Source: Candidatus Eiseniibacteriota bacterium (GTDB lineage: Bacteria; Eisenbacteria; RBG-16-71-46). Taken from it: DNA of 64,000 bases. Location of the stretch: positions 1,152,001 to 1,216,000 of the forward strand of contig OY970178.1 of the NCBI GenBank assembly GCA_963707915.1, written 5' to 3'. Below are positions 1-64,000 of the stretch, in pieces (positions within the stretch are counted from its first letter, which is position 1; each line of letters opens with the position of its first letter). Under the pieces are notes generated by a model. That model did no database searches. It saw nothing but the letters and a program-made list of their open reading frames with translations, and was not told the origin of the DNA. The position numbers and the translations under genes were made by a program.

Positions 1-1549
1 CGGCGAAGCGCGTCACGCGCCAGAGGCCCTGCCCATCGATCCGGTCCCAGGTGTCGGTCGGCCGGTGGTAGTCCGCGTGGGCGCCGGTGAAGAGCATCAA
101 CACGGGCACCTGTCGCTTGTAGAACGAGGATTGGTCGCTCGGGCCGTAGCCGTCCCCCGAGGTCTTGAGGACGAAGCCGGCCGCGCGATTCACGTTCTCG
201 ACCAGTGCCGGGAACTCCTCGGCCGTTCCGGTCCCCATGACCATCAGCTTGTCGTCCTGGAGACGGCCCACCATGTCCAGGTTGATCATGGTCTCGACGC
301 TCGCGAGCGGCCGCGGCGGGCGGTCCACGAAGTGCGAGGACCCGACGACGCCCATCTCCTCGCCGGTGAAGGCCGCGAAGACCAGGTCGTGCTCCGGCCG
401 CCATCCCGCGCGGGTCCGCTCCGCGAGCAGCCGGGCCGCGCCGAGCAACGCGGCGGTGCCCGAGGCGTTGTCGTCGGCGCCCGGGTGGACGACGCGCTCG
501 TCGGGACGCAGCGAGCGCTCGCCGCCGAAGCCGAGGTGGTCGTAGTGGGCCCCGACCACCAGCACGCGCGCGGTGTCGCGGCCCGGGAGCAGGCCCACGA
601 CGTTGCGGATGCCGGCGCGCGTGCGCGCCAGCGTGACGGTCATCGTCACCGAGTCGGGGATCGGGAAGCCGCGCGGCCGGGTGACGCTGTCGATGGCCAG
701 CTGGGCCGCCAGCAGGCTGGTGCCCGCGCGGCGCATCAGCGCCTCGCCGAGCGAGTCCGCGAGCCAGCCCGCCAGCAACCCGCTCGACATGTAGCCCTGG
801 CCGTCCGCGCGCGGCCGGCGCACCGGCTCGCCGGCGTGCCAGCGCGGGCCGTTCACCACCAGCAGCCCCAGCGCGCCGTGCTCGCGGGCGTTGATCGCCT
901 TGGTGCGCAGCTCGGCGAACGGCGTGTTCACCGTGCCGTCGAAGCGGCTGGTCGAGTCCAGCTCGCCGGGTTCGTTCGAGAGCACCAGCACGATCCTGTC
1001 CCGCACGTCCAGCGCGGCGTAGTCGTCGTACTCGTGGCCCGGCGCCGTGATGCCGTAGCCGGCGAACACCACCGGCGCGGTGAGCGTGCCGTTGCTCGAG
1101 TATCCGAGCGGCTGGAAGGCGTCGCCGGCCTCGTGCCGCGCCCCGTCCACGAGGATGGCCGTCGGGCTCCCGACCTCCACCCCGGTGGTCACCTCGAAGC
1201 GCTGGCTCCAGGTGCCGCCGTCGCCGGCAGGCTGGAGCCCGATGTCCCGCATGGAACGCTCGATCCGCTCGGCCGCCCGCTCGAGCCCCTGCGTCCCGAC
1301 CCCGCGCCCCTCGAGCCCCGGGTCGGCCAGCTCGCGGACCAGCCCCAGCACGCGGGCGCTGTCGGAGAGCGCGCCCGCGACGGATGCTTCCCGGGCCACC
1401 GGTGCGGCGGCGACGGGCACGCGCCGGGGGGCGGCCGGCGGCTTCGGCACCCCCCCGAGGCGGCCCCGCTCGCCGATGGCCTGCGGGCTCGCCGCCCCGG
1501 CCGCTCCCAGCAGGAGCGCCGCCAGCGCCAGCGCCGGCAGGGACCTCAC
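1..1549 (-). CDS. M28 family metallopeptidase with PA domain, signal peptide; 3' end runs off the window
   Basis: Not in the ORF track; translated by hand from GTG at 1549, which overlaps the coaX stop (GTGA). N-terminus MRSLPALALAALLLGAAGA; motifs VVFAGYGI (PA domain), VVGAHYDH, GADDNASG, FTGEEMG, NLDMVG, SDQSSF and DYHRPTD. Confidence 0.9.
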   Translation of the reverse strand, partial: MRSLPALALAALLLGAAGAASPQAIGERGRLGGVPKPPAAPRRVPVAAAPVAREASVAGALSDSARVLGLVRELADPGLEGRGVGTQGLERAAERIERSMRDIGLQPAGDGGTWSQRFEVTTGVEVGSPTAILVDGARHEAGDAFQPLGYSSNGTLTAPVVFAGYGITAPGHEYDDYAALDVRDRIVLVLSNEPGELDSTSRFDGTVNTPFAELRTKAINAREHGALGLLVVNGPRWHAGEPVRRPRADGQGYMSSGLLAGWLADSLGEALMRRAGTSLLAAQLAIDSVTRPRGFPIPDSVTMTVTLARTRAGIRNVVGLLPGRDTARVLVVGAHYDHLGFGGERSLRPDERVVHPGADDNASGTAALLGAARLLAERTRAGWRPEHDLVFAAFTGEEMGVVGSSHFVDRPPRPLASVETMINLDMVGRLQDDKLMVMGTGTAEEFPALVENVNRAAGFVLKTSGDGYGPSDQSSFYKRQVPVLMLFTGAHADYHRPTDTWDRIDGQGLWRVTRFA

Positions 1550-2370
1550 GACCGCTCCTCCCAGAGGATCCTCATGCCCTGGAGCGTGAGTCCCTCGTCG
1601 ACGGCCTCGACGGTCTCGCACTCGGGGGCCACCACCTTCGCCCAGCCGCCCGTGGCGATCACCCGGGGCTTCCCCTTCATCTCGCGCGCGAGGCGGCGCA
1701 CCAGCGCGTCCACCAACCCTGCCGCGCCCCACAGCACGCCGGCCCGCAGCGACTCCTCGGTGGTGCGCCCGAGCGCCCGGCGCGGCCGCTGCAGCTCGAC
1801 ACGCGGCACGCGGGCGGCGCGCCGGAACAACTCCTCGGCCGAGGTGCCGACGCCCGGCGAGATCGCGCCCCCCAGGTAGTCGCCCTCGCGCGAGATGCAG
1901 TCGAAGGTGGTGGCCGTGCCCAGGTCCACCACGATGGCCGGCGTGCCGTACAGCGCGCGCGCCCCGATCGCGTTGGCGATGCGGTCGGCGCCCACCGCGC
2001 CCGGGTCCTGGTAGCGGATCCGGAGCAGGCCGCGCACGGACCCGGCCGTCACCTCGAGCGGCGCCCGCCCGGTGAACCGTGCGAGCGCCTCGTTCCAGGC
2101 CGTCGTCAGGTTGGGCACCACCGAGCAGAGCACGGCGGCGCGCGGACGCGCCCCCCGCCCGCCCCCCAGGATCCGCTCGAGCAGCAGCAGCGCCTCGTCG
2201 GCGGTGAGGCGCCCGCTCGTCAGGCGCCAGAACCCGTCCAGCGCGGCGCCGCGGAAGCGCCCCGCGACGGTGTCGCTGTTGCCGATGTCCACGGCCAGCA
2301 GTTGGTTGCCGCGGCCCGGCGCCGCCCGGCGGGTCCGGGTCGGGGTCCGGGGCGTGCGCCGCTCAGGCAC
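1546..2370 (-). CDS. coaX: Type III pantothenate kinase
   Basis: Motifs LAVDIGNS, GADR, VVDLGTATTFD, YLGGAISPG and VIATGG. Confidence 0.95.
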   Translation of the reverse strand: MPERRTPRTPTRTRRAAPGRGNQLLAVDIGNSDTVAGRFRGAALDGFWRLTSGRLTADEALLLLERILGGGRGARPRAAVLCSVVPNLTTAWNEALARFTGRAPLEVTAGSVRGLLRIRYQDPGAVGADRIANAIGARALYGTPAIVVDLGTATTFDCISREGDYLGGAISPGVGTSAEELFRRAARVPRVELQRPRRALGRTTEESLRAGVLWGAAGLVDALVRRLAREMKGKPRVIATGGWAKVVAPECETVEAVDEGLTLQGMRILWEERS

Positions 2371-3142
2371 GGTCCGCCTCCTTCACGATGTCGGCGTCGG
2401 CGCCGGGCCCGGTGTCCGGCTCGCGCCGGCGCCGCGCCACGAGCCACGAGAGTCCGACGCTCAGGAAGTAGAGCCCGATCATCGGGGCCCCCATGATCAG
2501 CTGGGCCGTCACCACGTCGCCGGGCGTGATGATGGCCGTGAGCAGGAACACACCGACCAGGGCGTAGCGCCACTGGCGCAGCAGGAAGCCCGGCGTGACC
2601 AGCCCGAGCGCGGTGAGCGTCATCGTGACGAGCGGCAGCTGGAACACGACGCCGCAGGCCAGCGCCAGGTTGTAGAAGAACGAGAGCAGGGACCCGACGC
2701 GGATCTGGGCCTGCATGCTGGGCGTCATGAACCCGCTCAGCACGTGCACCACCAGCGGCGTGACGTAGAAGTACGCGCTCGCCGCTCCCGCCATGAAGAG
2801 CAGCATCGAGAGCAGCGCCATCGGCAGGATGAGCCGCCGCTCGCGCTTGAACAGGCCCGGGACGATGAAGCTCCAGACCTGGACGAAGACGATCGGCAGC
2901 GCGATGCACAGCCCGAGGAGGAAGGTCAGCTTGAGCCGCTCGTTGAAGGCCTCGAGCGGATCGAGCACGACGACTCGCCTCACCGTGCGCTGGACGATGT
3001 CCTCGAGCACGCGCGGCGCCAGCCACCAGCCGCCGATCGCCCCCACCGCGCAGGCGGCCAGCGAACGGGTCAGCACCTTGCGCAACTCCTCCAGGTGCTG
3101 GAGGAAGCTCATCTCCCCGGCGGGCCGCGGTTCGCCGCTCAC
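2363..3142 (-). CDS. tatC: Twin-arginine translocase subunit TatC
   Basis: Motifs MSFLQHLEELR, QVWSFIVPGL, FQLP and ITPGD; multiple TM segments; GTG start overlaps the birA stop. Confidence 0.95.
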   Translation of the reverse strand: MSGEPRPAGEMSFLQHLEELRKVLTRSLAACAVGAIGGWWLAPRVLEDIVQRTVRRVVVLDPLEAFNERLKLTFLLGLCIALPIVFVQVWSFIVPGLFKRERRLILPMALLSMLLFMAGAASAYFYVTPLVVHVLSGFMTPSMQAQIRVGSLLSFFYNLALACGVVFQLPLVTMTLTALGLVTPGFLLRQWRYALVGVFLLTAIITPGDVVTAQLIMGAPMIGLYFLSVGLSWLVARRRREPDTGPGADADIVKEADRA

Positions 3143-3993
3143 GGCCCCACCGCCCCCGGGGCGGTCTCGAGGTCGCCCGCCAGCACCACGGTCTCGGTGC
3201 CGCCCGCGAGCTCCAGCCTCAGCGCCCCGTCCGGGTCGAGGCCGCGCGCGACCCCGCTCAGCGTCCCGGCGGGCGTGCGCACGGTCACCGCGCGGTCCCA
3301 GAAGTCGGCGCGCGCGCTCCACCCGGCGAGCAGCGCCTCGCGCCCGCCCTCCCGCAACGCCGTCCACAGGTCCTCGAGCGCGGCCAGGAACGCGGCCGCC
3401 ACGCTCTCGCGGTCGGTCGCGACCCCGGCGAGCGCGAGCGAGGTCGCCGTCCCGGCGATCCCGGGCGGGAAGTCCGCGGCCGCCTGCGCCACGTTGACCC
3501 CCACGCCCACCACCGCCGCGTCGCGCGCCACCGCCGGTGCCGCCGCGCCTCCCGGCGGCGACGTGGGATAGCCCGACGCGGGCGGGACCCGCCGGCTCTC
3601 GCACAGCACGCCCGCCACCTTGCGTCCGCCGAGCAGCACGTCGTTCGGCCACTTGAGCGCGGGGGCGGCGCCGAGCGACTCGAGGGCCTGCGCCACCGCC
3701 AGCCCCGCCGCCAGCGGCAGCAGGCCCAGCGCACGGCGGTCGCAACCCTGGTGGAGCACGACCGAGAGCGCGAGCGACTTGCCGGGAGCGGTGTGCCACG
3801 CGCGCCCGGCGCGGCCGCGGCCCCGGAGCTGGGCGTCGGCCACCACGATCGTGCCGTCCGGCGCGTCCCCGGTGAGCGCTTCCCACGCCTCGTCGTTGGT
3901 GGAGCCGACCTCGGCCCGCGTCACCAGCGTGCGGCCCAGCCGGCGGGTCGTGAGCCGCGACCCGAAGCGCACCCGGTCGAAGGTGCTAGCCAA
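3139..3993 (-). CDS. birA: Biotin--[acetyl-CoA-carboxylase] ligase, no N-terminal HTH
   Basis: Motifs STN, Q..GRGRAGRAW, KWPND and KVAGVLCE. Confidence 0.93.
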   Translation of the reverse strand: MASTFDRVRFGSRLTTRRLGRTLVTRAEVGSTNDEAWEALTGDAPDGTIVVADAQLRGRGRAGRAWHTAPGKSLALSVVLHQGCDRRALGLLPLAAGLAVAQALESLGAAPALKWPNDVLLGGRKVAGVLCESRRVPPASGYPTSPPGGAAAPAVARDAAVVGVGVNVAQAAADFPPGIAGTATSLALAGVATDRESVAAAFLAALEDLWTALREGGREALLAGWSARADFWDRAVTVRTPAGTLSGVARGLDPDGALRLELAGGTETVVLAGDLETAPGAVGP

Positions 3994-4879
3994 CGTCCTC
4001 GATCTCCAGGCTCAGGTTGAGGGCCGGCGCCGAGTGCGTGAGCGCCCCGATCGACAGGTAGTCCACGCCGGTCTCGGCGTAGGCGCGCGCGGTGGCCAGG
4101 GTGATGCCCCCCGAGACCTCGACCTCGGGCCAGCGCCGCGCCCCGGGGGTCATACGCGGGCTGTCGGGCGGGTGCTTGCGGCACCACGCGTCCACCACCT
4201 CGACCGCGCTCTTCACCTCGGCCGGCGGACGGTTGTCCACCAGGATCCGGTCGACCTCGGGCCGCAGCGCCTCGCGCAACTGGTCGAGCGACTCGACCTC
4301 GACCTCGAGCAGCAGGTCGCCCTGGCGCGTGCGCAGGATGCGCTCGAGCGCCGCCGACACCCCGCCCGCCGCGCGGATGTGGTTGTCCTTGACGAGGTAC
4401 ATGTCCCACAGGGCGAGCCGGTGGTTGTCCCCGCCACCGCACTTGACCGCGTACTTCTCGAGGAAGCGCAGCCCCGGCGTGGTCTTGCGCGTGTCGAGGA
4501 TGGTCGCGCCGGTGCCCGCGACCTGGTCGACGAAGCGCCGGGTCAGGGTGGCGATGCCGCACAGCCGCTGGAGGAAGTTGAGCGCCGTGCGCTCGGCCTT
4601 GAGGATGCCGCCCACCTCGCCGGTGATCTGGGCCAGCGCCGCGCCGGCCTGGAGCCGGTCGCCGTCCTCGGCCAGCGGGCGGAACTTGAGCCGCTGCTCG
4701 GCCTCGCGGAAGGTGAGGCGCGCCACGTCGATCCCGGCCGCCACGCCGTCCTCGCGGGTCACGATGACGGCGCGCGCGTTCACGCCGGAGGGGATCGAGT
4801 TGAGCGTGGTGATGTCCCCGGTGCCCACGTCCTCGGAGAGCGCGTACTTGACCAGCGGCAGGGCGATGGCTTCGAGCAC
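3986..4879 (-). CDS. nadC: Nicotinate-nucleotide pyrophosphorylase (carboxylating)
   Basis: Motifs ALSEDVG.GDITT, ERTALN, DTRKTTPG, NHR, KDNH, EVEV, SGGIT and GALTHS. Confidence 0.96.
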   Translation of the reverse strand: MLEAIALPLVKYALSEDVGTGDITTLNSIPSGVNARAVIVTREDGVAAGIDVARLTFREAEQRLKFRPLAEDGDRLQAGAALAQITGEVGGILKAERTALNFLQRLCGIATLTRRFVDQVAGTGATILDTRKTTPGLRFLEKYAVKCGGGDNHRLALWDMYLVKDNHIRAAGGVSAALERILRTRQGDLLLEVEVESLDQLREALRPEVDRILVDNRPPAEVKSAVEVVDAWCRKHPPDSPRMTPGARRWPEVEVSGGITLATARAYAETGVDYLSIGALTHSAPALNLSLEIEDVG

Positions 4880-6985
<2,106 letters not shown>

Positions 6986-6994
6986 GGCCGCGCG

Positions 6995-7023
6995 ATGCTA
7001 CCCGAGCCGGGGCGGGGGGTCGA
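6995..7023 (-). promoter_or_regulatory. Putative sigma70 promoter of uvrB, near-leaderless
   Basis: TCGACC-N17-TAGCAT on the minus strand, 9 nt before the ATG; no SD sequence. Confidence 0.45.
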
Positions 7024-7054
7024 GCGGGCACGAAGGATCGGGCGGGCGTCACCT

Positions 7055-7349
7055 GCGGGGGCGCGGCACCCCGGTATGGGGGGGCGAGCCGAGGCACCCT
7101 GCGCTCGCCCCCGGCCATCCCCGCGCACCGCCGGCTCGTCGCCCGACCCCGGGAACCTGCCCGGGTGGCGCGGCGGCCGGTCGCCGAGTCGGGACCGGGG
7201 CGCGAGATGGCGCGGGGGCCGGAGACCGCGGTAGGCGAGCAGAGGCACCATGCGCTCGCCTACCACGGTCCCCGGCCCCCGCTCGCCAATGCCGGCCCCG
7301 AATCGCCGAGGCACCACGCGCTCGCCCACCGCGGTCCCCGGCCCCCGCG
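7055..7349. repeat. Three REP-like copies sharing the core GAGGCACCNYGCGCTCGCC; the middle copy is a 29-bp-arm hairpin
   Basis: Cores at ~7091, 7242 and 7308. Arms 7212-7240 and 7254-7282 are inverted repeats with 2 mismatches; 7242-7282 and 7308-7348 are near-identical direct repeats. Confidence 0.8.
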
Positions 7350-7353
7350 TCTC

Positions 7354-8703
7354 TCAGTACCGCACGCGCGCCGTGTAGCTCAGCACGGCTTCCTTGCCGG
7401 CCGCCACCGGGATCGCGAACTCGATCGTGCCGGCGTCCTTGCGCGTGAACTCGTGCGTCTTCTGCGTGATCTCGGTGTCTCCGCCCACGCTCTCCTGCAC
7501 GACGATCACCACGTCGCCGGGCTTGCGGTCGCGCAGCTTGATCTCGACGGCGTACTCGCGCTCGCGCTCGCTGATGCGCTTGTTGTACAGGTCGCGCCGT
7601 TCCGCCTTGAGGTCGAACGCGGCGCCCACCTCGAGCGTGAGCTTCTCCCCCTCCGGGGTGTGGGGGATGCTGGCCTCGCCGGTGAACTGCGGGGCGCCCG
7701 CCGGGTCGGTCTCGTAGATCCGCACGCGCCCGGCGGGCAGCGGCAGGCCGAGCCCGGCCTCCTTCGAGTCCACGACCTGCAGCTGGGTCATGACGCCGCG
7801 GGGGTCGCCGCCGCGGTAGACGTAGCGGGGCGCCACCTTCACCACGCGCGGCTCGATCATGGTGAAGGACTGCTGCTCGCGCCCGCGCAGCGTCGCCGGA
7901 CGGCCGAGCGTGTACAGGTGGTACTCGGAGAAGCTCTCCTCGCCGAGGTCGGGCGCGCCCGCCGCCTTCATGCCGGCGTCCATCGCCATGGCGCGCATCA
8001 TGGGCACGGGCCGCGCCTGGTCGCGGGCGGGCTCGCCCGCCACCAACTTGAGCGTGGCATCCACGAAGTCCCGGCCGGTGGCGTTCTCCACGGTCACGGC
8101 GGCCGACCAGACCGCCTCGCGCTCGCCGCGCCGCACCACCGTGTGCTCGGCGCTCCAGGAGAGCCCGCCGGTCAGGTACGACAACTCGGCGGAGGTGCTA
8201 CCCCGCCGGCCGTCCTCGAGCACGGCCTCGAGCGTGGGCCGCAGCGCGAGCCGCGCCGCCGGGGTGGCCAGCCGCACCGCCTCGACCGCGCTGCGCGCGA
8301 GCGTCGAGAGCGAGCCGTCGTCGGCGCGCACCACGAGCCACGAGCCGTCGCCGGCGACCAGCGTGCCCTCCGTCACGCGGTCGCCGCGCGAGCTCACGCT
8401 CACGCGCCGGCCGGCCGCGTTCTCGAGCAAGGCGTCGCCGCTCGCCGCGTCCCAGCGGTAGGCGAGCCGCGCGAGGCGCGCCGCGCCCGCGGGGACCAGC
8501 CGCACCGAGGTGAAGTCCAGCCGCTCGGGGAGGTCGGAGATCCGCACGGTGTCGCGCCCGCCCGCCAGCTCCAGCACGCGGGTCTCGCGCACGTAGCCGA
8601 GGTCGCGGGTGTAGACCGTGACGGCGGGGCCGGCGGCCGCGGCCGCCGTGGCCAGCACGAGGGACAGTCCGAGAGCGAATCCCGCAGCGTTCGATCGGTT
8701 CAT
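7354..8703 (-). CDS. Exported DUF4139 (DUF4140/DUF4139) family protein
   Basis: AGGAGG RBS, signal peptide, and motifs VTVYTRDLGYVRE, LSYLTGGLSWSAEH, EYHLY and PLPAGRVRIY. Confidence 0.85.
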   Translation of the reverse strand: MNRSNAAGFALGLSLVLATAAAAAGPAVTVYTRDLGYVRETRVLELAGGRDTVRISDLPERLDFTSVRLVPAGAARLARLAYRWDAASGDALLENAAGRRVSVSSRGDRVTEGTLVAGDGSWLVVRADDGSLSTLARSAVEAVRLATPAARLALRPTLEAVLEDGRRGSTSAELSYLTGGLSWSAEHTVVRRGEREAVWSAAVTVENATGRDFVDATLKLVAGEPARDQARPVPMMRAMAMDAGMKAAGAPDLGEESFSEYHLYTLGRPATLRGREQQSFTMIEPRVVKVAPRYVYRGGDPRGVMTQLQVVDSKEAGLGLPLPAGRVRIYETDPAGAPQFTGEASIPHTPEGEKLTLEVGAAFDLKAERRDLYNKRISEREREYAVEIKLRDRKPGDVVIVVQESVGGDTEITQKTHEFTRKDAGTIEFAIPVAAGKEAVLSYTARVRY

Positions 8704-8852
8704 CGTTCCTCCTGGTCTTCGTGGTGGGGCCGGCGGCGGAACCGCCGTCGGGCGCGGTCGGTTCGCCTTCGCGGCATCGGGCCGTGGATCGTCCGGGCTG
8801 GATACGCCGGTCGCGCGCGGGCATTCCCCGCCACCGGCCACGACGCGGGACC

Positions 8853-9746
8853 TCACGACGGGTCTCCCCGCGCCAGCCGGTCCGCGAAGGTCGCCGGTTC
8901 GAACCGGTTCGCGACCCACTCGAGCACCTGGTCGAGGGCGGCGAGCTTGTCGGCCAGCGGCAGCCGCATGCCCGGGTGCCGCGCCAGGCGCGGGTCCACG
9001 CCGTCCTCGGCGAGTCCCAGCGCGTCCACCGCGTGCAGCGTGTACGAGAGCGCCTCGCCGCGCCGGGCGAACCCCTCGATGCGCCGGCGCGTCGGCCCCG
9101 GCCCGCCCAGCAGGCGCAGCGTGTGGTAGACCGGCCAGCGCGCGACCGGCGTGACCGAGGCCGGGAAGCCGGCCAGCCCGCCCGGCGCCCGGGCGCGGTG
9201 CGGCGCACGCCCGAGCGAGTGCGGGAGCAGCCGCATGCGCAGCACCCCCGCCGGGTCGCCTCCCCGCAGCGCCAGCACGACGCGCGCGGCGGCGAGCAGC
9301 GGCGTCGGGTAGCCCGAGGCGTCGTAGCGGTAGCCCGCCGCCTGCACCTCGCCCAGCACGCGGTCGTCCACGTCGAAGTTGGGCGCACGGAAGCCTGCCA
9401 CCGCGCGCCCGATCGCGGCCTCGAGCACGCGCTTCGACTCCGCGATCTCGCGGCGCAACGCCTCGGCCGGCAGCCGGGTGAGCGCGAGCGGGTGCGTGAG
9501 CGAGTGGCTGGCCACCTCGTGCCCGGCGGTCGCGAGGCCCCGGATGGCCGCCGCGTGGGAGGCGGCGTCCCGGCCCACGCAGAAGAAGGTCGCGCGCACT
9601 CCGCTGCGGGCGAAACGATCGAGCAGGCGCGGCAGGGCCAGGTCGTAGACCTGCGGGTCCGGCGGGAGACCGCGCGCCCCGTACCCCAGGAGGTGCAGGT
9701 CCACGGGATCGACGTCCACGTTCACGGTGGCGAACGGACGGGTCAT
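8853..9746 (-). CDS. Polysaccharide deacetylase (CE4/NodB family)
   Basis: Motifs VNVDVD, ATFFCVG, GHEVASHSLTH, GFRAP and YDAS. Confidence 0.88.
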   Translation of the reverse strand: MTRPFATVNVDVDPVDLHLLGYGARGLPPDPQVYDLALPRLLDRFARSGVRATFFCVGRDAASHAAAIRGLATAGHEVASHSLTHPLALTRLPAEALRREIAESKRVLEAAIGRAVAGFRAPNFDVDDRVLGEVQAAGYRYDASGYPTPLLAAARVVLALRGGDPAGVLRMRLLPHSLGRAPHRARAPGGLAGFPASVTPVARWPVYHTLRLLGGPGPTRRRIEGFARRGEALSYTLHAVDALGLAEDGVDPRLARHPGMRLPLADKLAALDQVLEWVANRFEPATFADRLARGDPS

Positions 9747-9853
9747 CGGGACCCGCTCCCGTGCCGGCGAAGGACGCGGGCACCCGGCCGGCCGAAGCCG
9801 CCGGACGGCGGGCGCAGCACGCGTTCTCTCCCGAAACGTGGATGTCGAGCCAC
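9743..9853 (-). CDS. Possible 36-aa Arg-rich small ORF coupled to the deacetylase
   Basis: AGGAG RBS, GTG start, and a stop overlapping the deacetylase ATG (ATGA). Confidence 0.3.
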   Translation of the reverse strand: MARHPRFGRERVLRPPSGGFGRPGARVLRRHGSGSR

Positions 9854-10240
9854 GGCCGCTCCTGGGTGGACGGGCGAGGCGCGGTCTTCTCGACGCAGCG
9901 CCGCCTTCCTGAACATACGGACCACGAGCAGGGTGGGCAAGCCTCGCGCCCGCGATCCGGACAGGGCGACCCTGGCCGGGCGCCGGTGGACGGCGCGTGC
10001 TTCCCGACCGTCCCCGCCCGGCCTCCCTGCCGGCCCTGGCCGGGTTGCCCGCCCACCCCCTGCCCGCGTAGCCTGCGGCGCATGCAGGACTGGTGAAACC
10101 TGCCGCGCTCGCGCTGCAGAGGATGCGGGTTCCTGCCGACAACCTGAGGATGGATCCGTGGGCGCCCGCGGCCGGTTCGACCCGACGGGGCGCTCCAGGC
10201 TGCGCACCCCACTCCCCCGACTCCGGGCGCGAGGTGTCCC

Positions 10241-11551
10241 ATGCAAGCGCGCGTCGCTGTCATCGGCGGCGGCATCTCCGGTCTCGCCAGCGCGTTCCGG
10301 CTGTCCGGTCTCGGGCACCGGGTCACGCTGCTGGAGAGCGAGAGCTTCCTAGGGGGCCTCGGCGCCACCTTCCCGTGGCGGGACGGCCACCTCGAGAAGT
10401 TCTACCACTGCATCCTCCCCGACGACCGCCACCTGCTCGCGTTGATCGCCGAGCTGGGGCTGGGGAGCGAGTTGCTCTGGAAGCGCTCCCGGATGGGGTT
10501 CATGTACCGGGGCCGTACCTGGCCCATGAACGGACCGCTCGACCTGCTGCGCTTCGGCCCGCTCTCCCCGCTCGAACGCGTCCGGCTCGGCCTCATGGCC
10601 CTGGCGATCCGCCGGGACGGCCTCGACCCCGCGCTCGACCGCGTCACGGCCGGCGATTGGATCCGCCGCCGGATCGGCGAGCGCGCCTTCGAGGTCCTCT
10701 GGCGGCCGCTGCTCGAGGCCAAGATCGGCGACGGTCACGCGGGGTTGCCCGCGCTCTGGCTCACCAGCCGGATGAGCCGCGAGAAGACCGCGGGGCCCGA
10801 GGTCAAGGGCTGCCTGGTGCGGGGCTACCGCTCGCTCATCGACGCCGCCGAGCGTGGGGTGCGCGAGCGGGGCGCCGACGTGCGCCTCGGGGTGAACGTC
10901 CGCGCCATCGAGCGCGACGGGGAGGCCATGGCGCTGCGCTACGCGGACGGCTCGAGCGAGCGGTTCGACCAGGTGGTGGCGACCTCGCCCCTGCCGCGGT
11001 TCCAGGCGATGACGCGCTCGCTGCGGCTCGACCCCGCCATCGCGGACCTGGAGCTCGACTACCAGGGCGTGGTGAACAGCGTGTTCCTGCTGCCGCGGCC
11101 GCTCACCTCGAACTACTGGATGCCCATCGTGGACAGCGGCACCACCTGCCAGGGCGTGATCGAGATGTCGAACCTGGTCCCGCCGGAACGCTCGCAGGGA
11201 CTCCACGTCACCTACGTCGTCAACTACACGCACCGCAGCGGGCCGCTGTTCGCGCGCAGCGAGGACGAGGTGCTGGCGGCCCACCGCGCCGACCTGGAGC
11301 GGCTGTTCCCCGGCTCGACCCGTGACCTGGCGGGGGCGTTCGTGTTCCGCGCCCCGCACGTCGAGCCCATCTGGCACCTCGACTACGGCCGCCACGTGCC
11401 CCCGACGACGGTGATCCCGGGGCGGCTCTACCTGGCGTGTACGGCGCAGGTCTACCCGAGCGTCAACTCGTGGAACTCCTGCTGCGCGGTGGTCGAGCGG
11501 CTGGTGGCGGACCACGCCGCCGATCTCGCGGCCCCGGCGAGGCCCGCGTGA
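10241..11551 (+). CDS. NAD(P)/FAD-dependent oxidoreductase (amine oxidase/protoporphyrinogen oxidase-like)
   Basis: GGGISG dinucleotide-binding motif, LLESESFLGGL and EKFYH; GAGG RBS. Confidence 0.85.
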   Translation: MQARVAVIGGGISGLASAFRLSGLGHRVTLLESESFLGGLGATFPWRDGHLEKFYHCILPDDRHLLALIAELGLGSELLWKRSRMGFMYRGRTWPMNGPLDLLRFGPLSPLERVRLGLMALAIRRDGLDPALDRVTAGDWIRRRIGERAFEVLWRPLLEAKIGDGHAGLPALWLTSRMSREKTAGPEVKGCLVRGYRSLIDAAERGVRERGADVRLGVNVRAIERDGEAMALRYADGSSERFDQVVATSPLPRFQAMTRSLRLDPAIADLELDYQGVVNSVFLLPRPLTSNYWMPIVDSGTTCQGVIEMSNLVPPERSQGLHVTYVVNYTHRSGPLFARSEDEVLAAHRADLERLFPGSTRDLAGAFVFRAPHVEPIWHLDYGRHVPPTTVIPGRLYLACTAQVYPSVNSWNSCCAVVERLVADHAADLAAPARPA

Positions 11552-12396
11552 TCTTCGTCATCCTCCCGGCCCACGACGAGGAGCAGGCCATCGGCCCGGT
11601 GCTACGGGCACTGGCCGGGGTCGCGCGCGGACCGGGGCCCGGCTACCACGCGGTGCTGGTGGACGACGGCAGCACGGACCGCACCGTCGCCGCGGCGCAG
11701 GCCGCCGTGGCGGTCAGCGGCGGCCGCCTGCCGCTCACGGTCCTGCGTCACGGCACCAACCGGGGCCTGGGCGCCGGCCTGCGGACCGGCATCTACTGGT
11801 GCGTCGACCACGCGGAGGACGACGACGTCATCGTCACGCTGGACGCGGACAACACCCACCCGCCGGCGCTCATTCCGGCCCTGGCTGCCCGCCTCGACGA
11901 GGGCTACGACCTGGCCATCGCTTCGCGCTACCGGGCGGGCGCGGCGGTACGCGGCGTGCCCGCCCACCGGCGCGCGCTCTCGGACGCCGGGCGGATCCTG
12001 TTCCAGGTCCTCTTCCCCATCCCGGGGGTGCGCGACTACACCTGCTGCTTCCGCGCCTTCCGCGCGGGCGTGTTGCGACGGGCGCGCCTCGCCTGGGGCG
12101 ACGAGCTGTGCAGCGCCCGGGGGTTCGAAGCAGTGGCGGACCTGCTGCTCAAGCTGCGCCCGCTCGGGGTGCGCGTCGTCGAGCTGGGGTTCGAGCTGGA
12201 CTACGGCGAACGCGCCACCCAGAGCAAGATGCGGGTGCTGCGCACCACGCGCACGACCCTCGCCCTGCTCGCGCGGCGCTTCTTCGAGCGCTTCACCGTG
12301 GCCTCGCCCGCGCGGCTGCGTGCCCGCATCGCCGCCGCCGGGCCGGCGCCGTCGAAGGTCACGGCGGCGGGCGCACCCGGGACGGGGACGCCATGA
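11548..12396 (+). CDS. GT2 glycosyltransferase, polyprenol-phosphate sugar synthase-like
   Basis: Motifs ILPAHDE, VDDGSTD, NRGLG, DAD.TH, IASRY and RDYTCCFRAF; GTGA overlap. Confidence 0.9.
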   Translation: MIFVILPAHDEEQAIGPVLRALAGVARGPGPGYHAVLVDDGSTDRTVAAAQAAVAVSGGRLPLTVLRHGTNRGLGAGLRTGIYWCVDHAEDDDVIVTLDADNTHPPALIPALAARLDEGYDLAIASRYRAGAAVRGVPAHRRALSDAGRILFQVLFPIPGVRDYTCCFRAFRAGVLRRARLAWGDELCSARGFEAVADLLLKLRPLGVRVVELGFELDYGERATQSKMRVLRTTRTTLALLARRFFERFTVASPARLRARIAAAGPAPSKVTAAGAPGTGTP

Positions 12397-13487
12397 AGAT
12401 CGCGGTGGTGGTGGGCACGCGCCCCGAGATCATCAAGATGGCGCCGGTGGTGCGCGCCTGCCGGGCCCGCGGCGCACCCTGCCTGCTGCTCCACACCGGG
12501 CAGCACTACTCGTTCGAGCTGGACGGCGTGTTCTTCGCCGAGCTGGACCTGCCTGGGCCCGACGTGAACCTCGAGGTCGGCTCCGGCTCCCGCACGCACC
12601 AGGTCGCCACCGCGATGGTGGGCCTGGAGAAGGTGCTGCGGGAGTGCCGGCCGGACGTCGTGCTGGTGGAGGGCGACACCAACTCCGTGCTGGCCGCGGC
12701 CCTGGCGGCCAACCAGGCCGGGATCGCCGTGGGCCATGTCGAGGCGGGGTTGCGCTCCTACGATCGCGGCATGCCCGAGGAGATCAACCGCATCCTCACC
12801 GACCACGTCGCCGACCAGCTGTTCGCCCCCACCGCCGGCGCGCGGACCATCCTGCTCGGCGAGGGCATCCCGGACGCGCGCATCCACGTCACCGGCAACA
12901 CGGTCGTGGACGAGCTGCAGCTGCAGCTCGGGCGCGCCCGCCGGCCCGGGCTGCTGGAGCGTTTCGGCGTCGCGGCGGGCCGCTACGCCCTCGCCACGGT
13001 CCACCGGGCCGAGAACGTGGACCGGGCGGACCGCCTGCGCGGCATCCTGACCGGGGTCGCCGCCGCCGGCGAGGCGCTCGGCCTGGTCGTGCTGGCGGCG
13101 CTCCACCCGCGCACGCAGGCCCGCATCGCGGCGGCCGACCCGGCCCTGACCGCACGGCTCCGCGTGCTGCCGCCGCTGGGCTACCTCGACTTCCTCGGGC
13201 TCCACGCCGACGCGGCGCTCGTGCTCACCGATTCCGGCGGGCTGCAGGAGGAGGCGTGCTGCCTGCGCGTGCCCTGCGTGACGTTGCGCGACAACACCGA
13301 GCGCCCGGAGTCCGTCGAGGTGGGCGCCAGCGTGCTGGCGGGAGCCGATCCCGGGCGCATCGTCGCCTGCGCGCGGGCCATCCACCAGGTGCCGCGCGAC
13401 TGGCCGAACCCGTTCGGCGACGGCCGCAGCGGCGAGCGCATCGTGGACCTGCTGCTCGACCGGGCAGCCGGCCGGCCTACCGCGTAG
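12393..13487 (+). CDS. wecB: UDP-N-acetylglucosamine 2-epimerase (non-hydrolysing)
   Basis: Motifs GTRPEIIK, HTGQH, GDT, HVEAGLRS, PEEINR, TDSGGLQEEA and ERPE. Confidence 0.95.
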   Translation: MKIAVVVGTRPEIIKMAPVVRACRARGAPCLLLHTGQHYSFELDGVFFAELDLPGPDVNLEVGSGSRTHQVATAMVGLEKVLRECRPDVVLVEGDTNSVLAAALAANQAGIAVGHVEAGLRSYDRGMPEEINRILTDHVADQLFAPTAGARTILLGEGIPDARIHVTGNTVVDELQLQLGRARRPGLLERFGVAAGRYALATVHRAENVDRADRLRGILTGVAAAGEALGLVVLAALHPRTQARIAAADPALTARLRVLPPLGYLDFLGLHADAALVLTDSGGLQEEACCLRVPCVTLRDNTERPESVEVGASVLAGADPGRIVACARAIHQVPRDWPNPFGDGRSGERIVDLLLDRAAGRPTA

Positions 13488-15273
13488 CGAGCGGAGGCGC
13501 GTAGAGGGTCGAGCGCAGCCGCGGGCGACCGGCGGCGTCCGGCCAGTAGTCGATGACGCGCACCACCTGCATCCCGGTCGTCGCGAAGCCTTCGTCGGGG
13601 CTGAGCGGCCTGCCGTCCCGGGTGGTCACGATCGCCAGCCCCGGTCGGAAGCGCGCCAGGCCGTCCAGGTTCATCCGCATGCCGACCGCCGGCCAGTCGC
13701 GGATGATGAAGGAGAACAGGCCGTTCTCAAGCGACATGGTGTCCGCCGTGATCCCGACCATCGCGCGCCGGTCGCCCGGCAGGCCCTGCGCGAGCCGGCC
13801 AATCTCGCGGCTCGCGTCCCGGATGCTGAACCGCAGGCCGCTCCAGTACGCCGCATCGCGCGCGACGTCCCCGGCCAGTACCACCGCCAGCAGCAGCCAG
13901 GCCGGTACCGCGATCCGGCGAACCGCCCTCCAGCGGGCCCAGGCCAGCAGGGCCAGGCCGGCGAGCAGGTACGCCGCGAGCCAGACCGGCGCAAGCAGCC
14001 CCAGCGGCGACAACCCGGGCTCGGCGCCGATCCGGATCCCGGCGCTCGCCCCGGCGAGCCAGGGCACCGCCCAGGTCCGCAGGTAGAGGCCGGCGACGAA
14101 GCCCGCGACCGCCCACGCGGCCAGCCAGTGCCGGGCGCGAGGCCGCCCGGGCTGGACCGAGGGCGCCGCGCCGTCCCCGCCCGCGGCCAGCCCCAGCAGG
14201 ATCGCGAGCGGCGGGACCAGCAGCAGGTAGCGGCGGTCGGGCTGGTAGACCTGCACCGCGAAGAAGGCGAGCGTCAGGACGATCCACCACCAGCAACAGC
14301 GCTCGAGCTCGCCGGCCGGCCGCCGCGCGAGCCCCAGCAGCCGCGCGAGCGCGAGCAGCGCCACCGCGAGGACCAGCGCCGCCTCCTGGGTGTAGAGCCC
14401 GACGATCACCTTGGGTCCGTCCTGCTGGTCGCGGAACCCCTGCCAGAGGAGCGGGCGGAGCCAGGTCGCGACCGAGGTGCCCGGGTGGACCGCCTGCAGC
14501 GTGTTGCTGCGGAACTCCGACGCCACCGCCGACCAGTGCGGGCCCACGAAGGACACCGCGAGGACCGCGGCCCCGAGCAACCCGGTCCCGGCGAAGACCA
14601 GCGCGGCGCGCCGGCAGGCGGCGCGCTCGGCCGGCCGCGTCCGCGACCGGGCCAGCAGCATCGCGTAGAGCGCCGCGACCACCAGGACGGCCGGTGCGGC
14701 CGACGGCTTGGTCAGCATGGCCAGCAGGAGACCGGCCGCGCTCACCGCGCCCCAGGCCGGGGCCGCGCGCGAGCGCAGCGCCGCGAGGATGGCGACGACG
14801 ACGAAGGCGAGCTGCAGGGACTCGGTCAGCGCCACCCGGTTGTGGCTCAGCATGAAGTAGCCCGCGCCCAGCACCAGCGCGGAGAAGAAGGCCGCGCGGG
14901 GCGTGGCCTCGCGGCGCACGAAGCCGTACACCGCGAAGCAGGTCGCCACGCCGGCCAGCGCGCTCAGCACGCGCGTCTGCCACAGCCCCACCCCGAACGC
15001 CTGGTAGACCAGCCACAGCAGGTACGAATAGACCGGCGTGCTCCACAGCGGCGGGTTGTGGTCGTCCATGATCCAGTGCCCGAACAGCACCCGCTGGCGG
15101 GCGTTGTGCGCCCACCAGCCCTCGTCCGTGATGAAGTGGATGTGGAGGTCGCCGGGAGGATCGGCGTCGAGGAAGAGCACGCGCGGCAGGACGACGACCA
15201 GCGCGAGGACCGCGAGCCGCGCGATCTCGCCCCAGGGGATCCGCCGGCGACCGATCCACGCGGGGTCCCGCAT
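13477..15273 (-). CDS. GT-C membrane glycosyltransferase (ArnT/PMT, GT39/83-like)
   Basis: DEGWW in the first loop after TM1, a PP motif, many TM helices, and LTKP. Confidence 0.8.
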   Translation of the reverse strand: MRDPAWIGRRRIPWGEIARLAVLALVVVLPRVLFLDADPPGDLHIHFITDEGWWAHNARQRVLFGHWIMDDHNPPLWSTPVYSYLLWLVYQAFGVGLWQTRVLSALAGVATCFAVYGFVRREATPRAAFFSALVLGAGYFMLSHNRVALTESLQLAFVVVAILAALRSRAAPAWGAVSAAGLLLAMLTKPSAAPAVLVVAALYAMLLARSRTRPAERAACRRAALVFAGTGLLGAAVLAVSFVGPHWSAVASEFRSNTLQAVHPGTSVATWLRPLLWQGFRDQQDGPKVIVGLYTQEAALVLAVALLALARLLGLARRPAGELERCCWWWIVLTLAFFAVQVYQPDRRYLLLVPPLAILLGLAAGGDGAAPSVQPGRPRARHWLAAWAVAGFVAGLYLRTWAVPWLAGASAGIRIGAEPGLSPLGLLAPVWLAAYLLAGLALLAWARWRAVRRIAVPAWLLLAVVLAGDVARDAAYWSGLRFSIRDASREIGRLAQGLPGDRRAMVGITADTMSLENGLFSFIIRDWPAVGMRMNLDGLARFRPGLAIVTTRDGRPLSPDEGFATTGMQVVRVIDYWPDAAGRPRLRSTLYAPPLATR

Positions 15274-15298
15274 CGTCGCCCGCCGCCGACCGGCCGGG

Positions 15299-17959
15299 CT
15301 AGCCCTGTACCGCGCGCAGGGACTCCTGCGCACGCTTGAGCTTGTCCAGCGTCTCTTCGAGCTGCGCGAGGCGCTGGCGCTCGCGCTCGACCACCTCGGG
15401 CTTGGCCTTGGCGAGGAACTCCGCGTTGTCGAGCTTCCGGCGCGTGCCCTCGAGGTCGTGGAGCAGCCGGCCGGCCTCGCGCACCAGGCGGTCGCGCTCG
15501 GTATCGAGGTCGATGAGGCCCTCGAGCGGCAGGAAGACCTCGGCGCCCTGCACCACGGCGGACGCAGCCACCCGCGGACGCGAGCCGTCGCGGGCGAGCG
15601 TGAGGCTCTCGATCCTGGCCAGCGGCCGGATCTGCTCTTCGAGCTTCCCGACCAGGTCCAGCTGCGCTTCGTCGCCGCGCACCACCACCGCGACCGGCCG
15701 GCCCGGGGCGACCTTGTTCTCGGCGCGCAGGTTGCGCACCGCCACCACGAGCTCCTGCAGGAAGACGACCTGCCGCTCGGCCTCGGCGTCGAACCAGGCC
15801 TTCTTCGCGCGCGGCCACGCCGCCAGCGCGAGGGTCTCGCCATCGTGCGGCAGCGCCTGCCAGATCTCCTCGGTGACGAACGGCATGAACGGGTGCAGCA
15901 GGCGCAGGATGCCGTCCAGCACCTTCCACGACACCCAGCGCGCCGTGCGGCGGTCCGCCGGGTCGGCGTCCTCGGCCCAGCGCGGCTTGGTCATCTCGAG
16001 GTACCAGTCGCAGTACTCGGCCCAGGCGAACTGGTAGAGCGCGCTCGCCGCCTCGTTGAAGCGGTAGGTCTTCAGGTTGCGCGTCACGTTCTTCACCGCG
16101 TTGGCGTAGCGCGACAGGATCCAGCGGTCGGCGAGCGTGAGCCGCAACGACGATTCGCGCACCTTCGAGAGGTCCTCGTCCCCGAGGCGCATCTGCACCA
16201 GGCGGGCGGCGTTCCAGACCTTGTTGGCGAAGAACTTCCCGGTCTCGACGCGCTTCTCGTCGAATACCAGGTCCTGGCCGGTGGGCGTCAGGTAGATGAG
16301 GGTGAAGCGCACGGCGTCCGCGCCGTAGTCGTCCATGATCCGGATCGGGTCGGGCGAGTTGCCCAGCGTCTTCGACATCTTCCGGCCCTGCGCGTCCCGC
16401 ACGATGCTGGTGAAGTAGACGTGCTGGAACGGGACCTCGCCGCGGAACTCGAGCCCGGCCATGACCATGCGGGCGACCCAGAAGAAGATGATGTCGGCCC
16501 CGGTGACCATCAGGGAGTTCGGGTGGAAGCGCTCCCCGTCCGCGGTCTCCTCGGGCCAGCCGAGGATGGCGAAGGGCCACAGCCAGGACGAGAACCAGGT
16601 GTCGAGCACGTCCTCGTCCTGGGTCCAGCCCTCCCCGGCGGGCGGGTCGACCGACACCACCATCTCGTCGCCGCGGTACCAGACGGGGATGCGGTGCCCC
16701 CACCACAGCTGCCGCGAGATGCACCAGTCGCGGATGTTCTCGAGCCAGTGGAGGTAGACCTTCTTGTAGCGCGACGGGTAGAACTTGACCTGCCCCTTCC
16801 TCGCCGCGTCGATGGCGGGCGCGGCGAGCGGCGCCATCTTCACGAACCACTGCCACGACAGGTAGGGCTCGATCACGGTGTGACAGCGCGAGCAGTGCCC
16901 GACCGGCACGGTGTAGGGCTCGGTCTTCTCGAGGTAGCCGGAATCGGTCAGCGCGGCGACCACGCGCTTGCGGGCCTCGAAGCGGTCGAGGCCGCGGAAG
17001 TCGCCGGCGCTGTCGTTCATCACCCCGTGCTCGTCCATGACGACCAACTCAGGCAGGCCGTGGCGCTTCGCGGTCTGGAAGTCGTTCGGGTCGTGCGCGG
17101 GAGTGACCTTGACCGCGCCCGTGCCGAACTTGGGGTCCACCATGTCATCGGCGACGATGGGGATCTCGCGCCGCATGAGCGGCAGCACCGCCGTCTTGCC
17201 CACCAGCTTCGCGTAGCGCCGGTCCTTCGGGTTCACCGCCACCGCGGTGTCGCCCAGCATGGTCTCGGGCCGCGTGGTGGCGACCGTCACCGACTGCTTC
17301 GAGTCCTTGACCGGGTACTTGAGGTACCAGAGGTGGCCCGCCGTTTCGACGTGGTCCACCTCCTCGTCGCTGAGCGCGGTGAGGCAGCGCGGGCACCAGT
17401 TGACGATGTAGTGCCCGCGGTAGACCAGGCCCTTGTCGTGGAGCGACTTGAAGGCGTGCAGCACCGCGCGGGAGTAGCCCTCGTCGAGCGTGAAACGCTC
17501 GCGGGTCCAGTCGGCCGAGATGCCGAAGCGGCGCAACTGCTTCAGGATCAGGCCGCCGTACTGCTCCTTCCAGGCCCAGACCTCGCGCAGGAAGGCCTCG
17601 CGCCCCAGGTCGTGGCGGCTGCGGCCGTCCTCGCGCAGCTTCTTCTCCACCACGTTCTGCGTGGCGATGCCGGCGTGGTCCATGCCCGGCACGTAGAGCG
17701 TCTCCCGGCCTTCCATGCGCTGCCAGCGCAGCACCACGTCGCGCACCGACTCGCCCAGCAGGTGGCCCATGGTGAGCGAGCCGGTGACGTTGGGCGGCGG
17801 GATCGAGATGACGAACGGCTTCCCGGCCTGCCGTTCGCCGGCGCGGGCCGACGCGCCCGGCTGGAACACGCCCCGTTCCACCCAGAAGCCGTACCAGCGC
17901 TGCTCGATGCGTCCGGGGTCGTAGGGCTGCTGCAGGGGCTGGGGATCGCCGCGTTCCAA
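15299..17959 (-). CDS. valS: Valine--tRNA ligase
   Basis: Motifs PPPNVTG, DHAGIATQ, TTRPET, VTPAHD, WCISRQLWWGH, KMSKT and a C-terminal coiled coil; TTG start with GAGG RBS. Confidence 0.98.
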   Translation of the reverse strand: MERGDPQPLQQPYDPGRIEQRWYGFWVERGVFQPGASARAGERQAGKPFVISIPPPNVTGSLTMGHLLGESVRDVVLRWQRMEGRETLYVPGMDHAGIATQNVVEKKLREDGRSRHDLGREAFLREVWAWKEQYGGLILKQLRRFGISADWTRERFTLDEGYSRAVLHAFKSLHDKGLVYRGHYIVNWCPRCLTALSDEEVDHVETAGHLWYLKYPVKDSKQSVTVATTRPETMLGDTAVAVNPKDRRYAKLVGKTAVLPLMRREIPIVADDMVDPKFGTGAVKVTPAHDPNDFQTAKRHGLPELVVMDEHGVMNDSAGDFRGLDRFEARKRVVAALTDSGYLEKTEPYTVPVGHCSRCHTVIEPYLSWQWFVKMAPLAAPAIDAARKGQVKFYPSRYKKVYLHWLENIRDWCISRQLWWGHRIPVWYRGDEMVVSVDPPAGEGWTQDEDVLDTWFSSWLWPFAILGWPEETADGERFHPNSLMVTGADIIFFWVARMVMAGLEFRGEVPFQHVYFTSIVRDAQGRKMSKTLGNSPDPIRIMDDYGADAVRFTLIYLTPTGQDLVFDEKRVETGKFFANKVWNAARLVQMRLGDEDLSKVRESSLRLTLADRWILSRYANAVKNVTRNLKTYRFNEAASALYQFAWAEYCDWYLEMTKPRWAEDADPADRRTARWVSWKVLDGILRLLHPFMPFVTEEIWQALPHDGETLALAAWPRAKKAWFDAEAERQVVFLQELVVAVRNLRAENKVAPGRPVAVVVRGDEAQLDLVGKLEEQIRPLARIESLTLARDGSRPRVAASAVVQGAEVFLPLEGLIDLDTERDRLVREAGRLLHDLEGTRRKLDNAEFLAKAKPEVVERERQRLAQLEETLDKLKRAQESLRAVQG

Positions 17960-18167
17960 GTGCGCGCCTCGTCGGTCAGGGAAAGTGCGGGTCGAGAGCT
18001 GCCCCGCCGCCATGGAGAGTCGGGGCACCGAGGCTAGCACACGACTCGAAAGGGCCTCAAACCTGCGGATGCGCCACCGGTCCGGCGGTGCCCGGGCGGA
18101 CCGTTGCCGATCGCGAGCGGACTCCCGGGCTGGCCGCACCCGGGCCCGCCTGCTAGCATCGCCGATC

Positions 18168-19775
18168 ATGCTCTGCTCCGAGGGTCTCCTTCGCCCGAAC
18201 CGACGCCGGCCGCATCCGTTGCGCGCCGTACCGGCCGCGCTCCTGCTGCTGGTCCTGGGCGCGCCTGCACCGCTGCTCGGCTCGCCGCTGGAATCCATCC
18301 CGGTCGGGGACCCGGTCGAGTCGGAGCTGCGCCTGCTCGACCTCCTCGGTCCCGCCGGGCCCGACGAACGGATCCTGCGCCCGCACCTCGGCCTGCGTCC
18401 GTTGCAGCGCTTCGAGCTGCAGGGCCGCGCCGCGCCGCCGGAAGCCTCCGACGCGGCCCGCGCCATCTCCTTCGCGCGGCTTGAGCGCGCCCTCGGACGC
18501 GACGCCGCGCCCTGGTTCGCGCCCCACCCGCGCTGGCGCTCGACGCCGCGCATCTTCGAGGCGACCGGGCCCGACCAGCAGCGCCTCGAGCTCTCCGTGG
18601 CGGCCGCGGGCAGCGCCCTGGCCGATACGGGCGGGCTGCAGGCGGTCTCGGGCTCGGGTCTGCACGCGCGGCTGGGCGCGCAGGTGGACCGCTGGCTCCT
18701 CTACACCGACCTGCTGGCCGGGCGCGTGGACCGGGCGCGCTCCTTCGCGGACCCCATCGTCGCGGGGACCGACCTCGTGGTCCACACCGACGACACCTAC
18801 CTGGCCTACACCGCCGGCGAAGGCCACTGGAGCGCCCGCTTCGGTCGCAGCCGCTGGCACTGGGGCCCGGGCGAGGAGGCCTCGCTGCTGCTCTCGAAGA
18901 CCTCGGCTCCCATCACCGGTCTCTCCTACGAGGTCCACCTGACCGCGTTCCACCTGGACTTCTCCGCGCTCTCGGCCACGCTGCAGCAGGCGGCCGGCGA
19001 GCAGCTCGCCGCCCATCGCGTCGAGTGGCAGCCGCGCGACGCGCTGCGGCTCGGGCTCACCGAGACCGCGCGCTACCACGGGTCCGGCTGGCAGCCGCTC
19101 TACGCCCTCGGCGCGATCCCCTACGTCCTGGTCCAGCGCCTGCAGGTGCAGGACGAGCCCGACTCGTCCGGCCGGCTGCGCAACAACATCCTGCTGGGAG
19201 TGGACGCGGCCTGGCGCGTCGCCGCCGGCACCCGCGTCTACGGCGAGTTCCTGCTCGACGATCTCTCGGCACGCACCTCGGAGAACCCCGACAAGTACGG
19301 CTGGCAGCTCGGCTGGGAGGGCGTGGGCATGATCGGCACCAGCCGCCTGGGCTGGGGCGGCGAGGTCACGCGGTTGTCGCGCTACGTCTACACGTCGTTC
19401 TTCGGACGGTCCTACGAGGCCCAGGGTGGGCCGCTCGGGTTCCCGATGGGGCCGGACTCGCGGCGCATCGCGCTGCGCGGCACCGTCGACCTGGGAGCGG
19501 ACTGGCAGCTGGTCGCGCGCGCCTCGCGCAGCGACCAGGGCGAGAACGGGCTCGACCAGCCCTTCCTGCCCGGTTCGCCGCGCGTCGCGACCGGGACATT
19601 CGAGGGCGTGGTCGAGCAGACCCGCGACCTCGAGGCGGGGCTGCGCTGGTGGCCCGCGAGCGGCGCGGACCTGCGCGCGCTCGCGGGCTACCGCTGGGTC
19701 GACAACGAGGCCCACGTGACGGGCCGCCACAGCGGGCACCCGCGCCTCCTGCTCGAGGCGCGGCTCTCCCGCTGA
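18168..19775 (+). CDS. Capsule assembly Wzi-like outer-membrane beta-barrel protein
   Basis: Signal peptide; motifs FGRSRWHWGPG, LLLS, LAAHRVEW, NNILLG.D, YGEFLLDD and PLGF.MGPDS. Confidence 0.75.
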   Translation: MLCSEGLLRPNRRRPHPLRAVPAALLLLVLGAPAPLLGSPLESIPVGDPVESELRLLDLLGPAGPDERILRPHLGLRPLQRFELQGRAAPPEASDAARAISFARLERALGRDAAPWFAPHPRWRSTPRIFEATGPDQQRLELSVAAAGSALADTGGLQAVSGSGLHARLGAQVDRWLLYTDLLAGRVDRARSFADPIVAGTDLVVHTDDTYLAYTAGEGHWSARFGRSRWHWGPGEEASLLLSKTSAPITGLSYEVHLTAFHLDFSALSATLQQAAGEQLAAHRVEWQPRDALRLGLTETARYHGSGWQPLYALGAIPYVLVQRLQVQDEPDSSGRLRNNILLGVDAAWRVAAGTRVYGEFLLDDLSARTSENPDKYGWQLGWEGVGMIGTSRLGWGGEVTRLSRYVYTSFFGRSYEAQGGPLGFPMGPDSRRIALRGTVDLGADWQLVARASRSDQGENGLDQPFLPGSPRVATGTFEGVVEQTRDLEAGLRWWPASGADLRALAGYRWVDNEAHVTGRHSGHPRLLLEARLSR

Positions 19776-19792
19776 GCGGGGAAGGACGGACG

Positions 19793-21436
19793 GTGCCCCC
19801 GAGCGCGACGCCACCCGCGGAGCCGGATTCCCCGCCCCCGCCGCCGCCGGCCGCCTCCACCGGGCATCGCGGCCTGTGGCTGCTGCTGACGCTGGGCGCG
19901 GCACTGCGCCTCGGCCTCGTCTGGACCGGCGCGTGCGACAACCGGGTGGTCGCGGACGACGCCTTCTACTACTTCACCATCGCGCGCAACCTCGCCGCGG
20001 GCCACGGCGCCACCTTCGACGGCCTCGCCCCGACCAACGGCTTCCACCCGCTCTGGCTGTTGCTGCTCACCCCGGTGTTCGCCCTCGCCGGCGCGCTGCG
20101 GGCGGCCTCCTGGACGGCCGTGCACCTGGCCCTCAGCCTGTGCGCCCTGCTGGACCTCGCCAGCGGCGTGCTGCTCTGGCGGTTGCTGCGCCGCCTCGGC
20201 TCGCCGCGCGGCGCCCACTGGGGCGCGGCGGTGTGGCTCCTCTCGCCGGTCACCGTGATGCTCTCCCTGCGCGGGCTGGAGAGCGCGCTCACCGTGACGC
20301 TGTTCGCGGCGTGGCTGTGGGTGGTCGTCCGGGCCTGCGAGGACGGCGCGCCCGACGCGCGCCGCGGCGTGCTCGTCGGCATCGTCACCGGGCTGGCGTT
20401 CCTCGCCCGCACCGACAACGGGCCGCTGCTCGGCCTTGCCCTCGCGCTGATCACGGTGGGTTCCTGGTTCGCCACCCGCGGCCCGTGGCGGTCATCGCTC
20501 GGCTTCTTCGCGGTGGCCGGCGTGACGGCGGTCGCGGTCGCCCTGCCGTGGTTCGCTTGGAACGTCGCCACCTTCGGCACGCCATGGCAGGTGAGCGGCG
20601 CGGCGAAGCTCGCGAACCCGCAGATCTTCGGTCACGTGCCGGCGGCGCTGGGACACCGCCTGCGCTACCTCGCCGCCTTCGTCTGGGTGCCGGCCTACTT
20701 CGCCGCCGGCGAGAGCATGCGGCACCGCGCGGCGTTCACCGTCCTCGCCTGGGCCCAGTGGCTGACCCTCGCCGCGCTCCTGCCCTTCCTCGTCCTCGCC
20801 CTGCGGCGGACCCGCGCCGCGGTCCTGCGCCCGCTGGCGCTCGGCCTCCTCGCCTACCTCGCGGCGCACGCCGTGGTCTACGCGCTGGTCCTGCGCACGT
20901 ACGTCGTCTGGTACGCGACCGTGCCCACGTTCATCCTCGTGTTCCTCGCCGGCGGCGTGGCGGGCGGCGAGTTGCTCGGGCGCCTGCGGCCCGCGTGGCG
21001 CAGGGCGCTGGCGGTCGCGGCCGCGGCGGCGGGGATCGCGGTCTTCGCGCAGTACTTCGGCGCCACGAAGTTCCTGCCGCGCGGCGAGGAGTTCGTGGTG
21101 CGGCCCATCCTGACGAAGATCGCGACCCAGGCCCCGGGCACCCGCACGGTCGGGGTCTTCAATGCCGGCGCGGCCGGCTACTTCGCCCCCGAGATCGGCC
21201 CGTTCACCGTGGTGAACCTCGACGGGCTGGTGAACAACCCGTCGGTGGCGGCCTGGCAGGCGGGGCGCTACCTCGAGTACCTCGACCGCAACGTGGACGT
21301 GGTCATCAACGACGCCGACGGCACGCTGAACTTCCTGCTCGGCCCGGGGGGCCGCGCGCGCTTCGACGCGCGCTACCCGCTCTGGTCGCCGGCCTCGCTG
21401 GTCCGCGGGCCGCGGCTCGCCGCGCCGGTGCGCTGA
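19793..21436 (+). CDS. GT-C-fold membrane glycosyltransferase-like protein
   Basis: DDAFYYFTIARNLAAGHG...TNGFHPLW, GLE, LARTD, and a C-terminal AGAAGYF..VVNLDGLVN. Confidence 0.75.
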   Translation: MPPSATPPAEPDSPPPPPPAASTGHRGLWLLLTLGAALRLGLVWTGACDNRVVADDAFYYFTIARNLAAGHGATFDGLAPTNGFHPLWLLLLTPVFALAGALRAASWTAVHLALSLCALLDLASGVLLWRLLRRLGSPRGAHWGAAVWLLSPVTVMLSLRGLESALTVTLFAAWLWVVVRACEDGAPDARRGVLVGIVTGLAFLARTDNGPLLGLALALITVGSWFATRGPWRSSLGFFAVAGVTAVAVALPWFAWNVATFGTPWQVSGAAKLANPQIFGHVPAALGHRLRYLAAFVWVPAYFAAGESMRHRAAFTVLAWAQWLTLAALLPFLVLALRRTRAAVLRPLALGLLAYLAAHAVVYALVLRTYVVWYATVPTFILVFLAGGVAGGELLGRLRPAWRRALAVAAAAAGIAVFAQYFGATKFLPRGEEFVVRPILTKIATQAPGTRTVGVFNAGAAGYFAPEIGPFTVVNLDGLVNNPSVAAWQAGRYLEYLDRNVDVVINDADGTLNFLLGPGGRARFDARYPLWSPASLVRGPRLAAPVR

Positions 21437-21446
21437 GCGCGGCCGG

Positions 21447-22385
21447 CTACCGCAGCGACTTGCCGCCGGTGCGGCGCGACCACTCCACGGTCTGGATCAG
21501 CCCGTCGCGGAAGCTCGTCCGCGGGGTCCAGCCCAGCACCTGCTTCGCCCGCGTCGCGTCGAGGTAGATGCGCTGCACCTCACCCGGCCGCGCCGCCTCG
21601 TAGACCGGCTCGCCGGTGAAGCCCAGGATCGTCTTCAGCTCGCGGAAGATGTCGTTCACCGACGTGCCGATCCCGGTGCCGAGGTTCACCATCTCGCCGC
21701 TGCCCAGCGCGAGCGCCCGCTCGTTCCCCTCCACCACGTCCATGACGTAGAGGTAGTCGCGCACCTGCTCGCCCGTGCCGAAGATGTGCGGCGACCTCCC
21801 CTGCAGCATGGCCAGGATGAAGATGGCGTTCACGCCCGCCTCGCCGTGCGGATTCTGGCGCGGCCCGTAGACGTTGGGATAGCGCAGCACCGCGTAGTCG
21901 AGCCCGTGCAGGAGCTTCCAGAGGTAGAGGTAGTGCTCGAGCGTGTGCTTGCTCACGCCGTAGGGCGACTCCGGGTTGACCGGGTGGTCCTCGGTCGCGG
22001 GCAGCTGCCGTCCCTCCCCGTAGAGCGCCCCCCCGGTCGACGCGTAGACGAACTTGCGCACGCCGTGGCGGGTGCAGGCCTGCAACAGGCCCAGCGCGCC
22101 GAGGATGTTGGTGCCGGCGTCGAACACCGGGTCGTCCACCGAGCGGCGCACGTCGATCTGCGCGGCATGGTGGTCCACGACCTCGGGGCGGAACCCGGCG
22201 AAGCAGCGCTCGACCGCGGCGGCGTCCGTGAGGTCTGCTTCGTAGAGCCGGGCGGCGGGATTCACCAGCTCGCGGAACCCGCTGGAGAGGTTGTCGAGCA
22301 CGGCCACCTCGTGCCCGCGCTCGACGAAGCGGTCGACGACGTGCGAGCCGATGAAGCCCGCGCCACCGGTCACCAGGATGCGCAA
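21447..22385 (-). CDS. NAD-dependent epimerase/dehydratase (UDP-glucose 4-epimerase-like)
   Basis: Motifs TGGAGFIG, STGGALYG, YGVSK (YxxxK), NVYGPRQ and RDYLYV. Confidence 0.92.
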   Translation of the reverse strand: MRILVTGGAGFIGSHVVDRFVERGHEVAVLDNLSSGFRELVNPAARLYEADLTDAAAVERCFAGFRPEVVDHHAAQIDVRRSVDDPVFDAGTNILGALGLLQACTRHGVRKFVYASTGGALYGEGRQLPATEDHPVNPESPYGVSKHTLEHYLYLWKLLHGLDYAVLRYPNVYGPRQNPHGEAGVNAIFILAMLQGRSPHIFGTGEQVRDYLYVMDVVEGNERALALGSGEMVNLGTGIGTSVNDIFRELKTILGFTGEPVYEAARPGEVQRIYLDATRAKQVLGWTPRTSFRDGLIQTVEWSRRTGGKSLR

Positions 22386-22414
22386 GGGGTCCTCCGCCGA
22401 TCGGGTCGCGCGGC

Positions 22415-24637
22415 TCAACTGCCCGCGCTGGTCTCGAGCACCGCGGCCCGGCGTTCGGCCCGCACGCGCCGCATCCAGACCATGAAGCGCAGGCGCTCCC
22501 GCACCTCGAGGTCGCAATCCAGCACCACCGTCTCCCCACGCGATTGGGCGGGCCCTTCGATGGCCACGGGCGATCCGGGCGTGGCCTCCACGGGCTCCTG
22601 CGATCCCTCGACGGGCCCGGGCACCGCGACCACGGAGGCCGCTTCGGTCTCGAGGGCCGGTCCAGCCACGGAGGCCACTTCGATCACGGGGGCCGCTTCG
22701 GCCACGGGGGCCGCTTCGGCCACGGGGGCCGCTTCGATCACGGGGGCCGCTTCAGCCACGGAGGCCACTTCGATCACGGGGGCCGCTTCGATCGCGGGGG
22801 CCGCTTCAGCCACGGGGGCCCCTTCGATCGCGGGGGCCGTCTCTACCTCCGGGCCCACTTCGACCTCGCGGGTCGCCTCCATCGCCGGGGCCGCTTCAGC
22901 CACGGGGGCCACATCGATCACGGGAGCCTCGATGGCGTCAGGCTGCGCGACGACCGCCCGATTCGCGGTGGGCGATGGACCGGGATGCTGCGCCGCGCCG
23001 CCGGACCGGGCTTCGACTCTTGCCTCCATCAACCAGTCCAGGTCGAAGCAGGAGAACGGGATGCCAAGTCGTTCGGAGAGTGCGACCGCCTTCCTCGGAA
23101 GTCGCGGTCCGGGCTCGGCCCACCACGCTTCGAGGACCCGTCCTCCCAGCGGCAGCGCAGCCGCGCGCGTGACCTTCGGCTCGAGGGCCAGGAGCACCCG
23201 GTCGAAGTGCCCGCGCGCATCCTCGAGCAGCGCGCTCAGCTTGTCCCAGCACGCCGCCCGCCCGGGATCGCCGTGGGCCAGGAAGAAGAAGCCGGTGACC
23301 CCCGCCGCCTGCACCGTCCCCAGCAGCGGGATCTCGCCCGCCATGCACTCGCCGAGGCCCCAGCGCAGGTTCCCGCCGAAGCGTTCGTGCAGCCTCAGAC
23401 GCATCCCCGCGTCCACCAGCAGGACGCGCTCGCCCCGCTCGGTGAACCCGCCGGCCAGCGCGGCCGCGGCGTCCCCGATGCGCGCGCGGTCCGGTCCGCT
23501 CACGAGGTGAAGCCAACCCAGCTCCGCGTCCCAGGCCCGGAGCGCATCGCGGGACAACCGCTCGGCGCGCGGGTCCGGCGCGGCCCGGAAACCACGGGGC
23601 GCCCGCGCGGCGCGCCGCCGGGAGCGCCGCAACAGCCACGGCGCGGAAAGGACCAGGGCGAGCGCGGCCCCGGCGAGCGCGCCCGCCGCGGTGAGCGCGC
23701 CCCAGGTCCGCGCGACGGGGATCGCCCGCGACGCGGGCCCCCAGGTGCCGTGCATGAAGACCGCCGCGGCGGGGTCCGGGGCCAGGCGCTCGAGCGACAG
23801 CGCCCGCCCGAAGGCCTCGCTCACCACCGCATCGTACTGGGACCTGGACAGGCCCGCCTCGAGCGCGCGTTCCGCCTGGTCGAGCAACGGCGCACGCGTC
23901 CGTTCGTGCCACCTCCACGCCGCCTCGATCCGCGCGCGCGGGTCAGGCGCCGGCTCCGCGGCCAGGGACCTCAGCCACTCCCCCTCGGCAGCCGCGCAGG
24001 CGGTGAGCGCGGAAGCCAGCGAATCCGGCCGGGCGGCCAGGGCCAGGCGCACGACTTCGTCCTCGGCCCGCGTCAGCCGCGCCCGCTGCGCCACGCTGGC
24101 CGGCGTCTCGAACGGGGCCTGCGGGGCCACACGCAGGTCCACCAGGGCGACCAGCAGCAACCGCGCCCGGACGAGCACCGCGCACTGGCCGGCGGGCGGC
24201 AGCGCCGTCGTCACCGTCGGTGCGGGTTCGGCACGCCAGCGCTGGCGGGCCTCGGCACGGCGCGCGGCGGATGCGTCCACCCCGCTCAGGCGGCGACGCT
24301 GCAGGTCGCGGGCGAGGGCCTCCGTCCCCGTGGCCGTGAACGAACGCACGGCCAGCAGCGTGCGGTCCCGGTCCGCGACGGGAGCGGCCTGCTCGCCTGC
24401 TTGCCTGGGCCGCGGCCACTCCCCGGGGGCGGGCGGACCTCCCTGCCAGGCCACGCGGGACTCGAACAGGGGGACGCCGACGACGGCGAAACGCTCGGAC
24501 GAGATCCCCAGGAGGCCGGCGACCGGCAGAGCGGCACCCAGCAGGGCGCCCGCCAGGATCGCGACGCCCAGGCGTCCCCGCGCACCGGGTCGGCGGGTGG
24601 CGTCCGGAGGATGGGTGGCGTCTTCCCTGGCGCTCAT
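22415..24637 (-). CDS. Two-TM protein with a degenerate Wzc/CpsD-like ATPase domain and an acidic hexapeptide repeat tail
   Basis: TM-periplasmic-TM layout; [15 protein letters not shown] and FDRVLL align to the BY-kinase/MinD fold, but the Walker A GK[ST] is absent. Confidence 0.6.
22638..22925 (-). repeat. 16 x 18-bp coding tandem repeat, consensus peptide P-V-[AI]-E-A-A
   Basis: Plus-strand units such as GCCGCTTCGGCCACGGGG and GCCACTTCGATCACGGGG in exact 18-nt register. Confidence 0.92.
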
Positions 24638-24695
24638 CGGGTGGGTTTCGGGCTCCTTCCCTGGACAGGGCAGCCCTCATGGACCGCCGGAACGG

Positions 24696-24724
24696 AAGTT
24701 AGACGCCGGGCCGGGGCCGGTCAA
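24696..24724 (-). promoter_or_regulatory. Putative sigma70 promoter for the Wzc-like gene
   Basis: TTGACC-N17-TAACTT on the minus strand. Confidence 0.55.
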
Positions 24725-24732
24725 GGCCCCGC

Positions 24733-26526
24733 TCAGGCGGCGGCCGCCCTGCCTTCCGAACCCGTGTCGCCCGCTTCTTCCTGGCGCACGTCGGACCGCG
24801 GCAGGAGGAAGTAGAAGGTGCTGCCCTCGCCCGGCACGCTGTCGACGCCGATGGTGCCGCCGTGCTGCTCGACGATCCCCTTGCAGATCACCAGGCCCAG
24901 GCCCGTGCCTCCCACCCGGCGCGTGGAGCCGCTGTCGATCTGGGAGAACTTGCGGAAGAGCTTGTGGATGTCCCCGGGGCTGATGCCCTCGCCGCAGTCA
25001 CGCACGCTGACCCGCATCATCGGGCCCTCCGTCGCGACCCGGACCTCGATGCGTCCTTCGGGCGCCGAGAACTTGATGGCGTTCGACAACAGGTTGGTGA
25101 GCACCTGGGCGATGCGGTTCGAGTCCATCCGGAGGTCGGGCAGGCCGGGCTCGAAGCTGCAATCGAGGACGATGTGGCGCTCCGCGATCAGGGTGCGCAG
25201 GTTCTGCACCGCCTGCCGGACCACCGGCTCCAGGCCCTCGACCGCCATGCACATCGGCAGCGAGGCGGACTCGAGCTTCGAGAAGTCGAGGATGTCGTTG
25301 ATGAGCACCAGCAGCCGCTCGGCGTTGGCGTGGGCGATGTTCAGCAGCTTGGCCTGCTGCTCGTTGTTCTGGAAGTAGCGGTCGTCGGTGAGCAACTCCA
25401 CCGCGCCCTTGACCGACGTGAGCGGGGTGCGGATCTCGTGCGAGACCACCGCCACGAACTCGGACTTGAGGCGGTCGAGGACGCGGGTGTGCTCGTAGAG
25501 CCGCGAGTTGTGAACGGCGATGGCGGCTTCCGACGCGTAGAGCTCGAGGAACTTCTCGTCCGCCGCGCTGAACCCGCCCGGCTTGTCGAGCATGACCAGC
25601 AGTCCGAAGACCTGCTGGCCCGCCGACAGCGAGAGCGGCATCGCCAGCAGGGACTCGAACCGCTGCCCGCCGAGCAGCGGCAGCTCGATCGGGTGCTCCG
25701 CCGAGGCCACGCGGCGCACCGCCCGGTAGTCGGGGTGGTCGAAGCCGATGGCCCGCTCGGCCGTGAAGAAGTGGACCCGGTCGGCCTCGCCGCCCGGGAG
25801 CCCCAGCCCGTGGGCCGCGGCCACGCGGCCCTCCTCGGTCTCCTCGAGGCGCAGGTAGACCACGACGGCGCGGGCGCCCGACAGCTCGGCGGCCTTCGAG
25901 GCCACCGTGGCGACCCGCGGGTCGAGCTCGAGATCCGCGCTGATCTCCTTGCCCACCTCGTACAGGGTCCTCATCTGGTGGGTCGCCAGCCGGACCTGCT
26001 CGCGCAACTCCTGCTCGTGGTTGCTCAGGATCTCGTTCTTCTGGCTCAGCTCCTCGACCAGCTGGCGGTTGACGGCGCGCAGCCGGCGGTTGGCCAGCGC
26101 CCGCTCGACGCTGCTCTGCACGTCGTCCAGCTCGAACGGCTTGATGATGTAGTCGTAGGCCCCCTGCCGGATCGCGTCGATGGCCACGGCGGTGGTGGTC
26201 TCGCCGGTGATCAGGATGACCATGGTCTCGTCGTCCGCCTGCCGCGCGAAGCGCATCACGTCGAGGCCCGTGAGACCCGACATGTTGAGGTCGGAGAGCA
26301 CGGCGTCGGGCCGGTAGACGGGGATGCGCGCCACGGCGGCCTCGCCGTTCGCGGCCACCTCGACCTCGTAGCCGAGGGTGGTGAGGAACTCCTGCAGCAG
26401 CTCGGTGACCGTGGCCTCGTCGTCGACCACGAGCAGGCGGGCGGGCGGGCCGCCGCCCACCGCGGTCACGGGGCCGGGAAGCGGGCGGCCTTCGCCGGCC
26501 GGGGGCGTTCCGGGCTCACTGGACAC
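24733..26526 (-). CDS. Hybrid histidine kinase REC-coiled coil-GAF-HisKA-HATPase
   Basis: LLVVDDE, LSDLNM and KPF (receiver); SHEIRTPL; NLLSNAIKFS, DCGEGI and GTGLGL. Confidence 0.93.
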   Translation of the reverse strand: MSSEPGTPPAGEGRPLPGPVTAVGGGPPARLLVVDDEATVTELLQEFLTTLGYEVEVAANGEAAVARIPVYRPDAVLSDLNMSGLTGLDVMRFARQADDETMVILITGETTTAVAIDAIRQGAYDYIIKPFELDDVQSSVERALANRRLRAVNRQLVEELSQKNEILSNHEQELREQVRLATHQMRTLYEVGKEISADLELDPRVATVASKAAELSGARAVVVYLRLEETEEGRVAAAHGLGLPGGEADRVHFFTAERAIGFDHPDYRAVRRVASAEHPIELPLLGGQRFESLLAMPLSLSAGQQVFGLLVMLDKPGGFSAADEKFLELYASEAAIAVHNSRLYEHTRVLDRLKSEFVAVVSHEIRTPLTSVKGAVELLTDDRYFQNNEQQAKLLNIAHANAERLLVLINDILDFSKLESASLPMCMAVEGLEPVVRQAVQNLRTLIAERHIVLDCSFEPGLPDLRMDSNRIAQVLTNLLSNAIKFSAPEGRIEVRVATEGPMMRVSVRDCGEGISPGDIHKLFRKFSQIDSGSTRRVGGTGLGLVICKGIVEQHGGTIGVDSVPGEGSTFYFLLPRSDVRQEEAGDTGSEGRAAAA

Positions 26527-27322
26527 CGGCGGCCTCCGCTGCGACCACCCGGCGGCGGCCGGCCTTGACGGCCAGCGCCAGGGCCCGTTCGGCGCGGTCC
26601 ATGAGCTCGACGCTCTGGAGGCCGTCGCGCGGGCTCGCCGCGACCCCGGCGCTCACGCCCAGGCGGCCGGCGCGCGCGAAGCGGTGCTCCTCGGTGGTGC
26701 GGCGCAGACGCTCGGCGACGCGCAGCGCGGCGATCGGCTCGGTCTCCGGCAGCAGCACGGCGAAACGGCCGCCGGGCAGACGCGCCAGCGCGTCCGTCTC
26801 CCGCAGGGCGAGCCGCAGGACGAGCGCGGCCTCTCCCAGCACGGCGCGGGCCACCGAGGCGCCGTAGCGCTTCGCCAGCGCCGGGAAGCGGTCCAGTTCC
26901 ACGATGGTCACCGCCAGCGGCGCACCGTGCACGCGCACGCGGGCCAGTTCGTCGTCGAGCCGCTGCTGGAAGGCGTGCGCGTCGGGCAGTCCGGTCGCGG
27001 GGTCACGGCCGGGCTGACGACGCAGCCGTTCCAGTTCGAAGCGCGCGCCGAGGGCGGCGCCGAGCGCGCCGGACGCGGCGCGCACGAGGCCGAGCTGGGC
27101 GGGCTGCCAGTGCTGGCCGCGGCGCGCGAGCAGCTCGATCGTCCCCACGCGCTCGCTGCCGCGCAGCAACGGGACCGCCAGGCAGTCACGCAGGTCGCCG
27201 GGCCGGACCGACCATTCCCCGCAGGTCTGCCAGGGCTCGAGATCGCCGGACGGGCCGCGCGCCCGCAGGATCACGGCGTCGCAGTCGAAGGCCGTGCGCA
27301 GGCCGGCCAGCGCACGTTCCAA
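26516..27322 (-). CDS. GAF-like plus degenerate GGDEF protein (PGGRF) with intact RxxD I-site; start uncertain
   Basis: DPATGLPD, ELDRF, RETD-ALARL-PGGRF, SAGVA and AERALALA.K.GR. Confidence 0.85.
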   Translation of the reverse strand: MERALAGLRTAFDCDAVILRARGPSGDLEPWQTCGEWSVRPGDLRDCLAVPLLRGSERVGTIELLARRGQHWQPAQLGLVRAASGALGAALGARFELERLRRQPGRDPATGLPDAHAFQQRLDDELARVRVHGAPLAVTIVELDRFPALAKRYGASVARAVLGEAALVLRLALRETDALARLPGGRFAVLLPETEPIAALRVAERLRRTTEEHRFARAGRLGVSAGVAASPRDGLQSVELMDRAERALALAVKAGRRRVVAAEAAGVQ

Positions 27323-27505
27323 GGTCTTGCGCTCGACCGCGGCCGAGAGCAGCGCCTCGCACGCCTGCCACAGCGAACGCGAAGCGCGGCGGCGCTCCCC
27401 CCCGCACCCTGCGGGTCGGAGGCGCGCACCGTCGCCGGCCCCGGGGCCGGCGGCGCGGCCGGGCCGGGCCGGCGCGTGCGGGCGGGGCCGGTGCGCACGT
27501 CCGGC

Positions 27506-27901
27506 TCAGGCCGCACGGGACGTCGGCTCCGATCCGCGCTCGCGGGCCAGCACCGCGAGGGCGGACTTGAGGGTGTTGAGCCGGTGCGCGGCGTCCCGGA
27601 TGCGATCGGACTCACGGAGCACGACCTCCAGTCGGTCCCGGGCCCCCGGGACCGCGCCGGCGGGTCCCATGAGCAGGAGCTGGGCGTTGCCGCGCACCCC
27701 CACGAGGGCATTGTTGATGTCGTGGTAGACGCCGAGCTGGCGGACCAGCTCGTCCGTCCACCGCAGGTGGTCCTGCCACCAGTTCTCCAGCGCGGCGCAC
27801 AACTCGTCCGAGAGCTCGCCCTGGCCCGCGGCCTCGAGGCGGCCGGCCACGTCCAGCAGGGCCGAGCGCAGCGCGGCGTGCGGGGCGCCGGGCATCGTCA
27901 T
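27506..27901 (-). CDS. Small stand-alone HisKA/DHp-domain protein
   Basis: H-box HDINNALVGVRGNAQLL followed by a second helix; no HATPase domain; 131 aa. Confidence 0.75.
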   Translation of the reverse strand: MTMPGAPHAALRSALLDVAGRLEAAGQGELSDELCAALENWWQDHLRWTDELVRQLGVYHDINNALVGVRGNAQLLLMGPAGAVPGARDRLEVVLRESDRIRDAAHRLNTLKSALAVLARERGSEPTSRAA

Positions 27902-27918
27902 GTCCGCCGGGGCCGGGC

Positions 27919-28806
27919 TCAAGCCGCCAGCTCCTCGCTCGCCAGCGCCTTGTGCAGCCGCAGCCGCAGCCGGGCCATGGCGCGCGTGTGGACCTGCGAG
28001 ACCCGCGACTCGGAGATCCCGAGCGTGCGGCCGATCTCCTTGAGCGTGAGGTGCTCGTAGTAGTAGAGCGCCACCACGAGCCGCTCCTGCTCGGGCAGCA
28101 GGTCGAGCGTGCGCAGCAGGACCAGGCGCGTCTGCTCGTCTTCGAGCCGCGCGTCCAGGTCCACGGCGTGCGGGTCCGGCAGGTGCTCGCCCAGCGTCGT
28201 GGACTCCTGGTCCTCGCTCGAACGGGCCTCGTCCAGCGACACGAGCACCGCCCCGCGGACGTGGTCGAAGAGCCGGTAGAACTCGTTGCGGTTCATCTTG
28301 AGCTCGCGGGCCAACTCGTCCTCGGAGGCCGCGCGACCGAGCTTCTGGTCGAGCGCGCGGGTCACGCCGTCCAGCGTGCGCGCCTTGCGGCGCATCGAGC
28401 GCGACACCCAGTCGAGCGAGCGCAACTGGTCCAGCACGGCGCCCTTGATGCGCCACACGGCGTAGGTCTCGAACTTCACGCCCTTGCGCAGGTCGAACTT
28501 GGCGTGCGCGTCCAGCAGTCCCAGGACGCCCGCCGAGTAGAGGTCCTCGTGGTCCACGTTGCGCGGCAGGGTGGTGGCCACGCGTTCGACCACGTGCCTC
28601 ACCAGCGGCGCGAAGCGGCTCAGCAGCTCCTCCTTCGAGTAGGTCACGGGCGCCGGCGCCGGCACCAGGCGCAGGACGCGGGGCGCCGCGCTGCCCGCGC
28701 GGGGTGCGGACGCGGCCCGGCCCGGGGCCGGGCCCCGGGTGCGCGCGGGTACGGCAGGCTTCGCAACGCGGGTGCGCGTGCGGGTCGCGGCGGAGGGGCG
28801 TGCCAT
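27919..28806 (-). CDS. fliA: FliA/WhiG family RNA polymerase sigma factor (sigma28)
   Basis: Motifs DLYSAGVLGLLDA, FETYA..RIKGAVLDQLRSLDWVSRS and LYYYEHLTLKEIG..LGISESRVSQ; GAGGAG RBS. Confidence 0.95.
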   Translation of the reverse strand: MARPSAATRTRTRVAKPAVPARTRGPAPGRAASAPRAGSAAPRVLRLVPAPAPVTYSKEELLSRFAPLVRHVVERVATTLPRNVDHEDLYSAGVLGLLDAHAKFDLRKGVKFETYAVWRIKGAVLDQLRSLDWVSRSMRRKARTLDGVTRALDQKLGRAASEDELARELKMNRNEFYRLFDHVRGAVLVSLDEARSSEDQESTTLGEHLPDPHAVDLDARLEDEQTRLVLLRTLDLLPEQERLVVALYYYEHLTLKEIGRTLGISESRVSQVHTRAMARLRLRLHKALASEELAA

Positions 28807-28816
28807 GGGGTTCTCC

Positions 28817-29764
28817 TCAGGCTCCGAGCCGCTGGCGATCGCGACGTGCGTCCGCCGGCAGGCGCTCGGGGTGGGTCTCTTCGATCGGCGGCTCGGGCGG
28901 CGGCGGCGTCCACAGACGCAGGGCCAGGGCGCGGTAGGCCGCGGCGGCCGGCGACTGCGGGAAGGCGGTCACGACCGGCTCCTGGCGCCGCACGGCGCGC
29001 GGGATGGCCGGGTCCTCGGGGATCGCGCCGAGGGACTGGAGTTCGAGGTGCAGGAAGCGCCGGGCCACGAGCCGGATGCGGTGCGCGGTCTCCTCGGCCT
29101 CCTCGGCGCTGCTCGCCTGGCTCACCAGCAGGTACGGCGCCTTGCGGATGCCCTGGGCGCTCAGGACCTTGATCAGGCCGTAGGCGTCGGCGAAGGCCGG
29201 CATCTCGGGCGTCGTCATCACGATCACGTCGTCCGCGGCCAGGCACAGCGCGAGCGCGTCGCGCGTCACGCCCGAGGCCGTGTCCGCGATGACCAGGTCC
29301 GCCTCGCCGTCCAGCGTGCCGATGCCGCGCAGCAGGAGCTCGCGCCGGTAGTCGTCCAACTCGGCCAGCTCGGGCACGTCCGAGGCCGCGGGGATGAGGC
29401 GCACGCCGCCCGGCCCGTCCACCAGGACCTCCTCGAGCGTGCGCTCGCCGGCGAGCACGTGCTGCAGGTCGTAGCGCGGGTGGACCCCCAGCAACAGGTC
29501 GAGGTTGGCCTGCGAGAAGTCGGCGTCGAGCAGCAGCACGCGCGCACCGTTGTCGCCCATGGCCACCGCCAGGTTCGCGCACAGGTTGCTCTTGCCCACG
29601 CCGCCCTTGCCGCTCGCTACCACGAGCATGCGGGTGTGCGGGCGATCCCAGTTCGCGGGATGGTCGTGGAACGCGCCGGACGGCGCGACCCGCGGCATGA
29701 CGCGCAGCGGCCCCGCCGGGGACGGACCGCGGCGGGGGCCGCCGGAAGCGCGATCGGTGGCCAT
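28817..29764 (-). CDS. flhG: FlhG/FleN-like MinD/ParA ATPase
   Basis: Motifs SGKGGVGKS, LLDADFSQANLD, DTASG and TTPE...ADAYGLIK; lies directly upstream of fliA. Confidence 0.85.
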   Translation of the reverse strand: MATDRASGGPRRGPSPAGPLRVMPRVAPSGAFHDHPANWDRPHTRMLVVASGKGGVGKSNLCANLAVAMGDNGARVLLLDADFSQANLDLLLGVHPRYDLQHVLAGERTLEEVLVDGPGGVRLIPAASDVPELAELDDYRRELLLRGIGTLDGEADLVIADTASGVTRDALALCLAADDVIVMTTPEMPAFADAYGLIKVLSAQGIRKAPYLLVSQASSAEEAEETAHRIRLVARRFLHLELQSLGAIPEDPAIPRAVRRQEPVVTAFPQSPAAAAYRALALRLWTPPPPEPPIEETHPERLPADARRDRQRLGA

Positions 29765-30021
29765 CAGTGGCCTGCGCCCGACCGGGTGGCGCGGGACCGT
29801 GGCGCGGCCGGCAGCGCGAAGAGCGCCGAGAGGAACTCCCAGTAGCGCAGCTGCTCGCGGCAGCGGTGCAGCGGCTCCTCGAGGCCGAGCCGCTCCAGGC
29901 GGCGCTCCTCCTCGCGCAACGAGGCCAGCGCGGCGCGCGACTGGTCGGCGCGCAGCGCGGGCGTGGGCGGGATGGCGCGGCGCGGGTCGGAGCGGGACGT
30001 GAGCGCGGGCTGGCGGTTCAC
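29764..30021 (-). CDS. Small hypothetical helical protein (85 aa)
   Basis: GTG start overlaps the upstream stop and its own stop overlaps the flhG ATG; core sequence LREEERRLERLGLEEPL.RCREQLRYWEFL. Confidence 0.6.
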   Translation of the reverse strand: MNRQPALTSRSDPRRAIPPTPALRADQSRAALASLREEERRLERLGLEEPLHRCREQLRYWEFLSALFALPAAPRSRATRSGAGH

Positions 30022-30326
30022 GACGCCCTCCGCAGGCGCGCGGCCGGGGTCGCGAAGCGCGGCAGGCCCGCCCGCGCGACGCCGCCGCCGACCCGCTCGC
30101 GAAGCTGCGAGAGCAGCGCGGCGTAGGAGCGCTCGATGCGGGCGGCCGGGACGCCGAGCACGCTCGCCGCCTCGGAGGGCGTCAGGCGCTCGAAGAGCAG
30201 CAGGGCGAGGAGCACGCGTTCGCGCACGGCGCACCCGCTGAGGGCGCGTGCCACGACCTCGCGGCAGTCGTGCCGGGGGAGCGCGACCAGGCGGTGCGAG
30301 GACGGGGCCGGACGGCGCGGGCGCAT
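30018..30326 (-). CDS. Sigma70 region-4-only protein
   Basis: ERVLLALLLFERLTPSEAASVLGV aligns without gaps to FliA region 4 (ERLVVALYYYEHLTLKEIGRTLGI). Confidence 0.7.
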   Translation of the reverse strand: MRPRRPAPSSHRLVALPRHDCREVVARALSGCAVRERVLLALLLFERLTPSEAASVLGVPAARIERSYAALLSQLRERVGGGVARAGLPRFATPAARLRRAS

Positions 30327-30727
30327 CAGGCGGCCCTGCGCTGCGGCCGCACGTCACGGAGGTCCGCCGCCCGCCGCAGCGAACGGTGCACGGCGTGGCG
30401 GAGCGCGTCCATGGCGAACGGCTTGGGGAAGCACTCGAAGACGCCGGCGGCGGCGAGCGCGCGCAGCGTCTCGGGGCTGCCGTAGGCGGTCAGGATGATG
30501 ACCGGTAGGGTCCGGCGGCTGCGCGCCAGCTTGCGGGCCAGGTCGAGACCGCTCATGCCCGGCAGGCGCAGGTCGGAGATCACGAGGTCGCACTGGTCCT
30601 GCTGCAGCCAGCCCAGCGCCTCCTCCGCGGACGAGAACGTGTCGATGCTGAAGCCGTCGTCCGAGAGCCCCTCGGCCAGGGCCCAGGCGGTGCTCGGTTC
30701 GTCTTCGACGATCAGGATGTGGGGCAT
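30326..30727 (-). CDS. Single-domain response regulator (receiver)
   Basis: Motifs ILIVEDE, ISDLRLPGMSG, ILTAY and KPF; GGAG RBS. Confidence 0.92.
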   Translation of the reverse strand: MPHILIVEDEPSTAWALAEGLSDDGFSIDTFSSAEEALGWLQQDQCDLVISDLRLPGMSGLDLARKLARSRRTLPVIILTAYGSPETLRALAAAGVFECFPKPFAMDALRHAVHRSLRRAADLRDVRPQRRAA

Positions 30728-30763
30728 GAGCGTGGATCTCCGTTGGGTGCGGGAGCCTCGATT

Positions 30764-30780
30764 TGCACCCCGCGTGCCAG
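30764..30780 (-). promoter_or_regulatory. Sigma54 (-24/-12) promoter
   Basis: CTGGCACGCGGGGTGCA on the minus strand, with exact GG-N10-GC spacing, ~36 nt upstream of the receiver gene. Confidence 0.85.
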
Positions 30781-31195
30781 CAGGAGACCCGGTGCCGCGG
30801 AGGCGGGCCGCGGGGCCCGGGAGGAGGCCGGGAGCCGGGTCGGCGCGCCCGCCACCTCGTTCACGCGCGCAGGATTAGCCCTGCCGGGCCGGGGGCTGGC
30901 GCGCGTGCCCCGCTCCCCGGGGCGGAGGCGTCGACCCGGCCGTGTCGCAACGGGCAAGCCCGGCCTTGCAGGATGCCCGCCCAACCTCGTTCCGCCCGGG
31001 TCCCTCGCGCGACCGCTTCTTGACCGCGGGTGGCCCGGGAGGGGCCCGGCGTGTGCGCGTCGCGCCGGGCCCCCGGGAAGCGCCCACGCGCGGGGAGCGC
31101 CGCGACCCGGCCGGGGCCGGGCGGCCGGGGACGCGCGCCCCGCCCGCGGCGGCGTGCGCCGCCGCAGAACGCCCGGAGGAGGGACCTTCAGCCGA

Positions 31196-32617
31196 TCAGA
31201 GGTCCTCGCCCGCCTCGTCCGGGTCGTCGCCGAGCGCGTAGTCCTTGAGCTTCGTGCGCAACGTCTGGCGCGAGATGCCCAGTTGCTTCGCGGCGAGCGT
31301 CTTGTTGCCACCGCACACTGACAACGCGTGCTCGATCGCCAGCTTCTCGACCTCGACCAGCGGCCGCACCACTCCGGGCAGGAACACCCCCGCCGCCGAA
31401 GCCGGGGCGCGGGGCCCCCCGCGCGTTCCGGTCACCTCCGGCGGCAGGTGCTCGACGCGGATCTCGTCCTCGGCCTCGAGCAGCACGACGCGCTCCATCA
31501 GGTTCCGCAGCTCCCGGACGTTTCCCGGCCAGGCGTAGTCGAGCAGCACGCGCAGGGCGTCGGGGTGCAGCCGCGCCGTGGGGCGGCCCAGCTCGCGGCA
31601 GAACTGGGCGACGAAATGCTCGGCCATGAGCGGCACGTCCTCACGGCGCTCGCGCAGCGGCGGCACCTCGATGGGGACCACGTTGAGGCGGAAGTAGAGG
31701 TCCTCGCGGAAGCGCCCCTCCGCCACCGCCTTCGGCAGGTCGCGGTGGGTGGCGGCGATGACGCGCACGTCCACGGTGATGTCGCTCCCGCCGCCCACGC
31801 GGCGGAAGGTGCGGGTCTCGAGGACGTGGAGCAGCTTGGCCTGCAGGCCCGGGGTCATCTCGCCGATCTCGTCGAGGAACAGCGCGCCGCCGTCGGCCAG
31901 CTCGAAGAGGCCCTTCTTGAAGCGCTTGGCGTCGGTGAAGGCGCCCTTCTCGTGTCCGTACAGCTCGCTCTCCAGCAACTGCTCGGGGATGGCGCTGCAG
32001 TTGAGCTCCACGAACGGGCCATCGGCGCGCGCGCTGTGCGCATGGAGGTAGCGCGCCAGCAACCCCTTGCCCGAGCCGGTCTCGCCGCGGACCAGGATGG
32101 TCGCGGTGCCGCTCTTGCCCGCCTTCTCGAGGCGCTTGAGCGCGAGGCGCAGGCCCGGGCTCTCCCCGATGATGGGCGGGCACTTCTCCAGCCGGGCGCT
32201 CGCGACCTCGCGGCGCAGACGCCCGCGCTCGAGCGCGCGCTTCAGCACGATGCCGAGGTGCTCGAGGTTCGGGGGCTTGAGCATGAAGTCGAAGGCCCCC
32301 AGCCGGGTGGCCTCGACCGCGTGCTCGATGGTGCCGTGCCCGGTGAGCATGAGGACCGGCAGGTCCGGCTCCTCGGCGCGCAGGCGCCGGAGCACGTCGA
32401 GCCCGTCCTCGGCCCCCAGCCTCAGGTCGAGGATGACCGCGTCGACCGACCGGTCGCGCACGTGATCGATCGCCGTCCCGCCGTCCTCGGCCTCGAGGGG
32501 GTGGTAGCCGGCATCGCGCGCCCACTCGCCGATGCTGAAGCGCAGCGAGCGCTCGTCGTCAACGATGAGCAGCGTCTGAGGGGCCTGCGTCCGCGGCGCT
32601 GCTTCGTCTTTCGCCAT
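31196..32617 (-). CDS. Sigma54-dependent response regulator (NtrC/AtoC/FleR-like REC-AAA+-HTH)
   Basis: Motifs [48 protein letters not shown] and a Fis-type HTH. Confidence 0.96.
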
Positions 32618-33791
32618 GTCGCTTCTCCACGTGGAAATCCAGGAGCACGGTGGTGCCGCCGCCCTCGCGGCTCGCGACCTCGATCGCGCCGCCGTGCTCC
32701 TGCATGATGGTCTGGCAGATGGACAGCCCCAGCCCGCTGCCCTTCGGTTTGGTCGAGAAGAACGGGTCGAAGAGCTTGTCGAGCGCGCCCCGCGGGATCC
32801 CCGCGCCGCTATCGGTCACGCGGATCTGCTGGATGGCGATCCACTCCCCCGGCGCGGTGCCGTGCGCCGAGCGGAGCGCGCCGGCCCGGCGTTCCGGACC
32901 GTCCCCGGCCCGGCGTCCGGGACCACGCGGGGCCCGGCGGCGGCGGGTCATGCGGACCTCGTAGCGCAGCGTGCCGCCCTGCGGCATGGCCTGCACCGCG
33001 TTCAGCGTCACGTTGAGGACGACCTGCGTCACCAGGTCGGCATCGATCCAGACCGGCCGGAGCCCGGGCTTCGCCTCGACCTCGACGCGCACGCCGGACC
33101 GGGCGAACGAGTCGGCCGAGAGCTCGACGACGCGCCGCACGCAGTCCTCGAGCCGGCCGGGCCTCAGCTCGGGGGTCCGCGGGCGCGCGTACTGCAGCAG
33201 GTTCGTGACCAGCCGGTCGAGCCGCGCCACCTCTTCGAGGATGACGCTCACGAAGCGCGCCCGCGGGTCGCGGGGCTCGAAGCGCCCCAGCAGCACCTGC
33301 GCGCTGACGCCGATGCCGGCCAGCGGGTTGCGGATCTCGTGCGCCACTCCCGCCGAGAGCTGGCCGATGGTCGCGAGGCGCTCGTTGCGCCGCAGCTCCT
33401 GCTGCATCCGGCGTGGCTGCGTGAGATCGCGCAGCACGAGCAGGACGCGCGCCGGGCGGCCGAAGCGGAAGCCCCGCAGGAGCACCGGCACCTCGCCCCC
33501 ACCGCGCGGGGCGAGCATGATCTCGCGCTGGGTCGTCTCGGCGCCGAAGGTCTCGGCGACCGGGTCGTCGCCGGGCACGACGGTGCGTACCAGCCCGGAG
33601 GCGGCGCGCCCGCGGACCACGGTCCCCCGCAGTCCGAGCAGGCGCAGGGCCGCCGGGTTCGCGGCCGTCACGCGGCCCCGCGGGTCGAGCAGCAGGACCC
33701 CGTGCTCGACATCGGCCATGAGCAATCGGCCGGCAGCCTCCACGGGTGCCGTTCCCTCAGCGCGTGCGCGGACCGTGCGCTTCACCGGCAT
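32559..33791 (-). CDS. Cytoplasmic PAS sensor histidine kinase (NtrB/FleS-like)
   Basis: PAS segment ANPAALRLLG, AHEIRNPL, NAVQAM, DSGAGI, PFFSTK and GSGLGL; no TM segment. Confidence 0.93.
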   Translation of the reverse strand: MPVKRTVRARAEGTAPVEAAGRLLMADVEHGVLLLDPRGRVTAANPAALRLLGLRGTVVRGRAASGLVRTVVPGDDPVAETFGAETTQREIMLAPRGGGEVPVLLRGFRFGRPARVLLVLRDLTQPRRMQQELRRNERLATIGQLSAGVAHEIRNPLAGIGVSAQVLLGRFEPRDPRARFVSVILEEVARLDRLVTNLLQYARPRTPELRPGRLEDCVRRVVELSADSFARSGVRVEVEAKPGLRPVWIDADLVTQVVLNVTLNAVQAMPQGGTLRYEVRMTRRRRAPRGPGRRAGDGPERRAGALRSAHGTAPGEWIAIQQIRVTDSGAGIPRGALDKLFDPFFSTKPKGSGLGLSICQTIMQEHGGAIEVASREGGGTTVLLDFHVEKRHGERRSSAADAGPSDAAHR

Positions 33792-33837
33792 GGACGCTCC
33801 ATCGTGCGCGCAGTATCGCAGAGGAGGACCGCAAACC

Positions 33838-33862
33838 AAAAGCCCGCCGGGGCGGCGGGCTT
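33838..33862 (-). terminator. Intrinsic terminator after csrA-flgM
   Basis: Minus-strand hairpin GCCCGCCG-CCC-CGGCGGGC followed by TTTTGGTTT. Confidence 0.8.
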
Positions 33863-34118
33863 ATCGGTCCGTCAACTCCTCCAGGATCGCGTCCAGCAGC
33901 TTCTCACGCACGTCCGCGCGGTCGTAGAAGCCGGCGGCGATGCGCGCGCGCGCGGCCTCGACCCGGGACCTGCGCACGTCCGCCTCGCCACGTGAGCGCT
34001 CGGTGCCCGCGGGGGGCACCAGTCGGATGCGCGCGCGGCGCAGGGAATCCCGATCGAGGACTCCCGTGCCGCCTGCGTCGGCGAAGCCGGTCGCGGACGC
34101 CTCGTCGGCGGCCGTCAT
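33861..34118 (-). CDS. flgM: FlgM-like anti-sigma28 factor
   Basis: 85 aa; low-complexity N-terminus, then DVRRSRVEAARARIAAGFY...KLLDAIL, matching the FlgM C-terminal D.R..+V..++..I..G.Y pattern. Confidence 0.75.
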   Translation of the reverse strand: MTAADEASATGFADAGGTGVLDRDSLRRARIRLVPPAGTERSRGEADVRRSRVEAARARIAAGFYDRADVREKLLDAILEELTDR

Positions 34119-34131
34119 GCCGGCACGGGGG

Positions 34132-34380
34132 TCAGCGGGAGCCGCCCGCCTTGCCCGGATCGCCCCTGGTACCCGGCGGTCCCGGCTCGCCCGGCTTTCC
34201 CTGCTGCGCGCGACGGGTTTCCTCCTGGATGCGGGCATAGATCTCTTCGCGGTGGACCTTCACCTCGGGCGGCGCCTCGATGCCGAGCTTCACCTGGCCC
34301 GAGCGCACTTCCAGCACGGTGATCTTGACCGAGTCCCCGATCCGGATGTTTTCGCCTAACTTCCTTGTTAGGACCAGCAT
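34132..34380 (-). CDS. csrA: Carbon storage regulator CsrA/RsmA
   Basis: [16 protein letters not shown]...[24 protein letters not shown]. Confidence 0.97.
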
Positions 34381-34435
34381 CTTGGAACTACCTCCGCATC
34401 TTTACGGGGCAGCCGTCACTCCTGCATCATGGAAC

Positions 34436-34463
34436 GTATCGGCTTGGGCCGCGCATGACTTGA
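34436..34463 (-). promoter_or_regulatory. Putative sigma28 promoter of csrA-flgM
   Basis: TCAAG-N15-GCCGATAC on the minus strand. Confidence 0.75.
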
Positions 34464-34760
34464 CGCGAGAATAGACGGAATCGTCCGGGCATTCAAAACC
34501 TGCGTCACCCGGGCCGGCGGGGTAGCGCGGCCCGGACCGGTCCTTCCACCCACCGGCCGACGAGCCCCGGGCCGGTCCACCACGGGCACCGGCGCGCACC
34601 GGATCCCCATCGTCATTTCCATGCACGCCATGCGATTACAGGCCTGAGCCAAGACGGTACTCGAACTCCGGCAGAGGCGGGCATGCGGCCGGCCATCACG
34701 CCCCGTAACGGCGGCTGGCGGGGCCGATGGTGCGCGGGACGCGGGTGCGTCCCGAAAGGC

Positions 34761-35237
34761 TCAGTCGCCCCAGCGCCCCGGGACGCCGAAGCCGGGATAG
34801 TAGCCGGGGTACTGGTACTGCAGCGGCGAGCGCAGGTCCTGGTATTGGATCTGGAACTGCATCGAGCGGCTCGGCTGGTAGGCGAGGCTGAAGCCCTGCA
34901 GGTAGAACGACTGACCGTTGCGCGGGGTGTTGGCTCCCCACGCGTTGCCCAGGCTCACGCTCATCGCGACCGGGACCTTGAAGCTGTAGCTGAGCGTCGT
35001 CACCTGCAGCGCGCTCGTGCCGCGCGAGCCCCATCCCGACGAGCCCACGCTCACCATGGACGAGACGTGCAGTCGCGACGGATCGATCCAGTCGCGGGCC
35101 AGGCCGAAGGCGCTGACCGGGACGCGGGGGCTGAACAGCGGCGCGCCGCCGATCATGCCGGCGATCGAGTGGCCAGCGAGGCAGACGGCAAGGATCACGG
35201 ACACCAAGGCGGGCACGACGATCCGGCGCAGGTTCAT
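34761..35237 (-). CDS. Exported hypothetical beta-rich protein
   Basis: Signal peptide MNLRRIVVPALVSVILAVCLAG, alternating beta-strand pattern, Tyr/Pro/Gly-rich tail. Confidence 0.75.
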   Translation of the reverse strand: MNLRRIVVPALVSVILAVCLAGHSIAGMIGGAPLFSPRVPVSAFGLARDWIDPSRLHVSSMVSVGSSGWGSRGTSALQVTTLSYSFKVPVAMSVSLGNAWGANTPRNGQSFYLQGFSLAYQPSRSMQFQIQYQDLRSPLQYQYPGYYPGFGVPGRWGD

Positions 35238-35244
35238 GGCTCGA

Positions 35245-35273
35245 ACGTTAAGAACCCGGCGGGCCGGTGTCAA
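35245..35273 (-). promoter_or_regulatory. Sigma70 promoter for a leaderless mRNA
   Basis: TTGACA-N17-TAACGT-N7-ATG. Confidence 0.7.
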
Positions 35274-35368
35274 CTGGATTGTGGCCACGGTGCGCCCCTC
35301 GACGACCTCGACCCGCGCGGTCTGGCCGCGCGGGTCCAGGTCCGGAGATCCGGAACGTCAAGCTCCTG

Positions 35369-36418
35369 TCAGGCTTCCACCTTGAGGACGATGCGCAGGA
35401 CGATCTCCTGCGCCGCGCCGCGCGGGATCGTGACCGGCACGACGAGCTCGGCGGGCCCGGCCTTCGGCGTCTCCGTCGCGACCGTCGCGACTACCGCAAG
35501 CGGCGCGACCGGCGCGACCGCGGGGGCCGCAGCGGACGCGACGACCGGCGCGGGGGCCGTCGCCTGGCGCGGAGCCGGCTGGGCCTCCGCGGCGGCCACG
35601 GTCTTCAGCCGCGGCGCGCTCTCACCGGGGAGCGTGATCTCGCGCCCGTACTCGAGACCCGCCACCACCGCGTCGTTCTCCCGCGCGATGGTCTCCTGCG
35701 CCTCCTGCGCGATGGACCACTGGGGCGCCAGCGGCGACGCTGCCTGCGTGCGCGAGGGATCCGCCTTCGCCGTCGGCTCCGCGCCACCCGGGACCGGGCG
35801 CGAGGCCGCGCTCGCGAACGGCGTGCGGCGCAGGTCCTTCGTCACCTTCTCCATGAGCAGGTGCGAGACGCCGCGGAAGGTCTCGAACACGCCCTTGCCG
35901 GTCGGGGCCACCGCCTCGAAGCTCGGCACCTTGCCCCCCGGGTTCAACTCGGCGTCGAGTTCCTCGACCGAGTAGACGTTGGGGAGATCGCGCTTGTTGT
36001 ACTGGATCACCCACGGGGTCTCGTCGAGGCTCAGTCCGTACTCGGCGAGGTTCGTCTTCAGGTTGAGGAGGCTCTCCTTGTTCTCCTCCATCTTGCCGAC
36101 CTCGCTGTCGGCGACGAAGACGATGGCGTCCGCTCCCTTGAGCACGAGCTTGCGGGTGGCGTTGTAGAACACCTGGCCCGGCACCGTGTAGAGCAGGAAG
36201 CGGGTCTTGAACCCCATGATCTCGCCCAGGTCGAGCGGCAGCAGGTCGAAGAAGAGCGTCCGGTCGGACTGCGTCTTCATGCTGACCATCTTGCCGCGGC
36301 TGGTATCGGGCACCGCCTCGTAGATGGCCTCGAGGTTCGTCGTCTTGCCGCTCAAGCCCGCACCGTAGTAGACGAGCTTCGCGTTGATCTCCTTGCCCGA
36401 GTAGCTCACGACAACCAC
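35369..36418 (-). CDS. mglA: MglA-family small GTPase with a ~150-aa C-terminal extension
   Basis: Motifs EINAKLVYYGAGLSGKTTNL, DRTLFFDLLPL, YTVPGQVFYNATR and QYNKRDL; AGGAGG RBS before the GTG. Confidence 0.9.
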   Translation of the reverse strand: MVVVSYSGKEINAKLVYYGAGLSGKTTNLEAIYEAVPDTSRGKMVSMKTQSDRTLFFDLLPLDLGEIMGFKTRFLLYTVPGQVFYNATRKLVLKGADAIVFVADSEVGKMEENKESLLNLKTNLAEYGLSLDETPWVIQYNKRDLPNVYSVEELDAELNPGGKVPSFEAVAPTGKGVFETFRGVSHLLMEKVTKDLRRTPFASAASRPVPGGAEPTAKADPSRTQAASPLAPQWSIAQEAQETIARENDAVVAGLEYGREITLPGESAPRLKTVAAAEAQPAPRQATAPAPVVASAAAPAVAPVAPLAVVATVATETPKAGPAELVVPVTIPRGAAQEIVLRIVLKVEA

Positions 36419-36692
36419 GGCGCGTCCCTCCTGATGCGACCCCACACTGTCACAAAGCCGGATCCCATGGAGCCCCTTGCCGCCCTTCTCCACGGAGACC
36501 TTGAGAGCGGACGATCCGTCCCTGTCGATCGCCGGGCGCGAAGGCCCGTGATCGGGACGGCCGGCACCGCCGCATGGGGTCGCAACGCTGGTTGGGGGAG
36601 CTCCGCCCCGCCCGCCCGGGAGCCCTGCACGGATTCCCGATGCGGTCGGACAGGTGAAGTCACGATGCGGAGCGCCACCCTGTCAGGTGGGC

Positions 36693-36720
36693 TTATCGGC
36701 GCGGGGAGCGCGTTCCCTTA
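36693..36720 (-). promoter_or_regulatory. Putative sigma28 promoter upstream of mglA
   Basis: TAAGG-N15-GCCGATAA on the minus strand. Confidence 0.65.
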
Positions 36721-36847
36721 GCGAAAAGGCGGAGGAGCGCCAGGGGCCGCCGGGTCGGCGCGGACGGGCCCCGGCTGCGCCGGGAGGCGGGCGCGGGGGG
36801 CCTGCCCCGGCGCGGGGCGCAGCCCGCAGGGCGCGGGCGCCCGCCGG

Positions 36848-37270
36848 CTAGAGGCCGGATCCCGCCAGGGCGCTCTCCCGACGGAGGAAGACGCCGGGGC
36901 GCTCGCGCAGGTGGGGCTGCATGCGACAGTCGGCGCGCTCGTAGTGGCTCAGGAAGATGCGCTTGAGCTCCTCGCAGCGGTCGCTGGCGAAGTAGCGCCG
37001 GGCCCGGGTGAACATCTCGTCGCGCTCGGAGTACACGAAGGCCGTGACCTCCGTGACCCGCTCGTACTGCGACTCCCCGTACGCCGCGCCGGGGGAGTCC
37101 TCCATGTCGAGCCAGAGCGAGGCCCGCGGATTCAGGACCTCGAAGTTGTGCCGGCCGGTCATCAGGTGCTCCCACAGGCCGAAGATCTCGAGGGGCACGT
37201 ACCGCTCCGTGGCGGGCCCCGTGCCGCCGGCGCGCCGAATCTCGCAACGCATGATCTTCTGGCTGCCCAT
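36848..37270 (-). CDS. Hypothetical protein (140 aa)
   Basis: GGAGG RBS, globular-looking composition, high-GC third-position codon usage; no family recognised. Confidence 0.7.
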   Translation of the reverse strand: MGSQKIMRCEIRRAGGTGPATERYVPLEIFGLWEHLMTGRHNFEVLNPRASLWLDMEDSPGAAYGESQYERVTEVTAFVYSERDEMFTRARRYFASDRCEELKRIFLSHYERADCRMQPHLRERPGVFLRRESALAGSGL

Positions 37271-37445
37271 GACGCCAACCCTCCCGCAGGACCGGGACGG
37301 ACCACCCATTGTCGGGACTTCGCGAGTCATCGTATTCCTCCGGTCGAACCCGGTCAACGGTCGAGGGGTCCGGGCCGCGCACAAGTCCATGCTCCGCCGC
37401 GCGCTGGGCGGTTCCCCGGTCCCGCCGAGAGTGCTGGACCGATAC

Positions 37446-37475
37446 TTGACATCGCTTCCGGGCCGAAAGTAGTTT
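37446..37475 (+). promoter_or_regulatory. Putative sigma70 promoter of the acyltransferase-GT4-MFS operon
   Basis: TTGACA-N18-TAGTTT. Confidence 0.55.
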
Positions 37476-37530
37476 CGGACCGCTCGGCCGGCCTGTCGCG
37501 CGCCGCCGCGAGCAGGGAGTGGGGAACAGG

Positions 37531-38424
37531 ATGTCTCGACTCGTCTACGGCTGGCTTACCGCGCTCGTCGCGAGCATGCCCCTGTGGCTGGGCTATGCCC
37601 TCGCCGACCTCTTCACCGACATCCACTTCCGCTTCTTCCCCGCCCGCCGGCACGCCGCGCTGGCCAACCTGACCGCGGCCATGCCCCGCGCCTCGCGACG
37701 CGAGCGCCTGCAGGTCGTGCGCCGCATGATGTGCAGCTACAACCGCATGATGTTCGAGTTCTTCCGGCTGCCGCACCTGAGCCGGCAGGGCCTGCTGCAC
37801 TCGGTCCAGGTGGTCGGGCGCGAGCACCTCGAGCAGGCGGTCTCCCGCGGACGCGGGGTGATCCTGACCTCCACGCACATCGGCAACTGGGAGCTGGCCG
37901 CCGTGGTGCTCGCGCACTGGGGCTACACGATGCACGCGGTGGCCGGCGTGCAAATGGGCCGCTGGCTGGGGCCGGCGGTGCGCGAGACCAAGACGGAGCT
38001 CGCCATCCACACGGTCTCCCCCGAGGACGGCTTCCGCAAGCTGTTGCGCGCGCTCGAGCACAACGACCTGGTGGCACTGATGGTGGACGGCGACATCTAC
38101 AGCCACGGCGTGCCGGTCGAGTTCTTCGGGCGCGAAACCCACTTCCCCGCCGGCCCCGGAGTGCTCGCCCAGCGCACGGGGGCCCTCATCATCTGCGGCT
38201 ACTGCGAGCGCCTCGGCCCCGGGCGGTTCCGGATCGTCATGGAGCCGGCACTCGACCCCGCGCGCTTCCCTCACACCGCGGCGCTGAACGCCGAGGTGGC
38301 CGCCATCTCCGAGCGGCACATCCGGGAGCACCTCGAGCAGTGGTGCATCTTCCGGCCCATGTGGGAAGGCTCCCCCGCCACGCAGACCGAGGCGGCGGGG
38401 GCGGCGCGGAGCGTCGAGGCGTGA
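37531..38424 (+). CDS. Lipid A lauroyl/PatA-family lysophospholipid acyltransferase
   Basis: Motifs HIGNWE, VEFFG, FPAGP and EQW..FRPMW. Confidence 0.88.
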   Translation: MSRLVYGWLTALVASMPLWLGYALADLFTDIHFRFFPARRHAALANLTAAMPRASRRERLQVVRRMMCSYNRMMFEFFRLPHLSRQGLLHSVQVVGREHLEQAVSRGRGVILTSTHIGNWELAAVVLAHWGYTMHAVAGVQMGRWLGPAVRETKTELAIHTVSPEDGFRKLLRALEHNDLVALMVDGDIYSHGVPVEFFGRETHFPAGPGVLAQRTGALIICGYCERLGPGRFRIVMEPALDPARFPHTAALNAEVAAISERHIREHLEQWCIFRPMWEGSPATQTEAAGAARSVEA

Positions 38425-39563
38425 AGATCGGGATCGTCTCGCAGTCCTACTACCCCCGTTACGGCGGCGTCACCGAGCACGTCCACCACACCGCGGTCGA
38501 ACTCCGGCGGCGCGGGCACCAGGTCACCATCATCACCAGTCATTTCCGCCGCGGCGAGGCGCCCTCGGACCCCGAGGTCGAGCGCATCGGCTACAACCTG
38601 TTGATCCCCTTCAACGGGGCGTTCGTGGACCTGGCGGTGGGCATCCGCCTCCGCAGCCAGCTGCGCGGCCTGCTCAAGCGCCATGCCTTCGACGTCCTGC
38701 ACACCCACGCGCCGCTCGTGCCCACGCTCCCGCTGATCGCGATCGAGACCGCCGAGTGCCCCCAGGTCGGCACGTTCCACACCACCAGCGGGCCGAGCCG
38801 CCTGATCGCCGCCTTCCTCGGCCCGCTCGCCGCGCGGATGAAGCGCCTCGACGCCCGGATCGCGGTCTCCGAGACGGCCCGCGACTTCGCGGCGCAGTAC
38901 TTCCCCGGCGAGTACCACGTCATCCCCAACGGCGTGGACACCGACCGCTTCCACCCGTCGACCGAGCCGTTCCCCGAATGGCGTGACCCGGATCGCGTGA
39001 ACGTGCTGTTCGTCGGCCGCCTCGATCCCCGCAAGGGCGTGCAGGTGCTGCTGGACGCCATGCCCGAGGTGATCGCCCGCACGCGCGGGCGGGCGCGGTT
39101 GCTGGTCGTGGGCGACTCCTACCTGCGGGGGCGCTTCGAGGCCTCGGTCGCCCCCGCGGCACGGGCGCACGTTCACTTCCTGGGGCACGTGCCGAGCCGC
39201 GACCTGCCGCGCTGGTACGCGACCGGGGACATCTTCGTCTCCCCCGCGCTGGGCCACGAGAGCTTCGGCATCGTGCTGGCCGAGGCCATGGCCAGCGAGC
39301 GCGCGGTGGTGGCCTCCGACATCCCCGGCTATCGCAGCGTGGTCCAGCCCGGGGTGAACGGCGTGGTCTCGCCCCCCGGTGACGTGCCGGCGCTGGCGGA
39401 GACGATCACGGCCCTGGTCGAGGACCCGGAAGGGCGCGCTGCGCTGGCCGCGCGTGGCCGCGCGCGGGCGCTGGAGTTCGCCTGGCCGCGCGTCACCGAC
39501 CGCATCGAGGCGGTCTACCGCGACGTGCTCGCCCGGCGCGAAACGGTCCACGGCGCGGCGTAG
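38421..39563 (+). CDS. GT4 glycosyltransferase, PimA-like
   Basis: Motifs GGVTEHV, VGTFHT, RIAVS, IPNGVD, FVGRLDPRKG, ESFGIVLAEAMA and VVASDI. Confidence 0.88.
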   Translation: MKIGIVSQSYYPRYGGVTEHVHHTAVELRRRGHQVTIITSHFRRGEAPSDPEVERIGYNLLIPFNGAFVDLAVGIRLRSQLRGLLKRHAFDVLHTHAPLVPTLPLIAIETAECPQVGTFHTTSGPSRLIAAFLGPLAARMKRLDARIAVSETARDFAAQYFPGEYHVIPNGVDTDRFHPSTEPFPEWRDPDRVNVLFVGRLDPRKGVQVLLDAMPEVIARTRGRARLLVVGDSYLRGRFEASVAPAARAHVHFLGHVPSRDLPRWYATGDIFVSPALGHESFGIVLAEAMASERAVVASDIPGYRSVVQPGVNGVVSPPGDVPALAETITALVEDPEGRAALAARGRARALEFAWPRVTDRIEAVYRDVLARRETVHGAA

Positions 39564-39569
39564 GCGCCC

Positions 39570-40826
39570 ATGGCCACGGAGGAGAGCCCGCGCCCGCTGC
39601 TGCGGCAGCGCAACTTCCTCGCGCTGATCGGCGGCCAGCTGGTCTCGATCTCGGGCGAGCGGCTCACGGTCGTCGCCCTCTACGGGCTCCTGCTCCAGCA
39701 CACCCGCCACTTCTCGGGGGCCCGCGAGTCCTCCCTCCTGCTGTGGCTGATGGGCATCGCCCAGCTCCTGCCGGTGCTGCTGTTCTCGCCCTTCGTCGGC
39801 GCCTGGGTGGACCGCTGGAACCTCAAGCGCGTGATGGTCCTCTCCGACACGCTGCGCGCCGGGATCGTCATGCTCATCCCGGTCTGCTACCTCGCCACGC
39901 ACAGCGTCTGGCCCGTCAACCTGCTGGTCTTCGCGCTCTTCACCTGCAACGTCTTCTTCCTGCCGGCCAAGAGCGCCGTCACGCCCGAGATCGTCCCCGG
40001 CGGACAGTTGCTGCTCGCCAACGCGCTGCTCGCCGGAGCGGGCATCGCCGGCACGGCGGCCGTCGTCCTCGGGGGCTGGGTCGTGGACCACTGGGGCTGG
40101 GGGCCGGCGCTCTACATCAACGGCATCACGTACCTGGTCTCGGTGGCGTCGTTGCTGCTCATCCGCAGCCGCCCGGCGGCCCATCACGCGACGCTCGCGC
40201 CGGTCTCGATGCGCAACTACCTGCGCGAGGTCACCGAGGGCTGGCGGCTGGTGCGTTCCACGCCGGTCCTGGTGCTGGCGCTCACCGCGCACGCCGCGGT
40301 CTGGGCAGCGGGGGGCTTCCTGCACGTGGCGGGCAACCAGCACATCCAGCGCGCCGCCGGGGCCCTGGCCGGCATGGAGCGCCTCGCGCTGCTCATGGCG
40401 ACCGTCGGGGTCGGCAGCGCCTTCGGGACCTGGTGGGTGAACACCCGGGGACGGGCGCACCCGCGTCACCTGGTCCTCGGGGTCGGCCTCGTGCTCGCCG
40501 CCGCGGGGCTCGCGTGCTTCGCGGTCTCGACCCGTTTCGCCGTGTTCGCCGGGGCCGCGCTGCTCATCGGGCTGGGCGCCGCCCCGGTCTTCGTGCTGCC
40601 CGAGACCATGCTGCAGGAGGGCACCGACGCCCGCCACCGCGGGCGGGTCTTCGGCGCGCGCGACTTCCTGATGCGCCTGATGCTGCTCGGCGGGCAGACC
40701 GTCGCGGGCGTCGCCACGCCCCTGGTCGGCACCGGGGCGACCCTGCTCGTGGCCTCCGCCATGATGGCACTGGTGGGCGGGCTGGCCTTCGTGATGGGCC
40801 GGCGGATCCCCCCCACGGGGACCTGA
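39570..40826 (+). CDS. MFS transporter
   Basis: ~12 TM segments; motif A-like GAWVDRWNLKRVM; RGRVFG. Confidence 0.9.
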   Translation: MATEESPRPLLRQRNFLALIGGQLVSISGERLTVVALYGLLLQHTRHFSGARESSLLLWLMGIAQLLPVLLFSPFVGAWVDRWNLKRVMVLSDTLRAGIVMLIPVCYLATHSVWPVNLLVFALFTCNVFFLPAKSAVTPEIVPGGQLLLANALLAGAGIAGTAAVVLGGWVVDHWGWGPALYINGITYLVSVASLLLIRSRPAAHHATLAPVSMRNYLREVTEGWRLVRSTPVLVLALTAHAAVWAAGGFLHVAGNQHIQRAAGALAGMERLALLMATVGVGSAFGTWWVNTRGRAHPRHLVLGVGLVLAAAGLACFAVSTRFAVFAGAALLIGLGAAPVFVLPETMLQEGTDARHRGRVFGARDFLMRLMLLGGQTVAGVATPLVGTGATLLVASAMMALVGGLAFVMGRRIPPTGT

Positions 40827-40844
40827 CCGGCCCGCGGCGGCGGC

Positions 40845-40872
40845 TCAAGCGGCCCGCGCCGGCTGCCGATAC
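40845..40872 (+). promoter_or_regulatory. Putative sigma28 promoter of the PAS hybrid kinase
   Basis: TCAAG-N15-GCCGATAC, with boxes and spacing identical to the csrA promoter. Confidence 0.75.
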
Positions 40873-40960
40873 TCCCGGGCAGCATGGTCAGCAGGTACGC
40901 CACCCCCGCCTTCCCAGTTCGGGCACGGCCGGGCCTTCCCTCCCTCGGGTGGAGCACCGC

Positions 40961-43762
40961 ATGAGCGAGCGGGTACGCCACCCGGAGCCGCCGGCCGGGG
41001 GGTTGGAGGCGACGTTTCCGGCTGCCGGCGTGCCGCGGGACGGCGCGGGCCGCGGGCTTCCCGGGGCGGCGCCTCCCGGCGCGACGCAGTGGACGCCCGA
41101 GCAGCGCTATCGCTGGCTCGTGGCCACGTCGGCGGAAGGCATCTGGCGCTTCGAGCTGGATCCCCCGGCGTCCATCGACCTGCCGGAGGACGAGCTCGTC
41201 GCGGTGATCCTCGAGCGCGGCCGGATCGCCGAGTGCAACCTCGCCCACGCCCGCCGGTACGGCTTCGAGGAGCCGCGCGCGCTGCTCGGCGCCGGCCTGG
41301 CCGACGTGATGTTCGGTTCCCGCGACGAGCAGCTCGGAGTGGTGCGGGAGTTCGTGCGGTCGGGCCTGCGGGTCTCCGACCTGGAGAGCATCGAGCGCGA
41401 CGGCGCGGGCCGGGTGTTCTCCGCCCGCAACGACCTGGTCGGCATGGTGGAACACGGCTGCCTGGTCGGCGGCTGGGGCACACAGCGGGACGCCGCGAGC
41501 CGCCACCGGGCGGACGACGCGCTCCGCGAGGCGGAGTGGAAGTTCCAGGCCCTCTTCCAGAAGGGCCCGATCGGGGTGGCGTACCACCAGATGGTCTACG
41601 ACCCCGCCGGCCGGCCGGTCGACTACCTCTTCCTCGACGCGAACGAGAGGTACCGGGAACTGACCGGCGTCGATCCGCGGGGCAGGACCGTCACGCAGGC
41701 GTTCCCCGGCATCGCGGACGACCCCTTCGACTGGATCGGGACCTACGGCAAGGTCGCCCGGACCGGAGAGCAGATCCGCTTCGAGCAGCACCTCCAGGCC
41801 AACGACCGCTGGTACGACATCGTCGCCTACCCGTACCGGCCGGACCACTTCGTCACCGCGTTCCTCGACATCACCGAGCGCAAGCGGACCGAGCAGTCGC
41901 TGCGACTGGCGCAGCACTCGGTGGAGATCGCCGCGGACGCCGTCTTCTGGCTCCGGCCCGACGCCTCCATCTGCTACGCGAACTCCGCGGCGTGCACCCT
42001 GCTGGAGATCCCCGGCGAAGAACTCCTCCGGCTGACCGCCTTCGACCTCGAGCCCGGGCGGACCCGCGAAGCCTGGGCCGCGTACTGGGAGGGGCTGCGC
42101 CAGCGCCAGTCGACCACCTACGAGGCGGAGTACCGCACCCGGGCGGGGCGACTCGTCCCGGTGGAGGTCACGGCCAGCTACCTCGAGTTCGCCGGCGAGG
42201 TCTACAGCTTCTGCTTCGTCCGCGACATCCGCCGGCGCAAGCAGACCGAGGAGCGCCTGGCCACCCTCGCCACCGCGGTCGAGCAGGCGGACGACGACAT
42301 CATGGTGACCGACGCAGCGGGCGTCATCACCTACGTGAACGCCGCCTTCGAGCGGACGACGGGGTACTCGCGCACCGAGGCGGTCGGGCGTTCCCCCCGC
42401 TTCCTCGACAGCGGCCGGCACGACCCGGCCTTCTACCAGCAGGTCGACACCACGCTCGCGGATGGGCAGACCTGGCACGGCCGTTTCAGCAACCGCACCC
42501 GCGACGGACGCACCATCCTGCAGGACGCGAGCATCTCGCCGATCTTCGACCTCTCCGGCCGGATCGTCGGACAGGTCTCGGCCCGGCGCGACGTCACCCG
42601 GCAGGTCGAGCTGGAAGGGCACGCGGCGCAGGCGGACAAGCTGGAGGCCATCGGGACGATGGCGGGCGGCATCGCCCACGACTTCAACAACATCCTGAGC
42701 GCCATCCTCGGCTACACGCAGATGGCCCTGCGCAAGTGCCCCGACGACTCGCCGATCCACCGCGACCTGCAGGCCGTCCTGCTCGGCTCGCGGCGCGCCG
42801 CCGACCTGGTCAAGCAGATCCTGACCTTCAGCCGCCACCAGCAGCGCGCGGAGCAGCCCGTCCAGGTCGGCCTGATCGTCAAGGAGGCGGCCAAGTTCCT
42901 GCGGGCCAGCATCCCGGCCACCGTGGAGATCCGGACGGACGTCCGTTCGGACGCCGTCGTCCTGGCCGAGCCGACCGACATCCACCGGATCGTGATCAAC
43001 CTCTGCACGAACGCCGCGCTGGCCATGCAGGACCACGGCGGCCTGCTGGAGTTGAGCCTCGCCGACGTCGACCTCGATGCGTCGTTCACCTCGGTGCATC
43101 CGGACGCCTCACCGGGGCGGTTCGTCCGGCTCCGGGTGCGCGACACCGGGCACGGGATGACCCGCGAGATCCAGTCGCGGATCTTCGAGCCCTTCTTCAC
43201 GACCCGCGAGCGCGGGGAGGGCACGGGAATGGGGCTCGCCGTGGTGCACGGCATCGTGACGCGCTGCCACGGGGCCATCACCGTGGAGAGCGAACCGGGC
43301 CAGGGGACGACCTTCGAGATCCACCTGCCGGTGATCGAGCGGGCGGCGTCCTCCGCCGCCCCGTCGACGGAGCCCCTGATCGCGGGCACCGGGCGCATCC
43401 TCGTGGTCGACGACGAGCCGCTGGTGGTCGCCATGGTGGCGGACCAGCTGAGCGAGATGGGCTACCAGGCCACGGCCTGCGCGAACGGCCACGAGGCCCT
43501 GCGGGTGTTCGCCGCCGACCCGCGCGCGTTCGACCTCGTGATCACCGACATGACCATGCCGGGCATGACGGGCGACCTGCTGGCACAGCGTCTCAAGAGC
43601 CTCCGACCGGACCTCCCGGTCGTCCTCTGCACCGGCTACAGCGACAAGGTCTCGGCGGAGTCGGCCCGGGCCCAGGGGATCGACGAGTTCGCGATGAAGC
43701 CCCTCGCGATGGCGGAGCTCTCGCGGCTGGTGCGCCGGGCGCTCGACCGGCACCGGCCCTGA
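40961..43762 (+). CDS. Cytoplasmic multi-PAS hybrid histidine kinase (CckA-like PAS-HisKA-HATPase-REC)
   Basis: About four PAS/PAC units (DITERK, DIRRRK, DVTRQ); AHDFNNIL; PFFTT; GTGMGL; receiver ILVVDDE...ITDMTMP. Confidence 0.95.
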   Translation: MSERVRHPEPPAGGLEATFPAAGVPRDGAGRGLPGAAPPGATQWTPEQRYRWLVATSAEGIWRFELDPPASIDLPEDELVAVILERGRIAECNLAHARRYGFEEPRALLGAGLADVMFGSRDEQLGVVREFVRSGLRVSDLESIERDGAGRVFSARNDLVGMVEHGCLVGGWGTQRDAASRHRADDALREAEWKFQALFQKGPIGVAYHQMVYDPAGRPVDYLFLDANERYRELTGVDPRGRTVTQAFPGIADDPFDWIGTYGKVARTGEQIRFEQHLQANDRWYDIVAYPYRPDHFVTAFLDITERKRTEQSLRLAQHSVEIAADAVFWLRPDASICYANSAACTLLEIPGEELLRLTAFDLEPGRTREAWAAYWEGLRQRQSTTYEAEYRTRAGRLVPVEVTASYLEFAGEVYSFCFVRDIRRRKQTEERLATLATAVEQADDDIMVTDAAGVITYVNAAFERTTGYSRTEAVGRSPRFLDSGRHDPAFYQQVDTTLADGQTWHGRFSNRTRDGRTILQDASISPIFDLSGRIVGQVSARRDVTRQVELEGHAAQADKLEAIGTMAGGIAHDFNNILSAILGYTQMALRKCPDDSPIHRDLQAVLLGSRRAADLVKQILTFSRHQQRAEQPVQVGLIVKEAAKFLRASIPATVEIRTDVRSDAVVLAEPTDIHRIVINLCTNAALAMQDHGGLLELSLADVDLDASFTSVHPDASPGRFVRLRVRDTGHGMTREIQSRIFEPFFTTRERGEGTGMGLAVVHGIVTRCHGAITVESEPGQGTTFEIHLPVIERAASSAAPSTEPLIAGTGRILVVDDEPLVVAMVADQLSEMGYQATACANGHEALRVFAADPRAFDLVITDMTMPGMTGDLLAQRLKSLRPDLPVVLCTGYSDKVSAESARAQGIDEFAMKPLAMAELSRLVRRALDRHRP

Positions 43763-43861
43763 GCGGGACGGCCGGCGCGGCGCAGCGGAGAGCGCGGTCC
43801 CGGCCGGCGAGGACCTCGACGGGGCGCCGCCGTCACGAGCGTGACGGCGGCGCCCCCGCGC

Positions 43862-46800
43862 TCATCGCGTCACGACGATCCGGCGGACGAGCGAGCGGCC
43901 CGCCACGTTGAGGCGCACGAAGTAGAGCCCCGAGCCGAGCCGGCCCCCGTAGGTCCCGTCCCAACGGACCTGGTGCCGACCCGCCTCGTAGTCGCCCTCG
44001 GCCAGCACCGCCACCTCGCGTCCCTGCACGTCGATCACGCTCAACCGCACGTGGGACGCGCTCGGCAGCGCGAAGCCGATCCGCGCCGACCCCCGCATCG
44101 GGTTCGGCTGCACCGGAGCCAGCTCGAAGCTCACGACCGGCCGCTCGCCGACCCCCGCCGTCTCGCGGACGACGAACGCGGAGTCACCCACGTCCGTCCC
44201 GAGGTTGCCGGCCGCGTCGCGGGCCAGCACCTTGAGGACCGCGTCGGTCGTCGCCGGCCCGGTCACCAGCCAGCTGTACGTGCCGGTGTTCGGGACCGAC
44301 GTCGCGATCGAGTCGAACGCGCCGCCCGCGCCCGTGCGCGACAGGTAGAGGTCCACGCGCGTCACCGCCGCGTTGTCGATCGCGCTCCACTCGAGGCTGA
44401 CCGGGTCTCCGACGACGGCGACCGCCCCGCCCGCCGGCCCCAGCACGTGCACCGCCGGCGGTGCGGTGTCGCTGAAGGCCGCCGCCACGGTCCGGTTGGC
44501 GGTCATCAGCAGTGCCAGCGGATTGCCGCTCGTGGTCGTGTCACCGCTCCAGCCCGTGAAGGCCCAGCCGGAATCCGGGATCGCCGTCACCATCACGGGG
44601 GCGCCGTGGACGTAGGCGGGCAGGTCGGGCGCGCGCAGCACGGCGCCGCCGGCCCCCGCGGACGTCGTCAGCGTGTAGAGGTTCGTCGAGAAGCTGGCGT
44701 CGATCGTGTGGTTGGCGGCGACGCCGGTGAAGGTGTAGGTCGTGTCGCTCCCCACCGAGAGGCCGTCCACCAGCACGTCCAGCACGTGGCTCCCGCCGGC
44801 CGGCTGGATCGAGAACCCCTGGCTCGCGCCCTCGACCACGGGCACGGCTCCGGCCGGTACGATGCTCCCGCCCGCCCCCGCCGCGGCGGTGATGACCCAG
44901 CGGTCGATGGTGAAGGAGTAGTTGCTCGCGTCGCTGGCCGAGTTCCCGGCGGCGTCGTGCGCCGTGGCGCGCACGATCGCGGTGGTGGTGGGCGTGTTGG
45001 GCACCGTCCACGAGAAGGTCCCCGAGTTCGCCAGCCCGGTGGCGATGATGATGGGGAAGCTGAAGCCGCCGTCGGTCGAGAGCGCCAGGTCCACGGCGGT
45101 CACGCCGACGTTGTCCGTGGCGGTCCAGGTGACGGCGTGGGTCGAGCCCGCCTTCCAGGTCACGGCCGCGTTCGGGGCGGTCACGGTGACCGACGGGGCG
45201 GTGAGATCCCCGTGGCCGAGGCTGTTGTAGATGTCGAGCTTGCCGTAGCCCCAGGTGTTGTTCGGCACCGCGCCGGTGTAGGCGTCCGCCCGGGCGTTGG
45301 CCTCGAAGGCGAGCTTCACCTTGCTGGGCGACGCGCCCGGCGAGGACTGCAGGAACAGCAGCGCGGCCCCGGCGACGTGGGGCGCGGAGAAGCTCGTCCC
45401 CGCCGTGATCTCGTGCACGCCGTCGTCCGCGTCCCAGCCGGTGCCGGCGAGGCTGCCCGCGGCGCTCGAGTGGGTGGTCGCAACGCCGAACCCGGGGGCC
45501 GAGATCTCGGGCTTGAGGACGCCGTCACGCCGCGGCCCCACGTTGGAGAACGGGGCGATGGCGTTCATGGTGGGCGCCGGGCTGAAGCTGTAGGTCGCCC
45601 CGTCCAGGCAGGAGTACCACGACGGCTTGGTGACGTGGGCGGCCACGGCGAAGACGCTGTCCGCGTCGGCGGGCTGGCCGACGAGCGTGGTGTTGTCGAG
45701 GCCCTGGGTGACCGTGGGCACGACGCCGGCCGCGCCCAGCCGCGAGGCGTAGAGCCAGATGTCCACGCGCCTGCCGATGCTGGCCGTGTTGTTCGACACC
45801 ACGTTGATCCGCCAGTTGCCGACGCGCGGCATCTGGTTCGCGGTGGCATCGAAGATCTCGACCTCGAACTGACGGGCCTTCGCCGTCCCCCCGAAGCCCT
45901 CGGCGGCGTTCTGGTTCGCGATGTAGATCTGGCTCCCGGTCGTCCCGGTGCTGCGCGAGGCCCAGGCCCCGAAGCCGCAGCTCAGGGTGTCACTGGCGAG
46001 CGGACCCCGGACCTGGATGACGACGCTGGCGGTGGTGTCGTACCAGCCGGCGACCAGGACGTAGTCGTTGATGGGGCCCGAGTTCTTCGTGTAGGTCGGG
46101 ATGTTGAACCGCAGGTTGTCCGTTCCCGGCACGGTCGAGGTGGTCGTGAGCCGGCCGTGGATCGCGTCCTGCTGGTCGTTCCCCGCCGAAGCCACCACGA
46201 TCCTGCCCGGTCCGGTGAGCGCGCTGATCGCCGTGCCGAAGACGTCCGAGCCGTCGTGCGGTCCCGCCTGGCCGCCCAGCGAGAGGTTCACCACGCAGTC
46301 CTTCCCGAGTGCCGCGGCCTTCTGGAAGATGTAGTTGACCCCGTCGATGATCGCGGCATCCGAGAAGTCGGTGGCGACCTCGATGAACTCGGCCTTCGGC
46401 GCCATGCCGACGTAGCGGTAGGCCGGCTGCGAGCACCCCGTCTCGGAACCGTTCCCGATCAGCACGCCCGCCACGGTGGTGCCGTGGCCGTTGGTGTCCC
46501 GGTGGCGGACGGTGCCCGGCGTGTTGTCGATCTGGGACTTGCTCCACTCCGAGCCGTAGGCGAAGCCCGAGGGGTTCGGACCGACCAGGTCGTTCTGGTC
46601 CCAGATGTAGAGGATGCGGGTCTTGCCCGTGCTGTCCTGGAAATCGGGCCGCGTGAAGTCGATGCCCGAGTCCACGTCGCCGATGATCATGCCCTGGCCG
46701 GCACGGCCGCTGTAGACCGGCGGGCTGCCCGACGCGCCCTGCTCGAGGTCCGCACGCACGTCCACCCGGCTGACGTTGAGGTACGGCTGCATGTAGCGCG

Positions 46801-47197
46801 CCAGCTGCACCCGGCGTATGCCGGAGATGCCGCGCAGCCGCCCGACCTCTTCGCGGCGCACGCGCGCCGTGAAGGTGCTGCCGGTCTGCGTTCCGACCCG
46901 GATGCCGGCGGCTTCCAGCTCCGCCCGCGTGCCGTCGAACTCGAGGATGACACCGAACTCGGTGGGCTCGACGTAGTCGAGCGGGACGGCGATCGGGGAC
47001 CGGCCGGAGACCCGGTCGAGCAGGCGTCCGCGGGAAGGCATCGGGCGGTTGCTGAGCGGGACGGGCTGGCCGGCTTCGATCGACGCCAGGCCCCGGTCGA
47101 GCCGATTGCCGGAGGGGAGCTGCGCGGAGGCCGGGACGGCCGCGAGCACGAGGGAAGACAGGAACACGGCCAGTGCCAGCCTAGCATGTGCACGCAT
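43862..47197 (-). CDS. Secreted S8 subtilase (CspA-like) with Ig-like repeats and a C-terminal FlgD-Ig/T9SS-type sorting-like domain
   Basis: Signal peptide; catalytic triad DVDSGID, GHGT and GTSFSAPHVAG; C-terminal PNP...DVQGR...WDG...SGLYFVRL. Confidence 0.92.
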   Translation of the reverse strand: MRAHARLALAVFLSSLVLAAVPASAQLPSGNRLDRGLASIEAGQPVPLSNRPMPSRGRLLDRVSGRSPIAVPLDYVEPTEFGVILEFDGTRAELEAAGIRVGTQTGSTFTARVRREEVGRLRGISGIRRVQLARYMQPYLNVSRVDVRADLEQGASGSPPVYSGRAGQGMIIGDVDSGIDFTRPDFQDSTGKTRILYIWDQNDLVGPNPSGFAYGSEWSKSQIDNTPGTVRHRDTNGHGTTVAGVLIGNGSETGCSQPAYRYVGMAPKAEFIEVATDFSDAAIIDGVNYIFQKAAALGKDCVVNLSLGGQAGPHDGSDVFGTAISALTGPGRIVVASAGNDQQDAIHGRLTTTSTVPGTDNLRFNIPTYTKNSGPINDYVLVAGWYDTTASVVIQVRGPLASDTLSCGFGAWASRSTGTTGSQIYIANQNAAEGFGGTAKARQFEVEIFDATANQMPRVGNWRINVVSNNTASIGRRVDIWLYASRLGAAGVVPTVTQGLDNTTLVGQPADADSVFAVAAHVTKPSWYSCLDGATYSFSPAPTMNAIAPFSNVGPRRDGVLKPEISAPGFGVATTHSSAAGSLAGTGWDADDGVHEITAGTSFSAPHVAGAALLFLQSSPGASPSKVKLAFEANARADAYTGAVPNNTWGYGKLDIYNSLGHGDLTAPSVTVTAPNAAVTWKAGSTHAVTWTATDNVGVTAVDLALSTDGGFSFPIIIATGLANSGTFSWTVPNTPTTTAIVRATAHDAAGNSASDASNYSFTIDRWVITAAAGAGGSIVPAGAVPVVEGASQGFSIQPAGGSHVLDVLVDGLSVGSDTTYTFTGVAANHTIDASFSTNLYTLTTSAGAGGAVLRAPDLPAYVHGAPVMVTAIPDSGWAFTGWSGDTTTSGNPLALLMTANRTVAAAFSDTAPPAVHVLGPAGGAVAVVGDPVSLEWSAIDNAAVTRVDLYLSRTGAGGAFDSIATSVPNTGTYSWLVTGPATTDAVLKVLARDAAGNLGTDVGDSAFVVRETAGVGERPVVSFELAPVQPNPMRGSARIGFALPSASHVRLSVIDVQGREVAVLAEGDYEAGRHQVRWDGTYGGRLGSGLYFVRLNVAGRSLVRRIVVTR

Positions 47198-47352
47198 GAT
47201 GCGGTTCTCCTCGGGGGTCCCAGGGCGGACATGCACAGACAGCGGTTCTTCCCATGATTGTGGCCGCAGGCGGGGCACCAAGTCAATCGGCGGGGCGGCG
47301 CTCCCCCGCGGCGGGGAAGGCTTCCTGCAACCCCCCGGCCGCCCGGGCCGGA

Positions 47353-47868
47353 TCAGCCCTCGCGGGCCGTCAGCGGCACGAGTTCCACGCCCCAGCGCTC
47401 GCGCAGGGCCGTGCGGAACGCACTGGGGTCGGCGTCCGCCCCGGCGCGGCTGCAGTAGCTTTCGTAGGCCGCCATCAGCGCCGGACCGAACTCGGCGAAG
47501 AACCGGTGCTCGGCGCGCGCCCGGTCGATCGCATCGCCCCGGTCCGCGGCGAACTGTTCCAGCACGGCCCGTGCGATCGCCACCGGCTCCCCGGCTCCGG
47601 ATTCCGCCGCGGTCCCGGGCTCCATGGTCGCGGGGTCCGCGGTCCCGGCGGTCGTCGCCCCGGTCGCGGCGGGCTCCTCCACCGCCTCGATGGGTCGTTC
47701 GGGCGGCGGGCCCGCGGGGGCGGGCGCGGCCGCATCGCGGGGTTGCCCGTCCACGCCGACCGCGAACAGGTGCTGGCAGCGCGGGCAGCGCACGCGCGCG
47801 CCCCCCGGACCCACGAGGTGCTCGGGGAGCAGGTAACCGGTCGAGCAGTTCGGACAGGTGACGATCAC
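47353..47868 (-). CDS. MJ0042-type zinc-ribbon domain protein
   Basis: CPNC..Y...VRCPRC..F, Ala/Pro linker, helical C-terminal domain; GGAGG RBS. Confidence 0.85.
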   Translation of the reverse strand: MIVTCPNCSTGYLLPEHLVGPGGARVRCPRCQHLFAVGVDGQPRDAAAPAPAGPPPERPIEAVEEPAATGATTAGTADPATMEPGTAAESGAGEPVAIARAVLEQFAADRGDAIDRARAEHRFFAEFGPALMAAYESYCSRAGADADPSAFRTALRERWGVELVPLTAREG

Positions 47869-47973
47869 GAGCGGACCTCCAAGGTCACCATTGTGCCCCA
47901 ATTCGCCTCGCCTGAAAACCCGGCCCGCCGGGCGGACGCCCGGAGCGGGCCGGCCGACCGGCCGGCGGGCGTC

Positions 47974-50097
47974 TCACCCGGTGAGCGCCACGTCGAGCGG
48001 CTCGCGGTAGTGCGCGAGCAGGGTCTCGCGCAGGGCGGCGTGCCCGGGCCTCAGCAGCCGGGGGTCCTCGCCCACCAGCGACCGCGCCGCGGCCCGCGTC
48101 TCCTCGAGCAACTCCTCGTCCCGGGCCAGGTCGACGAGCTTGAAGCGCGGCAGCCCGCTCTGGCGGGTGCCCCACATCTCCCCCGGACCGCGCAGCCGCA
48201 GGTCGGCCTCGGCGAGCGCGAATCCGTCGGTGGTCGTGGTCAGCAGCTCGAGCCGCTCCCGCCCGGCCGCGCTGGCGGCGGGCCCCGCCACCAGCACGCA
48301 GACCGAACGGTGGGCACCGCGCCCGACCCGGCCGCGCAGCTGGTGCAGCTGGGTCAGGCCGAAGCGCTCGGCGTTCTCGACCACCATGACCGTGGCGTTG
48401 GGCACGTCCACCCCGACCTCGATCACCGTGGTGGCGACGAGCACCTGCACCCGGCCGGCGGCGAAGTCCTCCATCACCGACTGCCTGGCGTCGGCCTTGA
48501 GCCGGCCGTGCAGGAGGCCGGCCTTCCAGGCGCGCAGCAGCGGCTGGCTCCGGAGCCGCTCGAACTCGGCCTCGGCCGCCCGCACGTCGGCACGGCCGTC
48601 CTCCTCGATCAGCGGGACCACGACGAAGGCCTGGCGGCCGGCGGCCAGCTCGCGCGCCAGGAACTCGACCACCTGGGGGAACTTCTCCTCCCCGGTCACG
48701 CGGGTCACGAGCCGCCCGCGCCCCGCGGGACGCGCGCGGAGCGTGCTCACGGCGAGGTCGCCGTAGCAGGCGAGCATGAGCGTGCGCGGGATCGGCGTGG
48801 CGGTGAGCACCAGCACGTCGGGGATGACGCCCTTCCGCGCCAGGGTGGCACGCTGGCGGACGCCGAAGCGGTGCTGCTCGTCCACGACGGCCAGCGCGAG
48901 GTCCGGCAGCCGGACCTTCTCCTCGAGGAGCGCGTGGGTGCCGACCACGAGCATGGGCTCGCCCGCCTCGAGCCGAGCGGCGAGCGCGCGCCGGGCGGCC
49001 GCGGGCGTGGCACCGGTGAGGACGGCCACCGCGGCGCCCACCGGTGCGGCCAGGCCGGCCAGGGTCCGGCCGTGCTGCCGCGCCAGGATCTCGGTGGGCG
49101 CCATGAAGGCCGCCTGGTGGCCGGCCTCGATCGCGTGGAGCGCGGCCAGGAACGCGACGACCGTCTTGCCGCTGCCCACGTCGCCCTGGAGCATCCGGTG
49201 CATGGGGGCCCCGCGCCTCAGGTCGGCGACGATCTCCTCGAGCGCGCGGTCCTGGTCCGCCGTGAGCGCGTAGGGCAGCGCCGCCCGGGCCCGCTCGGCG
49301 AGCCGCCCCTCTCCCGCGGTGCTCCTCCCGCGCCCCTCCTGGGCCAGCGCCTGCCGGCGCAACTCGAGGACGGCCTGCAGCAGGAAGAGCTCCTCGAAGG
49401 CGAGCTTGCGGCGCGCGGCGGCGAGGCTGGCCTCGTCCTCCGGGAAGTGGATCTGCCGCAGGGCTTCCGCGAGCGGCACCAGCCCGCTCGCGGCCGCCAC
49501 CTCGCCGGGGACCGGGTCCTTCACCGCCGCGGCCACGGCGTCGAGGGCGTGCCGCACCGCGGCCCGCATCCCGCGCGCGGTGACCCCCTTCGTGAGGGCG
49601 TGCACCGGCACCAGCCGACCGACGTGCAGCAGCGCCTCCATCTCGCCCTCGACCACTTCGAAGAGCGGGTTGAGCATGCGCCGCTCGTGCGCGTCGCGCT
49701 GGCCGCTCACGACCACCCGCACGCCCGGACGGAGCGTGCGCGCGAGGAAGCCCTGGCCGAAGAAGTAGAGCCCGAGCCGCGCGCCGCTGCCGTCGTCGAG
49801 ATCGGCCTGGAAGTCGGTCCGCCCGGCCCGGGTGCGGACGGCGAAGCCGCTGCGCACGGTGCCCTCGACGGTGACCAGCTCGCCGGGGCGGAGGTCGGCG
49901 ATGCGCACGAAGCGCCGGGCGTCGAGCCAGGTCCTCGGGTAGTGGCGCAGCAGGTGCTCGGCCGTGGTCAGGCCGAGGCGCGAGAAAGCCTCGGCACGCT
50001 GGGGCCCCACCCCCGGCAGGAACTGCAGCCGCGAAGCGGGCTCGAGCGGCGGCTTCCCCGGATGCGGGCTTCGGGACGGGATCGGGGGCACCGGCAT
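47974..50097 (-). CDS. recG: ATP-dependent DNA helicase RecG
   Basis: Motifs LPGVGP, QGDVGSGKT, APTEILARQH, DEQHRFGV, TATPIPRT, QLHQLRGRVGRG and RGPGE..G..QSG. Confidence 0.97.
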   Translation of the reverse strand: MPVPPIPSRSPHPGKPPLEPASRLQFLPGVGPQRAEAFSRLGLTTAEHLLRHYPRTWLDARRFVRIADLRPGELVTVEGTVRSGFAVRTRAGRTDFQADLDDGSGARLGLYFFGQGFLARTLRPGVRVVVSGQRDAHERRMLNPLFEVVEGEMEALLHVGRLVPVHALTKGVTARGMRAAVRHALDAVAAAVKDPVPGEVAAASGLVPLAEALRQIHFPEDEASLAAARRKLAFEELFLLQAVLELRRQALAQEGRGRSTAGEGRLAERARAALPYALTADQDRALEEIVADLRRGAPMHRMLQGDVGSGKTVVAFLAALHAIEAGHQAAFMAPTEILARQHGRTLAGLAAPVGAAVAVLTGATPAAARRALAARLEAGEPMLVVGTHALLEEKVRLPDLALAVVDEQHRFGVRQRATLARKGVIPDVLVLTATPIPRTLMLACYGDLAVSTLRARPAGRGRLVTRVTGEEKFPQVVEFLARELAAGRQAFVVVPLIEEDGRADVRAAEAEFERLRSQPLLRAWKAGLLHGRLKADARQSVMEDFAAGRVQVLVATTVIEVGVDVPNATVMVVENAERFGLTQLHQLRGRVGRGAHRSVCVLVAGPAASAAGRERLELLTTTTDGFALAEADLRLRGPGEMWGTRQSGLPRFKLVDLARDEELLEETRAAARSLVGEDPRLLRPGHAALRETLLAHYREPLDVALTG

Positions 50098-50199
50098 GGT
50101 CGGGAGCACTTTCGCACATCCCGGCGCACGGCGCCGGGAGCTGGGTCGGACCGGCCTGCCCGGGCCGGGGGGCCCGGGCCGGCGGCCCCGGAGGCCCGC

Positions 50200-50228
50200 T
50201 TTACAGTCCCGGGAGGCCCTGTTAATGT
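50200..50228 (+). promoter_or_regulatory. Putative sigma70 promoter of rpmB
   Basis: TTTACA-N17-TAATGT. Confidence 0.45.
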
Positions 50229-50281
50229 TCCGGGCTCACTTGGCCCCACTGGACCGTGATTCGATGGCAGGAGGATGCACC

Positions 50282-50500
50282 TTGGCTCAGCGATGTGATA
50301 TCTGCGGGAAAGGCACGATGGCAGGCCACAACGTGAGCCACGCTCACAACCTGACCAAGCGGACCTGGAATCCCAACTTGCAGCGCGTGCGGGCACTGGT
50401 GGACGGGCGGGCGAAGAACCTGGACGTCTGCACCCGGTGCATCCGCAGCGGCAAGGTGACGAAGGCCGTGCGCAACGTCCGCAAGCCGGCCACCGCCTAG
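50282..50500 (+). CDS. rpmB: 50S ribosomal protein L28, zinc-binding form with two CxxC motifs
   Basis: MAQRCDICGK...GHNVSHA...PNLQ...CTRCIRSG; AGGAGG RBS; TTG start. Confidence 0.96.
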   Translation: MAQRCDICGKGTMAGHNVSHAHNLTKRTWNPNLQRVRALVDGRAKNLDVCTRCIRSGKVTKAVRNVRKPATA

Positions 50501-50518
50501 CCGCCCTCCCGCGCCGAA

Positions 50519-50553
50519 GCCCCGTCACCCCGGTCCCGGTGGCGGGGCCTCTT
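50519..50553 (+). terminator. Hairpin between convergent rpmB and TPR genes
   Basis: GCCCCGTCACC...GGTGGCGGGGC stem with a short pyrimidine tail. Confidence 0.5.
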
Positions 50554-52217
50554 CATGGCCGGGCGGCGGGCTCCTGCCGGCTCACGGCCAGCAACTCGCG
50601 CCACTCCAGCTGCTGGCGCGGCAGCGCGTGCAGGGGATCCAGCTCCAGCGCACGCGCGAACTCCTCGTCGGCCTCGCGGGTGCGGGCCTGCGCGAGCAGG
50701 GTCCAGCCCAGGTCGGCGCGCGCGGTGGCGTACAGCGGGTTGGCGGCGACGGCCGCGCGCAGCGGGGCCTCGGCCCCGACCGCGTCCCCCCGCAGCAGGC
50801 GCACGCGCCCGAGTTGTGCCTGGGCGTCAGGCCAGTCCGGGTGCCGCGCGACCAGGTCCGCGAGCAGCTCCTCGGCCGTGGCCGCGTGCCCGAGCGCCAG
50901 CTCCACGGCCGCCAGCTCGAGCACCGCGGGGTCGTAGCCCGGGCGCAGGGCCAGCGCCCTGCGGTAGGACTCGCGCGCGTCCTCGACGCGGCCCTGCGCG
51001 CGCCGGGTGCGGGCCAGGGCGAGCTGCAGGTCCGGGTAGTCGGGCTGGACCGCGAGCGCGCGCTGGATCTCCTCCTCCATCCCGGTCACGTCGTTGACGG
51101 CCAGCGCGAGCGAGACCTGGTCGAGGACGCCCTGGGGGATCTCGCGGTCCCGCACCAACCCGCGCCGCACGGAGCGCAGCGCGTCGTCGTGCCGGCCGAG
51201 CGCGTGGTAGATCATCCCCAGCAGCCGCTGCGCGCGGGCGAACTGCCGGTTGAGCTTCACCGCGAGCTCGAGCGGGGGCACCGCCGCCAGGAGCTCGCCG
51301 GCGCGGAACCGGGCGAGCCCCAGCCAGAAGTGCAGGTCCGGGTAGTCGGGGAAGGCCTCGAGGGCCGCCTCGAGATGGACGATCGCCTCGCGGGCCCCGC
51401 CCAGCTCGAGGTGGGCGCGTGCGGCCAGCAGCCGCGCCTCGAGGTAGCGCGGGTTGACGCCGAGCGCGTGGTCCAGTTGCACGAGCGCCTCCTCGATGCG
51501 CCCGGCCTCGAGCAACAGGCCGGCCAGCCGACCGCGCACGTCGGCATAGCCGGGGTTCGCGGCCACCGCCCGTTCGAGCTCGGCGATGGAGCCGGTGAGG
51601 TCGCCCGCGTGGTAGCGCTCGAGCGCCCGGTCCAGGTGAGCGGCCGAAGGGGCCGCGGCGCCCGCGGAGGCCGCCGGCACGCTCAACAGGCCCTGCCAGT
51701 CCGAGGCCGCCCATTCCGAGGCCCGGGAGGCCACCAGCCCGGTGGGCAACTCGACGCCCAGGGCCAGCGCCCGGTTCAGCGCCTCGACCGAGCGCTCCCG
51801 GTCCTCGAGTTGCGACTGGCACACCGCCAGGAGCAGCAGCGCCTCGACGTAACGCGGATGCTCGGCGAGGGCCTGCTGGAGATCGGCGACCGCCTCCCCC
51901 AGGCGGCCCGAGCGCTGGAAGATCCGCGCCCGGAAGTAGCGCAGGTCGGGGAAGGTCGGGTTCTCCTCCAGCGCCTTGGTGAACTGTTCCTCGGCCTTGG
52001 TGTACTGGCCGGCGTGGAAGAAGGCGAGCCCCAGGTTCGCCCGCGCTTCGGCGGCGTAGCACCGCGCCAGGCTGTGGTCGGGGTTGCTGGGATCGCGCAC
52101 CTCGGCCAGGACGGCCTCGAACTCGGCGACCGCCTGTCCGAACTCGCCACGGTTGAAGTGCACCATCCCGCGGTTGTAGTGGCGGTTGTGCCCCCACTTG
52201 AGCAGATTGCTGAACAC
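50553..52217 (-). CDS. Tetratricopeptide repeat protein
   Basis: Many ~34-aa helical repeats with NPxYPDL/NPxYxEA turns; no signal peptide. Confidence 0.9.
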   Translation of the reverse strand: MFSNLLKWGHNRHYNRGMVHFNRGEFGQAVAEFEAVLAEVRDPSNPDHSLARCYAAEARANLGLAFFHAGQYTKAEEQFTKALEENPTFPDLRYFRARIFQRSGRLGEAVADLQQALAEHPRYVEALLLLAVCQSQLEDRERSVEALNRALALGVELPTGLVASRASEWAASDWQGLLSVPAASAGAAAPSAAHLDRALERYHAGDLTGSIAELERAVAANPGYADVRGRLAGLLLEAGRIEEALVQLDHALGVNPRYLEARLLAARAHLELGGAREAIVHLEAALEAFPDYPDLHFWLGLARFRAGELLAAVPPLELAVKLNRQFARAQRLLGMIYHALGRHDDALRSVRRGLVRDREIPQGVLDQVSLALAVNDVTGMEEEIQRALAVQPDYPDLQLALARTRRAQGRVEDARESYRRALALRPGYDPAVLELAAVELALGHAATAEELLADLVARHPDWPDAQAQLGRVRLLRGDAVGAEAPLRAAVAANPLYATARADLGWTLLAQARTREADEEFARALELDPLHALPRQQLEWRELLAVSRQEPAARP

Positions 52218-52291
52218 GCGCGGAATCCGTTCCTTTCGGCGCCGCGGGACCGGGGGGCGCGGCCGTGGCCGCGTCCCCCGCGCGCCCCGGG

Positions 52292-53425
52292 CTAGTCCAT
52301 CTGCCTGCGCAGGAAGGCCGGCACCTCGAGGGAATCGCCGTTGCGGCTGCCGGTCCCCCAGCGGTCGCGGCCCCCCACGCCGACCTCTTCCTTCCACCCG
52401 TGCCCGTGACGATGCCCTTCGGTCTCCGCCCCCCGCGCCTTCTCGGCGCGCGGCCGCGGCGCCTCGTGGCCGAACCCCGTCGCGATGACGGTGATCATCA
52501 TCTCGCCATCCATGTTCGGGTCGATGACCGCGCCGAAGATGACGTTGGCGTCCTCGCCGGCCGCGCTCACCACCACGTTCGCCGCCTCGTTCACCTCGTG
52601 CAGCGTCAGGTCGCGTCCGCCCGTGATGTTCACCAGGACGCCCTCGGCGCCGCTGATCGAGACGTCCTCGAGCAGCGGGCTCGCGACGGCCGCCTGCGCC
52701 GCCTCCAGCGCCCGGCCGGGCCCCGAGGCCCGCCCGGTGCCCATGAGCGCGTTGCCCCGGTTCGACATGACCGCCTTCACGTCGGCGAAGTCCAGGTTCA
52801 CGAGCCCCGGCACCGTCACCAGGTCCGAGATGCCCTTGGTGGCCTTGAGCAGGACCTCGTCGGCCACGCCGAAGGCGTCGGTCAGGGTGGTGTCCTTCTC
52901 CACCACGGCCAGCAGCCGCTCGTTCGGGATGATGATGAGGGTGTCCACCTCGGCGCGCAGCTCCGCGAGGCCGTCGTCGGCCTGCCGCAGGCGGCGCCGG
53001 CCCTCGAAGGTGAACGGCCGCGTGACCACGGCCACCGTGAGGGCCCCGCTCTGCTTCGCCAGGCGCGCCACCACCGGCGCCGCGCCGGTGCCAGTGCCGC
53101 CGCCCATCCCGGCGGTGATGAAGACCATGTCGCTGCCGGTGAGCGCGTCGGCGATGGTCTGCTCGTCTTCCTCGGCGGCGACGCGGCCCCGGCCGGGGTC
53201 ACCGCCCGAGCCCAGCCCGCGGGTGGTGGCCTTGCCGATCTGGATGCGGTGCGGCGCGAGCGACTGGTTCAGGGCCTGCACGTCGGTGTTCGCGACGATG
53301 AACTCCACGCCGCGCAGCCCCGAACCGATCATGCGGTTCACCGCGTTTCCGCCGGCCCCCCCCACTCCCATGACCTTGAGCTTGGCTGAGGCGGTGCTGT
53401 CGATCTCGAGTTCGAACATTGGCAC
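52292..53425 (-). CDS. ftsZ: Cell division protein FtsZ
   Basis: Motifs [25 protein letters not shown] and C-terminal [10 protein letters not shown]. Confidence 0.99.
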
Positions 53426-53536
53426 GACTCCCTGTGCCTTCCCTTGCCGGGCCCGGCGACTCCGTCCGCGACGGATGCGCCCTGGGCTTCCTCCGTGGGG
53501 ATCAGGCGGTGATGGTTGGACGGACGTGGATCACGC

Positions 53537-54787
53537 TCATGAGTAGAAGAGTCCCTTGAACCAGCGACGCGGGTCGAACGACGTGCGGCTCGGCTCCACG
53601 CCTCGCCGCTCGCGGCTGCCGTCCTCGCCGCTCTCGGCGTGCAGGGCGTGAAGCACCAGCCCCACCCCGGTCGAGAAGCGCGGGTCGGCGACGTTGGCCG
53701 AGAGCCCCCCCAGTCCCTGGGGAGCGCCCAGCCGTACGGGCATCTCGAACACCTGTTCCGCCAGCTCCGTCACGCCCGGCATGAGCGAGGTGCCGCCCGT
53801 GAGGACGACCCCGCCGCCGAGCAACTCCGCGAAGTGGTTCTTCTTCACCTCCTTGTTGGCCAGTTGGAAGATCTCCTCCATGCGCGGCTCGATCATCGAG
53901 GCCAGCACGTGCCGGGCGATCTCCCGGTCGGCGCGGCCGCCCACGCCCGAGACGGAGATCGTCTCCGTGCTCGGGACGAGGGAAGCCAGCGCGCAGCCGT
54001 GCTGGATCTTGATGGCCTCGGCCTTGTCGATCGGGGTGCGCAGTCCGATCGCGAGGTCGTTGGTCACGTTCGCCCCGCCGAACGGCAGGATCGCCGTGTG
54101 GCGGATGGAGCCCTCGTAGAACACCGCGACGTCGGTCGTGCCGCCGCCGATGTCGAGGAGGACCACGCCCAGGTCACGCTCGTCGTCGTCCAGCACGGCG
54201 TGGCTCGAGGCCAGCGGTTCGAGGACCAGGTCGAAGACCTTGAGATGGGCCCGCTGGATCGAGCGGCAGATGTTCTTCGCCGAGGTCACGGCCCCGGTGA
54301 TGATGTGGACCTCGGCCTCCAGCCGGACGCCGCTCATGCCGACCGGGTCCTTGATGCCGTCCTGGTCATCCACGATGTATTCCTGCGGGATGACGTGGAT
54401 GATCTCGCGGTCCATGGGGATCGCGATGGCCTTGGCGGCCTCGATGACCCGGTCCACGTCCGCCCTGCCGATCTCGTTGTCCCGCCTCGAGACCGCGATC
54501 ACGCCGCGGCTGTTGATGCTGCGGATGTGGTCGCCGGCGATGCCCGCGTAGACCCCCTTCGCCGGCACCCCGGCCATGCGCTCGGCCTCGTCCACCGCGC
54601 GCTGGATGCTGGCCACCGTCTTGTCGAGGTCCACCACCACGCCGCGGCGCAGCCCCTCGCTGGGCGAGGTGCCCACGCCCACCACCCGCAGCTCCTCGGA
54701 CCCGGTGCCGCCCGTGTCCGCGATGATGCAGGAGATCTTCGTGGTGCCGATGTCGAGGCCCACGTACGTCTTCACCGCCGGTCCCAT
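53537..54787 (-). CDS. ftsA: Cell division protein FtsA
   Basis: Motifs GLDIGTTKI, DIGGGTTD, VVLTGG and a C-terminal amphipathic helix (RWFKGLF). Confidence 0.97.
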   Translation of the reverse strand: MGPAVKTYVGLDIGTTKISCIIADTGGTGSEELRVVGVGTSPSEGLRRGVVVDLDKTVASIQRAVDEAERMAGVPAKGVYAGIAGDHIRSINSRGVIAVSRRDNEIGRADVDRVIEAAKAIAIPMDREIIHVIPQEYIVDDQDGIKDPVGMSGVRLEAEVHIITGAVTSAKNICRSIQRAHLKVFDLVLEPLASSHAVLDDDERDLGVVLLDIGGGTTDVAVFYEGSIRHTAILPFGGANVTNDLAIGLRTPIDKAEAIKIQHGCALASLVPSTETISVSGVGGRADREIARHVLASMIEPRMEEIFQLANKEVKKNHFAELLGGGVVLTGGTSLMPGVTELAEQVFEMPVRLGAPQGLGGLSANVADPRFSTGVGLVLHALHAESGEDGSRERRGVEPSRTSFDPRRWFKGLFYS

Positions 54788-54824
54788 GGTGCCGTTCACC
54801 CCCTCCGTTGCAGTTCCGTCGTCG

Positions 54825-55760
54825 TCAGCCGCTGCGGTGATCCCCGTCCGGGTCCACGCCCGCGGTTCCGGCTCCCACCCGGTCGAGCCGGGGGCCGGGC
54901 GCGGACCCGGGCGCACCCACCGGTCTCACCACCACCTGGCTGTCGAAGCGCAGGTCCACTTCGCCCGCCAGCACCCCGCGGCGCTGGAGGTCCGACAGCA
55001 CCACCCGCAGGGCCGACAGCGTGCGGGCTCCGGGCGGCCAGGCGGGCGCCCGCACCTGCGTCCCGTTCTCGAGCAGGACGCTGGTGGCGAGCGGGTCGGA
55101 CACGTCCACCTCCGACACCCCGACGGCCAGTTGCAGGTCACGGGCCGAAAGCGCCCTCACCCACGCCAGCCCGCGCCGCACCTCGAGCGTCAGCACTTGC
55201 GTGCCCGCCCGCTGCCGGGAGAAGTCCGGCCCGGTGAGCAAGGGGACGTCCGCGGTCAGGCCCCGCGCCAGCGGCTGGAGCAGCACCCCGGTCGAGTCCA
55301 CCTCCCAGGGCGTCCCGTGCGTCACCACCATCACCGGCTCCCGCTCCACGATCCGGACGCGCACGTCGCGCGGCCAGGCCCGGCTCACCTCGGCCCGGGA
55401 GATGCGCGGGTCGAGCAGCAGGGCCTGGCGCGCGCGCTCCAGGTCGAGGGCGATGAGGTCGTCGCCGGGGCGCAGGCCGGCGATCGCGCCGACGCGCGCG
55501 GCGTCCAGGTAGAGCGCGCCCTCGATCCTCACCGCCTGCACGACCGCCACGCGCTCGCGCCACCGCCGCCACGGCAGCCGCGAGGCCAGCAACGCGAGAA
55601 CGGCGATCCCGGCGAGCGCCAGCCCGATGCGCAGGGGCCGCAGCAGCCGCGGCTGCCCGTTCCAGCGGCGGTCCGGCACCGCGCCCGCGCCGCGGCGCCC
55701 GCCCCGCCGGACGTCCGGGCGGGGACCGCGCTCCAGCGCACGCCCCTGGTACAGGGCCAT
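54825..55760 (-). CDS. ftsQ: Cell division protein FtsQ/DivIB
   Basis: Single TM, POTRA domain (AEVSRAWP..VRVRIVER.P) and VDLRF; sits between murC and ftsA. Confidence 0.88.
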   Translation of the reverse strand: MALYQGRALERGPRPDVRRGGRRGAGAVPDRRWNGQPRLLRPLRIGLALAGIAVLALLASRLPWRRWRERVAVVQAVRIEGALYLDAARVGAIAGLRPGDDLIALDLERARQALLLDPRISRAEVSRAWPRDVRVRIVEREPVMVVTHGTPWEVDSTGVLLQPLARGLTADVPLLTGPDFSRQRAGTQVLTLEVRRGLAWVRALSARDLQLAVGVSEVDVSDPLATSVLLENGTQVRAPAWPPGARTLSALRVVLSDLQRRGVLAGEVDLRFDSQVVVRPVGAPGSAPGPRLDRVGAGTAGVDPDGDHRSG

Positions 55761-57142
55761 CAGCGCTCCCCTCCCGCGCTGCGGAGCCGCGCCAGCAGCG
55801 CGTCGCCGAGCTTGCCCACGTCGCCCGCACCCAGCGTGATCACCAGGTCGCCGGGGCGCGCCTCGCTCGCCACGGCCTCGAGCGCCGCCGCGGCGCCGCC
55901 GACGTGGACCAGGTGCTTCCGTCCCAGGGCCTCGGCGCTCTGCACGATGGTACGCGCCGTCACGCCCGGCACCGGGCTCTCGCCCGCCGGGTAGATGTCC
56001 ATCACCCAGACCTTGTCGGCGTCGCCGAAGCACGACCCGAACTCGCGGTGCAGCAGCGCGGTGCGCGTGTAGCGGTGCGGCTGGAACAGCACCAGCACGC
56101 GCCGGCCGAGCGTGCGCGCGGCCGCCAGCGTGGCGGCGATCTCGGTGGGGTGGTGGCCGTAGTCGTCCACCACCTTCACGCCCCCCACCTCGCCCTTCGT
56201 CTCGAAACGGCGGCCCACGCCGCGGAAGGTCCCGAGCGCCTCGGCGATGTGGCTGAAGGCCACCTCGATCTCCAGGCCCACGGCCACCGCCGCGAGCGCG
56301 TTCAGCACGTTGTGGAGGCCCGGCAGGGCCAGGCTCACGACGCCCAGGTCGCGCCCGTCGGCAACCACCCGGAAGCTCGCGCCGCGGGGATCCAGGCGCA
56401 CGTCCTCCGCCCGCAGCGTCGCGTCGGGCGCCGTGCCGTAGAGCAGGTGGCGCTTGGTGACCTGGGGCAGGATGCCGCGCACCTGCGGATCGTCGGCGCA
56501 CAGGATGCTCACTCCGTAGAACGGCACCCGGTTGGCGAAGTAGATGAAGGCCTGCCGCAGCTCCTCGAGCGAGCCGTAGTGGTCGAGGTGCTCGCGGTCG
56601 ATGTTGGTGATGACCGCGACCGCCGGCGAGAGCCTCAGGAAGGAGCCGTCGCTCTCGTCGGCCTCGGCCACGAGGAACTGCCCGTGTCCCAGCCGGGCGT
56701 TCGAGCCGGTGGACTGCAGCCGTCCGCCCACCACGATGGTCGGGTCGAGCCCGCCGCGGGCCAGCACCGCCGCGACCAGCGAGGTGGTCGTGGTCTTGCC
56801 GTGCGAGCCCGCCACCGCGATCCCGTACTTCATGCGCATGAGCTCGGCCAGCATGTCGGCGCGGGGGATGACCGGGATGCCCTGCGCACGCGCGGCGACC
56901 ACCTCGGGATTATCGGGCCTGACCGCGGTCGAGTAGACGACCACCTGCGCGCCCTCGACGTTCGCGGCCTCGTGCCCCTGGAAGATGCGTCCCCCGAGCC
57001 CGGCGAGCCGGTCGGTGGCCTCGCCAGTGCGCAGGTCGCTGCCCGACACCTGGTAGCCGAGGTTGAGCAGCACCTCGGCGATGCCGCACATCCCGACCCC
57101 GCCGACCCCCACGAAGTGGATCCGGTGCGTGCGCCCGTACAT
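55760..57142 (-). CDS. murC: UDP-N-acetylmuramate--L-alanine ligase
   Basis: Motifs [32 protein letters not shown] and FQPHRY. Confidence 0.97.
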
Positions 57143-58281
57143 CAGTCCTCCCGCCCGTCGGGCACGACGGGACCGCGCGCGGCGGCACGCCCGCGGGACC
57201 AGCGATCGAGGCTCCGGACGATGCGCTCGGCCGCGTCGGGGCGGGCGAAGGTCCGGGCGTTGGCCGACATGCGCGAGAGCGCCTGTCGGTCGGCGAGCCA
57301 GTGGGCGATCTCCTGGGCCAGGCGCTCGCCGGTGAGCTCGCGGTCGGGGATCATGGCCGCGGCCCCGCGGTCCACCAGGTTGGCCGCGTTGACCGCCTGG
57401 TGATCGTGCGCCGCGTGCGGGTAGGGCACCAGGATGGACGGGGTGCCGCAGGCCGCGATCTCGGCCAGCGTCATCGCCCCGGACCGGCACACCACGAGGT
57501 CGGCGGCGGCGTAGGCCTGGTGGATGCGCCGCAGGTAGGGCACGACCCGGGCCGGCAGCTGCTCGCTCTCCACCGCGCCCTTCGCCCAGTCGAAGTCCTC
57601 GCGCCCGGTCTGCAGGATGAACTGCACGGTCACGCGGCCCTTCAGGCGGCGCATGGCCTCGAGGGCGGCGTCGTTGATGCGGTGCGCCCCGCGGCTGCCG
57701 CCGAACACGAACACGGTCGGCTGGCCGGGCTTGAGGCCGAATTCCTGCAGCGCCGTGACCCGGTCGCCGCCCAGGATGTGGTCGCGGATCGGGTTCCCCG
57801 TCACCTTGAGGTGGTCGCGGCGCCGGAAGTAGGAGCGCGCCTCCACGAACGACAGGTGGACCTCGTCGGCGATCTGCGCGAGCCAGCGGTTGGCCAGCCC
57901 GGGGACGCTGTTCTGCTCCTGGAGCACGATGGGCCGGCCCAGCAGCCAGGCGGCCAGGGTCACGGGCCCGCTCACGTAGCCGCCGGTCCCCAGCACCACG
58001 TCGGGCTTCTCCTGCAGCACGATCCACGCCGCCTGGCAGAAGCCCACCAGGTTGCTGGCCAGCGACGCGGGCCAGCGCCACCAGGCCCGCCGCGGCAGCC
58101 CCCGGCTCCAGGTGAAGCGGATGCGGAAGCCGGCCTCGGGCACGGCCTGCGATTCGATGCCGCGCCGCGTGCCGACGAACACCACCTGCGCGTCCTTGTG
58201 CCTGCGGACGAGCTCCTCGGCCACCGCGATGCCCGGGTACACGTGGCCGCCCGTGCCGCCTCCGGCGATGAGCGCCTTCAT
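57142..58281 (-). CDS. murG: Undecaprenyldiphospho-muramoylpentapeptide beta-N-acetylglucosaminyltransferase
   Basis: Motifs GGGTGGH, GGYVSGP, EQN, GGSRGA, RSGA and HQ..NA. Confidence 0.97.
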
Positions 58282-59417
58282 GGACGGCCTCCCGACCAGC
58301 GCTGGCGCACGAGGGCGTCGGTGGAGGCATTGACGACGCTGATGCGGTAGAGCAGCCCGGCCGCCGCCAGGTTGGCCAGCAGGGCCGTGCCGCCGTACGA
58401 GACGAACGGCAGCGGCAGCCCGGTGGTGGGGGCCAGCCCCATCGCCACGGCCAGGTTCGCGAGGGCGTAGAGTCCGATCTGCAAGGTGAGTCCTCCGGCC
58501 AGCAGGAAGTGGAATGGATCGGCGGCTCGAGCCACGACCCGCATGCAGCGCCACAGCAGCAGCGCCAGCAGGACGAACAGCACGCTCGTGCCGATGAAGC
58601 CCAGTTCCTCCGCCAGGATGGAGAAGATGAAGTCGGTGTGGGCCTCGGGCAGGAAGAGGTACTTCTGCATCCCCCCGCCCAGGCCGCGACCCAACCAGCC
58701 GCCGGAACCGATCGCGATGAGCGACTGGTCGAGCTGCCAGCCCGCCCCGCGCTGATCGAGGGTCCCGGTGAAGACGAAATGTGCGAACGTGGCGATGCGC
58801 TTCATCTGGTACGGATGGGCCTGGACCATCACCAGCCCGGTCACCAGGCCCGCCGCGACCGGAGCCCCCAGGTACAGGAGCGGCGCGTCCGCCAGGAACA
58901 GCATCAGGAAGCCGGTGACGCCCAGGAGCCCCGCGCTGCTCAGGTTCGGCTGCAGCAGGATAAGTCCTGCGACCCCGCCGAGGAAGCCCAGCGGCGGCAG
59001 CATGCCGCGCAGGAAGCCGCGCTCGGCCGGCGGGTTCCGCTTGAGCCACCACGCGAGGAACATCACCGCCGTGAGGCGCCCCACGTCGGTGGGCTGCACG
59101 CTGAGGAAACCGATGCGCAGCCAGCGCGTGGCGCCGTTCGAGACGTGGCCCAGCGCGAAGACGGCGGCCAGCAGGGCGAGCCCCGCGCCGAACAGCACCG
59201 GCGTGGCGCGCTCGAGCCACTTCAGGTCCACCCGCGTGGCGCACACCAGCAGCACCAGCACGCCCAGCCCGGCGCGGAGGAACTGGCGCGCGAGGAAATA
59301 GTTCGGGTCCTGGTACCGCGTGATGCCGAGGATGGCGCTCGAGGAGTAGACCATGATGACGCCCAGCGCCGTGAGCAGCAGGGGCAGCGCGATCAGCCAG
59401 CGGTCGCCGCGGTTCAT
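58278..59417 (-). CDS. ftsW: SEDS peptidoglycan glycosyltransferase FtsW
   Basis: Motifs [28 protein letters not shown] and PFVSYGG. Confidence 0.95.
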
Positions 59418-60808
59418 GCGCCCCCCTCCCGCGCCGCCACCCGCGCCACCTCGTCCTTGAAGCGGCGGCCGCGGTCCTCGAAGTCGGCGAACATGTCGAA
59501 GGAGGCGCAGCCCGGCGAGAGCAGCACGGGCGCGGGGCCGCCCGGGGCGGTCCGCGCGGTCTCGTAGGCCAGGTCCACCGCCGCGGCGAGCGAGTCCGCG
59601 CGCAGCAGGCGCGCACCGGCCCAGTGCGCGGCGATGCGATCCGCGCCCTCGCCGATCAGCACCACGGCCAGCGCCCGGCGGCGCACCAGGTCGCCCAGCG
59701 GCATGAAGTCCTGCCCCTTGTCGCGGCCGCCGGCGATCAGCACGATCGGGCTCTCGAAGCTCATGAGCGCGACCTCGAGCGAGTTCACGTTGGTGGCCTT
59801 GGAGTCGTTCACGAAGGCCACCCCCGCGACCGTCGCGACCGGTTCGAGGCGGTGCTCGAGGCCACCGTACTCCCGCAGCACGGCACGCAGGGCGTCCGGC
59901 GCCGGTTCCAGGGGCATCACGGTGGTGACCGCGGCCAGCGCGTTGAGGACGTTGTGCGCCCCGCGCAACCCGATCTCGCGCGTCTCCATCACGTCCTCGA
60001 CCCCGCCGCGCCAGCCGAGCCGCACGCGCCCGTCCACGATCGCGGCGCCGTCCTCGACCGCGTGCCGGGCGGAGAACTCCAGCCAGGTGGCCGAGCCCGT
60101 GCGGCGCCTCGTCACCTCGGGGTCGTCGGCGTTCCAGACCGCGTAGTCGGCCTCGTCCTGGCGCGCGAACAGGCGCTGCTTCGCCGCCCCGTAGACGTCC
60201 ATGTCCCCGTGCCGGTCGAGGTGATCGGGGGTCAGGTTGAGCCAGGTGGCGACGAAGGGCTTGAGGCGGTCCACGGTCTCGAGCTGGAAGGACGAGACTT
60301 CGACCACCAGCAGTCCGGTGGGCGGCACGCTCTCGGCGACCTCGCAGAGCGCCCGGCCGATGTTGCCGCAGACCTCGACCTGGCGGCCGGCGCCGCGCAG
60401 CAGGGCGCCCGCCAGGTGCGCCGTGGTGCTCTTGCCGTTGGTGCCGGTCACGCACAGGAATGGCGCGTGCGCCGCGAGGTAGCCGAGCTCGAGCTCGGAG
60501 AACAGCGGCAGGCCGGCCGCGCGGGCCGCCGCGGCCACCGGGTGGGTGTCCGGCACGCCCGGGCTCCAGACCACGAAGTCGCGGCCCTCGAGGGCGCGCG
60601 GGTCGTCCGCGTCCCAGCTGGCGCACACCCCCTGGCGCAGGAGCTCGCGGCCCCACGCCCCGCCCTCCGGCCCGGCCAGCTTCGCATCGGCCAGGCGCAC
60701 GTCGAGCCCGTGCCGCGCGAGCAGCCGGGCGGCGGCGAGGCCGGAGCGCGCCGCCCCCATCACCAGGGGCCGGGAGCCGGGCAGCGGATGGCGGGCGTCG
60801 ACGGTCAT
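59414..60808 (-). CDS. murD: UDP-N-acetylmuramoyl-L-alanine--D-glutamate ligase
   Basis: Motifs SPGVP, TGTNGKST, GNIG, EVSSFQL, DHLDRH, NDSKATN and SPGCASFD. Confidence 0.97.
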   Translation of the reverse strand: MTVDARHPLPGSRPLVMGAARSGLAAARLLARHGLDVRLADAKLAGPEGGAWGRELLRQGVCASWDADDPRALEGRDFVVWSPGVPDTHPVAAAARAAGLPLFSELELGYLAAHAPFLCVTGTNGKSTTAHLAGALLRGAGRQVEVCGNIGRALCEVAESVPPTGLLVVEVSSFQLETVDRLKPFVATWLNLTPDHLDRHGDMDVYGAAKQRLFARQDEADYAVWNADDPEVTRRRTGSATWLEFSARHAVEDGAAIVDGRVRLGWRGGVEDVMETREIGLRGAHNVLNALAAVTTVMPLEPAPDALRAVLREYGGLEHRLEPVATVAGVAFVNDSKATNVNSLEVALMSFESPIVLIAGGRDKGQDFMPLGDLVRRRALAVVLIGEGADRIAAHWAGARLLRADSLAAAVDLAYETARTAPGGPAPVLLSPGCASFDMFADFEDRGRRFKDEVARVAAREGGA

Positions 60809-61896
60809 TGCAGCTTGAAGGTCGAGAGCGAGAGCAGGGCCAGGAGCACGCCCACGATGTAGAAGCGCAGGACCACGCGCGACTCGGGCCAGCCCTTGAG
60901 CTCGAAATGGTGGTGGATCGGCGCCATCCGGAAGACACGCTTCCCGAGGAACTTGTACGAGGCCACCTGGATCGTCACCGAGAACGCCTCCGCCACGAAC
61001 ACGCCTCCCACGAGCACCAGCCAGAACTCGCGCTTGATGAGCACGGCCACCACGCCGAGCGCCCCGCCGAGGGCGAGCGACCCGGTGTCCCCCATGAACA
61101 CGTCGGCCGGATGGCAGTTGTACCAGAGAAAGCCCAGCGTCGCCCCCACCACCGCCGCACAGAACACCGTCAGCTCCCCACTGTACGGCAGAGTCGTGAT
61201 GTTCAGGTAGGCGCTGATCTTGGCGTGGCCGCTGACGTAGCACATCCCGGCAAGGGTCAGTGCGGCGATGCCCACCAGTCCCGTGGCGAGGCCGTCGAGG
61301 CCGTCGGTCAGGTTCACGGCGTTGGACTCGGCGGTGACGACGAAGATGACCCAGGGGATGAACAGCCAGCCGAAGTCGATGTAGCGGAACTTGAGGAACG
61401 GGATATGGGTGGTCGTGGCCGAGAGCCCCGGCTCGGGCCACACCACGAGGGCGATGCCGACGAGGGCGCCGAGCAGGATCTGGCCCGCGAGCTTGTAGCG
61501 GCCGAGCAGGCCCTTGGGAAAGCCCTTCACCACCCGCAGGTAGTCGTCGAGGAAGCCCAGCGCGCCCAGCCACACCGTGGCGAGCAGGGCGAGCCACAGC
61601 GCGCGCGAGTGGAAGTTCCCCCACAGCAGCGTGGGCACGACGATCGAGGTGACGATGAGCAGTCCCCCCATCGTGGGGGTGCCGGCCTTCGCCAGGTGCG
61701 CCTGCGGTCCCTCGGCGCGGATCTTCTGCCCCAGCTTCACGCGCCGCAGCCAGGCGATCATGGCCGGCCCGAGCAGGTAGCACAGCAGCAGTGCCGTGAC
61801 CGCCGCGTAGGCGCTGCGCAGGGTGATGTAGCGGAAGACGTTCAGGATCGCGAGCCCGGGCACGTGGTGGAGCGGGTAGACCCATTCGTAGAACAT
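60805..61896 (-). CDS. mraY: Phospho-N-acetylmuramoyl-pentapeptide transferase
   Basis: Motifs KAGTPTMGG, GFLDDY, NAVNLTDGLDG, FMGDTGS and MAPIHHHFE. Confidence 0.98.
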   Translation of the reverse strand: MFYEWVYPLHHVPGLAILNVFRYITLRSAYAAVTALLLCYLLGPAMIAWLRRVKLGQKIRAEGPQAHLAKAGTPTMGGLLIVTSIVVPTLLWGNFHSRALWLALLATVWLGALGFLDDYLRVVKGFPKGLLGRYKLAGQILLGALVGIALVVWPEPGLSATTTHIPFLKFRYIDFGWLFIPWVIFVVTAESNAVNLTDGLDGLATGLVGIAALTLAGMCYVSGHAKISAYLNITTLPYSGELTVFCAAVVGATLGFLWYNCHPADVFMGDTGSLALGGALGVVAVLIKREFWLVLVGGVFVAEAFSVTIQVASYKFLGKRVFRMAPIHHHFELKGWPESRVVLRFYIVGVLLALLSLSTFKLQ

Positions 61897-63320
61897 CAGC
61901 CTGCCTCCCCCGTGCCCGCTCCCAGGCCTTCCAGGACCGTTTCGAGCGCCGCGCCGCGCGAGGCCTTGAGCAGCACGACCACGCCCTCGCCCAGGGCCCC
62001 GGCCAGCGCCTGGCGCAGGGCGGGCTTCCCGTCGAAGCACCGCACCGTCGTGCCGGCCTGGCGCGCCCCGGCCGCGTAGTCGTCCGCGTGCGCCCCGACC
62101 ACCCAGAGCTCGGCCTCGCGCACCTGCGCACCGGTCACGCGGTGGAGCGCGGCGGCGCGCGGGCCCAGCTCGAGCATGTCGCCGAGCACCGCGATGCGCC
62201 GGCGCGCCCCGGGCCACCCGGCGAGCGTCTCGAGCGCGGCGCGCATCGACTCGGGGTTCGCGTTGTAGCAGTCCACCAGCAGCAGGGCGCCCTTCACCTG
62301 CCTCGGCTCCATGCGCCCCTGCGTCCCGCGGACCTGCCCGAGCGCGGCGACCACCGCGGCGGGATCGAGCCCCGACTCGCGCGCCACCGCGAGGGCGGCG
62401 AGCGCGTTCGGCACCTGGTGCCCGCCCACCAGCCGCAGGTGGAGCGGCGGGAAGCCGGCGACCTCGATGCGGCTCCCGTCGGGCCCCAGGTCGGTCACGC
62501 GCTCGGGACGCACGTGCGCCGACCGCGACAGCCCGTAGCGGATCACGCGCGCCTTCACGCCCGCCAGCGCGCGCAGCAGGCGCGGCGAGTCCGCGCCGAC
62601 GAACAACGGCCGGTCGGCCTCGAGCGCGAACCCCAGGCTCGCCTTCTCGCGCGCCACGGCCTCGAGCGTGCCGAAGCCCTCCAGGTGCGCGCTGCCCGCG
62701 TTGGTGATCACCGCCGCGCCGGGCGCGGCGATCCCCGCCAGGGCGGCGACCTCCCCCGGGTGGTTCGAGCCGATCTCCACCACCGCCGTGCGGTGCTCGG
62801 GCCGGAGCCGCAGCAGCGTGAGCGGCACGCCCCACTGGTTGTTGAGGTTCCCCGCGCTGCGCAGCCCGGGGCCCGCCACGGAGAGCGCCTCCGCCACCAG
62901 TTCGCGCGTCGTGGTCTTGCCCGCGCTGCCGGTCACGCACAGCAGCAGGCCGTGCCAGCCGAGCCGGTGGCCGTGCGCGAGCCGCCCCAGGGCGGCGGTG
63001 ACGTCGTCGACCACCACCAGCGGCCCGGGCTCGCGGCCCCGCAGGGCCTCGTGGCGCCCGCGCTCGCACAGCGCCACGGCGGCGCCGCGGCGGAAGGCCT
63101 CCTCGAGGAAGTCGTGCCCGTCGGCGCGGCCGCCCGGCAGCGGCACGAAGAGCATCCCGGGCCGGAGCGTGCGGGTGTCGAGGCTCGCGCCCTCCACGGC
63201 GGCGGCGAGGAAGGCCTCGCGCGCGGCCGCCCCGGCGGGCACCTCGCGCACCACCAGGTCGCCGCCCGCCAGCCGGGCGATGCGCGGGAGCGTGAGGGCG
63301 GCGGGGGAAGTCGCGGTCAT
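61896..63320 (-). CDS. murF: UDP-N-acetylmuramoyl-tripeptide--D-alanyl-D-alanine ligase
   Basis: Motifs DGHDF, TGSAGKTTT, NLNN..GVP, YNANPESM, GDMLELG and LKASR. Confidence 0.96.
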   Translation of the reverse strand: MTATSPAALTLPRIARLAGGDLVVREVPAGAAAREAFLAAAVEGASLDTRTLRPGMLFVPLPGGRADGHDFLEEAFRRGAAVALCERGRHEALRGREPGPLVVVDDVTAALGRLAHGHRLGWHGLLLCVTGSAGKTTTRELVAEALSVAGPGLRSAGNLNNQWGVPLTLLRLRPEHRTAVVEIGSNHPGEVAALAGIAAPGAAVITNAGSAHLEGFGTLEAVAREKASLGFALEADRPLFVGADSPRLLRALAGVKARVIRYGLSRSAHVRPERVTDLGPDGSRIEVAGFPPLHLRLVGGHQVPNALAALAVARESGLDPAAVVAALGQVRGTQGRMEPRQVKGALLLVDCYNANPESMRAALETLAGWPGARRRIAVLGDMLELGPRAAALHRVTGAQVREAELWVVGAHADDYAAGARQAGTTVRCFDGKPALRQALAGALGEGVVVLLKASRGAALETVLEGLGAGTGEAG

Positions 63321-64000
63321 GCCCGGCCCCGCTCGCGCAGCAGCTCGCGCGCCACGTCGCGGTCGTCGAACGGCAGCACCCGGTCCCCGACGGACTGCGT
63401 GGTCTCGTGCCCCTTGCCGGCGATCAGCACCGCGTCCCCGGGGCGCGCGGCGGCGAGCGCCAGGCCGATGGCCGCCCGGCGGTCGAGCTCGAGATGCACC
63501 GGGCCGCCGGCGCCGCCCGCGCCCGCGAGGATCTCCTCCGCGATCGCCGCCGGGTCCTCGCCGCGCGGGTTGTCGCTCGTCACCCACACCTCGTCGGCCC
63601 CGGCACGGGCGGCGCGTCCCATGACCGGGCGCTTCGCCCGGTCGCGATCGCCGCCGCAGCCGAACACCAGCAGCAGGCGCCCGCGCACGTGCTCGCGGAT
63701 GGCGGCCAGCGAGCGCTCGAGCGCGTCGGGGGTGTGGGCGTAGTCCACGACCACCTCGAAGCCGGCGGCCGGGGCGACGCGCTCCAGCCGCCCGGGAACC
63801 CCCTCGACCGCCGCAAGGCCCGCCGCGGCGCGCGCGGGCGCCACGCCCAGCGCCAGCGCCGCGGCGAAGGCACCCGCGGCGTTCCAGGCGTTGTAGCGCC
63901 CGAGCAGCGGCAGCCGCACCTCGTACGCGCTTCCGGCCACCAGCTCGACCACCAGCCCGTCGGGCGCGGCGTCGACGCGCGCGATGCGCACGTCGGTCCC
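63317..64000 (-). CDS. murE: UDP-N-acetylmuramoyl-L-alanyl-D-glutamate--2,6-diaminopimelate ligase; 5' part outside the window
   Basis: Motifs VPGRLE, VDYAHTPD, FGCGGDRD, DNPR (meso-DAP type) and AGKGHE. Confidence 0.96.
   Translation of the reverse strand, partial: GTDVRIARVDAAPDGLVVELVAGSAYEVRLPLLGRYNAWNAAGAFAAALALGVAPARAAAGLAAVEGVPGRLERVAPAAGFEVVVDYAHTPDALERSLAAIREHVRGRLLLVFGCGGDRDRAKRPVMGRAARAGADEVWVTSDNPRGEDPAAIAEEILAGAGGAGGPVHLELDRRAAIGLALAAARPGDAVLIAGKGHETTQSVGDRVLPFDDRDVARELLRERGRA

Follow-up and report, generated by a model that had tools for sequence, protein, structure and literature searches.

A flagellar-type regulatory module, conserved across Candidatus Eisenbacteria, that probably serves a non-flagellar programme

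Introduction

What do the regulators of a flagellar hierarchy control when no flagellar genes lie beside them? The question is raised by a window of 64,000 nt from Candidatus Eiseniibacteriota (assembly GCA_963707915.1, contig OY970178.1, positions 1,152,001-1,216,000 of the forward strand), which is the whole stretch of DNA analyzed here. An island at 21,447-37,270 of this window, with all of its genes on the minus strand, encodes regulators of flagellar type together with several signalling proteins. Comparisons with related loci and genomes make it likely that the island is a two-promoter regulatory module conserved across Ca. Eisenbacteria, that it is an orthologue of the 3' tail of a flagellar operon, and that it now serves a non-flagellar programme.

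Organization of the island

The features are listed below in window coordinates, with genes as called by GC3. The last two lie outside the island.

21447-22418, minus: NAD-dependent epimerase/dehydratase (PF01370, 207 bits)
22415-24637, minus: Wzc-like membrane protein, degenerate P-loop domain, repetitive C-terminus (NF008568 and sequence reading)
24733-26469, minus: REC-GAF histidine kinase (REC, GAF, HisKA, HATPase_c)
26516-27322, minus: GGDEF protein, degenerate active site, truncated GAF (PF00990, 87 bits)
27506-27922, minus: DHp-only protein, HisKA-like helix with conserved His (HisKA 25.2 bits, E 1.7e-5)
27919-28806, minus: FliA/WhiG-family sigma-28 factor, FliA2 (TIGR02479, NF005413)
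28817-29764, minus: MinD/FlhG-like P-loop ATPase, FlhG2 (ParA, CbiA, AAA_31 domains)
29764-30021, minus: orf85, conserved small protein (tblastn)
30018-30326, minus: sigma region-4-only protein (hhalign; Sigma70_r4_2 in orthologs)
30326-30727, minus: single-domain receiver, REC (PF00072, 98.6 bits)
30764-30780, minus: sigma-54 promoter CTGGCACGCGGGGTGCA, some 50 nt ahead of the start of REC (sequence reading)
31196-32617, minus: NtrC-type response regulator, sigma-54 activator (REC, Sigma54_activat at 221 bits, HTH_8)
32559-33725, minus: PAS histidine kinase (PAS, HisKA, HATPase_c)
33861-34118, minus: FlgM-like small protein, putative anti-sigma-28 factor (PF04316, 15.5 bits)
34132-34380, minus: CsrA (PF02599 91 bits; NF002469 95 bits, over cut-off)
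34437-34463, minus: sigma-28-type promoter TCAAGTCATGCGCGGCCCAAGCCGATA upstream of csrA (sequence reading)
34761-35237, minus: orf158, probable exported protein (gene call)
35369-36409, minus: MglA-type small GTPase, low-complexity C-terminal extension (phmmer against PDB)
36848-37270, minus: orf140, small protein upstream of mglA (GC3 call)
40845-40871, plus: second sigma-28-type promoter in the window, TCAAG-N15-GCCGATA (genome scan)
40949-43762, plus: PAS-PAS-HK-REC hybrid kinase, predicted sigma-28 target (Pfam domains and promoter)

The gene order described in a sequence-only reading of this DNA was borne out, and the synteny of the island proved to be conserved. Of 80 related loci, most show the same order, so it is not a product of chance. 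The genes from REC through the DHp-only protein overlap by 1-4 nt or are separated by a 10-nt gap, and the sigma-54 promoter ahead of REC, which is adjoined by the genes for the PAS kinase and the NtrC-type activator, is kept in 55 of 56 related loci.

Several proteins of this operon have unusual domain compositions. An open reading frame occupies the position of the sigma4-only protein in all 49 of 49 loci. The protein aligns to residues 226-286 of FliA2 (hhalign probability 96%, E 1.9e-9), and its orthologs match Sigma70_r4_2 in 21 of 32 cases and PhyR_sigma-like in 6 of 32. FliA2 itself scores well over the family cut-offs (TIGR02479, 242 bits against 189.6; NF005413, 227 against 201), while FlhG2 matches minD_arch at 148 bits, under the cut-off. 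No ATPase domain was found in the DHp-only protein, whose orthologs are 115-138 aa long and carry the motif H(D/E)INNALVGVRGN. The GGDEF protein had been read as degenerate, and the ortholog alignment agrees: PGGRF stands in place of GG[DE]EF, with the RxxD (I-site) retained. The Wzc-like gene is present as described, but the similarity is weak and confined to the P-loop (NF008568, Wzc: E 2.7e-4, 19 bits), Walker A is degenerate on reading the sequence, and a Pfam search gave no match.

Family searches also gave no match for orf85, orf158 or orf140 (Pfam and NCBIfam for the last). Orthologs of orf85 were nevertheless found by tblastn in most of the 80 loci, with half of the query or more covered in 51 cases, and those of orf158 have a signal-peptide-like N-terminus. 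The distribution of orf140 is narrower (8 of 80 loci by tblastn). Orthologs of 104-116 aa lie upstream of mglA in two of four relatives inspected (L015 and L031), and the counterpart is part of a longer fused open reading frame in L020 and a called fragment only in L047.

The second promoter, upstream of csrA and the gene for the FlgM-like protein, matched a strict regular expression in 32 of 43 loci, and GCCGAT was kept in nine of the other 11, seven times as GCCGATA. The match of the FlgM-like protein to PF04316 falls below the cut-off of 25 bits, and 11 of 30 orthologs match at E<=1 (best 0.0023). A model of its complex with FliA2 scored 0.61, compared with 0.00 for the best of three controls, and so passed a mark that 116 of 157 solved complexes reach, as do two of 215 mismatched pairs. 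Model runs share at least 68% of contacts, with a partner pLDDT of at least 64, and the interface joins FliA2 residues 227-284 to residues 47-82 of the FlgM-like protein. The model supports binding of this protein to sigma region 4, although solved sigma-28/FlgM structures that the model has memorized may account for the score.

A separate flagellar cluster in the same genome

The island had been described as lacking flagellar genes. This holds within the window, where there are no flagellar structural matches, but not for the genome. Flagellar and chemotaxis genes, in what looks like a complete set, lie about 470-560 kb from the island (C1, 1.66-1.714 Mb), with the flagellin, FHIPEP, rod and FlgEFG matches all at 1.68-1.71 Mb. 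A complete flagellar set elsewhere, with these regulators as its orthodox controllers, had been named as the finding that would count against a non-flagellar role. Such a set exists, but the island regulators do not appear to control it in the orthodox way, because the cluster has its own flhA-flhF-flhG-fliA, sigma-54 activator and FlbT/FlaF. Two FliA/WhiG genes in the genome score over the cut-off, the island copy and that of the cluster (221 bits).

A predicted regulon beyond the flagellum

The sigma-28-type motif of the csrA promoter is spacing-specific and missing from the reversed control. In this genome, TCAAG-N15/16-GCCGATA has 11 matches and none when reversed. Counts peak at N15-16, with four at N13-14 and zero or one at the other spacings tried. 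Five FlhA-less genomes gave 45 matches compared with one in the control, and 18 of 30 sites examined in FlhA-less genomes fall between genes, no more than 350 nt from one. The downstream genes recur between genomes, in particular those for HEAT proteins and a hybrid kinase. These counts suggest that the motif marks a non-flagellar regulon.

Besides csrA and the gene for the FlgM-like protein, the motif lies ahead of about a dozen genes. Predicted targets include pilM, an HDOD protein, three hybrid kinases (the site at 40845-40871 is 78 nt upstream of a hybrid PAS kinase gene), HEAT-repeat proteins, a PBP5-like peptidase, a TonB-dependent receptor and cheY. Targets other than pilM and cheY point to no single obvious output. 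Sites of similar form, TCAAx-N15-xCCGAxA, occur at late flagellar genes of this genome (flgL, flagellin, cheY), so the two sigma-28 paralogs are indistinguishable by promoter, and FliA2 may act on the flagellum too in this genome.

Distribution and ancestry

Across 151 genomes of the uncultured phylum Eisenbacteria (Ca. Eisenbacteria), FliA/WhiG is found over the cut-off in 143, FlhA in 51 and FlgE/F/G in 55. Neither FlhA nor FlgE/F/G is present in 96 genomes, and 91 of these retain a FliA/WhiG sigma factor. Incompleteness of metagenome-assembled genomes may explain missing flagellar genes in some cases, yet 71 of 118 high-quality genomes are without both markers. Within the genus, FlhA is absent from four of five other genomes and the sigma factor is over the cut-off in three (G059, which is the FlhA carrier, G106 and G120).

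The genes fliQ-fliR-flhB-flhA-(flhF)-flhG-fliA are present in all 14 loci fetched from other families, with a GGDEF gene downstream in 11 and the REC-GAF kinase too in eight, counts that are limited to the stretches fetched, four of which stop at a contig end. The flhG (13 of 14) and fliA (14 of 14) genes of these families are closer matches to the island copies than to those in the flagellar cluster of the window's lineage, represented by the G059 query. A quick FliA tree, with two distant sigma factors as its root, agrees: island-type and flhA-linked sequences form one clade (SH-aLRT 99), apart from the flagellar-cluster type (97). Taken together, synteny and tree point to an ancestral operon, fliQR-flhBA-flhF-flhG-fliA...GGDEF-kinase, of which the island has kept the 3' end and which other families still have intact. 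The ancestral order would have been fliQ-fliR-flhB-flhA-flhF-flhG-fliA-...-HDOD-GAF-GGDEF-REC-GAF-HK, and the upstream structural genes would have been lost in the lineage of the window, the tail surviving behind a sigma-54 promoter. Loss of structural genes, as opposed to later insertion, is the direction suggested by that quick tree with its two distant outgroup sigmas. The genome also carries the second flagellar cluster type, with its own sigma-28.

Alternative explanations

In other bacteria, flgM or fliA often sit apart from the flagellar cluster, and the island genes might likewise be the orthodox regulators of the cluster 470-560 kb away, merely placed at a distance. The existence of that cluster, the resemblance between its sigma-28-like sites and the island motif, and the classic flagellar roles of CsrA and FlgM all fit this explanation. 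We consider it unlikely, given the cluster's own flhF-flhG-fliA and activator, the sigma factor in 91 of 96 genomes without FlhA and FlgE/F/G, and its persistence in a genus where FlhA is mostly absent. Furthermore, FliW was not found in the genome at E<=1, and the DQAxxLR motif, present in the cluster copy of FlhG, is missing from FlhG2. Far less probable still is that the island is left over from a lost flagellar regulon, decaying and now without function. Descent from a flagellar operon and the degenerate GGDEF active site and Wzc-like P-loop could be read in this way, but gene order and both promoters are conserved, FliA2 has more than 100 invariant columns over 28 orthologs, and no frameshift was observed over 8.5 kb of the island in comparison with a short-read relative. 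The core island genes are under purifying selection (dN/dS 0.19-0.30 for FliA2, 0.08-0.27 for CsrA and 0.28-0.46 for FlhG2). With synteny kept and dN/dS well under 1, the remnant explanation was rejected.

A different proposal concerns the output, which would be exopolysaccharide plus surface motility or polarity that depends on MglA and type IV pili; the FlhG-like ATPase would be a spatial regulator of pili and not of flagella. Residues 2-191 of the GTPase match MglA chains 3t12, 6h17, 6hjh and 5ymx at E 5e-72 by phmmer against PDB, and mglA lies upstream here and in nine related loci, distant ones included. In addition, a TCAAG/GCCGATA site precedes pilM in this genome and a Wza-like exporter gene in one FlhA-less relative; the island is flanked by genes for Wzi, a glycosyltransferase, the epimerase and the Wzc-like protein, and a sugar transferase follows the kinase in one flagellated relative. 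The proposal is tentative. The regulators had been described as wired to MglA; the proximity is conserved, but it is the only basis for that claim and does not equal regulation. A sigma-28 site before mglA was not found, signalling and HEAT-repeat proteins make up most of the predicted targets, and the check for the pilM site covered this genome.

A model and its relation to known systems

In the favoured explanation, a conserved module redirected to a non-flagellar programme, the PAS kinase and NtrC-type activator would turn on the operon through sigma-54, and FliA2 would then read TCAAG/GCCGATA promoters. Negative feedback would come from the FlgM-like protein as it binds region 4 of the sigma factor, and CsrA would act at a further, post-transcriptional level. 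Signals from c-di-GMP and a phosphorelay would enter through the GGDEF protein (whose active site is degenerate here but whose I-site is retained), the DHp protein and the REC-GAF kinase. The programme itself would cover signalling and the cell envelope, and probably surface motility as well.

Polar flagellates such as Vibrio and Pseudomonas use a hierarchy in which FlrB/FlrC (FleS/FleR) act through sigma-54 on flhF-flhG-fliA. The island is similar in that a PAS kinase and NtrC-type activator adjoin a sigma-54 promoter and flhG immediately precedes fliA. It differs in having no flhA or flhF upstream, in the missing DQAxxLR of FlhG2, and in the REC, sigma4-only and orf85 genes between promoter and flhG. 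The PhyR-NepR-EcfG partner switch of Alphaproteobacteria offers another parallel: there, too, a receiver is accompanied by a sigma-like domain, which by mimicry of the true sigma could sequester an anti-sigma factor. In the island, however, receiver and sigma-like part are separate proteins, the latter is region 4 only, and the sigma factor is of sigma-28 type, not ECF.

A closer precedent is the non-flagellated Legionella oakridgensis, which, as reviewed in PMC5655016 (citing Tlapak et al. 2017), keeps FliA and FlgM after loss of the flagellar regulon. According to that review, its flgM expression is sigma-28-dependent, and secretion via a basal body is not available as a way to clear its FlgM. 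In both cases, on this account, a sigma-28 factor and an anti-sigma factor (putative and FlgM-like here) are retained after flagellar loss, flgM is itself under sigma-28 control (predicted here), and basal-body export cannot dispose of FlgM. Unlike that single species, retention in Eisenbacteria spans most sampled families of the phylum, and the genome of the window has a separate flagellar cluster. Compared with what the review describes, Eisenbacteria also keep more: the sigma-54 kinase/activator pair and promoter, the FlhG-like ATPase, CsrA, the sigma4-only, DHp and GGDEF proteins, and the kinase. Streptomyces WhiG, with its anti-sigma factor RsiG and c-di-GMP, is described in PMC12871210 as a sigma-28-family factor with a non-flagellar programme. 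As in that description, a sigma-28-family factor would act outside flagella with c-di-GMP signalling linked to its control, but the candidate anti-sigma factor here is FlgM-like and the c-di-GMP link is an adjacent GGDEF gene only.

Conclusions

The proposal that the control layer was kept for another programme is supported phylum-wide by the 91 of 96 genomes, synteny, purifying selection and the non-flagellar sigma-28-type motif. Since most members keep the regulators without flagellar genes, these regulators probably control something else now. In most members of the Eisenbacteria, the flagellar-type regulator set appears to have outlasted flagella.

Gene content of the island

The regulatory island occupies the minus strand of the window from 37270 to 21447. 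Lists of open reading frames are noisy because the G+C content of the window is about 74%; genes were called from third-position G+C and then checked against Pfam, NCBIfam, and PDB sequences. Because the family assignments agree, the gene list proposed in the sequence-only reading is correct almost item by item.

Genes of the island, minus strand, in order from 37270 to 21447
Small conserved ORF
MglA
Small protein, probably exported
csrA
FlgM-like protein, 85 residues
PAS histidine kinase
NtrC-type sigma-54 activator
Gap of 470 nt
REC, a single-domain receiver
Sigma4-only protein, 102 residues
orf85, an ORF of 85 residues
MinD/FlhG-like ATPase (FlhG2)
FliA/WhiG sigma-28 factor (FliA2)
DHp-only protein, 138 residues
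GGDEF protein
REC-GAF histidine kinase
Wzc-like protein
Epimerase

No family was assigned to the first small ORF. Residues 2–191 of MglA match the solved MglA chains 3t12, 6h17, 6hjh, and 5ymx (E 5e-72), and the CsrA domain lies above cut-off (91.2 bits versus 27 for PF02599, 95.2 versus 73 for NF002469). FliW (PF02623) gave zero matches at E≤1 in the window's genome, which is 94.8% complete. In two distant relatives, an ORF with a FliW-like C-terminus, recognized by eye, stands directly before csrA (fetched loci L084:~1400–1632 and L092:~1800–2026); this is the orthodox fliW–csrA pair, absent in the window's lineage.

The description of the GGDEF protein as degenerate holds, in that PGGRF stands where the active cyclase motif GG[DE]EF is expected. 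Orthologs in other islands read GGDEF, GGDAF, GGDQF, or PGDHF, and those in flagellar contexts GGEEF. In degenerate-GGDEF receptors for c-di-GMP the I-site RxxD stands five residues before the A-site, and a candidate I-site is kept, as RETD in the window protein and as RxxD in 10 of 10 aligned sequences. The hallmarks of Wzc and other BY-kinases are a Walker A motif, GxxxxGK[ST], and a C-terminal tyrosine cluster. The Wzc-like label is borne out only in part: this membrane-type protein matches the Wzc P-loop region locally only, at 19 bits, and its Walker A is degenerate and its C-terminus an Ala/Pro/Val/Glu repeat without tyrosines.

Several smaller features accompany these genes. Short C-terminal tails conserved between the window proteins and their orthologs (RRAS/RRAA in the sigma4-only protein, window 30018–30326; SRAA in the DHp-only protein, 27506–27922; RLEA in the FlhG-like ATPase, 28817–29764) could be degradation or docking signals. 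A frameshift in the DHp gene near 27409 was ruled out, the orthologs being of equal length and the indel intergenic. Envelope and polysaccharide genes flank the island (window 18219–21436 and 37519–40826), among them Wzi, a PMT_2 glycosyltransferase, a lipid A acyltransferase-like protein, a GT4 glycosyltransferase, and an MFS transporter; in L198, a flagellated relative, the gene after the kinase encodes a Bac_transf sugar transferase. Several relatives carry a gene of 262–265 residues between the exported protein and csrA (L020:3509–4297, L031:3377–4174) that looks trpA-like, judged by eye, and is missing from that place in the window.

The sigma factor and its putative partners

FliA2 exceeds curated cut-offs for its family (TIGR02479, 242.4 bits versus 189.6; NF005413, 227.1 versus 201) and has the Pfam sigma regions r2, r3, and r4. 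The window contains no flagellar structural gene; its orthologs in other families are linked to flhA–flhF–flhG. The gene immediately upstream encodes FlhG2, a P-loop ATPase of the MinD/ParA type with the deviant Walker A sequence SGKGGVGKS, which matches ParA, CbiA, AAA_31, and, under its cut-off, minD_arch (148 bits). The N-terminal DQAxxLR motif of FlhG activates FlhF. There is no flhF in the island, and DQAxxLR is absent from FlhG2 and from those island orthologs whose N-termini were read by eye. The motif is present in the FlhG of a flagellar cluster elsewhere in the genome and in 4 of 13 flhA-linked orthologs, and it was set aside as a clean discriminator because so few of the latter carry it.

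The FlgM label of the sequence-only reading stands in part. The protein scores 15.5 bits against PF04316, under the gathering score of 25, and a PDB profile search with its alignment returned nothing relevant; FlgM is the sole family that recurs among the orthologs, 11 of 30 matching PF04316 at E≤1 (best 0.0023). A complex of FliA2 residues 55–295 with FlgM-like residues 30–85, both supplied as alignments, was modelled alongside three controls and scored 0.61 versus 0.00 for the best control. Solved complexes attained that mark in 116 of 157 cases, and mismatched pairs in 2 of 215. The runs had 68% or more of their contacts in common, and the partner pLDDT was at least 64. In the predicted interface, the conserved C-terminus of the FlgM-like protein (47–82) lies against sigma region 4 (FliA2 227–284). 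The model supports binding of the FlgM-like protein to FliA2 rather than demonstrating it, and may draw on solved sigma-28/FlgM complexes.

Promoters and the predicted regulon

A sigma-54 promoter had been proposed before REC. The gap upstream of REC contains the −24/−12 element CTGGCACGCGGGGTGCA, with the activator gene directly upstream, and TGGCAC-N5-xTGCA occupies the equivalent position in 55 of 56 related loci; the promoter is therefore real. A strict sigma-54 pattern with TTGC at −12 misses this site, which reads GTGCA in the island. Promoters for sigma-28 have a consensus of the TAAA-N15-GCCGATAA type, and TCAAGTCATGCGCGGCCCAAGCCGATAC, upstream of csrA, is a −35/−10 pair of this kind. 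The strict pattern was found in 32 of 43 related loci. Nine of the remaining 11 keep GCCGAT (seven as GCCGATA) with a variant −35, and the other two, which are distant, have a FliW-like C-terminus in its place. Conservation of this motif before the csrA–flgM-like pair suggests that transcription of the FlgM-like gene would depend on sigma-28.

The motif read upstream of csrA, TCAAG-N15/16-GCCGATA, has 11 matches in the window's genome versus 0 for the reversed control. Matches peak at N15–16, with 4 at N13–14 and 0–1 at the other spacings tried. A looser pattern finds 21 sites, about 15 of them between genes and directed at a gene start. Behind these sites lie csrA, pilM, and cheY, as well as the genes for the PAS hybrid kinase of the window, two paralogous HK-REC-Hpt kinases, two HEAT-repeat proteins, an HDOD protein, a TPR membrane protein, a TonB-dependent receptor, and a PBP5-like peptidase. 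The HDOD gene behind a TCAAG/GCCGATA site lies at 2235–3299 of the genome's contig (C1); in flagellated relatives, HDOD sits in the operon between fliA and GGDEF. Five genomes that have the sigma factor and lack FlhA contain 45 matches to the motif versus 1 for the control, and 18 of 30 sites fetched from FlhA-less genomes lie between genes and have a gene no more than 350 nt away. Among the products encoded there are MreB, a hybrid kinase, a STAS protein, an RsbU-like phosphatase, a Wza-like exporter, and, in three genomes, HEAT-repeat proteins. Flagellar late genes of the window's genome carry sites that are alike but less exact, so the two sigma-28 paralogs of this genome are inseparable by motif.

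A flagellar cluster elsewhere in the genome

The island had been described as a flagellar hierarchy without flagellar genes, which is false for the genome as a whole. Family searches of this single 3.62-Mb contig found flagellin, FlhA, and rod proteins at 1.68–1.71 Mb, 470–560 kb from the window, and the region C1:1660000–1714000 holds a complete-looking flagellar and chemotaxis cluster. Among the genes sought, flagellin, flhA, flhB, fliF, flgE, motB, flhF, and che genes are present outside the window, and no fliW was found in the genome.

Genes of the flagellar cluster, 1.66–1.72 Mb
Chemotaxis and motor: cheB/R/D, MCPs, cheW, cheA, cheY, motB
Structure and export, part one: flgK, flgJ, flgI, flgH, flgA, flgG, flgF, flhB, fliR, fliOPQ, fliN, fliM, fliL
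Structure and export, part two: flgE, flgD, fliJ, fliI, fliH, fliG, fliF, fliE, flgC, flgL, flagellin
Regulation: its own flhA-flhF-flhG-fliA, a sigma-54 activator, flbT, flaF

FlbT and FlaF are flagellin regulators of the alphaproteobacterial type. Sigma-54-like sites are seen before fliL, flgB, and flgF in the cluster (C1:1660000–1714000; loci L010–L013). Only two FliA/WhiG genes in the genome lie above cut-off, the window's FliA2 and the fliA of this cluster, and the island regulators are paralogs of the cluster's own regulators.

Whether this cluster is itself decaying has to be weighed, as its FlhA is spread across three reading frames and breaks also affect FlhG, FlhB, FliP, FliI, FliG, and FlgG. 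The comparison was made with a collinear short-read assembly from the same genus (87.5% nucleotide identity), in which the seven genes called from fliQ to fliA are intact. Over about 38 kb the cluster differs from it by 11 isolated frameshifting changes, nearly all of them +1 insertions in this assembly. Control regions contain 21 differences of the same type in 108.9 kb, patchily distributed (32 in about 147 kb in total), and rpoC is intact. Since the control regions show the same kind of change and rpoC is unbroken, a cluster of pseudogenes was rejected; the +1 insertions that split the flagellar genes are probably assembly errors, and decay of the cluster cannot be claimed. Examples of such insertions are at C1:1691257, 1691480, 1704150, and 3367165–3369787.

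Conservation of the island and its spread across the phylum

A search with FliA2 gave 80 loci with 50–92% identity, nearly all of them labelled Eisenbacteria. The synteny looked for in related genomes is there: by tblastn, most of these loci keep the order csrA, FlgM-like, PAS kinase, activator, REC, (sigma4), orf85, flhG-like, fliA, DHp, GGDEF, REC-GAF kinase, (Wzc-like), and epimerase. Just 3 of the 80 have flagellar structural genes beside the sigma gene. REC and orf85 are separated by an ORF with a sigma4-like core in 49 loci out of 49, and FliA2 has more than 100 invariant columns across 28 orthologs. Pairwise dN/dS ratios, which are if anything overestimates because a GC3 near 97% probably depresses dS, are 0.19–0.30 for FliA2, 0.28–0.46 for FlhG2, and 0.08–0.27 for CsrA; the small proteins give larger ratios, as high as 1.09 in one sigma4 pair.

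Eisenbacteria are a widespread phylum of soil and sediment with, to our knowledge, no cultured member. Our sample comprised 151 genomes, each at least 80% complete, 118 of them of high quality. FliA/WhiG is above cut-off in 143, FlhA in 51, and FlgE/F/G in 55, including all 51 genomes with FlhA; among the high-quality genomes, FlhA and FlgE/F/G are each found in 47. Neither structural marker is present in 96 genomes, and 91 of these have the sigma factor. In one family the sigma factor is above cut-off in 30 of 32 genomes and a hook or rod protein in none. The earlier interpretation therefore fails where it took the window's own genome to lack flagellar genes, and holds across the phylum, where the control layer is kept and probably used without them. 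Five genomes (G021, G053, G099, G144, and G118) have two FlhA genes each, in score classes of about 880 and about 780 bits. Because some genomes hold FlhA of both classes, two flagellar systems in the phylum are suggested, the window's genome having the second type only.

Origin of the island

A search with the cluster FliA indicates a second copy, of the flagellar-cluster type, in about 28 genomes. In other families, the only FliA is encoded within a few kb of FlhA, and the order fliQ-fliR-flhB-flhA-(flhF)-flhG-fliA is found in all 14 loci fetched from them. A GGDEF gene lies downstream of fliA in 11 of these loci and a REC-GAF kinase as well in 8; loci without these genes are uninformative because four of the 14 stretches end at a contig edge. 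Two Pfam-annotated loci have an HDOD gene and a GAF-GGDEF gene (GGEEF intact) after fliA. The other-family flhG (13 of 14) and fliA (14 of 14) are closer to the island copies than to the cluster copies of this lineage, for which the queries came from G059, an FlhA-bearing genome of the window's genus.

A quick maximum-likelihood tree of FliA was built from 70 rows (28 of 75 island sequences taken at random, and all others) and rooted on two distant sigma factors. FliA of the flagellar-cluster type forms one clade (SH-aLRT 97). A second clade (99) mixes flhA-linked and island-type sequences, with the window sequence in a subclade of island types only (97), so that comparison with flagellar orthologs joins the island type to the flhA-linked genes and sets both apart from the cluster type. 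On the simplest reading of these sequences, the island would be the tail that was kept from an ancestral flagellar operon, though which way the change went hinges on the rooting.

A possible release mechanism for sigma-28

Behind the sigma-54 promoter, REC and the sigma4-only gene come first. The sigma4-only profile aligns with FliA2 residues 226–286 (96% probability), and PhyR_sigma-like Pfam matches were found in 6 of 32 of its orthologs. In PhyR, a sigma-like domain fused to a receiver binds the anti-sigma factor on phosphorylation, whereas the island has two separate adjacent genes that overlap by 1 nt, and the PhyR-type fusion is absent. One proposal, considered unlikely, is that the two form a split PhyR-like partner switch for sigma-28, with the sigma4-only protein as a decoy for FlgM. 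Such a role is conceivable because the protein aligns with exactly the segment of FliA2 that was modelled against the FlgM-like protein. Phosphorylation of the receiver would then let the sigma4-only protein titrate FlgM and free sigma-28, and in cells that have lost the flagellum the decoy would take over the role of export through the hook-basal body. Phosphoryl groups might flow from the DHp-only protein together with the REC-GAF kinase, with a possible c-di-GMP input from the degenerate GGDEF protein.

Precedents and biological significance

The closest known case to the island is FliA/FlgM of Legionella oakridgensis, which, according to a review, has lost the whole flagellar regulon but FliA and FlgM; its flgM is described as depending on sigma-28, and degradation, not secretion, as the presumed fate of FlgM (PMC5655016). 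Another sigma-28 with a non-flagellar role is Streptomyces WhiG, together with RsiG and c-di-GMP (PMC12871210). For Eisenbacteria, a CsrA survey mentions a low predicted frequency of CsrAs repressing B. subtilis hag (PMC13443453). Literature searches, on Eisenbacteria and flagella among other subjects, found no paper describing the island, and Legionella and WhiG were the only precedents they gave.

A sigma-28 circuit with a sigma-54 trigger, an FlhG-like ATPase, an FlgM-like anti-sigma factor, and CsrA has thus survived the loss of the flagellum across most of the phylum, and the TCAAG/GCCGATA motif gives a concrete handle for predicting its targets. The island shares with L. oakridgensis the question of how FlgM is relieved when secretion is impossible. 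The intact flagellar operon, the tail alone, and the tail with a second flagellar system make up a natural series for the rewiring of a checkpoint after its structure is lost.

Follow-up and report, generated by a model that had tools for sequence, protein, structure and literature searches.

A stand-alone sigma-28-type domain 4 protein encoded beside a response-regulator receiver in Candidatus Eisenbacteria: a possible receiver-gated sigma mimic

Introduction

Partner switching by the PhyR-NepR-EcfG system of the Alphaproteobacteria is described in PMC4551977. PhyR is a single polypeptide in which sigma-2-like and sigma-4-like parts are followed by a receiver; its partner is NepR, and the factor that it mimics is an ECF (group 4) sigma factor. 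The sigma-like domain, which cannot serve as a sigma factor, is coupled to the receiver, and its gene neighbours those of a real sigma factor and of small helical proteins. In Pseudomonas aeruginosa, HsbA, an anti-anti-sigma STAS-domain protein under the control of serine phosphorylation, is reported to sequester FlgM independently of secretion, under phosphorelay control and in linkage with diguanylate cyclase and CheR/CheW genes (PMC5085249).

Contacts between FlgM and Pseudomonas sigma-28 have also been reported. The residues named are L187, I191, L200, A203, L204, Y206 and L210, together with E209; the L204R replacement is described as weakening FlgM binding about 200-fold, and S224 and Q228 as reading bases of the -35 element (PMC12784957). 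Y206 is further reported to form a hydrogen bond with E104 of FlgM.

The present study concerns a gene, designated SIG4, in a 64,000-nt stretch of DNA (the window; positions 1,152,001 to 1,216,000 of contig OY970178.1) from an organism whose named relatives are Candidatus Eisenbacteria. As in the PhyR system, a sigma-like domain that cannot serve as a sigma factor is found in the company of a receiver, next to a real sigma factor and genes for small, predicted helical proteins. In contrast to PhyR, SIG4 and the receiver are separate genes, with the receiver first; SIG4 has no sigma-2 part and is modelled on a group 3 factor (FliA/WhiG); and NepR has as its counterpart only a FlgM-like candidate partner. 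By analogy, the SIG4 system would correspond to PhyR-NepR-EcfG in a split form built on a group 3 factor. SIG4 would likewise be a functional analogue of HsbA-FlgM. Receivers, kinases, a GGDEF protein and a FlgM-like gene occur together at the locus too, and a CheR-like gene is present in family f2 (the families compared are designated f1, f2 and so on). SIG4 differs from HsbA in having a sigma-4 fold and no STAS domain. Proteins of similar form, 83-103 aa in length with Sigma70_r4 or r4_2 alone, occur in ESM Atlas clusters from Planctomycetota, Actinomycetota and Cyanobacteriota; these are leads by feature score to SIG4 (0.93-0.96), free of alignment or context. No described function for stand-alone sigma-70 region 4 clusters was found in the literature searched.

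Results

The SIG4 gene and its conservation

The features of the locus are collected in Table 1. The four-helix core of SIG4 (residues 21-80) is preceded by a basic N-terminal tail and followed by a variable linker, after which comes a conserved C-terminal tail (RLRRAS/RLRKAS), in which R99 is found in at least 90% of 57 aligned members. Its G+C content by codon position (0.82/0.62/0.95) follows the same pattern as that of the neighbouring real genes. There are 81 stand-alone homologues, with lengths of 65-117 aa, which fall into 75 clusters at the 50% identity level, and the overlaps of the SIG4 start and stop codons with the neighbouring genes are kept across relatives. The dN/dS ratio is 0.30-0.44, versus 0.05-0.10 for region 4 of FliA, and SIG4 is evolving faster than its neighbours. 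The gene is real and is under purifying selection.

Table 1. Coordinates of the features discussed, in positions of the window
Feature	Position	Strand	Remarks
Hybrid histidine kinase (REC-GAF-HisKA-HATPase)	24733..26526	minus	conserved synteny
GAF-GGDEF protein	26516..27322	minus	conserved synteny
HisKA-like phospho-acceptor (DHp)-only protein, 131 aa	27506..27901	minus	under longer spurious ORF
FliA/WhiG-family sigma factor, 295 aa	27919..28806	minus	TIGR02479 242-243 bits versus cut-off 189.6
MinD/FlhG-like P-loop ATPase, 315 aa	28817..29764	minus	
ORF85, 85 aa, no known family	29764..30021	minus	GTG start overlaps SIG4 stop (GTGA)
SIG4, stand-alone sigma-28-type domain 4 protein	30018..30326	minus	102 aa, ATG start
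Single-domain response-regulator receiver, 133 aa	30326..30727	minus	Pfam Response_reg E 3.2e-28
Sigma-54-type promoter (predicted), TGGCAC-N5-GTGCA	30765..30779	minus	38-52 nt upstream of receiver ATG
NtrC-type sigma-54 activator (REC-AAA-Fis HTH)	31196..32617	minus	conserved synteny
PAS histidine kinase, paired with sigma-54 activator	32559..33839	minus	conserved synteny
FlgM-like candidate, 85 aa	33861..34118	minus	Pfam FlgM (PF04316) E 0.02
CsrA	34132..34380	minus	Pfam CsrA E 4e-26

The initial annotation of this DNA had described a sigma-region-4-only protein, aligned without gaps to region 4 of the neighbouring FliA, with a replaced recognition helix and with regions 2 and 3 missing. That description is borne out. 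Residues 35-88 of SIG4 align without gaps to residues 240-293 of FliA (BLASTP, 16/54 identical, E 2e-6), with GVPAARIER opposite GISESRVSQ in the recognition helix. Sigma regions 2 and 3 are absent both from the 102-aa protein and from the DNA directly upstream, which encodes the receiver domain in another frame.

The possibility had also been raised that the ORF is not conserved, or is the 3′ remnant of a frameshifted full-length sigma factor. That SIG4 is a functionless, decaying leftover of a duplicated or frameshifted sigma gene would be in keeping with its higher dN/dS relative to FliA region 4, but the conservation data already refute such a reading and its probability is negligible: the numerous and diverse homologues are stand-alone and of constant size, the codon bias is intact, dN/dS stays below 0.5, relatives share the overlaps of its start and stop codons, and it is a receiver that is encoded upstream, not regions 2 and 3. 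Among longer proteins, no fused versions of SIG4 were found; the one match, an odd one of 205 aa (P0154), carries PF02668 and sits on an 851-bp contig.

Fold and family membership

SIG4 has a sigma-4 fold, nearest to domain 4 of sigma-28 (FliA/WhiG). A profile of the 57 members reached sigma-4 chains of solved structures at E values of 1e-8 to 1e-9, with sigma-28 (1rp3_A, 6.5e-9) first and WhiG (6pfj_A) at 8.9e-9. The sigma-like domain of PhyR (2lfw) was reached at 1.7e-3, and the DNA-binding domain of the NarL-type regulator DosR (1zlj) at 7e-3. The AlphaFold model of SIG4 (pLDDT 78.9 overall, 90-97 over residues 21-80) superposes on domain 4 of sigma-28 in 1rp3 at 0.9-1.2 Å over 61-64 residues, and Foldseek places sigma-28 of the sigma-28/FlgM crystal first; VraR was also reached. 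The FliA-like nature of the domain, as initially claimed, is thus upheld by both the profile and the fold matches. In its own genome, SIG4 matched only itself and the FliA of the window at E <= 0.001.

As a single sequence, SIG4 scores 14.7 bits against Pfam Sigma70_r4 (PF04545; cut-off 24.1, E 0.022), whereas its homologues in family f2 pass, scoring 29.9 and 35.3 bits with PF04545 and, with PF08281 (Sigma70_r4_2), 29.2 and 38.7 bits; PF08281 is also precomputed on one family member (P0078). The FliA/WhiG model TIGR02479 is matched over positions 160-223 of 224 only, at 22.7 bits versus a cut-off of 189.6. SIG4 scores 14.6 bits for the PhyR family (NF006623), for which the cut-off is 240, and neither STAS nor GerE/LuxR-type helix-turn-helix domains were matched in Pfam at E <= 0.1.

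Four proteins were left out of the 57-member alignment (A1). P0082 (3544 aa, 34 stretches), which came top in the representative search, has coiled-coil repeats and was matched by composition; P0122 is likewise repetitive, and P0153 and P0138 resemble FliA. The A1 profile mixes SIG4 with region 4 of FliA, failing to separate them at E 1e-6 to 1e-13; its matches in 149/151 genomes are therefore not a count of SIG4, and synteny was used. A 12-member SIG4 alignment gave 14 related loci, from which three weak matches that lacked synteny (Micromonospora, Acidimicrobiales and Myxococcota) were dropped.

Positions contacting FlgM and the -35 element

SIG4 is 27-31% identical to domain 4 of sigma-28 (1rp3, 1sc5 and 9wsf) over about 60 residues. 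It differs from sigma-28 in lacking domains 2 and 3 and the 3/4 linker, and in adding basic tails. The positions listed in the Introduction were mapped by gapless alignment to the Pseudomonas sigma-28 chain and counted across the 57 members. L187, I191, L200, A203, L204 and L210 correspond to SIG4 V25 (V/L/I in 54/57), L29 (L in 52/57), V38 (L/V/A/I in 48/57), A41 (A in 46/57), L42 (L in 53/57) and L48 (L in 53/57), respectively. At two further positions the residue is altered, Y206 to L44 (L in 55/57) and E209 to R47 (R in 51/57).

Of the Ser and the Gln with which sigma-28 reads the -35 bases, neither is kept. S224 is represented by Ala62, which is variable across the 57 members (R in 21, A in 15, others in 21), and Q228 by Arg66 (R in 42/57); Tyr68 is likewise kept in 42/57. 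Positions 62, 63 and 65 of the recognition helix vary even among SIG4 orthologues that share one conserved locus. The version in family f4 has an R-R-I-Q recognition helix, like that of ordinary sigma factors, and the net charge of the SIG4 core, counted by hand, is positive. By this alignment, the positions of the FlgM groove are conserved in SIG4, while at one base-reading position the residue varies and at the other arginine takes its place. Domains 2 and 3 and the base-reading residues of a functional sigma factor are all absent. Retention of the groove is necessary for a mimic of sigma domain 4, but it is not specific to FlgM, since any sigma-4 fold needs those hydrophobic residues.

A receiver gene always precedes SIG4

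The strongest contextual clue, passed over in the earlier reading, is the receiver gene, which always precedes SIG4. It lies upstream of SIG4 in 23/23 related locus records, and also in families f2, f3 and f4. A receiver is thus found directly 5′ of a sigma-4-only gene in four families, in one of which FliA is 27 kb away. In f2 the adjacency holds with no FliA nearby, and the sigma-4-only gene is linked, within 16 kb, to neither FliA nor the CsrA/FlgM-like pair. Inspected by eye, the receiver retains its phospho-acceptor residues, with an acidic pocket, the Asp within VISDLRLPG, and the Thr and Lys. Its stop codon and the start codon of SIG4 share 1 nt (TGATG).

The operon runs from the receiver through SIG4, ORF85 and the FlhG-like ATPase to FliA, with junctions TGATG, GTGA and TGATG and then a 10-nt gap. 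No terminator-like sites were found in 26400-31300. Co-transcription of SIG4 with fliA, as had been suggested, is consistent with this arrangement. In 15/15 distinct upstream regions, CTGGCAC-N5-[CG]TGCAA occurs 49-59 nt 5′ of the ATG, and the conserved operon is predicted to be sigma-54-dependent; the NtrC-type activator encoded upstream is likely to act on this promoter. Nothing reached the Rfam gathering threshold in 20000-40000, and none of the public sequencing runs contained more than 0.11 of the words of the window. An RNA-library contig from a relative (466 nt, 85% likeness) spans the ORF85/SIG4 junction; as a contig is no proof of a transcript and DNA carry-over is possible, no weight was given to it.

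Other genes of the locus

ORF85 has a third-position G+C content of about 1.0 and is found downstream of SIG4 in 21/23 locus records, the other two ending within 33 nt of the SIG4 match. An alignment of 14 orthologues has 18 invariant columns, including an aromatic patch (R-Y-W-x-F). From the AF2 model (pLDDT 81.5; helices 21-45 and 48-69), the product is predicted to be a helical hairpin. Searches of Pfam and of PDB sequences gave no match, and the fold search none that was informative. The motif E-x3-S-x2-R-x3-Q-x3-D of RsiG-like c-di-GMP-binding anti-sigma factors was not seen in ORF85 by eye. ORF85 was also considered as a split-off activator helix of FlhG and rejected: its Asp never varies, yet neither the Gln nor the DQAxxLR spacing is kept. 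Prediction of a SIG4-ORF85 complex gave an ipSAE of 0.01 in both runs versus a mark of 0.32 and, being free of controls, speaks neither for nor against an interaction.

As judged by eye, the FlhG-like ATPase of the locus lacks the N-terminal DQAxxLR found in the second FlhG of the genome. In all relatives examined, FliA corresponds to the copy in the window (235-319 bits) rather than to the second one (148-167 bits). The DHp-only protein falls just under the HisKA cut-off (25.4 versus 26.9 bits, E 1.4e-5).

Identification of the product of 33861..34118 as FlgM is tentative. It scores 15.5 bits for PF04316, for which the cut-off is 25, and one of seven orthologues touches that family (E 0.02); no FlgM chain in the PDB was found with its profile. 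The whole genome gave just two weak FlgM matches, this candidate and one inside a 758-aa frame. The orthologues conserve a G-[FWY]-Y-[DE]-R motif reminiscent of FlgM.

Flagellar genes in the source genome and its relatives

The initial annotation had reasoned from the premise that the organism has no flagellar export apparatus. This does not hold for the source genome, in which a flagellar cluster, with its own flhF-flhG-fliA, is situated about 500 kb away; FlhA there reads in three frames, and fliG, flhB and fliI have frame breaks too, which may be assembly errors or mark pseudogenes. It does hold for many relatives, and in five that keep the locus (G004, G021, G024, G010 and G017; 93-100% complete) no match to FlhA, FliF or flagellin was found. 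These five retain the FlgM-like gene with the rest of the locus, and an export-independent handling of the anti-sigma factor would be needed there. Of the earlier interpretation as a whole, then, the FliA/WhiG-like, sigma-4-only protein stands, and the missing export apparatus in the source genome does not.

FlhA was found in 17/59 other genomes of the source organism's family. In family f10, FliA is kept and FlhA is present in 0/32 genomes; no SIG4 gene adjoins FlhG-FliA in the three f10 loci examined, so a mimic is not required for a flagella-free FliA.

Discussion

The best reading of these data, held tentatively and well short of an even chance, is that SIG4 is a receiver-gated mimic of sigma domain 4. 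SIG4 would be a lineage-specific, stand-alone copy of the domain 4 of a FliA/WhiG-type factor which, having neither domain 2 nor domain 3, could not direct transcription itself. It would offer a hydrophobic groove like that of FliA domain 4 to a groove-binding partner, the best candidate being the FlgM-like protein, whose gene lies 3.5 kb upstream. By binding that protein, SIG4 would set the amount of free FliA with no need for secretion of the anti-sigma factor, and its own availability would depend on whether the receiver encoded next to it is phosphorylated. A more particular form, in which receiver and sigma-4-only protein make up a two-gene partner switch, independent of PhyR and copied from domain 4 of a group 3 sigma factor, is somewhat less probable still; here the receiver, phosphorylated or unphosphorylated, would release the mimic, which would titrate the FliA/WhiG anti-sigma factor. 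We infer all of the binding steps, the identity of the partner and the gating by the receiver. The mimic is favoured by the profile and fold matches to sigma-28, by the FliA of the window being the sole paralogue match in the genome, by the retained groove positions, by the constancy of the receiver and of the sigma-54-type promoter, by the upkeep of the locus in genomes that gave no match to FlhA, FliF or flagellin, and by the precedents of PhyR and HsbA. Against it stand the Leu and Arg in place of Y206 and E209, the weak FlgM assignment, the unlinked sigma-4-only gene of f2, the f10 loci with FliA and neither FlhA nor an adjoining SIG4, and the conserved C-terminal tail of SIG4, which it leaves unexplained.

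The positive core, Arg66 and Tyr68 are moreover compatible with DNA binding, and it is a real possibility, although an improbable one, that a two-component regulator is split here, with SIG4 as its DNA-binding output; the phosphorylated receiver would bind or free this helix-turn-helix protein, which would then regulate from operators of its own like any transcription factor. Isolated sigma-4 or GerE/LuxR-type domains can act as transcription factors. The receiver as the one constant neighbour, the matches to DosR and VraR, the fair conservation of Arg66 and Tyr68, the sigma-like helix of the f4 version and the hand-counted charge would all fit such an output; but sigma-28 is about six orders of magnitude closer than NarL-type domains, GerE and LuxR profiles gave no match at E <= 0.1, no fused receiver-SIG4 protein was found among longer proteins, and three recognition-helix positions vary among orthologues at one conserved locus. 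The beta-flap of RNA polymerase, already named as an alternative in the earlier reading, is an unlikely target. SIG4 might bind the flap tip in competition with sigma-70-family factors, or as a tail-docking co-factor, which phage T4 gp33 resembles. The sigma-4 fold and groove are kept, and the conserved tail after its variable linker looks like a docking peptide, but to compete with every sigma factor would be costly, a role for the tail is speculation, and the versions in f2, f3 and f4 lack RLRRAS.

Two further readings are each very improbable. Bacillus SigO-RsoA provides a precedent for a two-subunit sigma factor, in which SIG4 would supply the function of region 4 and ORF85 that of region 2. 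The overlap of the two genes, their near-constant adjacency and the invariant aromatic patch of ORF85 would fit such a pairing; ORF85, however, has no likeness in sequence or fold to sigma region 2, and none accompanies the sigma-4-only gene in f2 and f4. SIG4 could also be an adaptor that stimulates or localizes the neighbouring FlhG/MinD-like ATPase, by analogy with ParG/ParB and ParA. Basic tails on both sides of its helix-turn-helix core, and a gene position two genes upstream of the ATPase in f1 and f3, would suit an adaptor, but FlhG is not found beside the sigma-4-only gene in f2 and f4, nor SIG4 beside FlhG in eight loci of f2, f7, f10 and f15.

Should SIG4 prove to bind DNA, the locus would still be unusual in its completeness as a regulatory module, running from the sigma-54 activator through the receiver, SIG4, the predicted hairpin, the FlhG-like ATPase, FliA, the DHp-only protein and the GGDEF protein to the hybrid kinase, and it could be rebuilt in a laboratory host. 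To our knowledge, mimicry of sigma factors comes so far from one family, PhyR, and concerns ECF sigma factors only. If the receiver-gated mimic is correct, SIG4 would be a second, independent and physically split case, acting on a sigma-28-type factor, and would show that anti-anti-sigma regulation can generally arise by the copying of one sigma domain. It would also explain the upkeep and control of FliA/FlgM-type pairs in the absence of a flagellar secretion apparatus, a flagella-free case that applies to most sampled members of one candidate-phylum family. The sigma-28 regulon would then be under two-component signalling rather than flagellar secretion, including in many Eisenbacteria that lack flagella.

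Sequence and fold of SIG4

The initial annotation described SIG4, a stand-alone protein of the sigma-28 domain 4 type, as aligning without gaps to region 4 of the window FliA and as carrying a different recognition helix. Both points were reproduced by BLASTP, which aligned the two proteins over 54 residues without gaps (FliA 240-293; 16/54 identical; E 2e-6), with GVPAARIER opposite GISESRVSQ. Pfam Sigma70_r4 scored SIG4 alone below threshold (14.7 bits versus a cut-off of 24.1), and NCBIfam sigma models matched only partially, over the C-terminal part (sigma70-ECF, 9e-7; WhiG, 3e-5; FliA_WhiG, 7e-5). A profile of the 57-member SIG4 alignment (A1) was searched against all solved chains. In rank order, it matched Aquifex sigma-28 (1rp3_A, E 6.5e-9), WhiG (6pfj, 8.9e-9), Pseudomonas FliA (9wsm/9wsf, 7-9e-8), SigF, ECF sigma-4 domains, the sigma-like domain of PhyR (2lfw, 1.7e-3) and DosR (7e-3). 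The AlphaFold model (mean pLDDT 78.9; 90-97 for residues 21-80) has four helices plus a tail helix of low confidence; Foldseek ranked the sigma-28 chain of the sigma-28/FlgM crystal structure first (0.9-1.2 Å over 61-64 residues, 28-30% identity). Searching its own genome with the single SIG4 sequence returned only SIG4 itself and the window FliA; the second FliA of the genome gave no significant match.

It had also been considered that SIG4 might be the remnant of a frameshifted sigma factor. This is excluded by the data, and SIG4 is a member of a conserved family. Its codon-position G+C contents (0.82/0.62/0.95) are typical of genuine genes in this window (73.6% G+C), and in a frame plot the coding frames run in sequence from the receiver gene through SIG4 to the third small gene. 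A word-indexed search yielded 81 homologues of 65-117 aa, mostly 99-108 aa, with identities down to about 52%, and exhaustive phmmer searching produced 75 clusters of 50% identity level, with lengths almost always within 80-135 aa; the named MAGs with close homologues are Candidatus Eisenbacteria. After inspection, four phmmer matches were set aside as non-members, one of them a coiled-coil repeat protein of 3544 aa. Fusions to a receiver or to sigma-2 were not found in a search limited to proteins of 180-2000 aa, which returned one 205-aa oddity. The dN/dS of SIG4 against four close orthologues (0.30-0.44) denotes purifying selection, looser than that on the receiver (0.14-0.33) or FliA region 4 (0.05-0.10). 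The core of A1 consists of L29, R37, L40, L42, L44, E46, L48, E52, A54, L57 and L75, each present in at least 90% of the 57 members, which have a basic N-terminus.

The C-terminal end (residues 96-102) bears a tail, RLRRAS or RLRKAS, that is conserved (R99 in at least 90%) among members otherwise 35-45% identical, while the preceding linker varies in sequence and length. The tail, which is absent from the homologues in families f2, f3 and f4, resembles a signal for docking or for degradation.

Organization of the locus

Coordinates of the features discussed
Feature	Position	Strand	Description
SIG4	30018..30326	minus	ORF, 102 aa
ORF85	29764-30021	minus	conserved 85-aa protein, predicted helical hairpin
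Window FliA	27919..28806	minus	
DHp-only protein	27506-27901	minus	131 aa, between FliA and GGDEF gene
FlgM-like ORF	33861..34118	minus	identity tentative
CsrA	34132-34380	minus	
374-aa protein	35369-36493	minus	1 kb from csrA
Predicted sigma-54 promoter	30765-30779		window copy of CTGGCAC-N5-[CG]TGCAA
Second, canonical flhF-flhG-fliA	G000:C1:1687929-1690405 (L027 15929-18405)	minus	inside flagellar cluster of this genome (G000)
FlhA	G000:C1:1690395-1692574 and neighbours (L027/L028)		three reading frames

Read along the minus strand, the locus opens with CsrA and the FlgM-like ORF, followed by a kinase with a PAS domain and a sigma-54 activator of the NtrC type. After a 470-bp gap come the receiver, SIG4, ORF85, the FlhG-like ATPase and FliA, and then the DHp-only HisKA protein, a GAF-GGDEF protein and a hybrid kinase. 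The stop codon of the receiver gene overlaps the start codon of SIG4 by a single base (TGATG); overlaps also join SIG4 to ORF85 (GTGA) and ORF85 to FlhG (TGATG), and 10 nt separate FlhG from FliA. Gene order was identical in every related locus record of sufficient length: the receiver precedes SIG4 in 23/23 records, and ORF85 follows it in 21/23, the remaining two running out at most 33 nt from the SIG4 match. The predicted sigma-54 promoter lies 49-59 nt 5′ of the receiver ATG in all 15 distinct upstream regions; neither a sigma-70-like promoter nor an intrinsic terminator pattern was found in window positions 26400-31300. All 13 genes of the regulatory locus are intact.

ORF85 is likewise a real, conserved gene, with 14 orthologues and 18 invariant columns that include D12, P18, R24, D26, C54 and R-Y-W-x-F. 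A helical hairpin is predicted (pLDDT 81.5); searches found no relatives by sequence and no informative ones by fold, and it belongs to no known family.

The sole domain of the 131-aa protein is a HisKA-like phospho-acceptor (H-box HDINNAL; E 1.4e-5, just below the Pfam cut-off), and the protein may act on the lone receiver as a histidine phosphotransfer protein. In plain ORF lists it is masked by a longer, spurious ORF (27506-28456). CsrA has a G-x-P-rich C-terminal extension (weak Pfam Collagen match, E 0.005). At its longest, the FlgM-like ORF would run into the 3′ end of the CsrA gene, so its start is likelier to be at 34118. The 374-aa protein combines an N-terminal small-GTPase-like domain (weak Arf match, E 4e-4) with a long Ala/Pro-rich tail.

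Flagellar genes in this genome and its relatives

The premise that an export apparatus is lacking proved wrong for this genome as written. A flagellar cluster situated approximately 500 kb from the window locus contains FlgB/C, FliE-I, FlgD/E, FliL/M, FliR, FlhB, FlhA, FlhF, FlgF-I, FlgK/N, MotB, two flagellins, FlbT/FlaF and its own flhF-flhG-fliA, whose FlhG carries the N-terminal DQAAALR motif absent from the window FlhG. FlhA shows frame-changing indels relative to the intact FlhA of the same-genus genome G005, its pieces still being 92-97% identical, and FliG, FlhB and FliI are present only as partial ORFs; the cause may be either indels in the assembly or recent pseudogene formation. The cluster may be an accessory or re-acquired element, because its FliA is only 40% identical to the window copy and resembles that of none of the relatives examined. 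The FliA proteins of those relatives, whether or not encoded beside flhF-flhG, score 235-319 bits to the window FliA and 148-167 to the second copy, so the window FliA is the usual one of the phylum.

The absence of flagella did hold for many relatives: five locus-bearing genomes that are 93-100% complete (G004, G021, G024, G010 and G017) keep the SIG4 locus and gave no match to FlhA, flagellin or FliF. In the window's own family (f1), 17 of the 59 other genomes gave an FlhA match; the figures were 0/6 in f3, 3/3 in f2 and 0/32 in f10. Of nine scanned family genomes with a tblastn-verified SIG4 locus, only G005 had one.

FlgM-contact and -35-reading positions

According to PMC12784957 (2026), FlgM packs on L187, I191, L200, A203, L204 and L210 of Pseudomonas sigma-28 domain 4 and hydrogen-bonds Y206, E209 also being named at the interface; L204R weakens FlgM binding from 2.2 to 422 nM, and S224 and Q228 read -35 bases. 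SIG4 was aligned to this protein without gaps (chain versus paper numbering offset +5, eight residues checked). The eight interface positions named there correspond to SIG4 V25 (V/L/I in 54 of the 57 A1 members), L29 (L, 52), V38 (L/V/A/I, 48), A41 (A, 46), L42 (L, 53), L44 (L, 55), R47 (R, 51) and L48 (L, 53). The counterpart of S224 is variable (R 21, A 15, others 21) and that of Q228 is Arg in 42/57. As judged from the alignment with the residues named in that paper, the family keeps the hydrophobic groove contacted by FlgM, and of the two -35-reading residues one is variable and the other replaced by arginine. This pattern would be what a mimic needs, yet any folded sigma-4 would show it too.

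The FlgM-like ORF, the proposed SIG4 partner, is itself a weak candidate for FlgM. Pfam FlgM matched the window copy with an E value of 0.02 and one of seven orthologues, the family profile found no FlgM chains in the PDB, and a genome-wide FlgM scan returned this ORF and one match within a 758-aa frame, both below the cut-off.

Loci in other families and possible roles of SIG4

Sixteen loci were fetched from other families of the class. Two f3 loci have the order receiver-SIG4-ORF85-FlhG-FliA; one f4 locus has receiver-sigma-4-only-FliA, with ORF85 and FlhG absent. Families f7, f10 and f15 have FlhG-FliA without receiver, SIG4 or ORF85, f18 has receiver-FliA, and one f13 locus contains a sigma-4-only ORF with no adjacent receiver. 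In two f2 loci (L059 5475-7451, L061 7836-9691), the order is activator, orthologous receiver, CheR-type methyltransferase, second receiver and then a sigma-4-only protein of 104-106 aa, which passes the Pfam Sigma70_r4 threshold. This f2 group lies between two kinase/sigma-54-activator pairs and is unlinked to FliA, which is situated 27 kb away behind flhA-flhF-flhG. From these family-by-family arrangements, it is the receiver, and not FliA, FlhG or ORF85, that is the constant partner gene.

It is tentatively proposed, as a possibility short of an even chance, that SIG4 is a receiver-gated sigma-4 mimic in competition with domain 4 of FliA for a partner that binds the groove, for which the FlgM-like protein would be the first candidate. 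Almost as likely is that receiver and SIG4 are the two halves of a split transcription factor of the receiver/helix-turn-helix kind; the recognition helix carries Arg66 and Tyr68, which would be compatible with DNA binding. Binding of SIG4 to the beta-flap is a minor alternative. So are a two-subunit sigma formed with ORF85 and a role as FlhG adaptor; SIG4 and FlhG are both adjacent to ORF85 in the f1 and f3 loci, the only ones matched by the ORF85 HMM, and the f4 locus has its sigma-4-only gene with neither.

Competition by a sigma-4 mimic would have known precedents in the partner switches PhyR-NepR and HsbA-FlgM, as described in PMC4551977 and PMC5085249, respectively; SIG4 belongs to neither family. 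Full-text searches of freely available papers turned up no sigma-4-only protein described as derived from FliA, and a search on Eisenbacteria and flagella turned up no account of the SIG4 locus. Most of this family retains the window-type FliA, CsrA and the FlgM-like gene in the absence of flagella.
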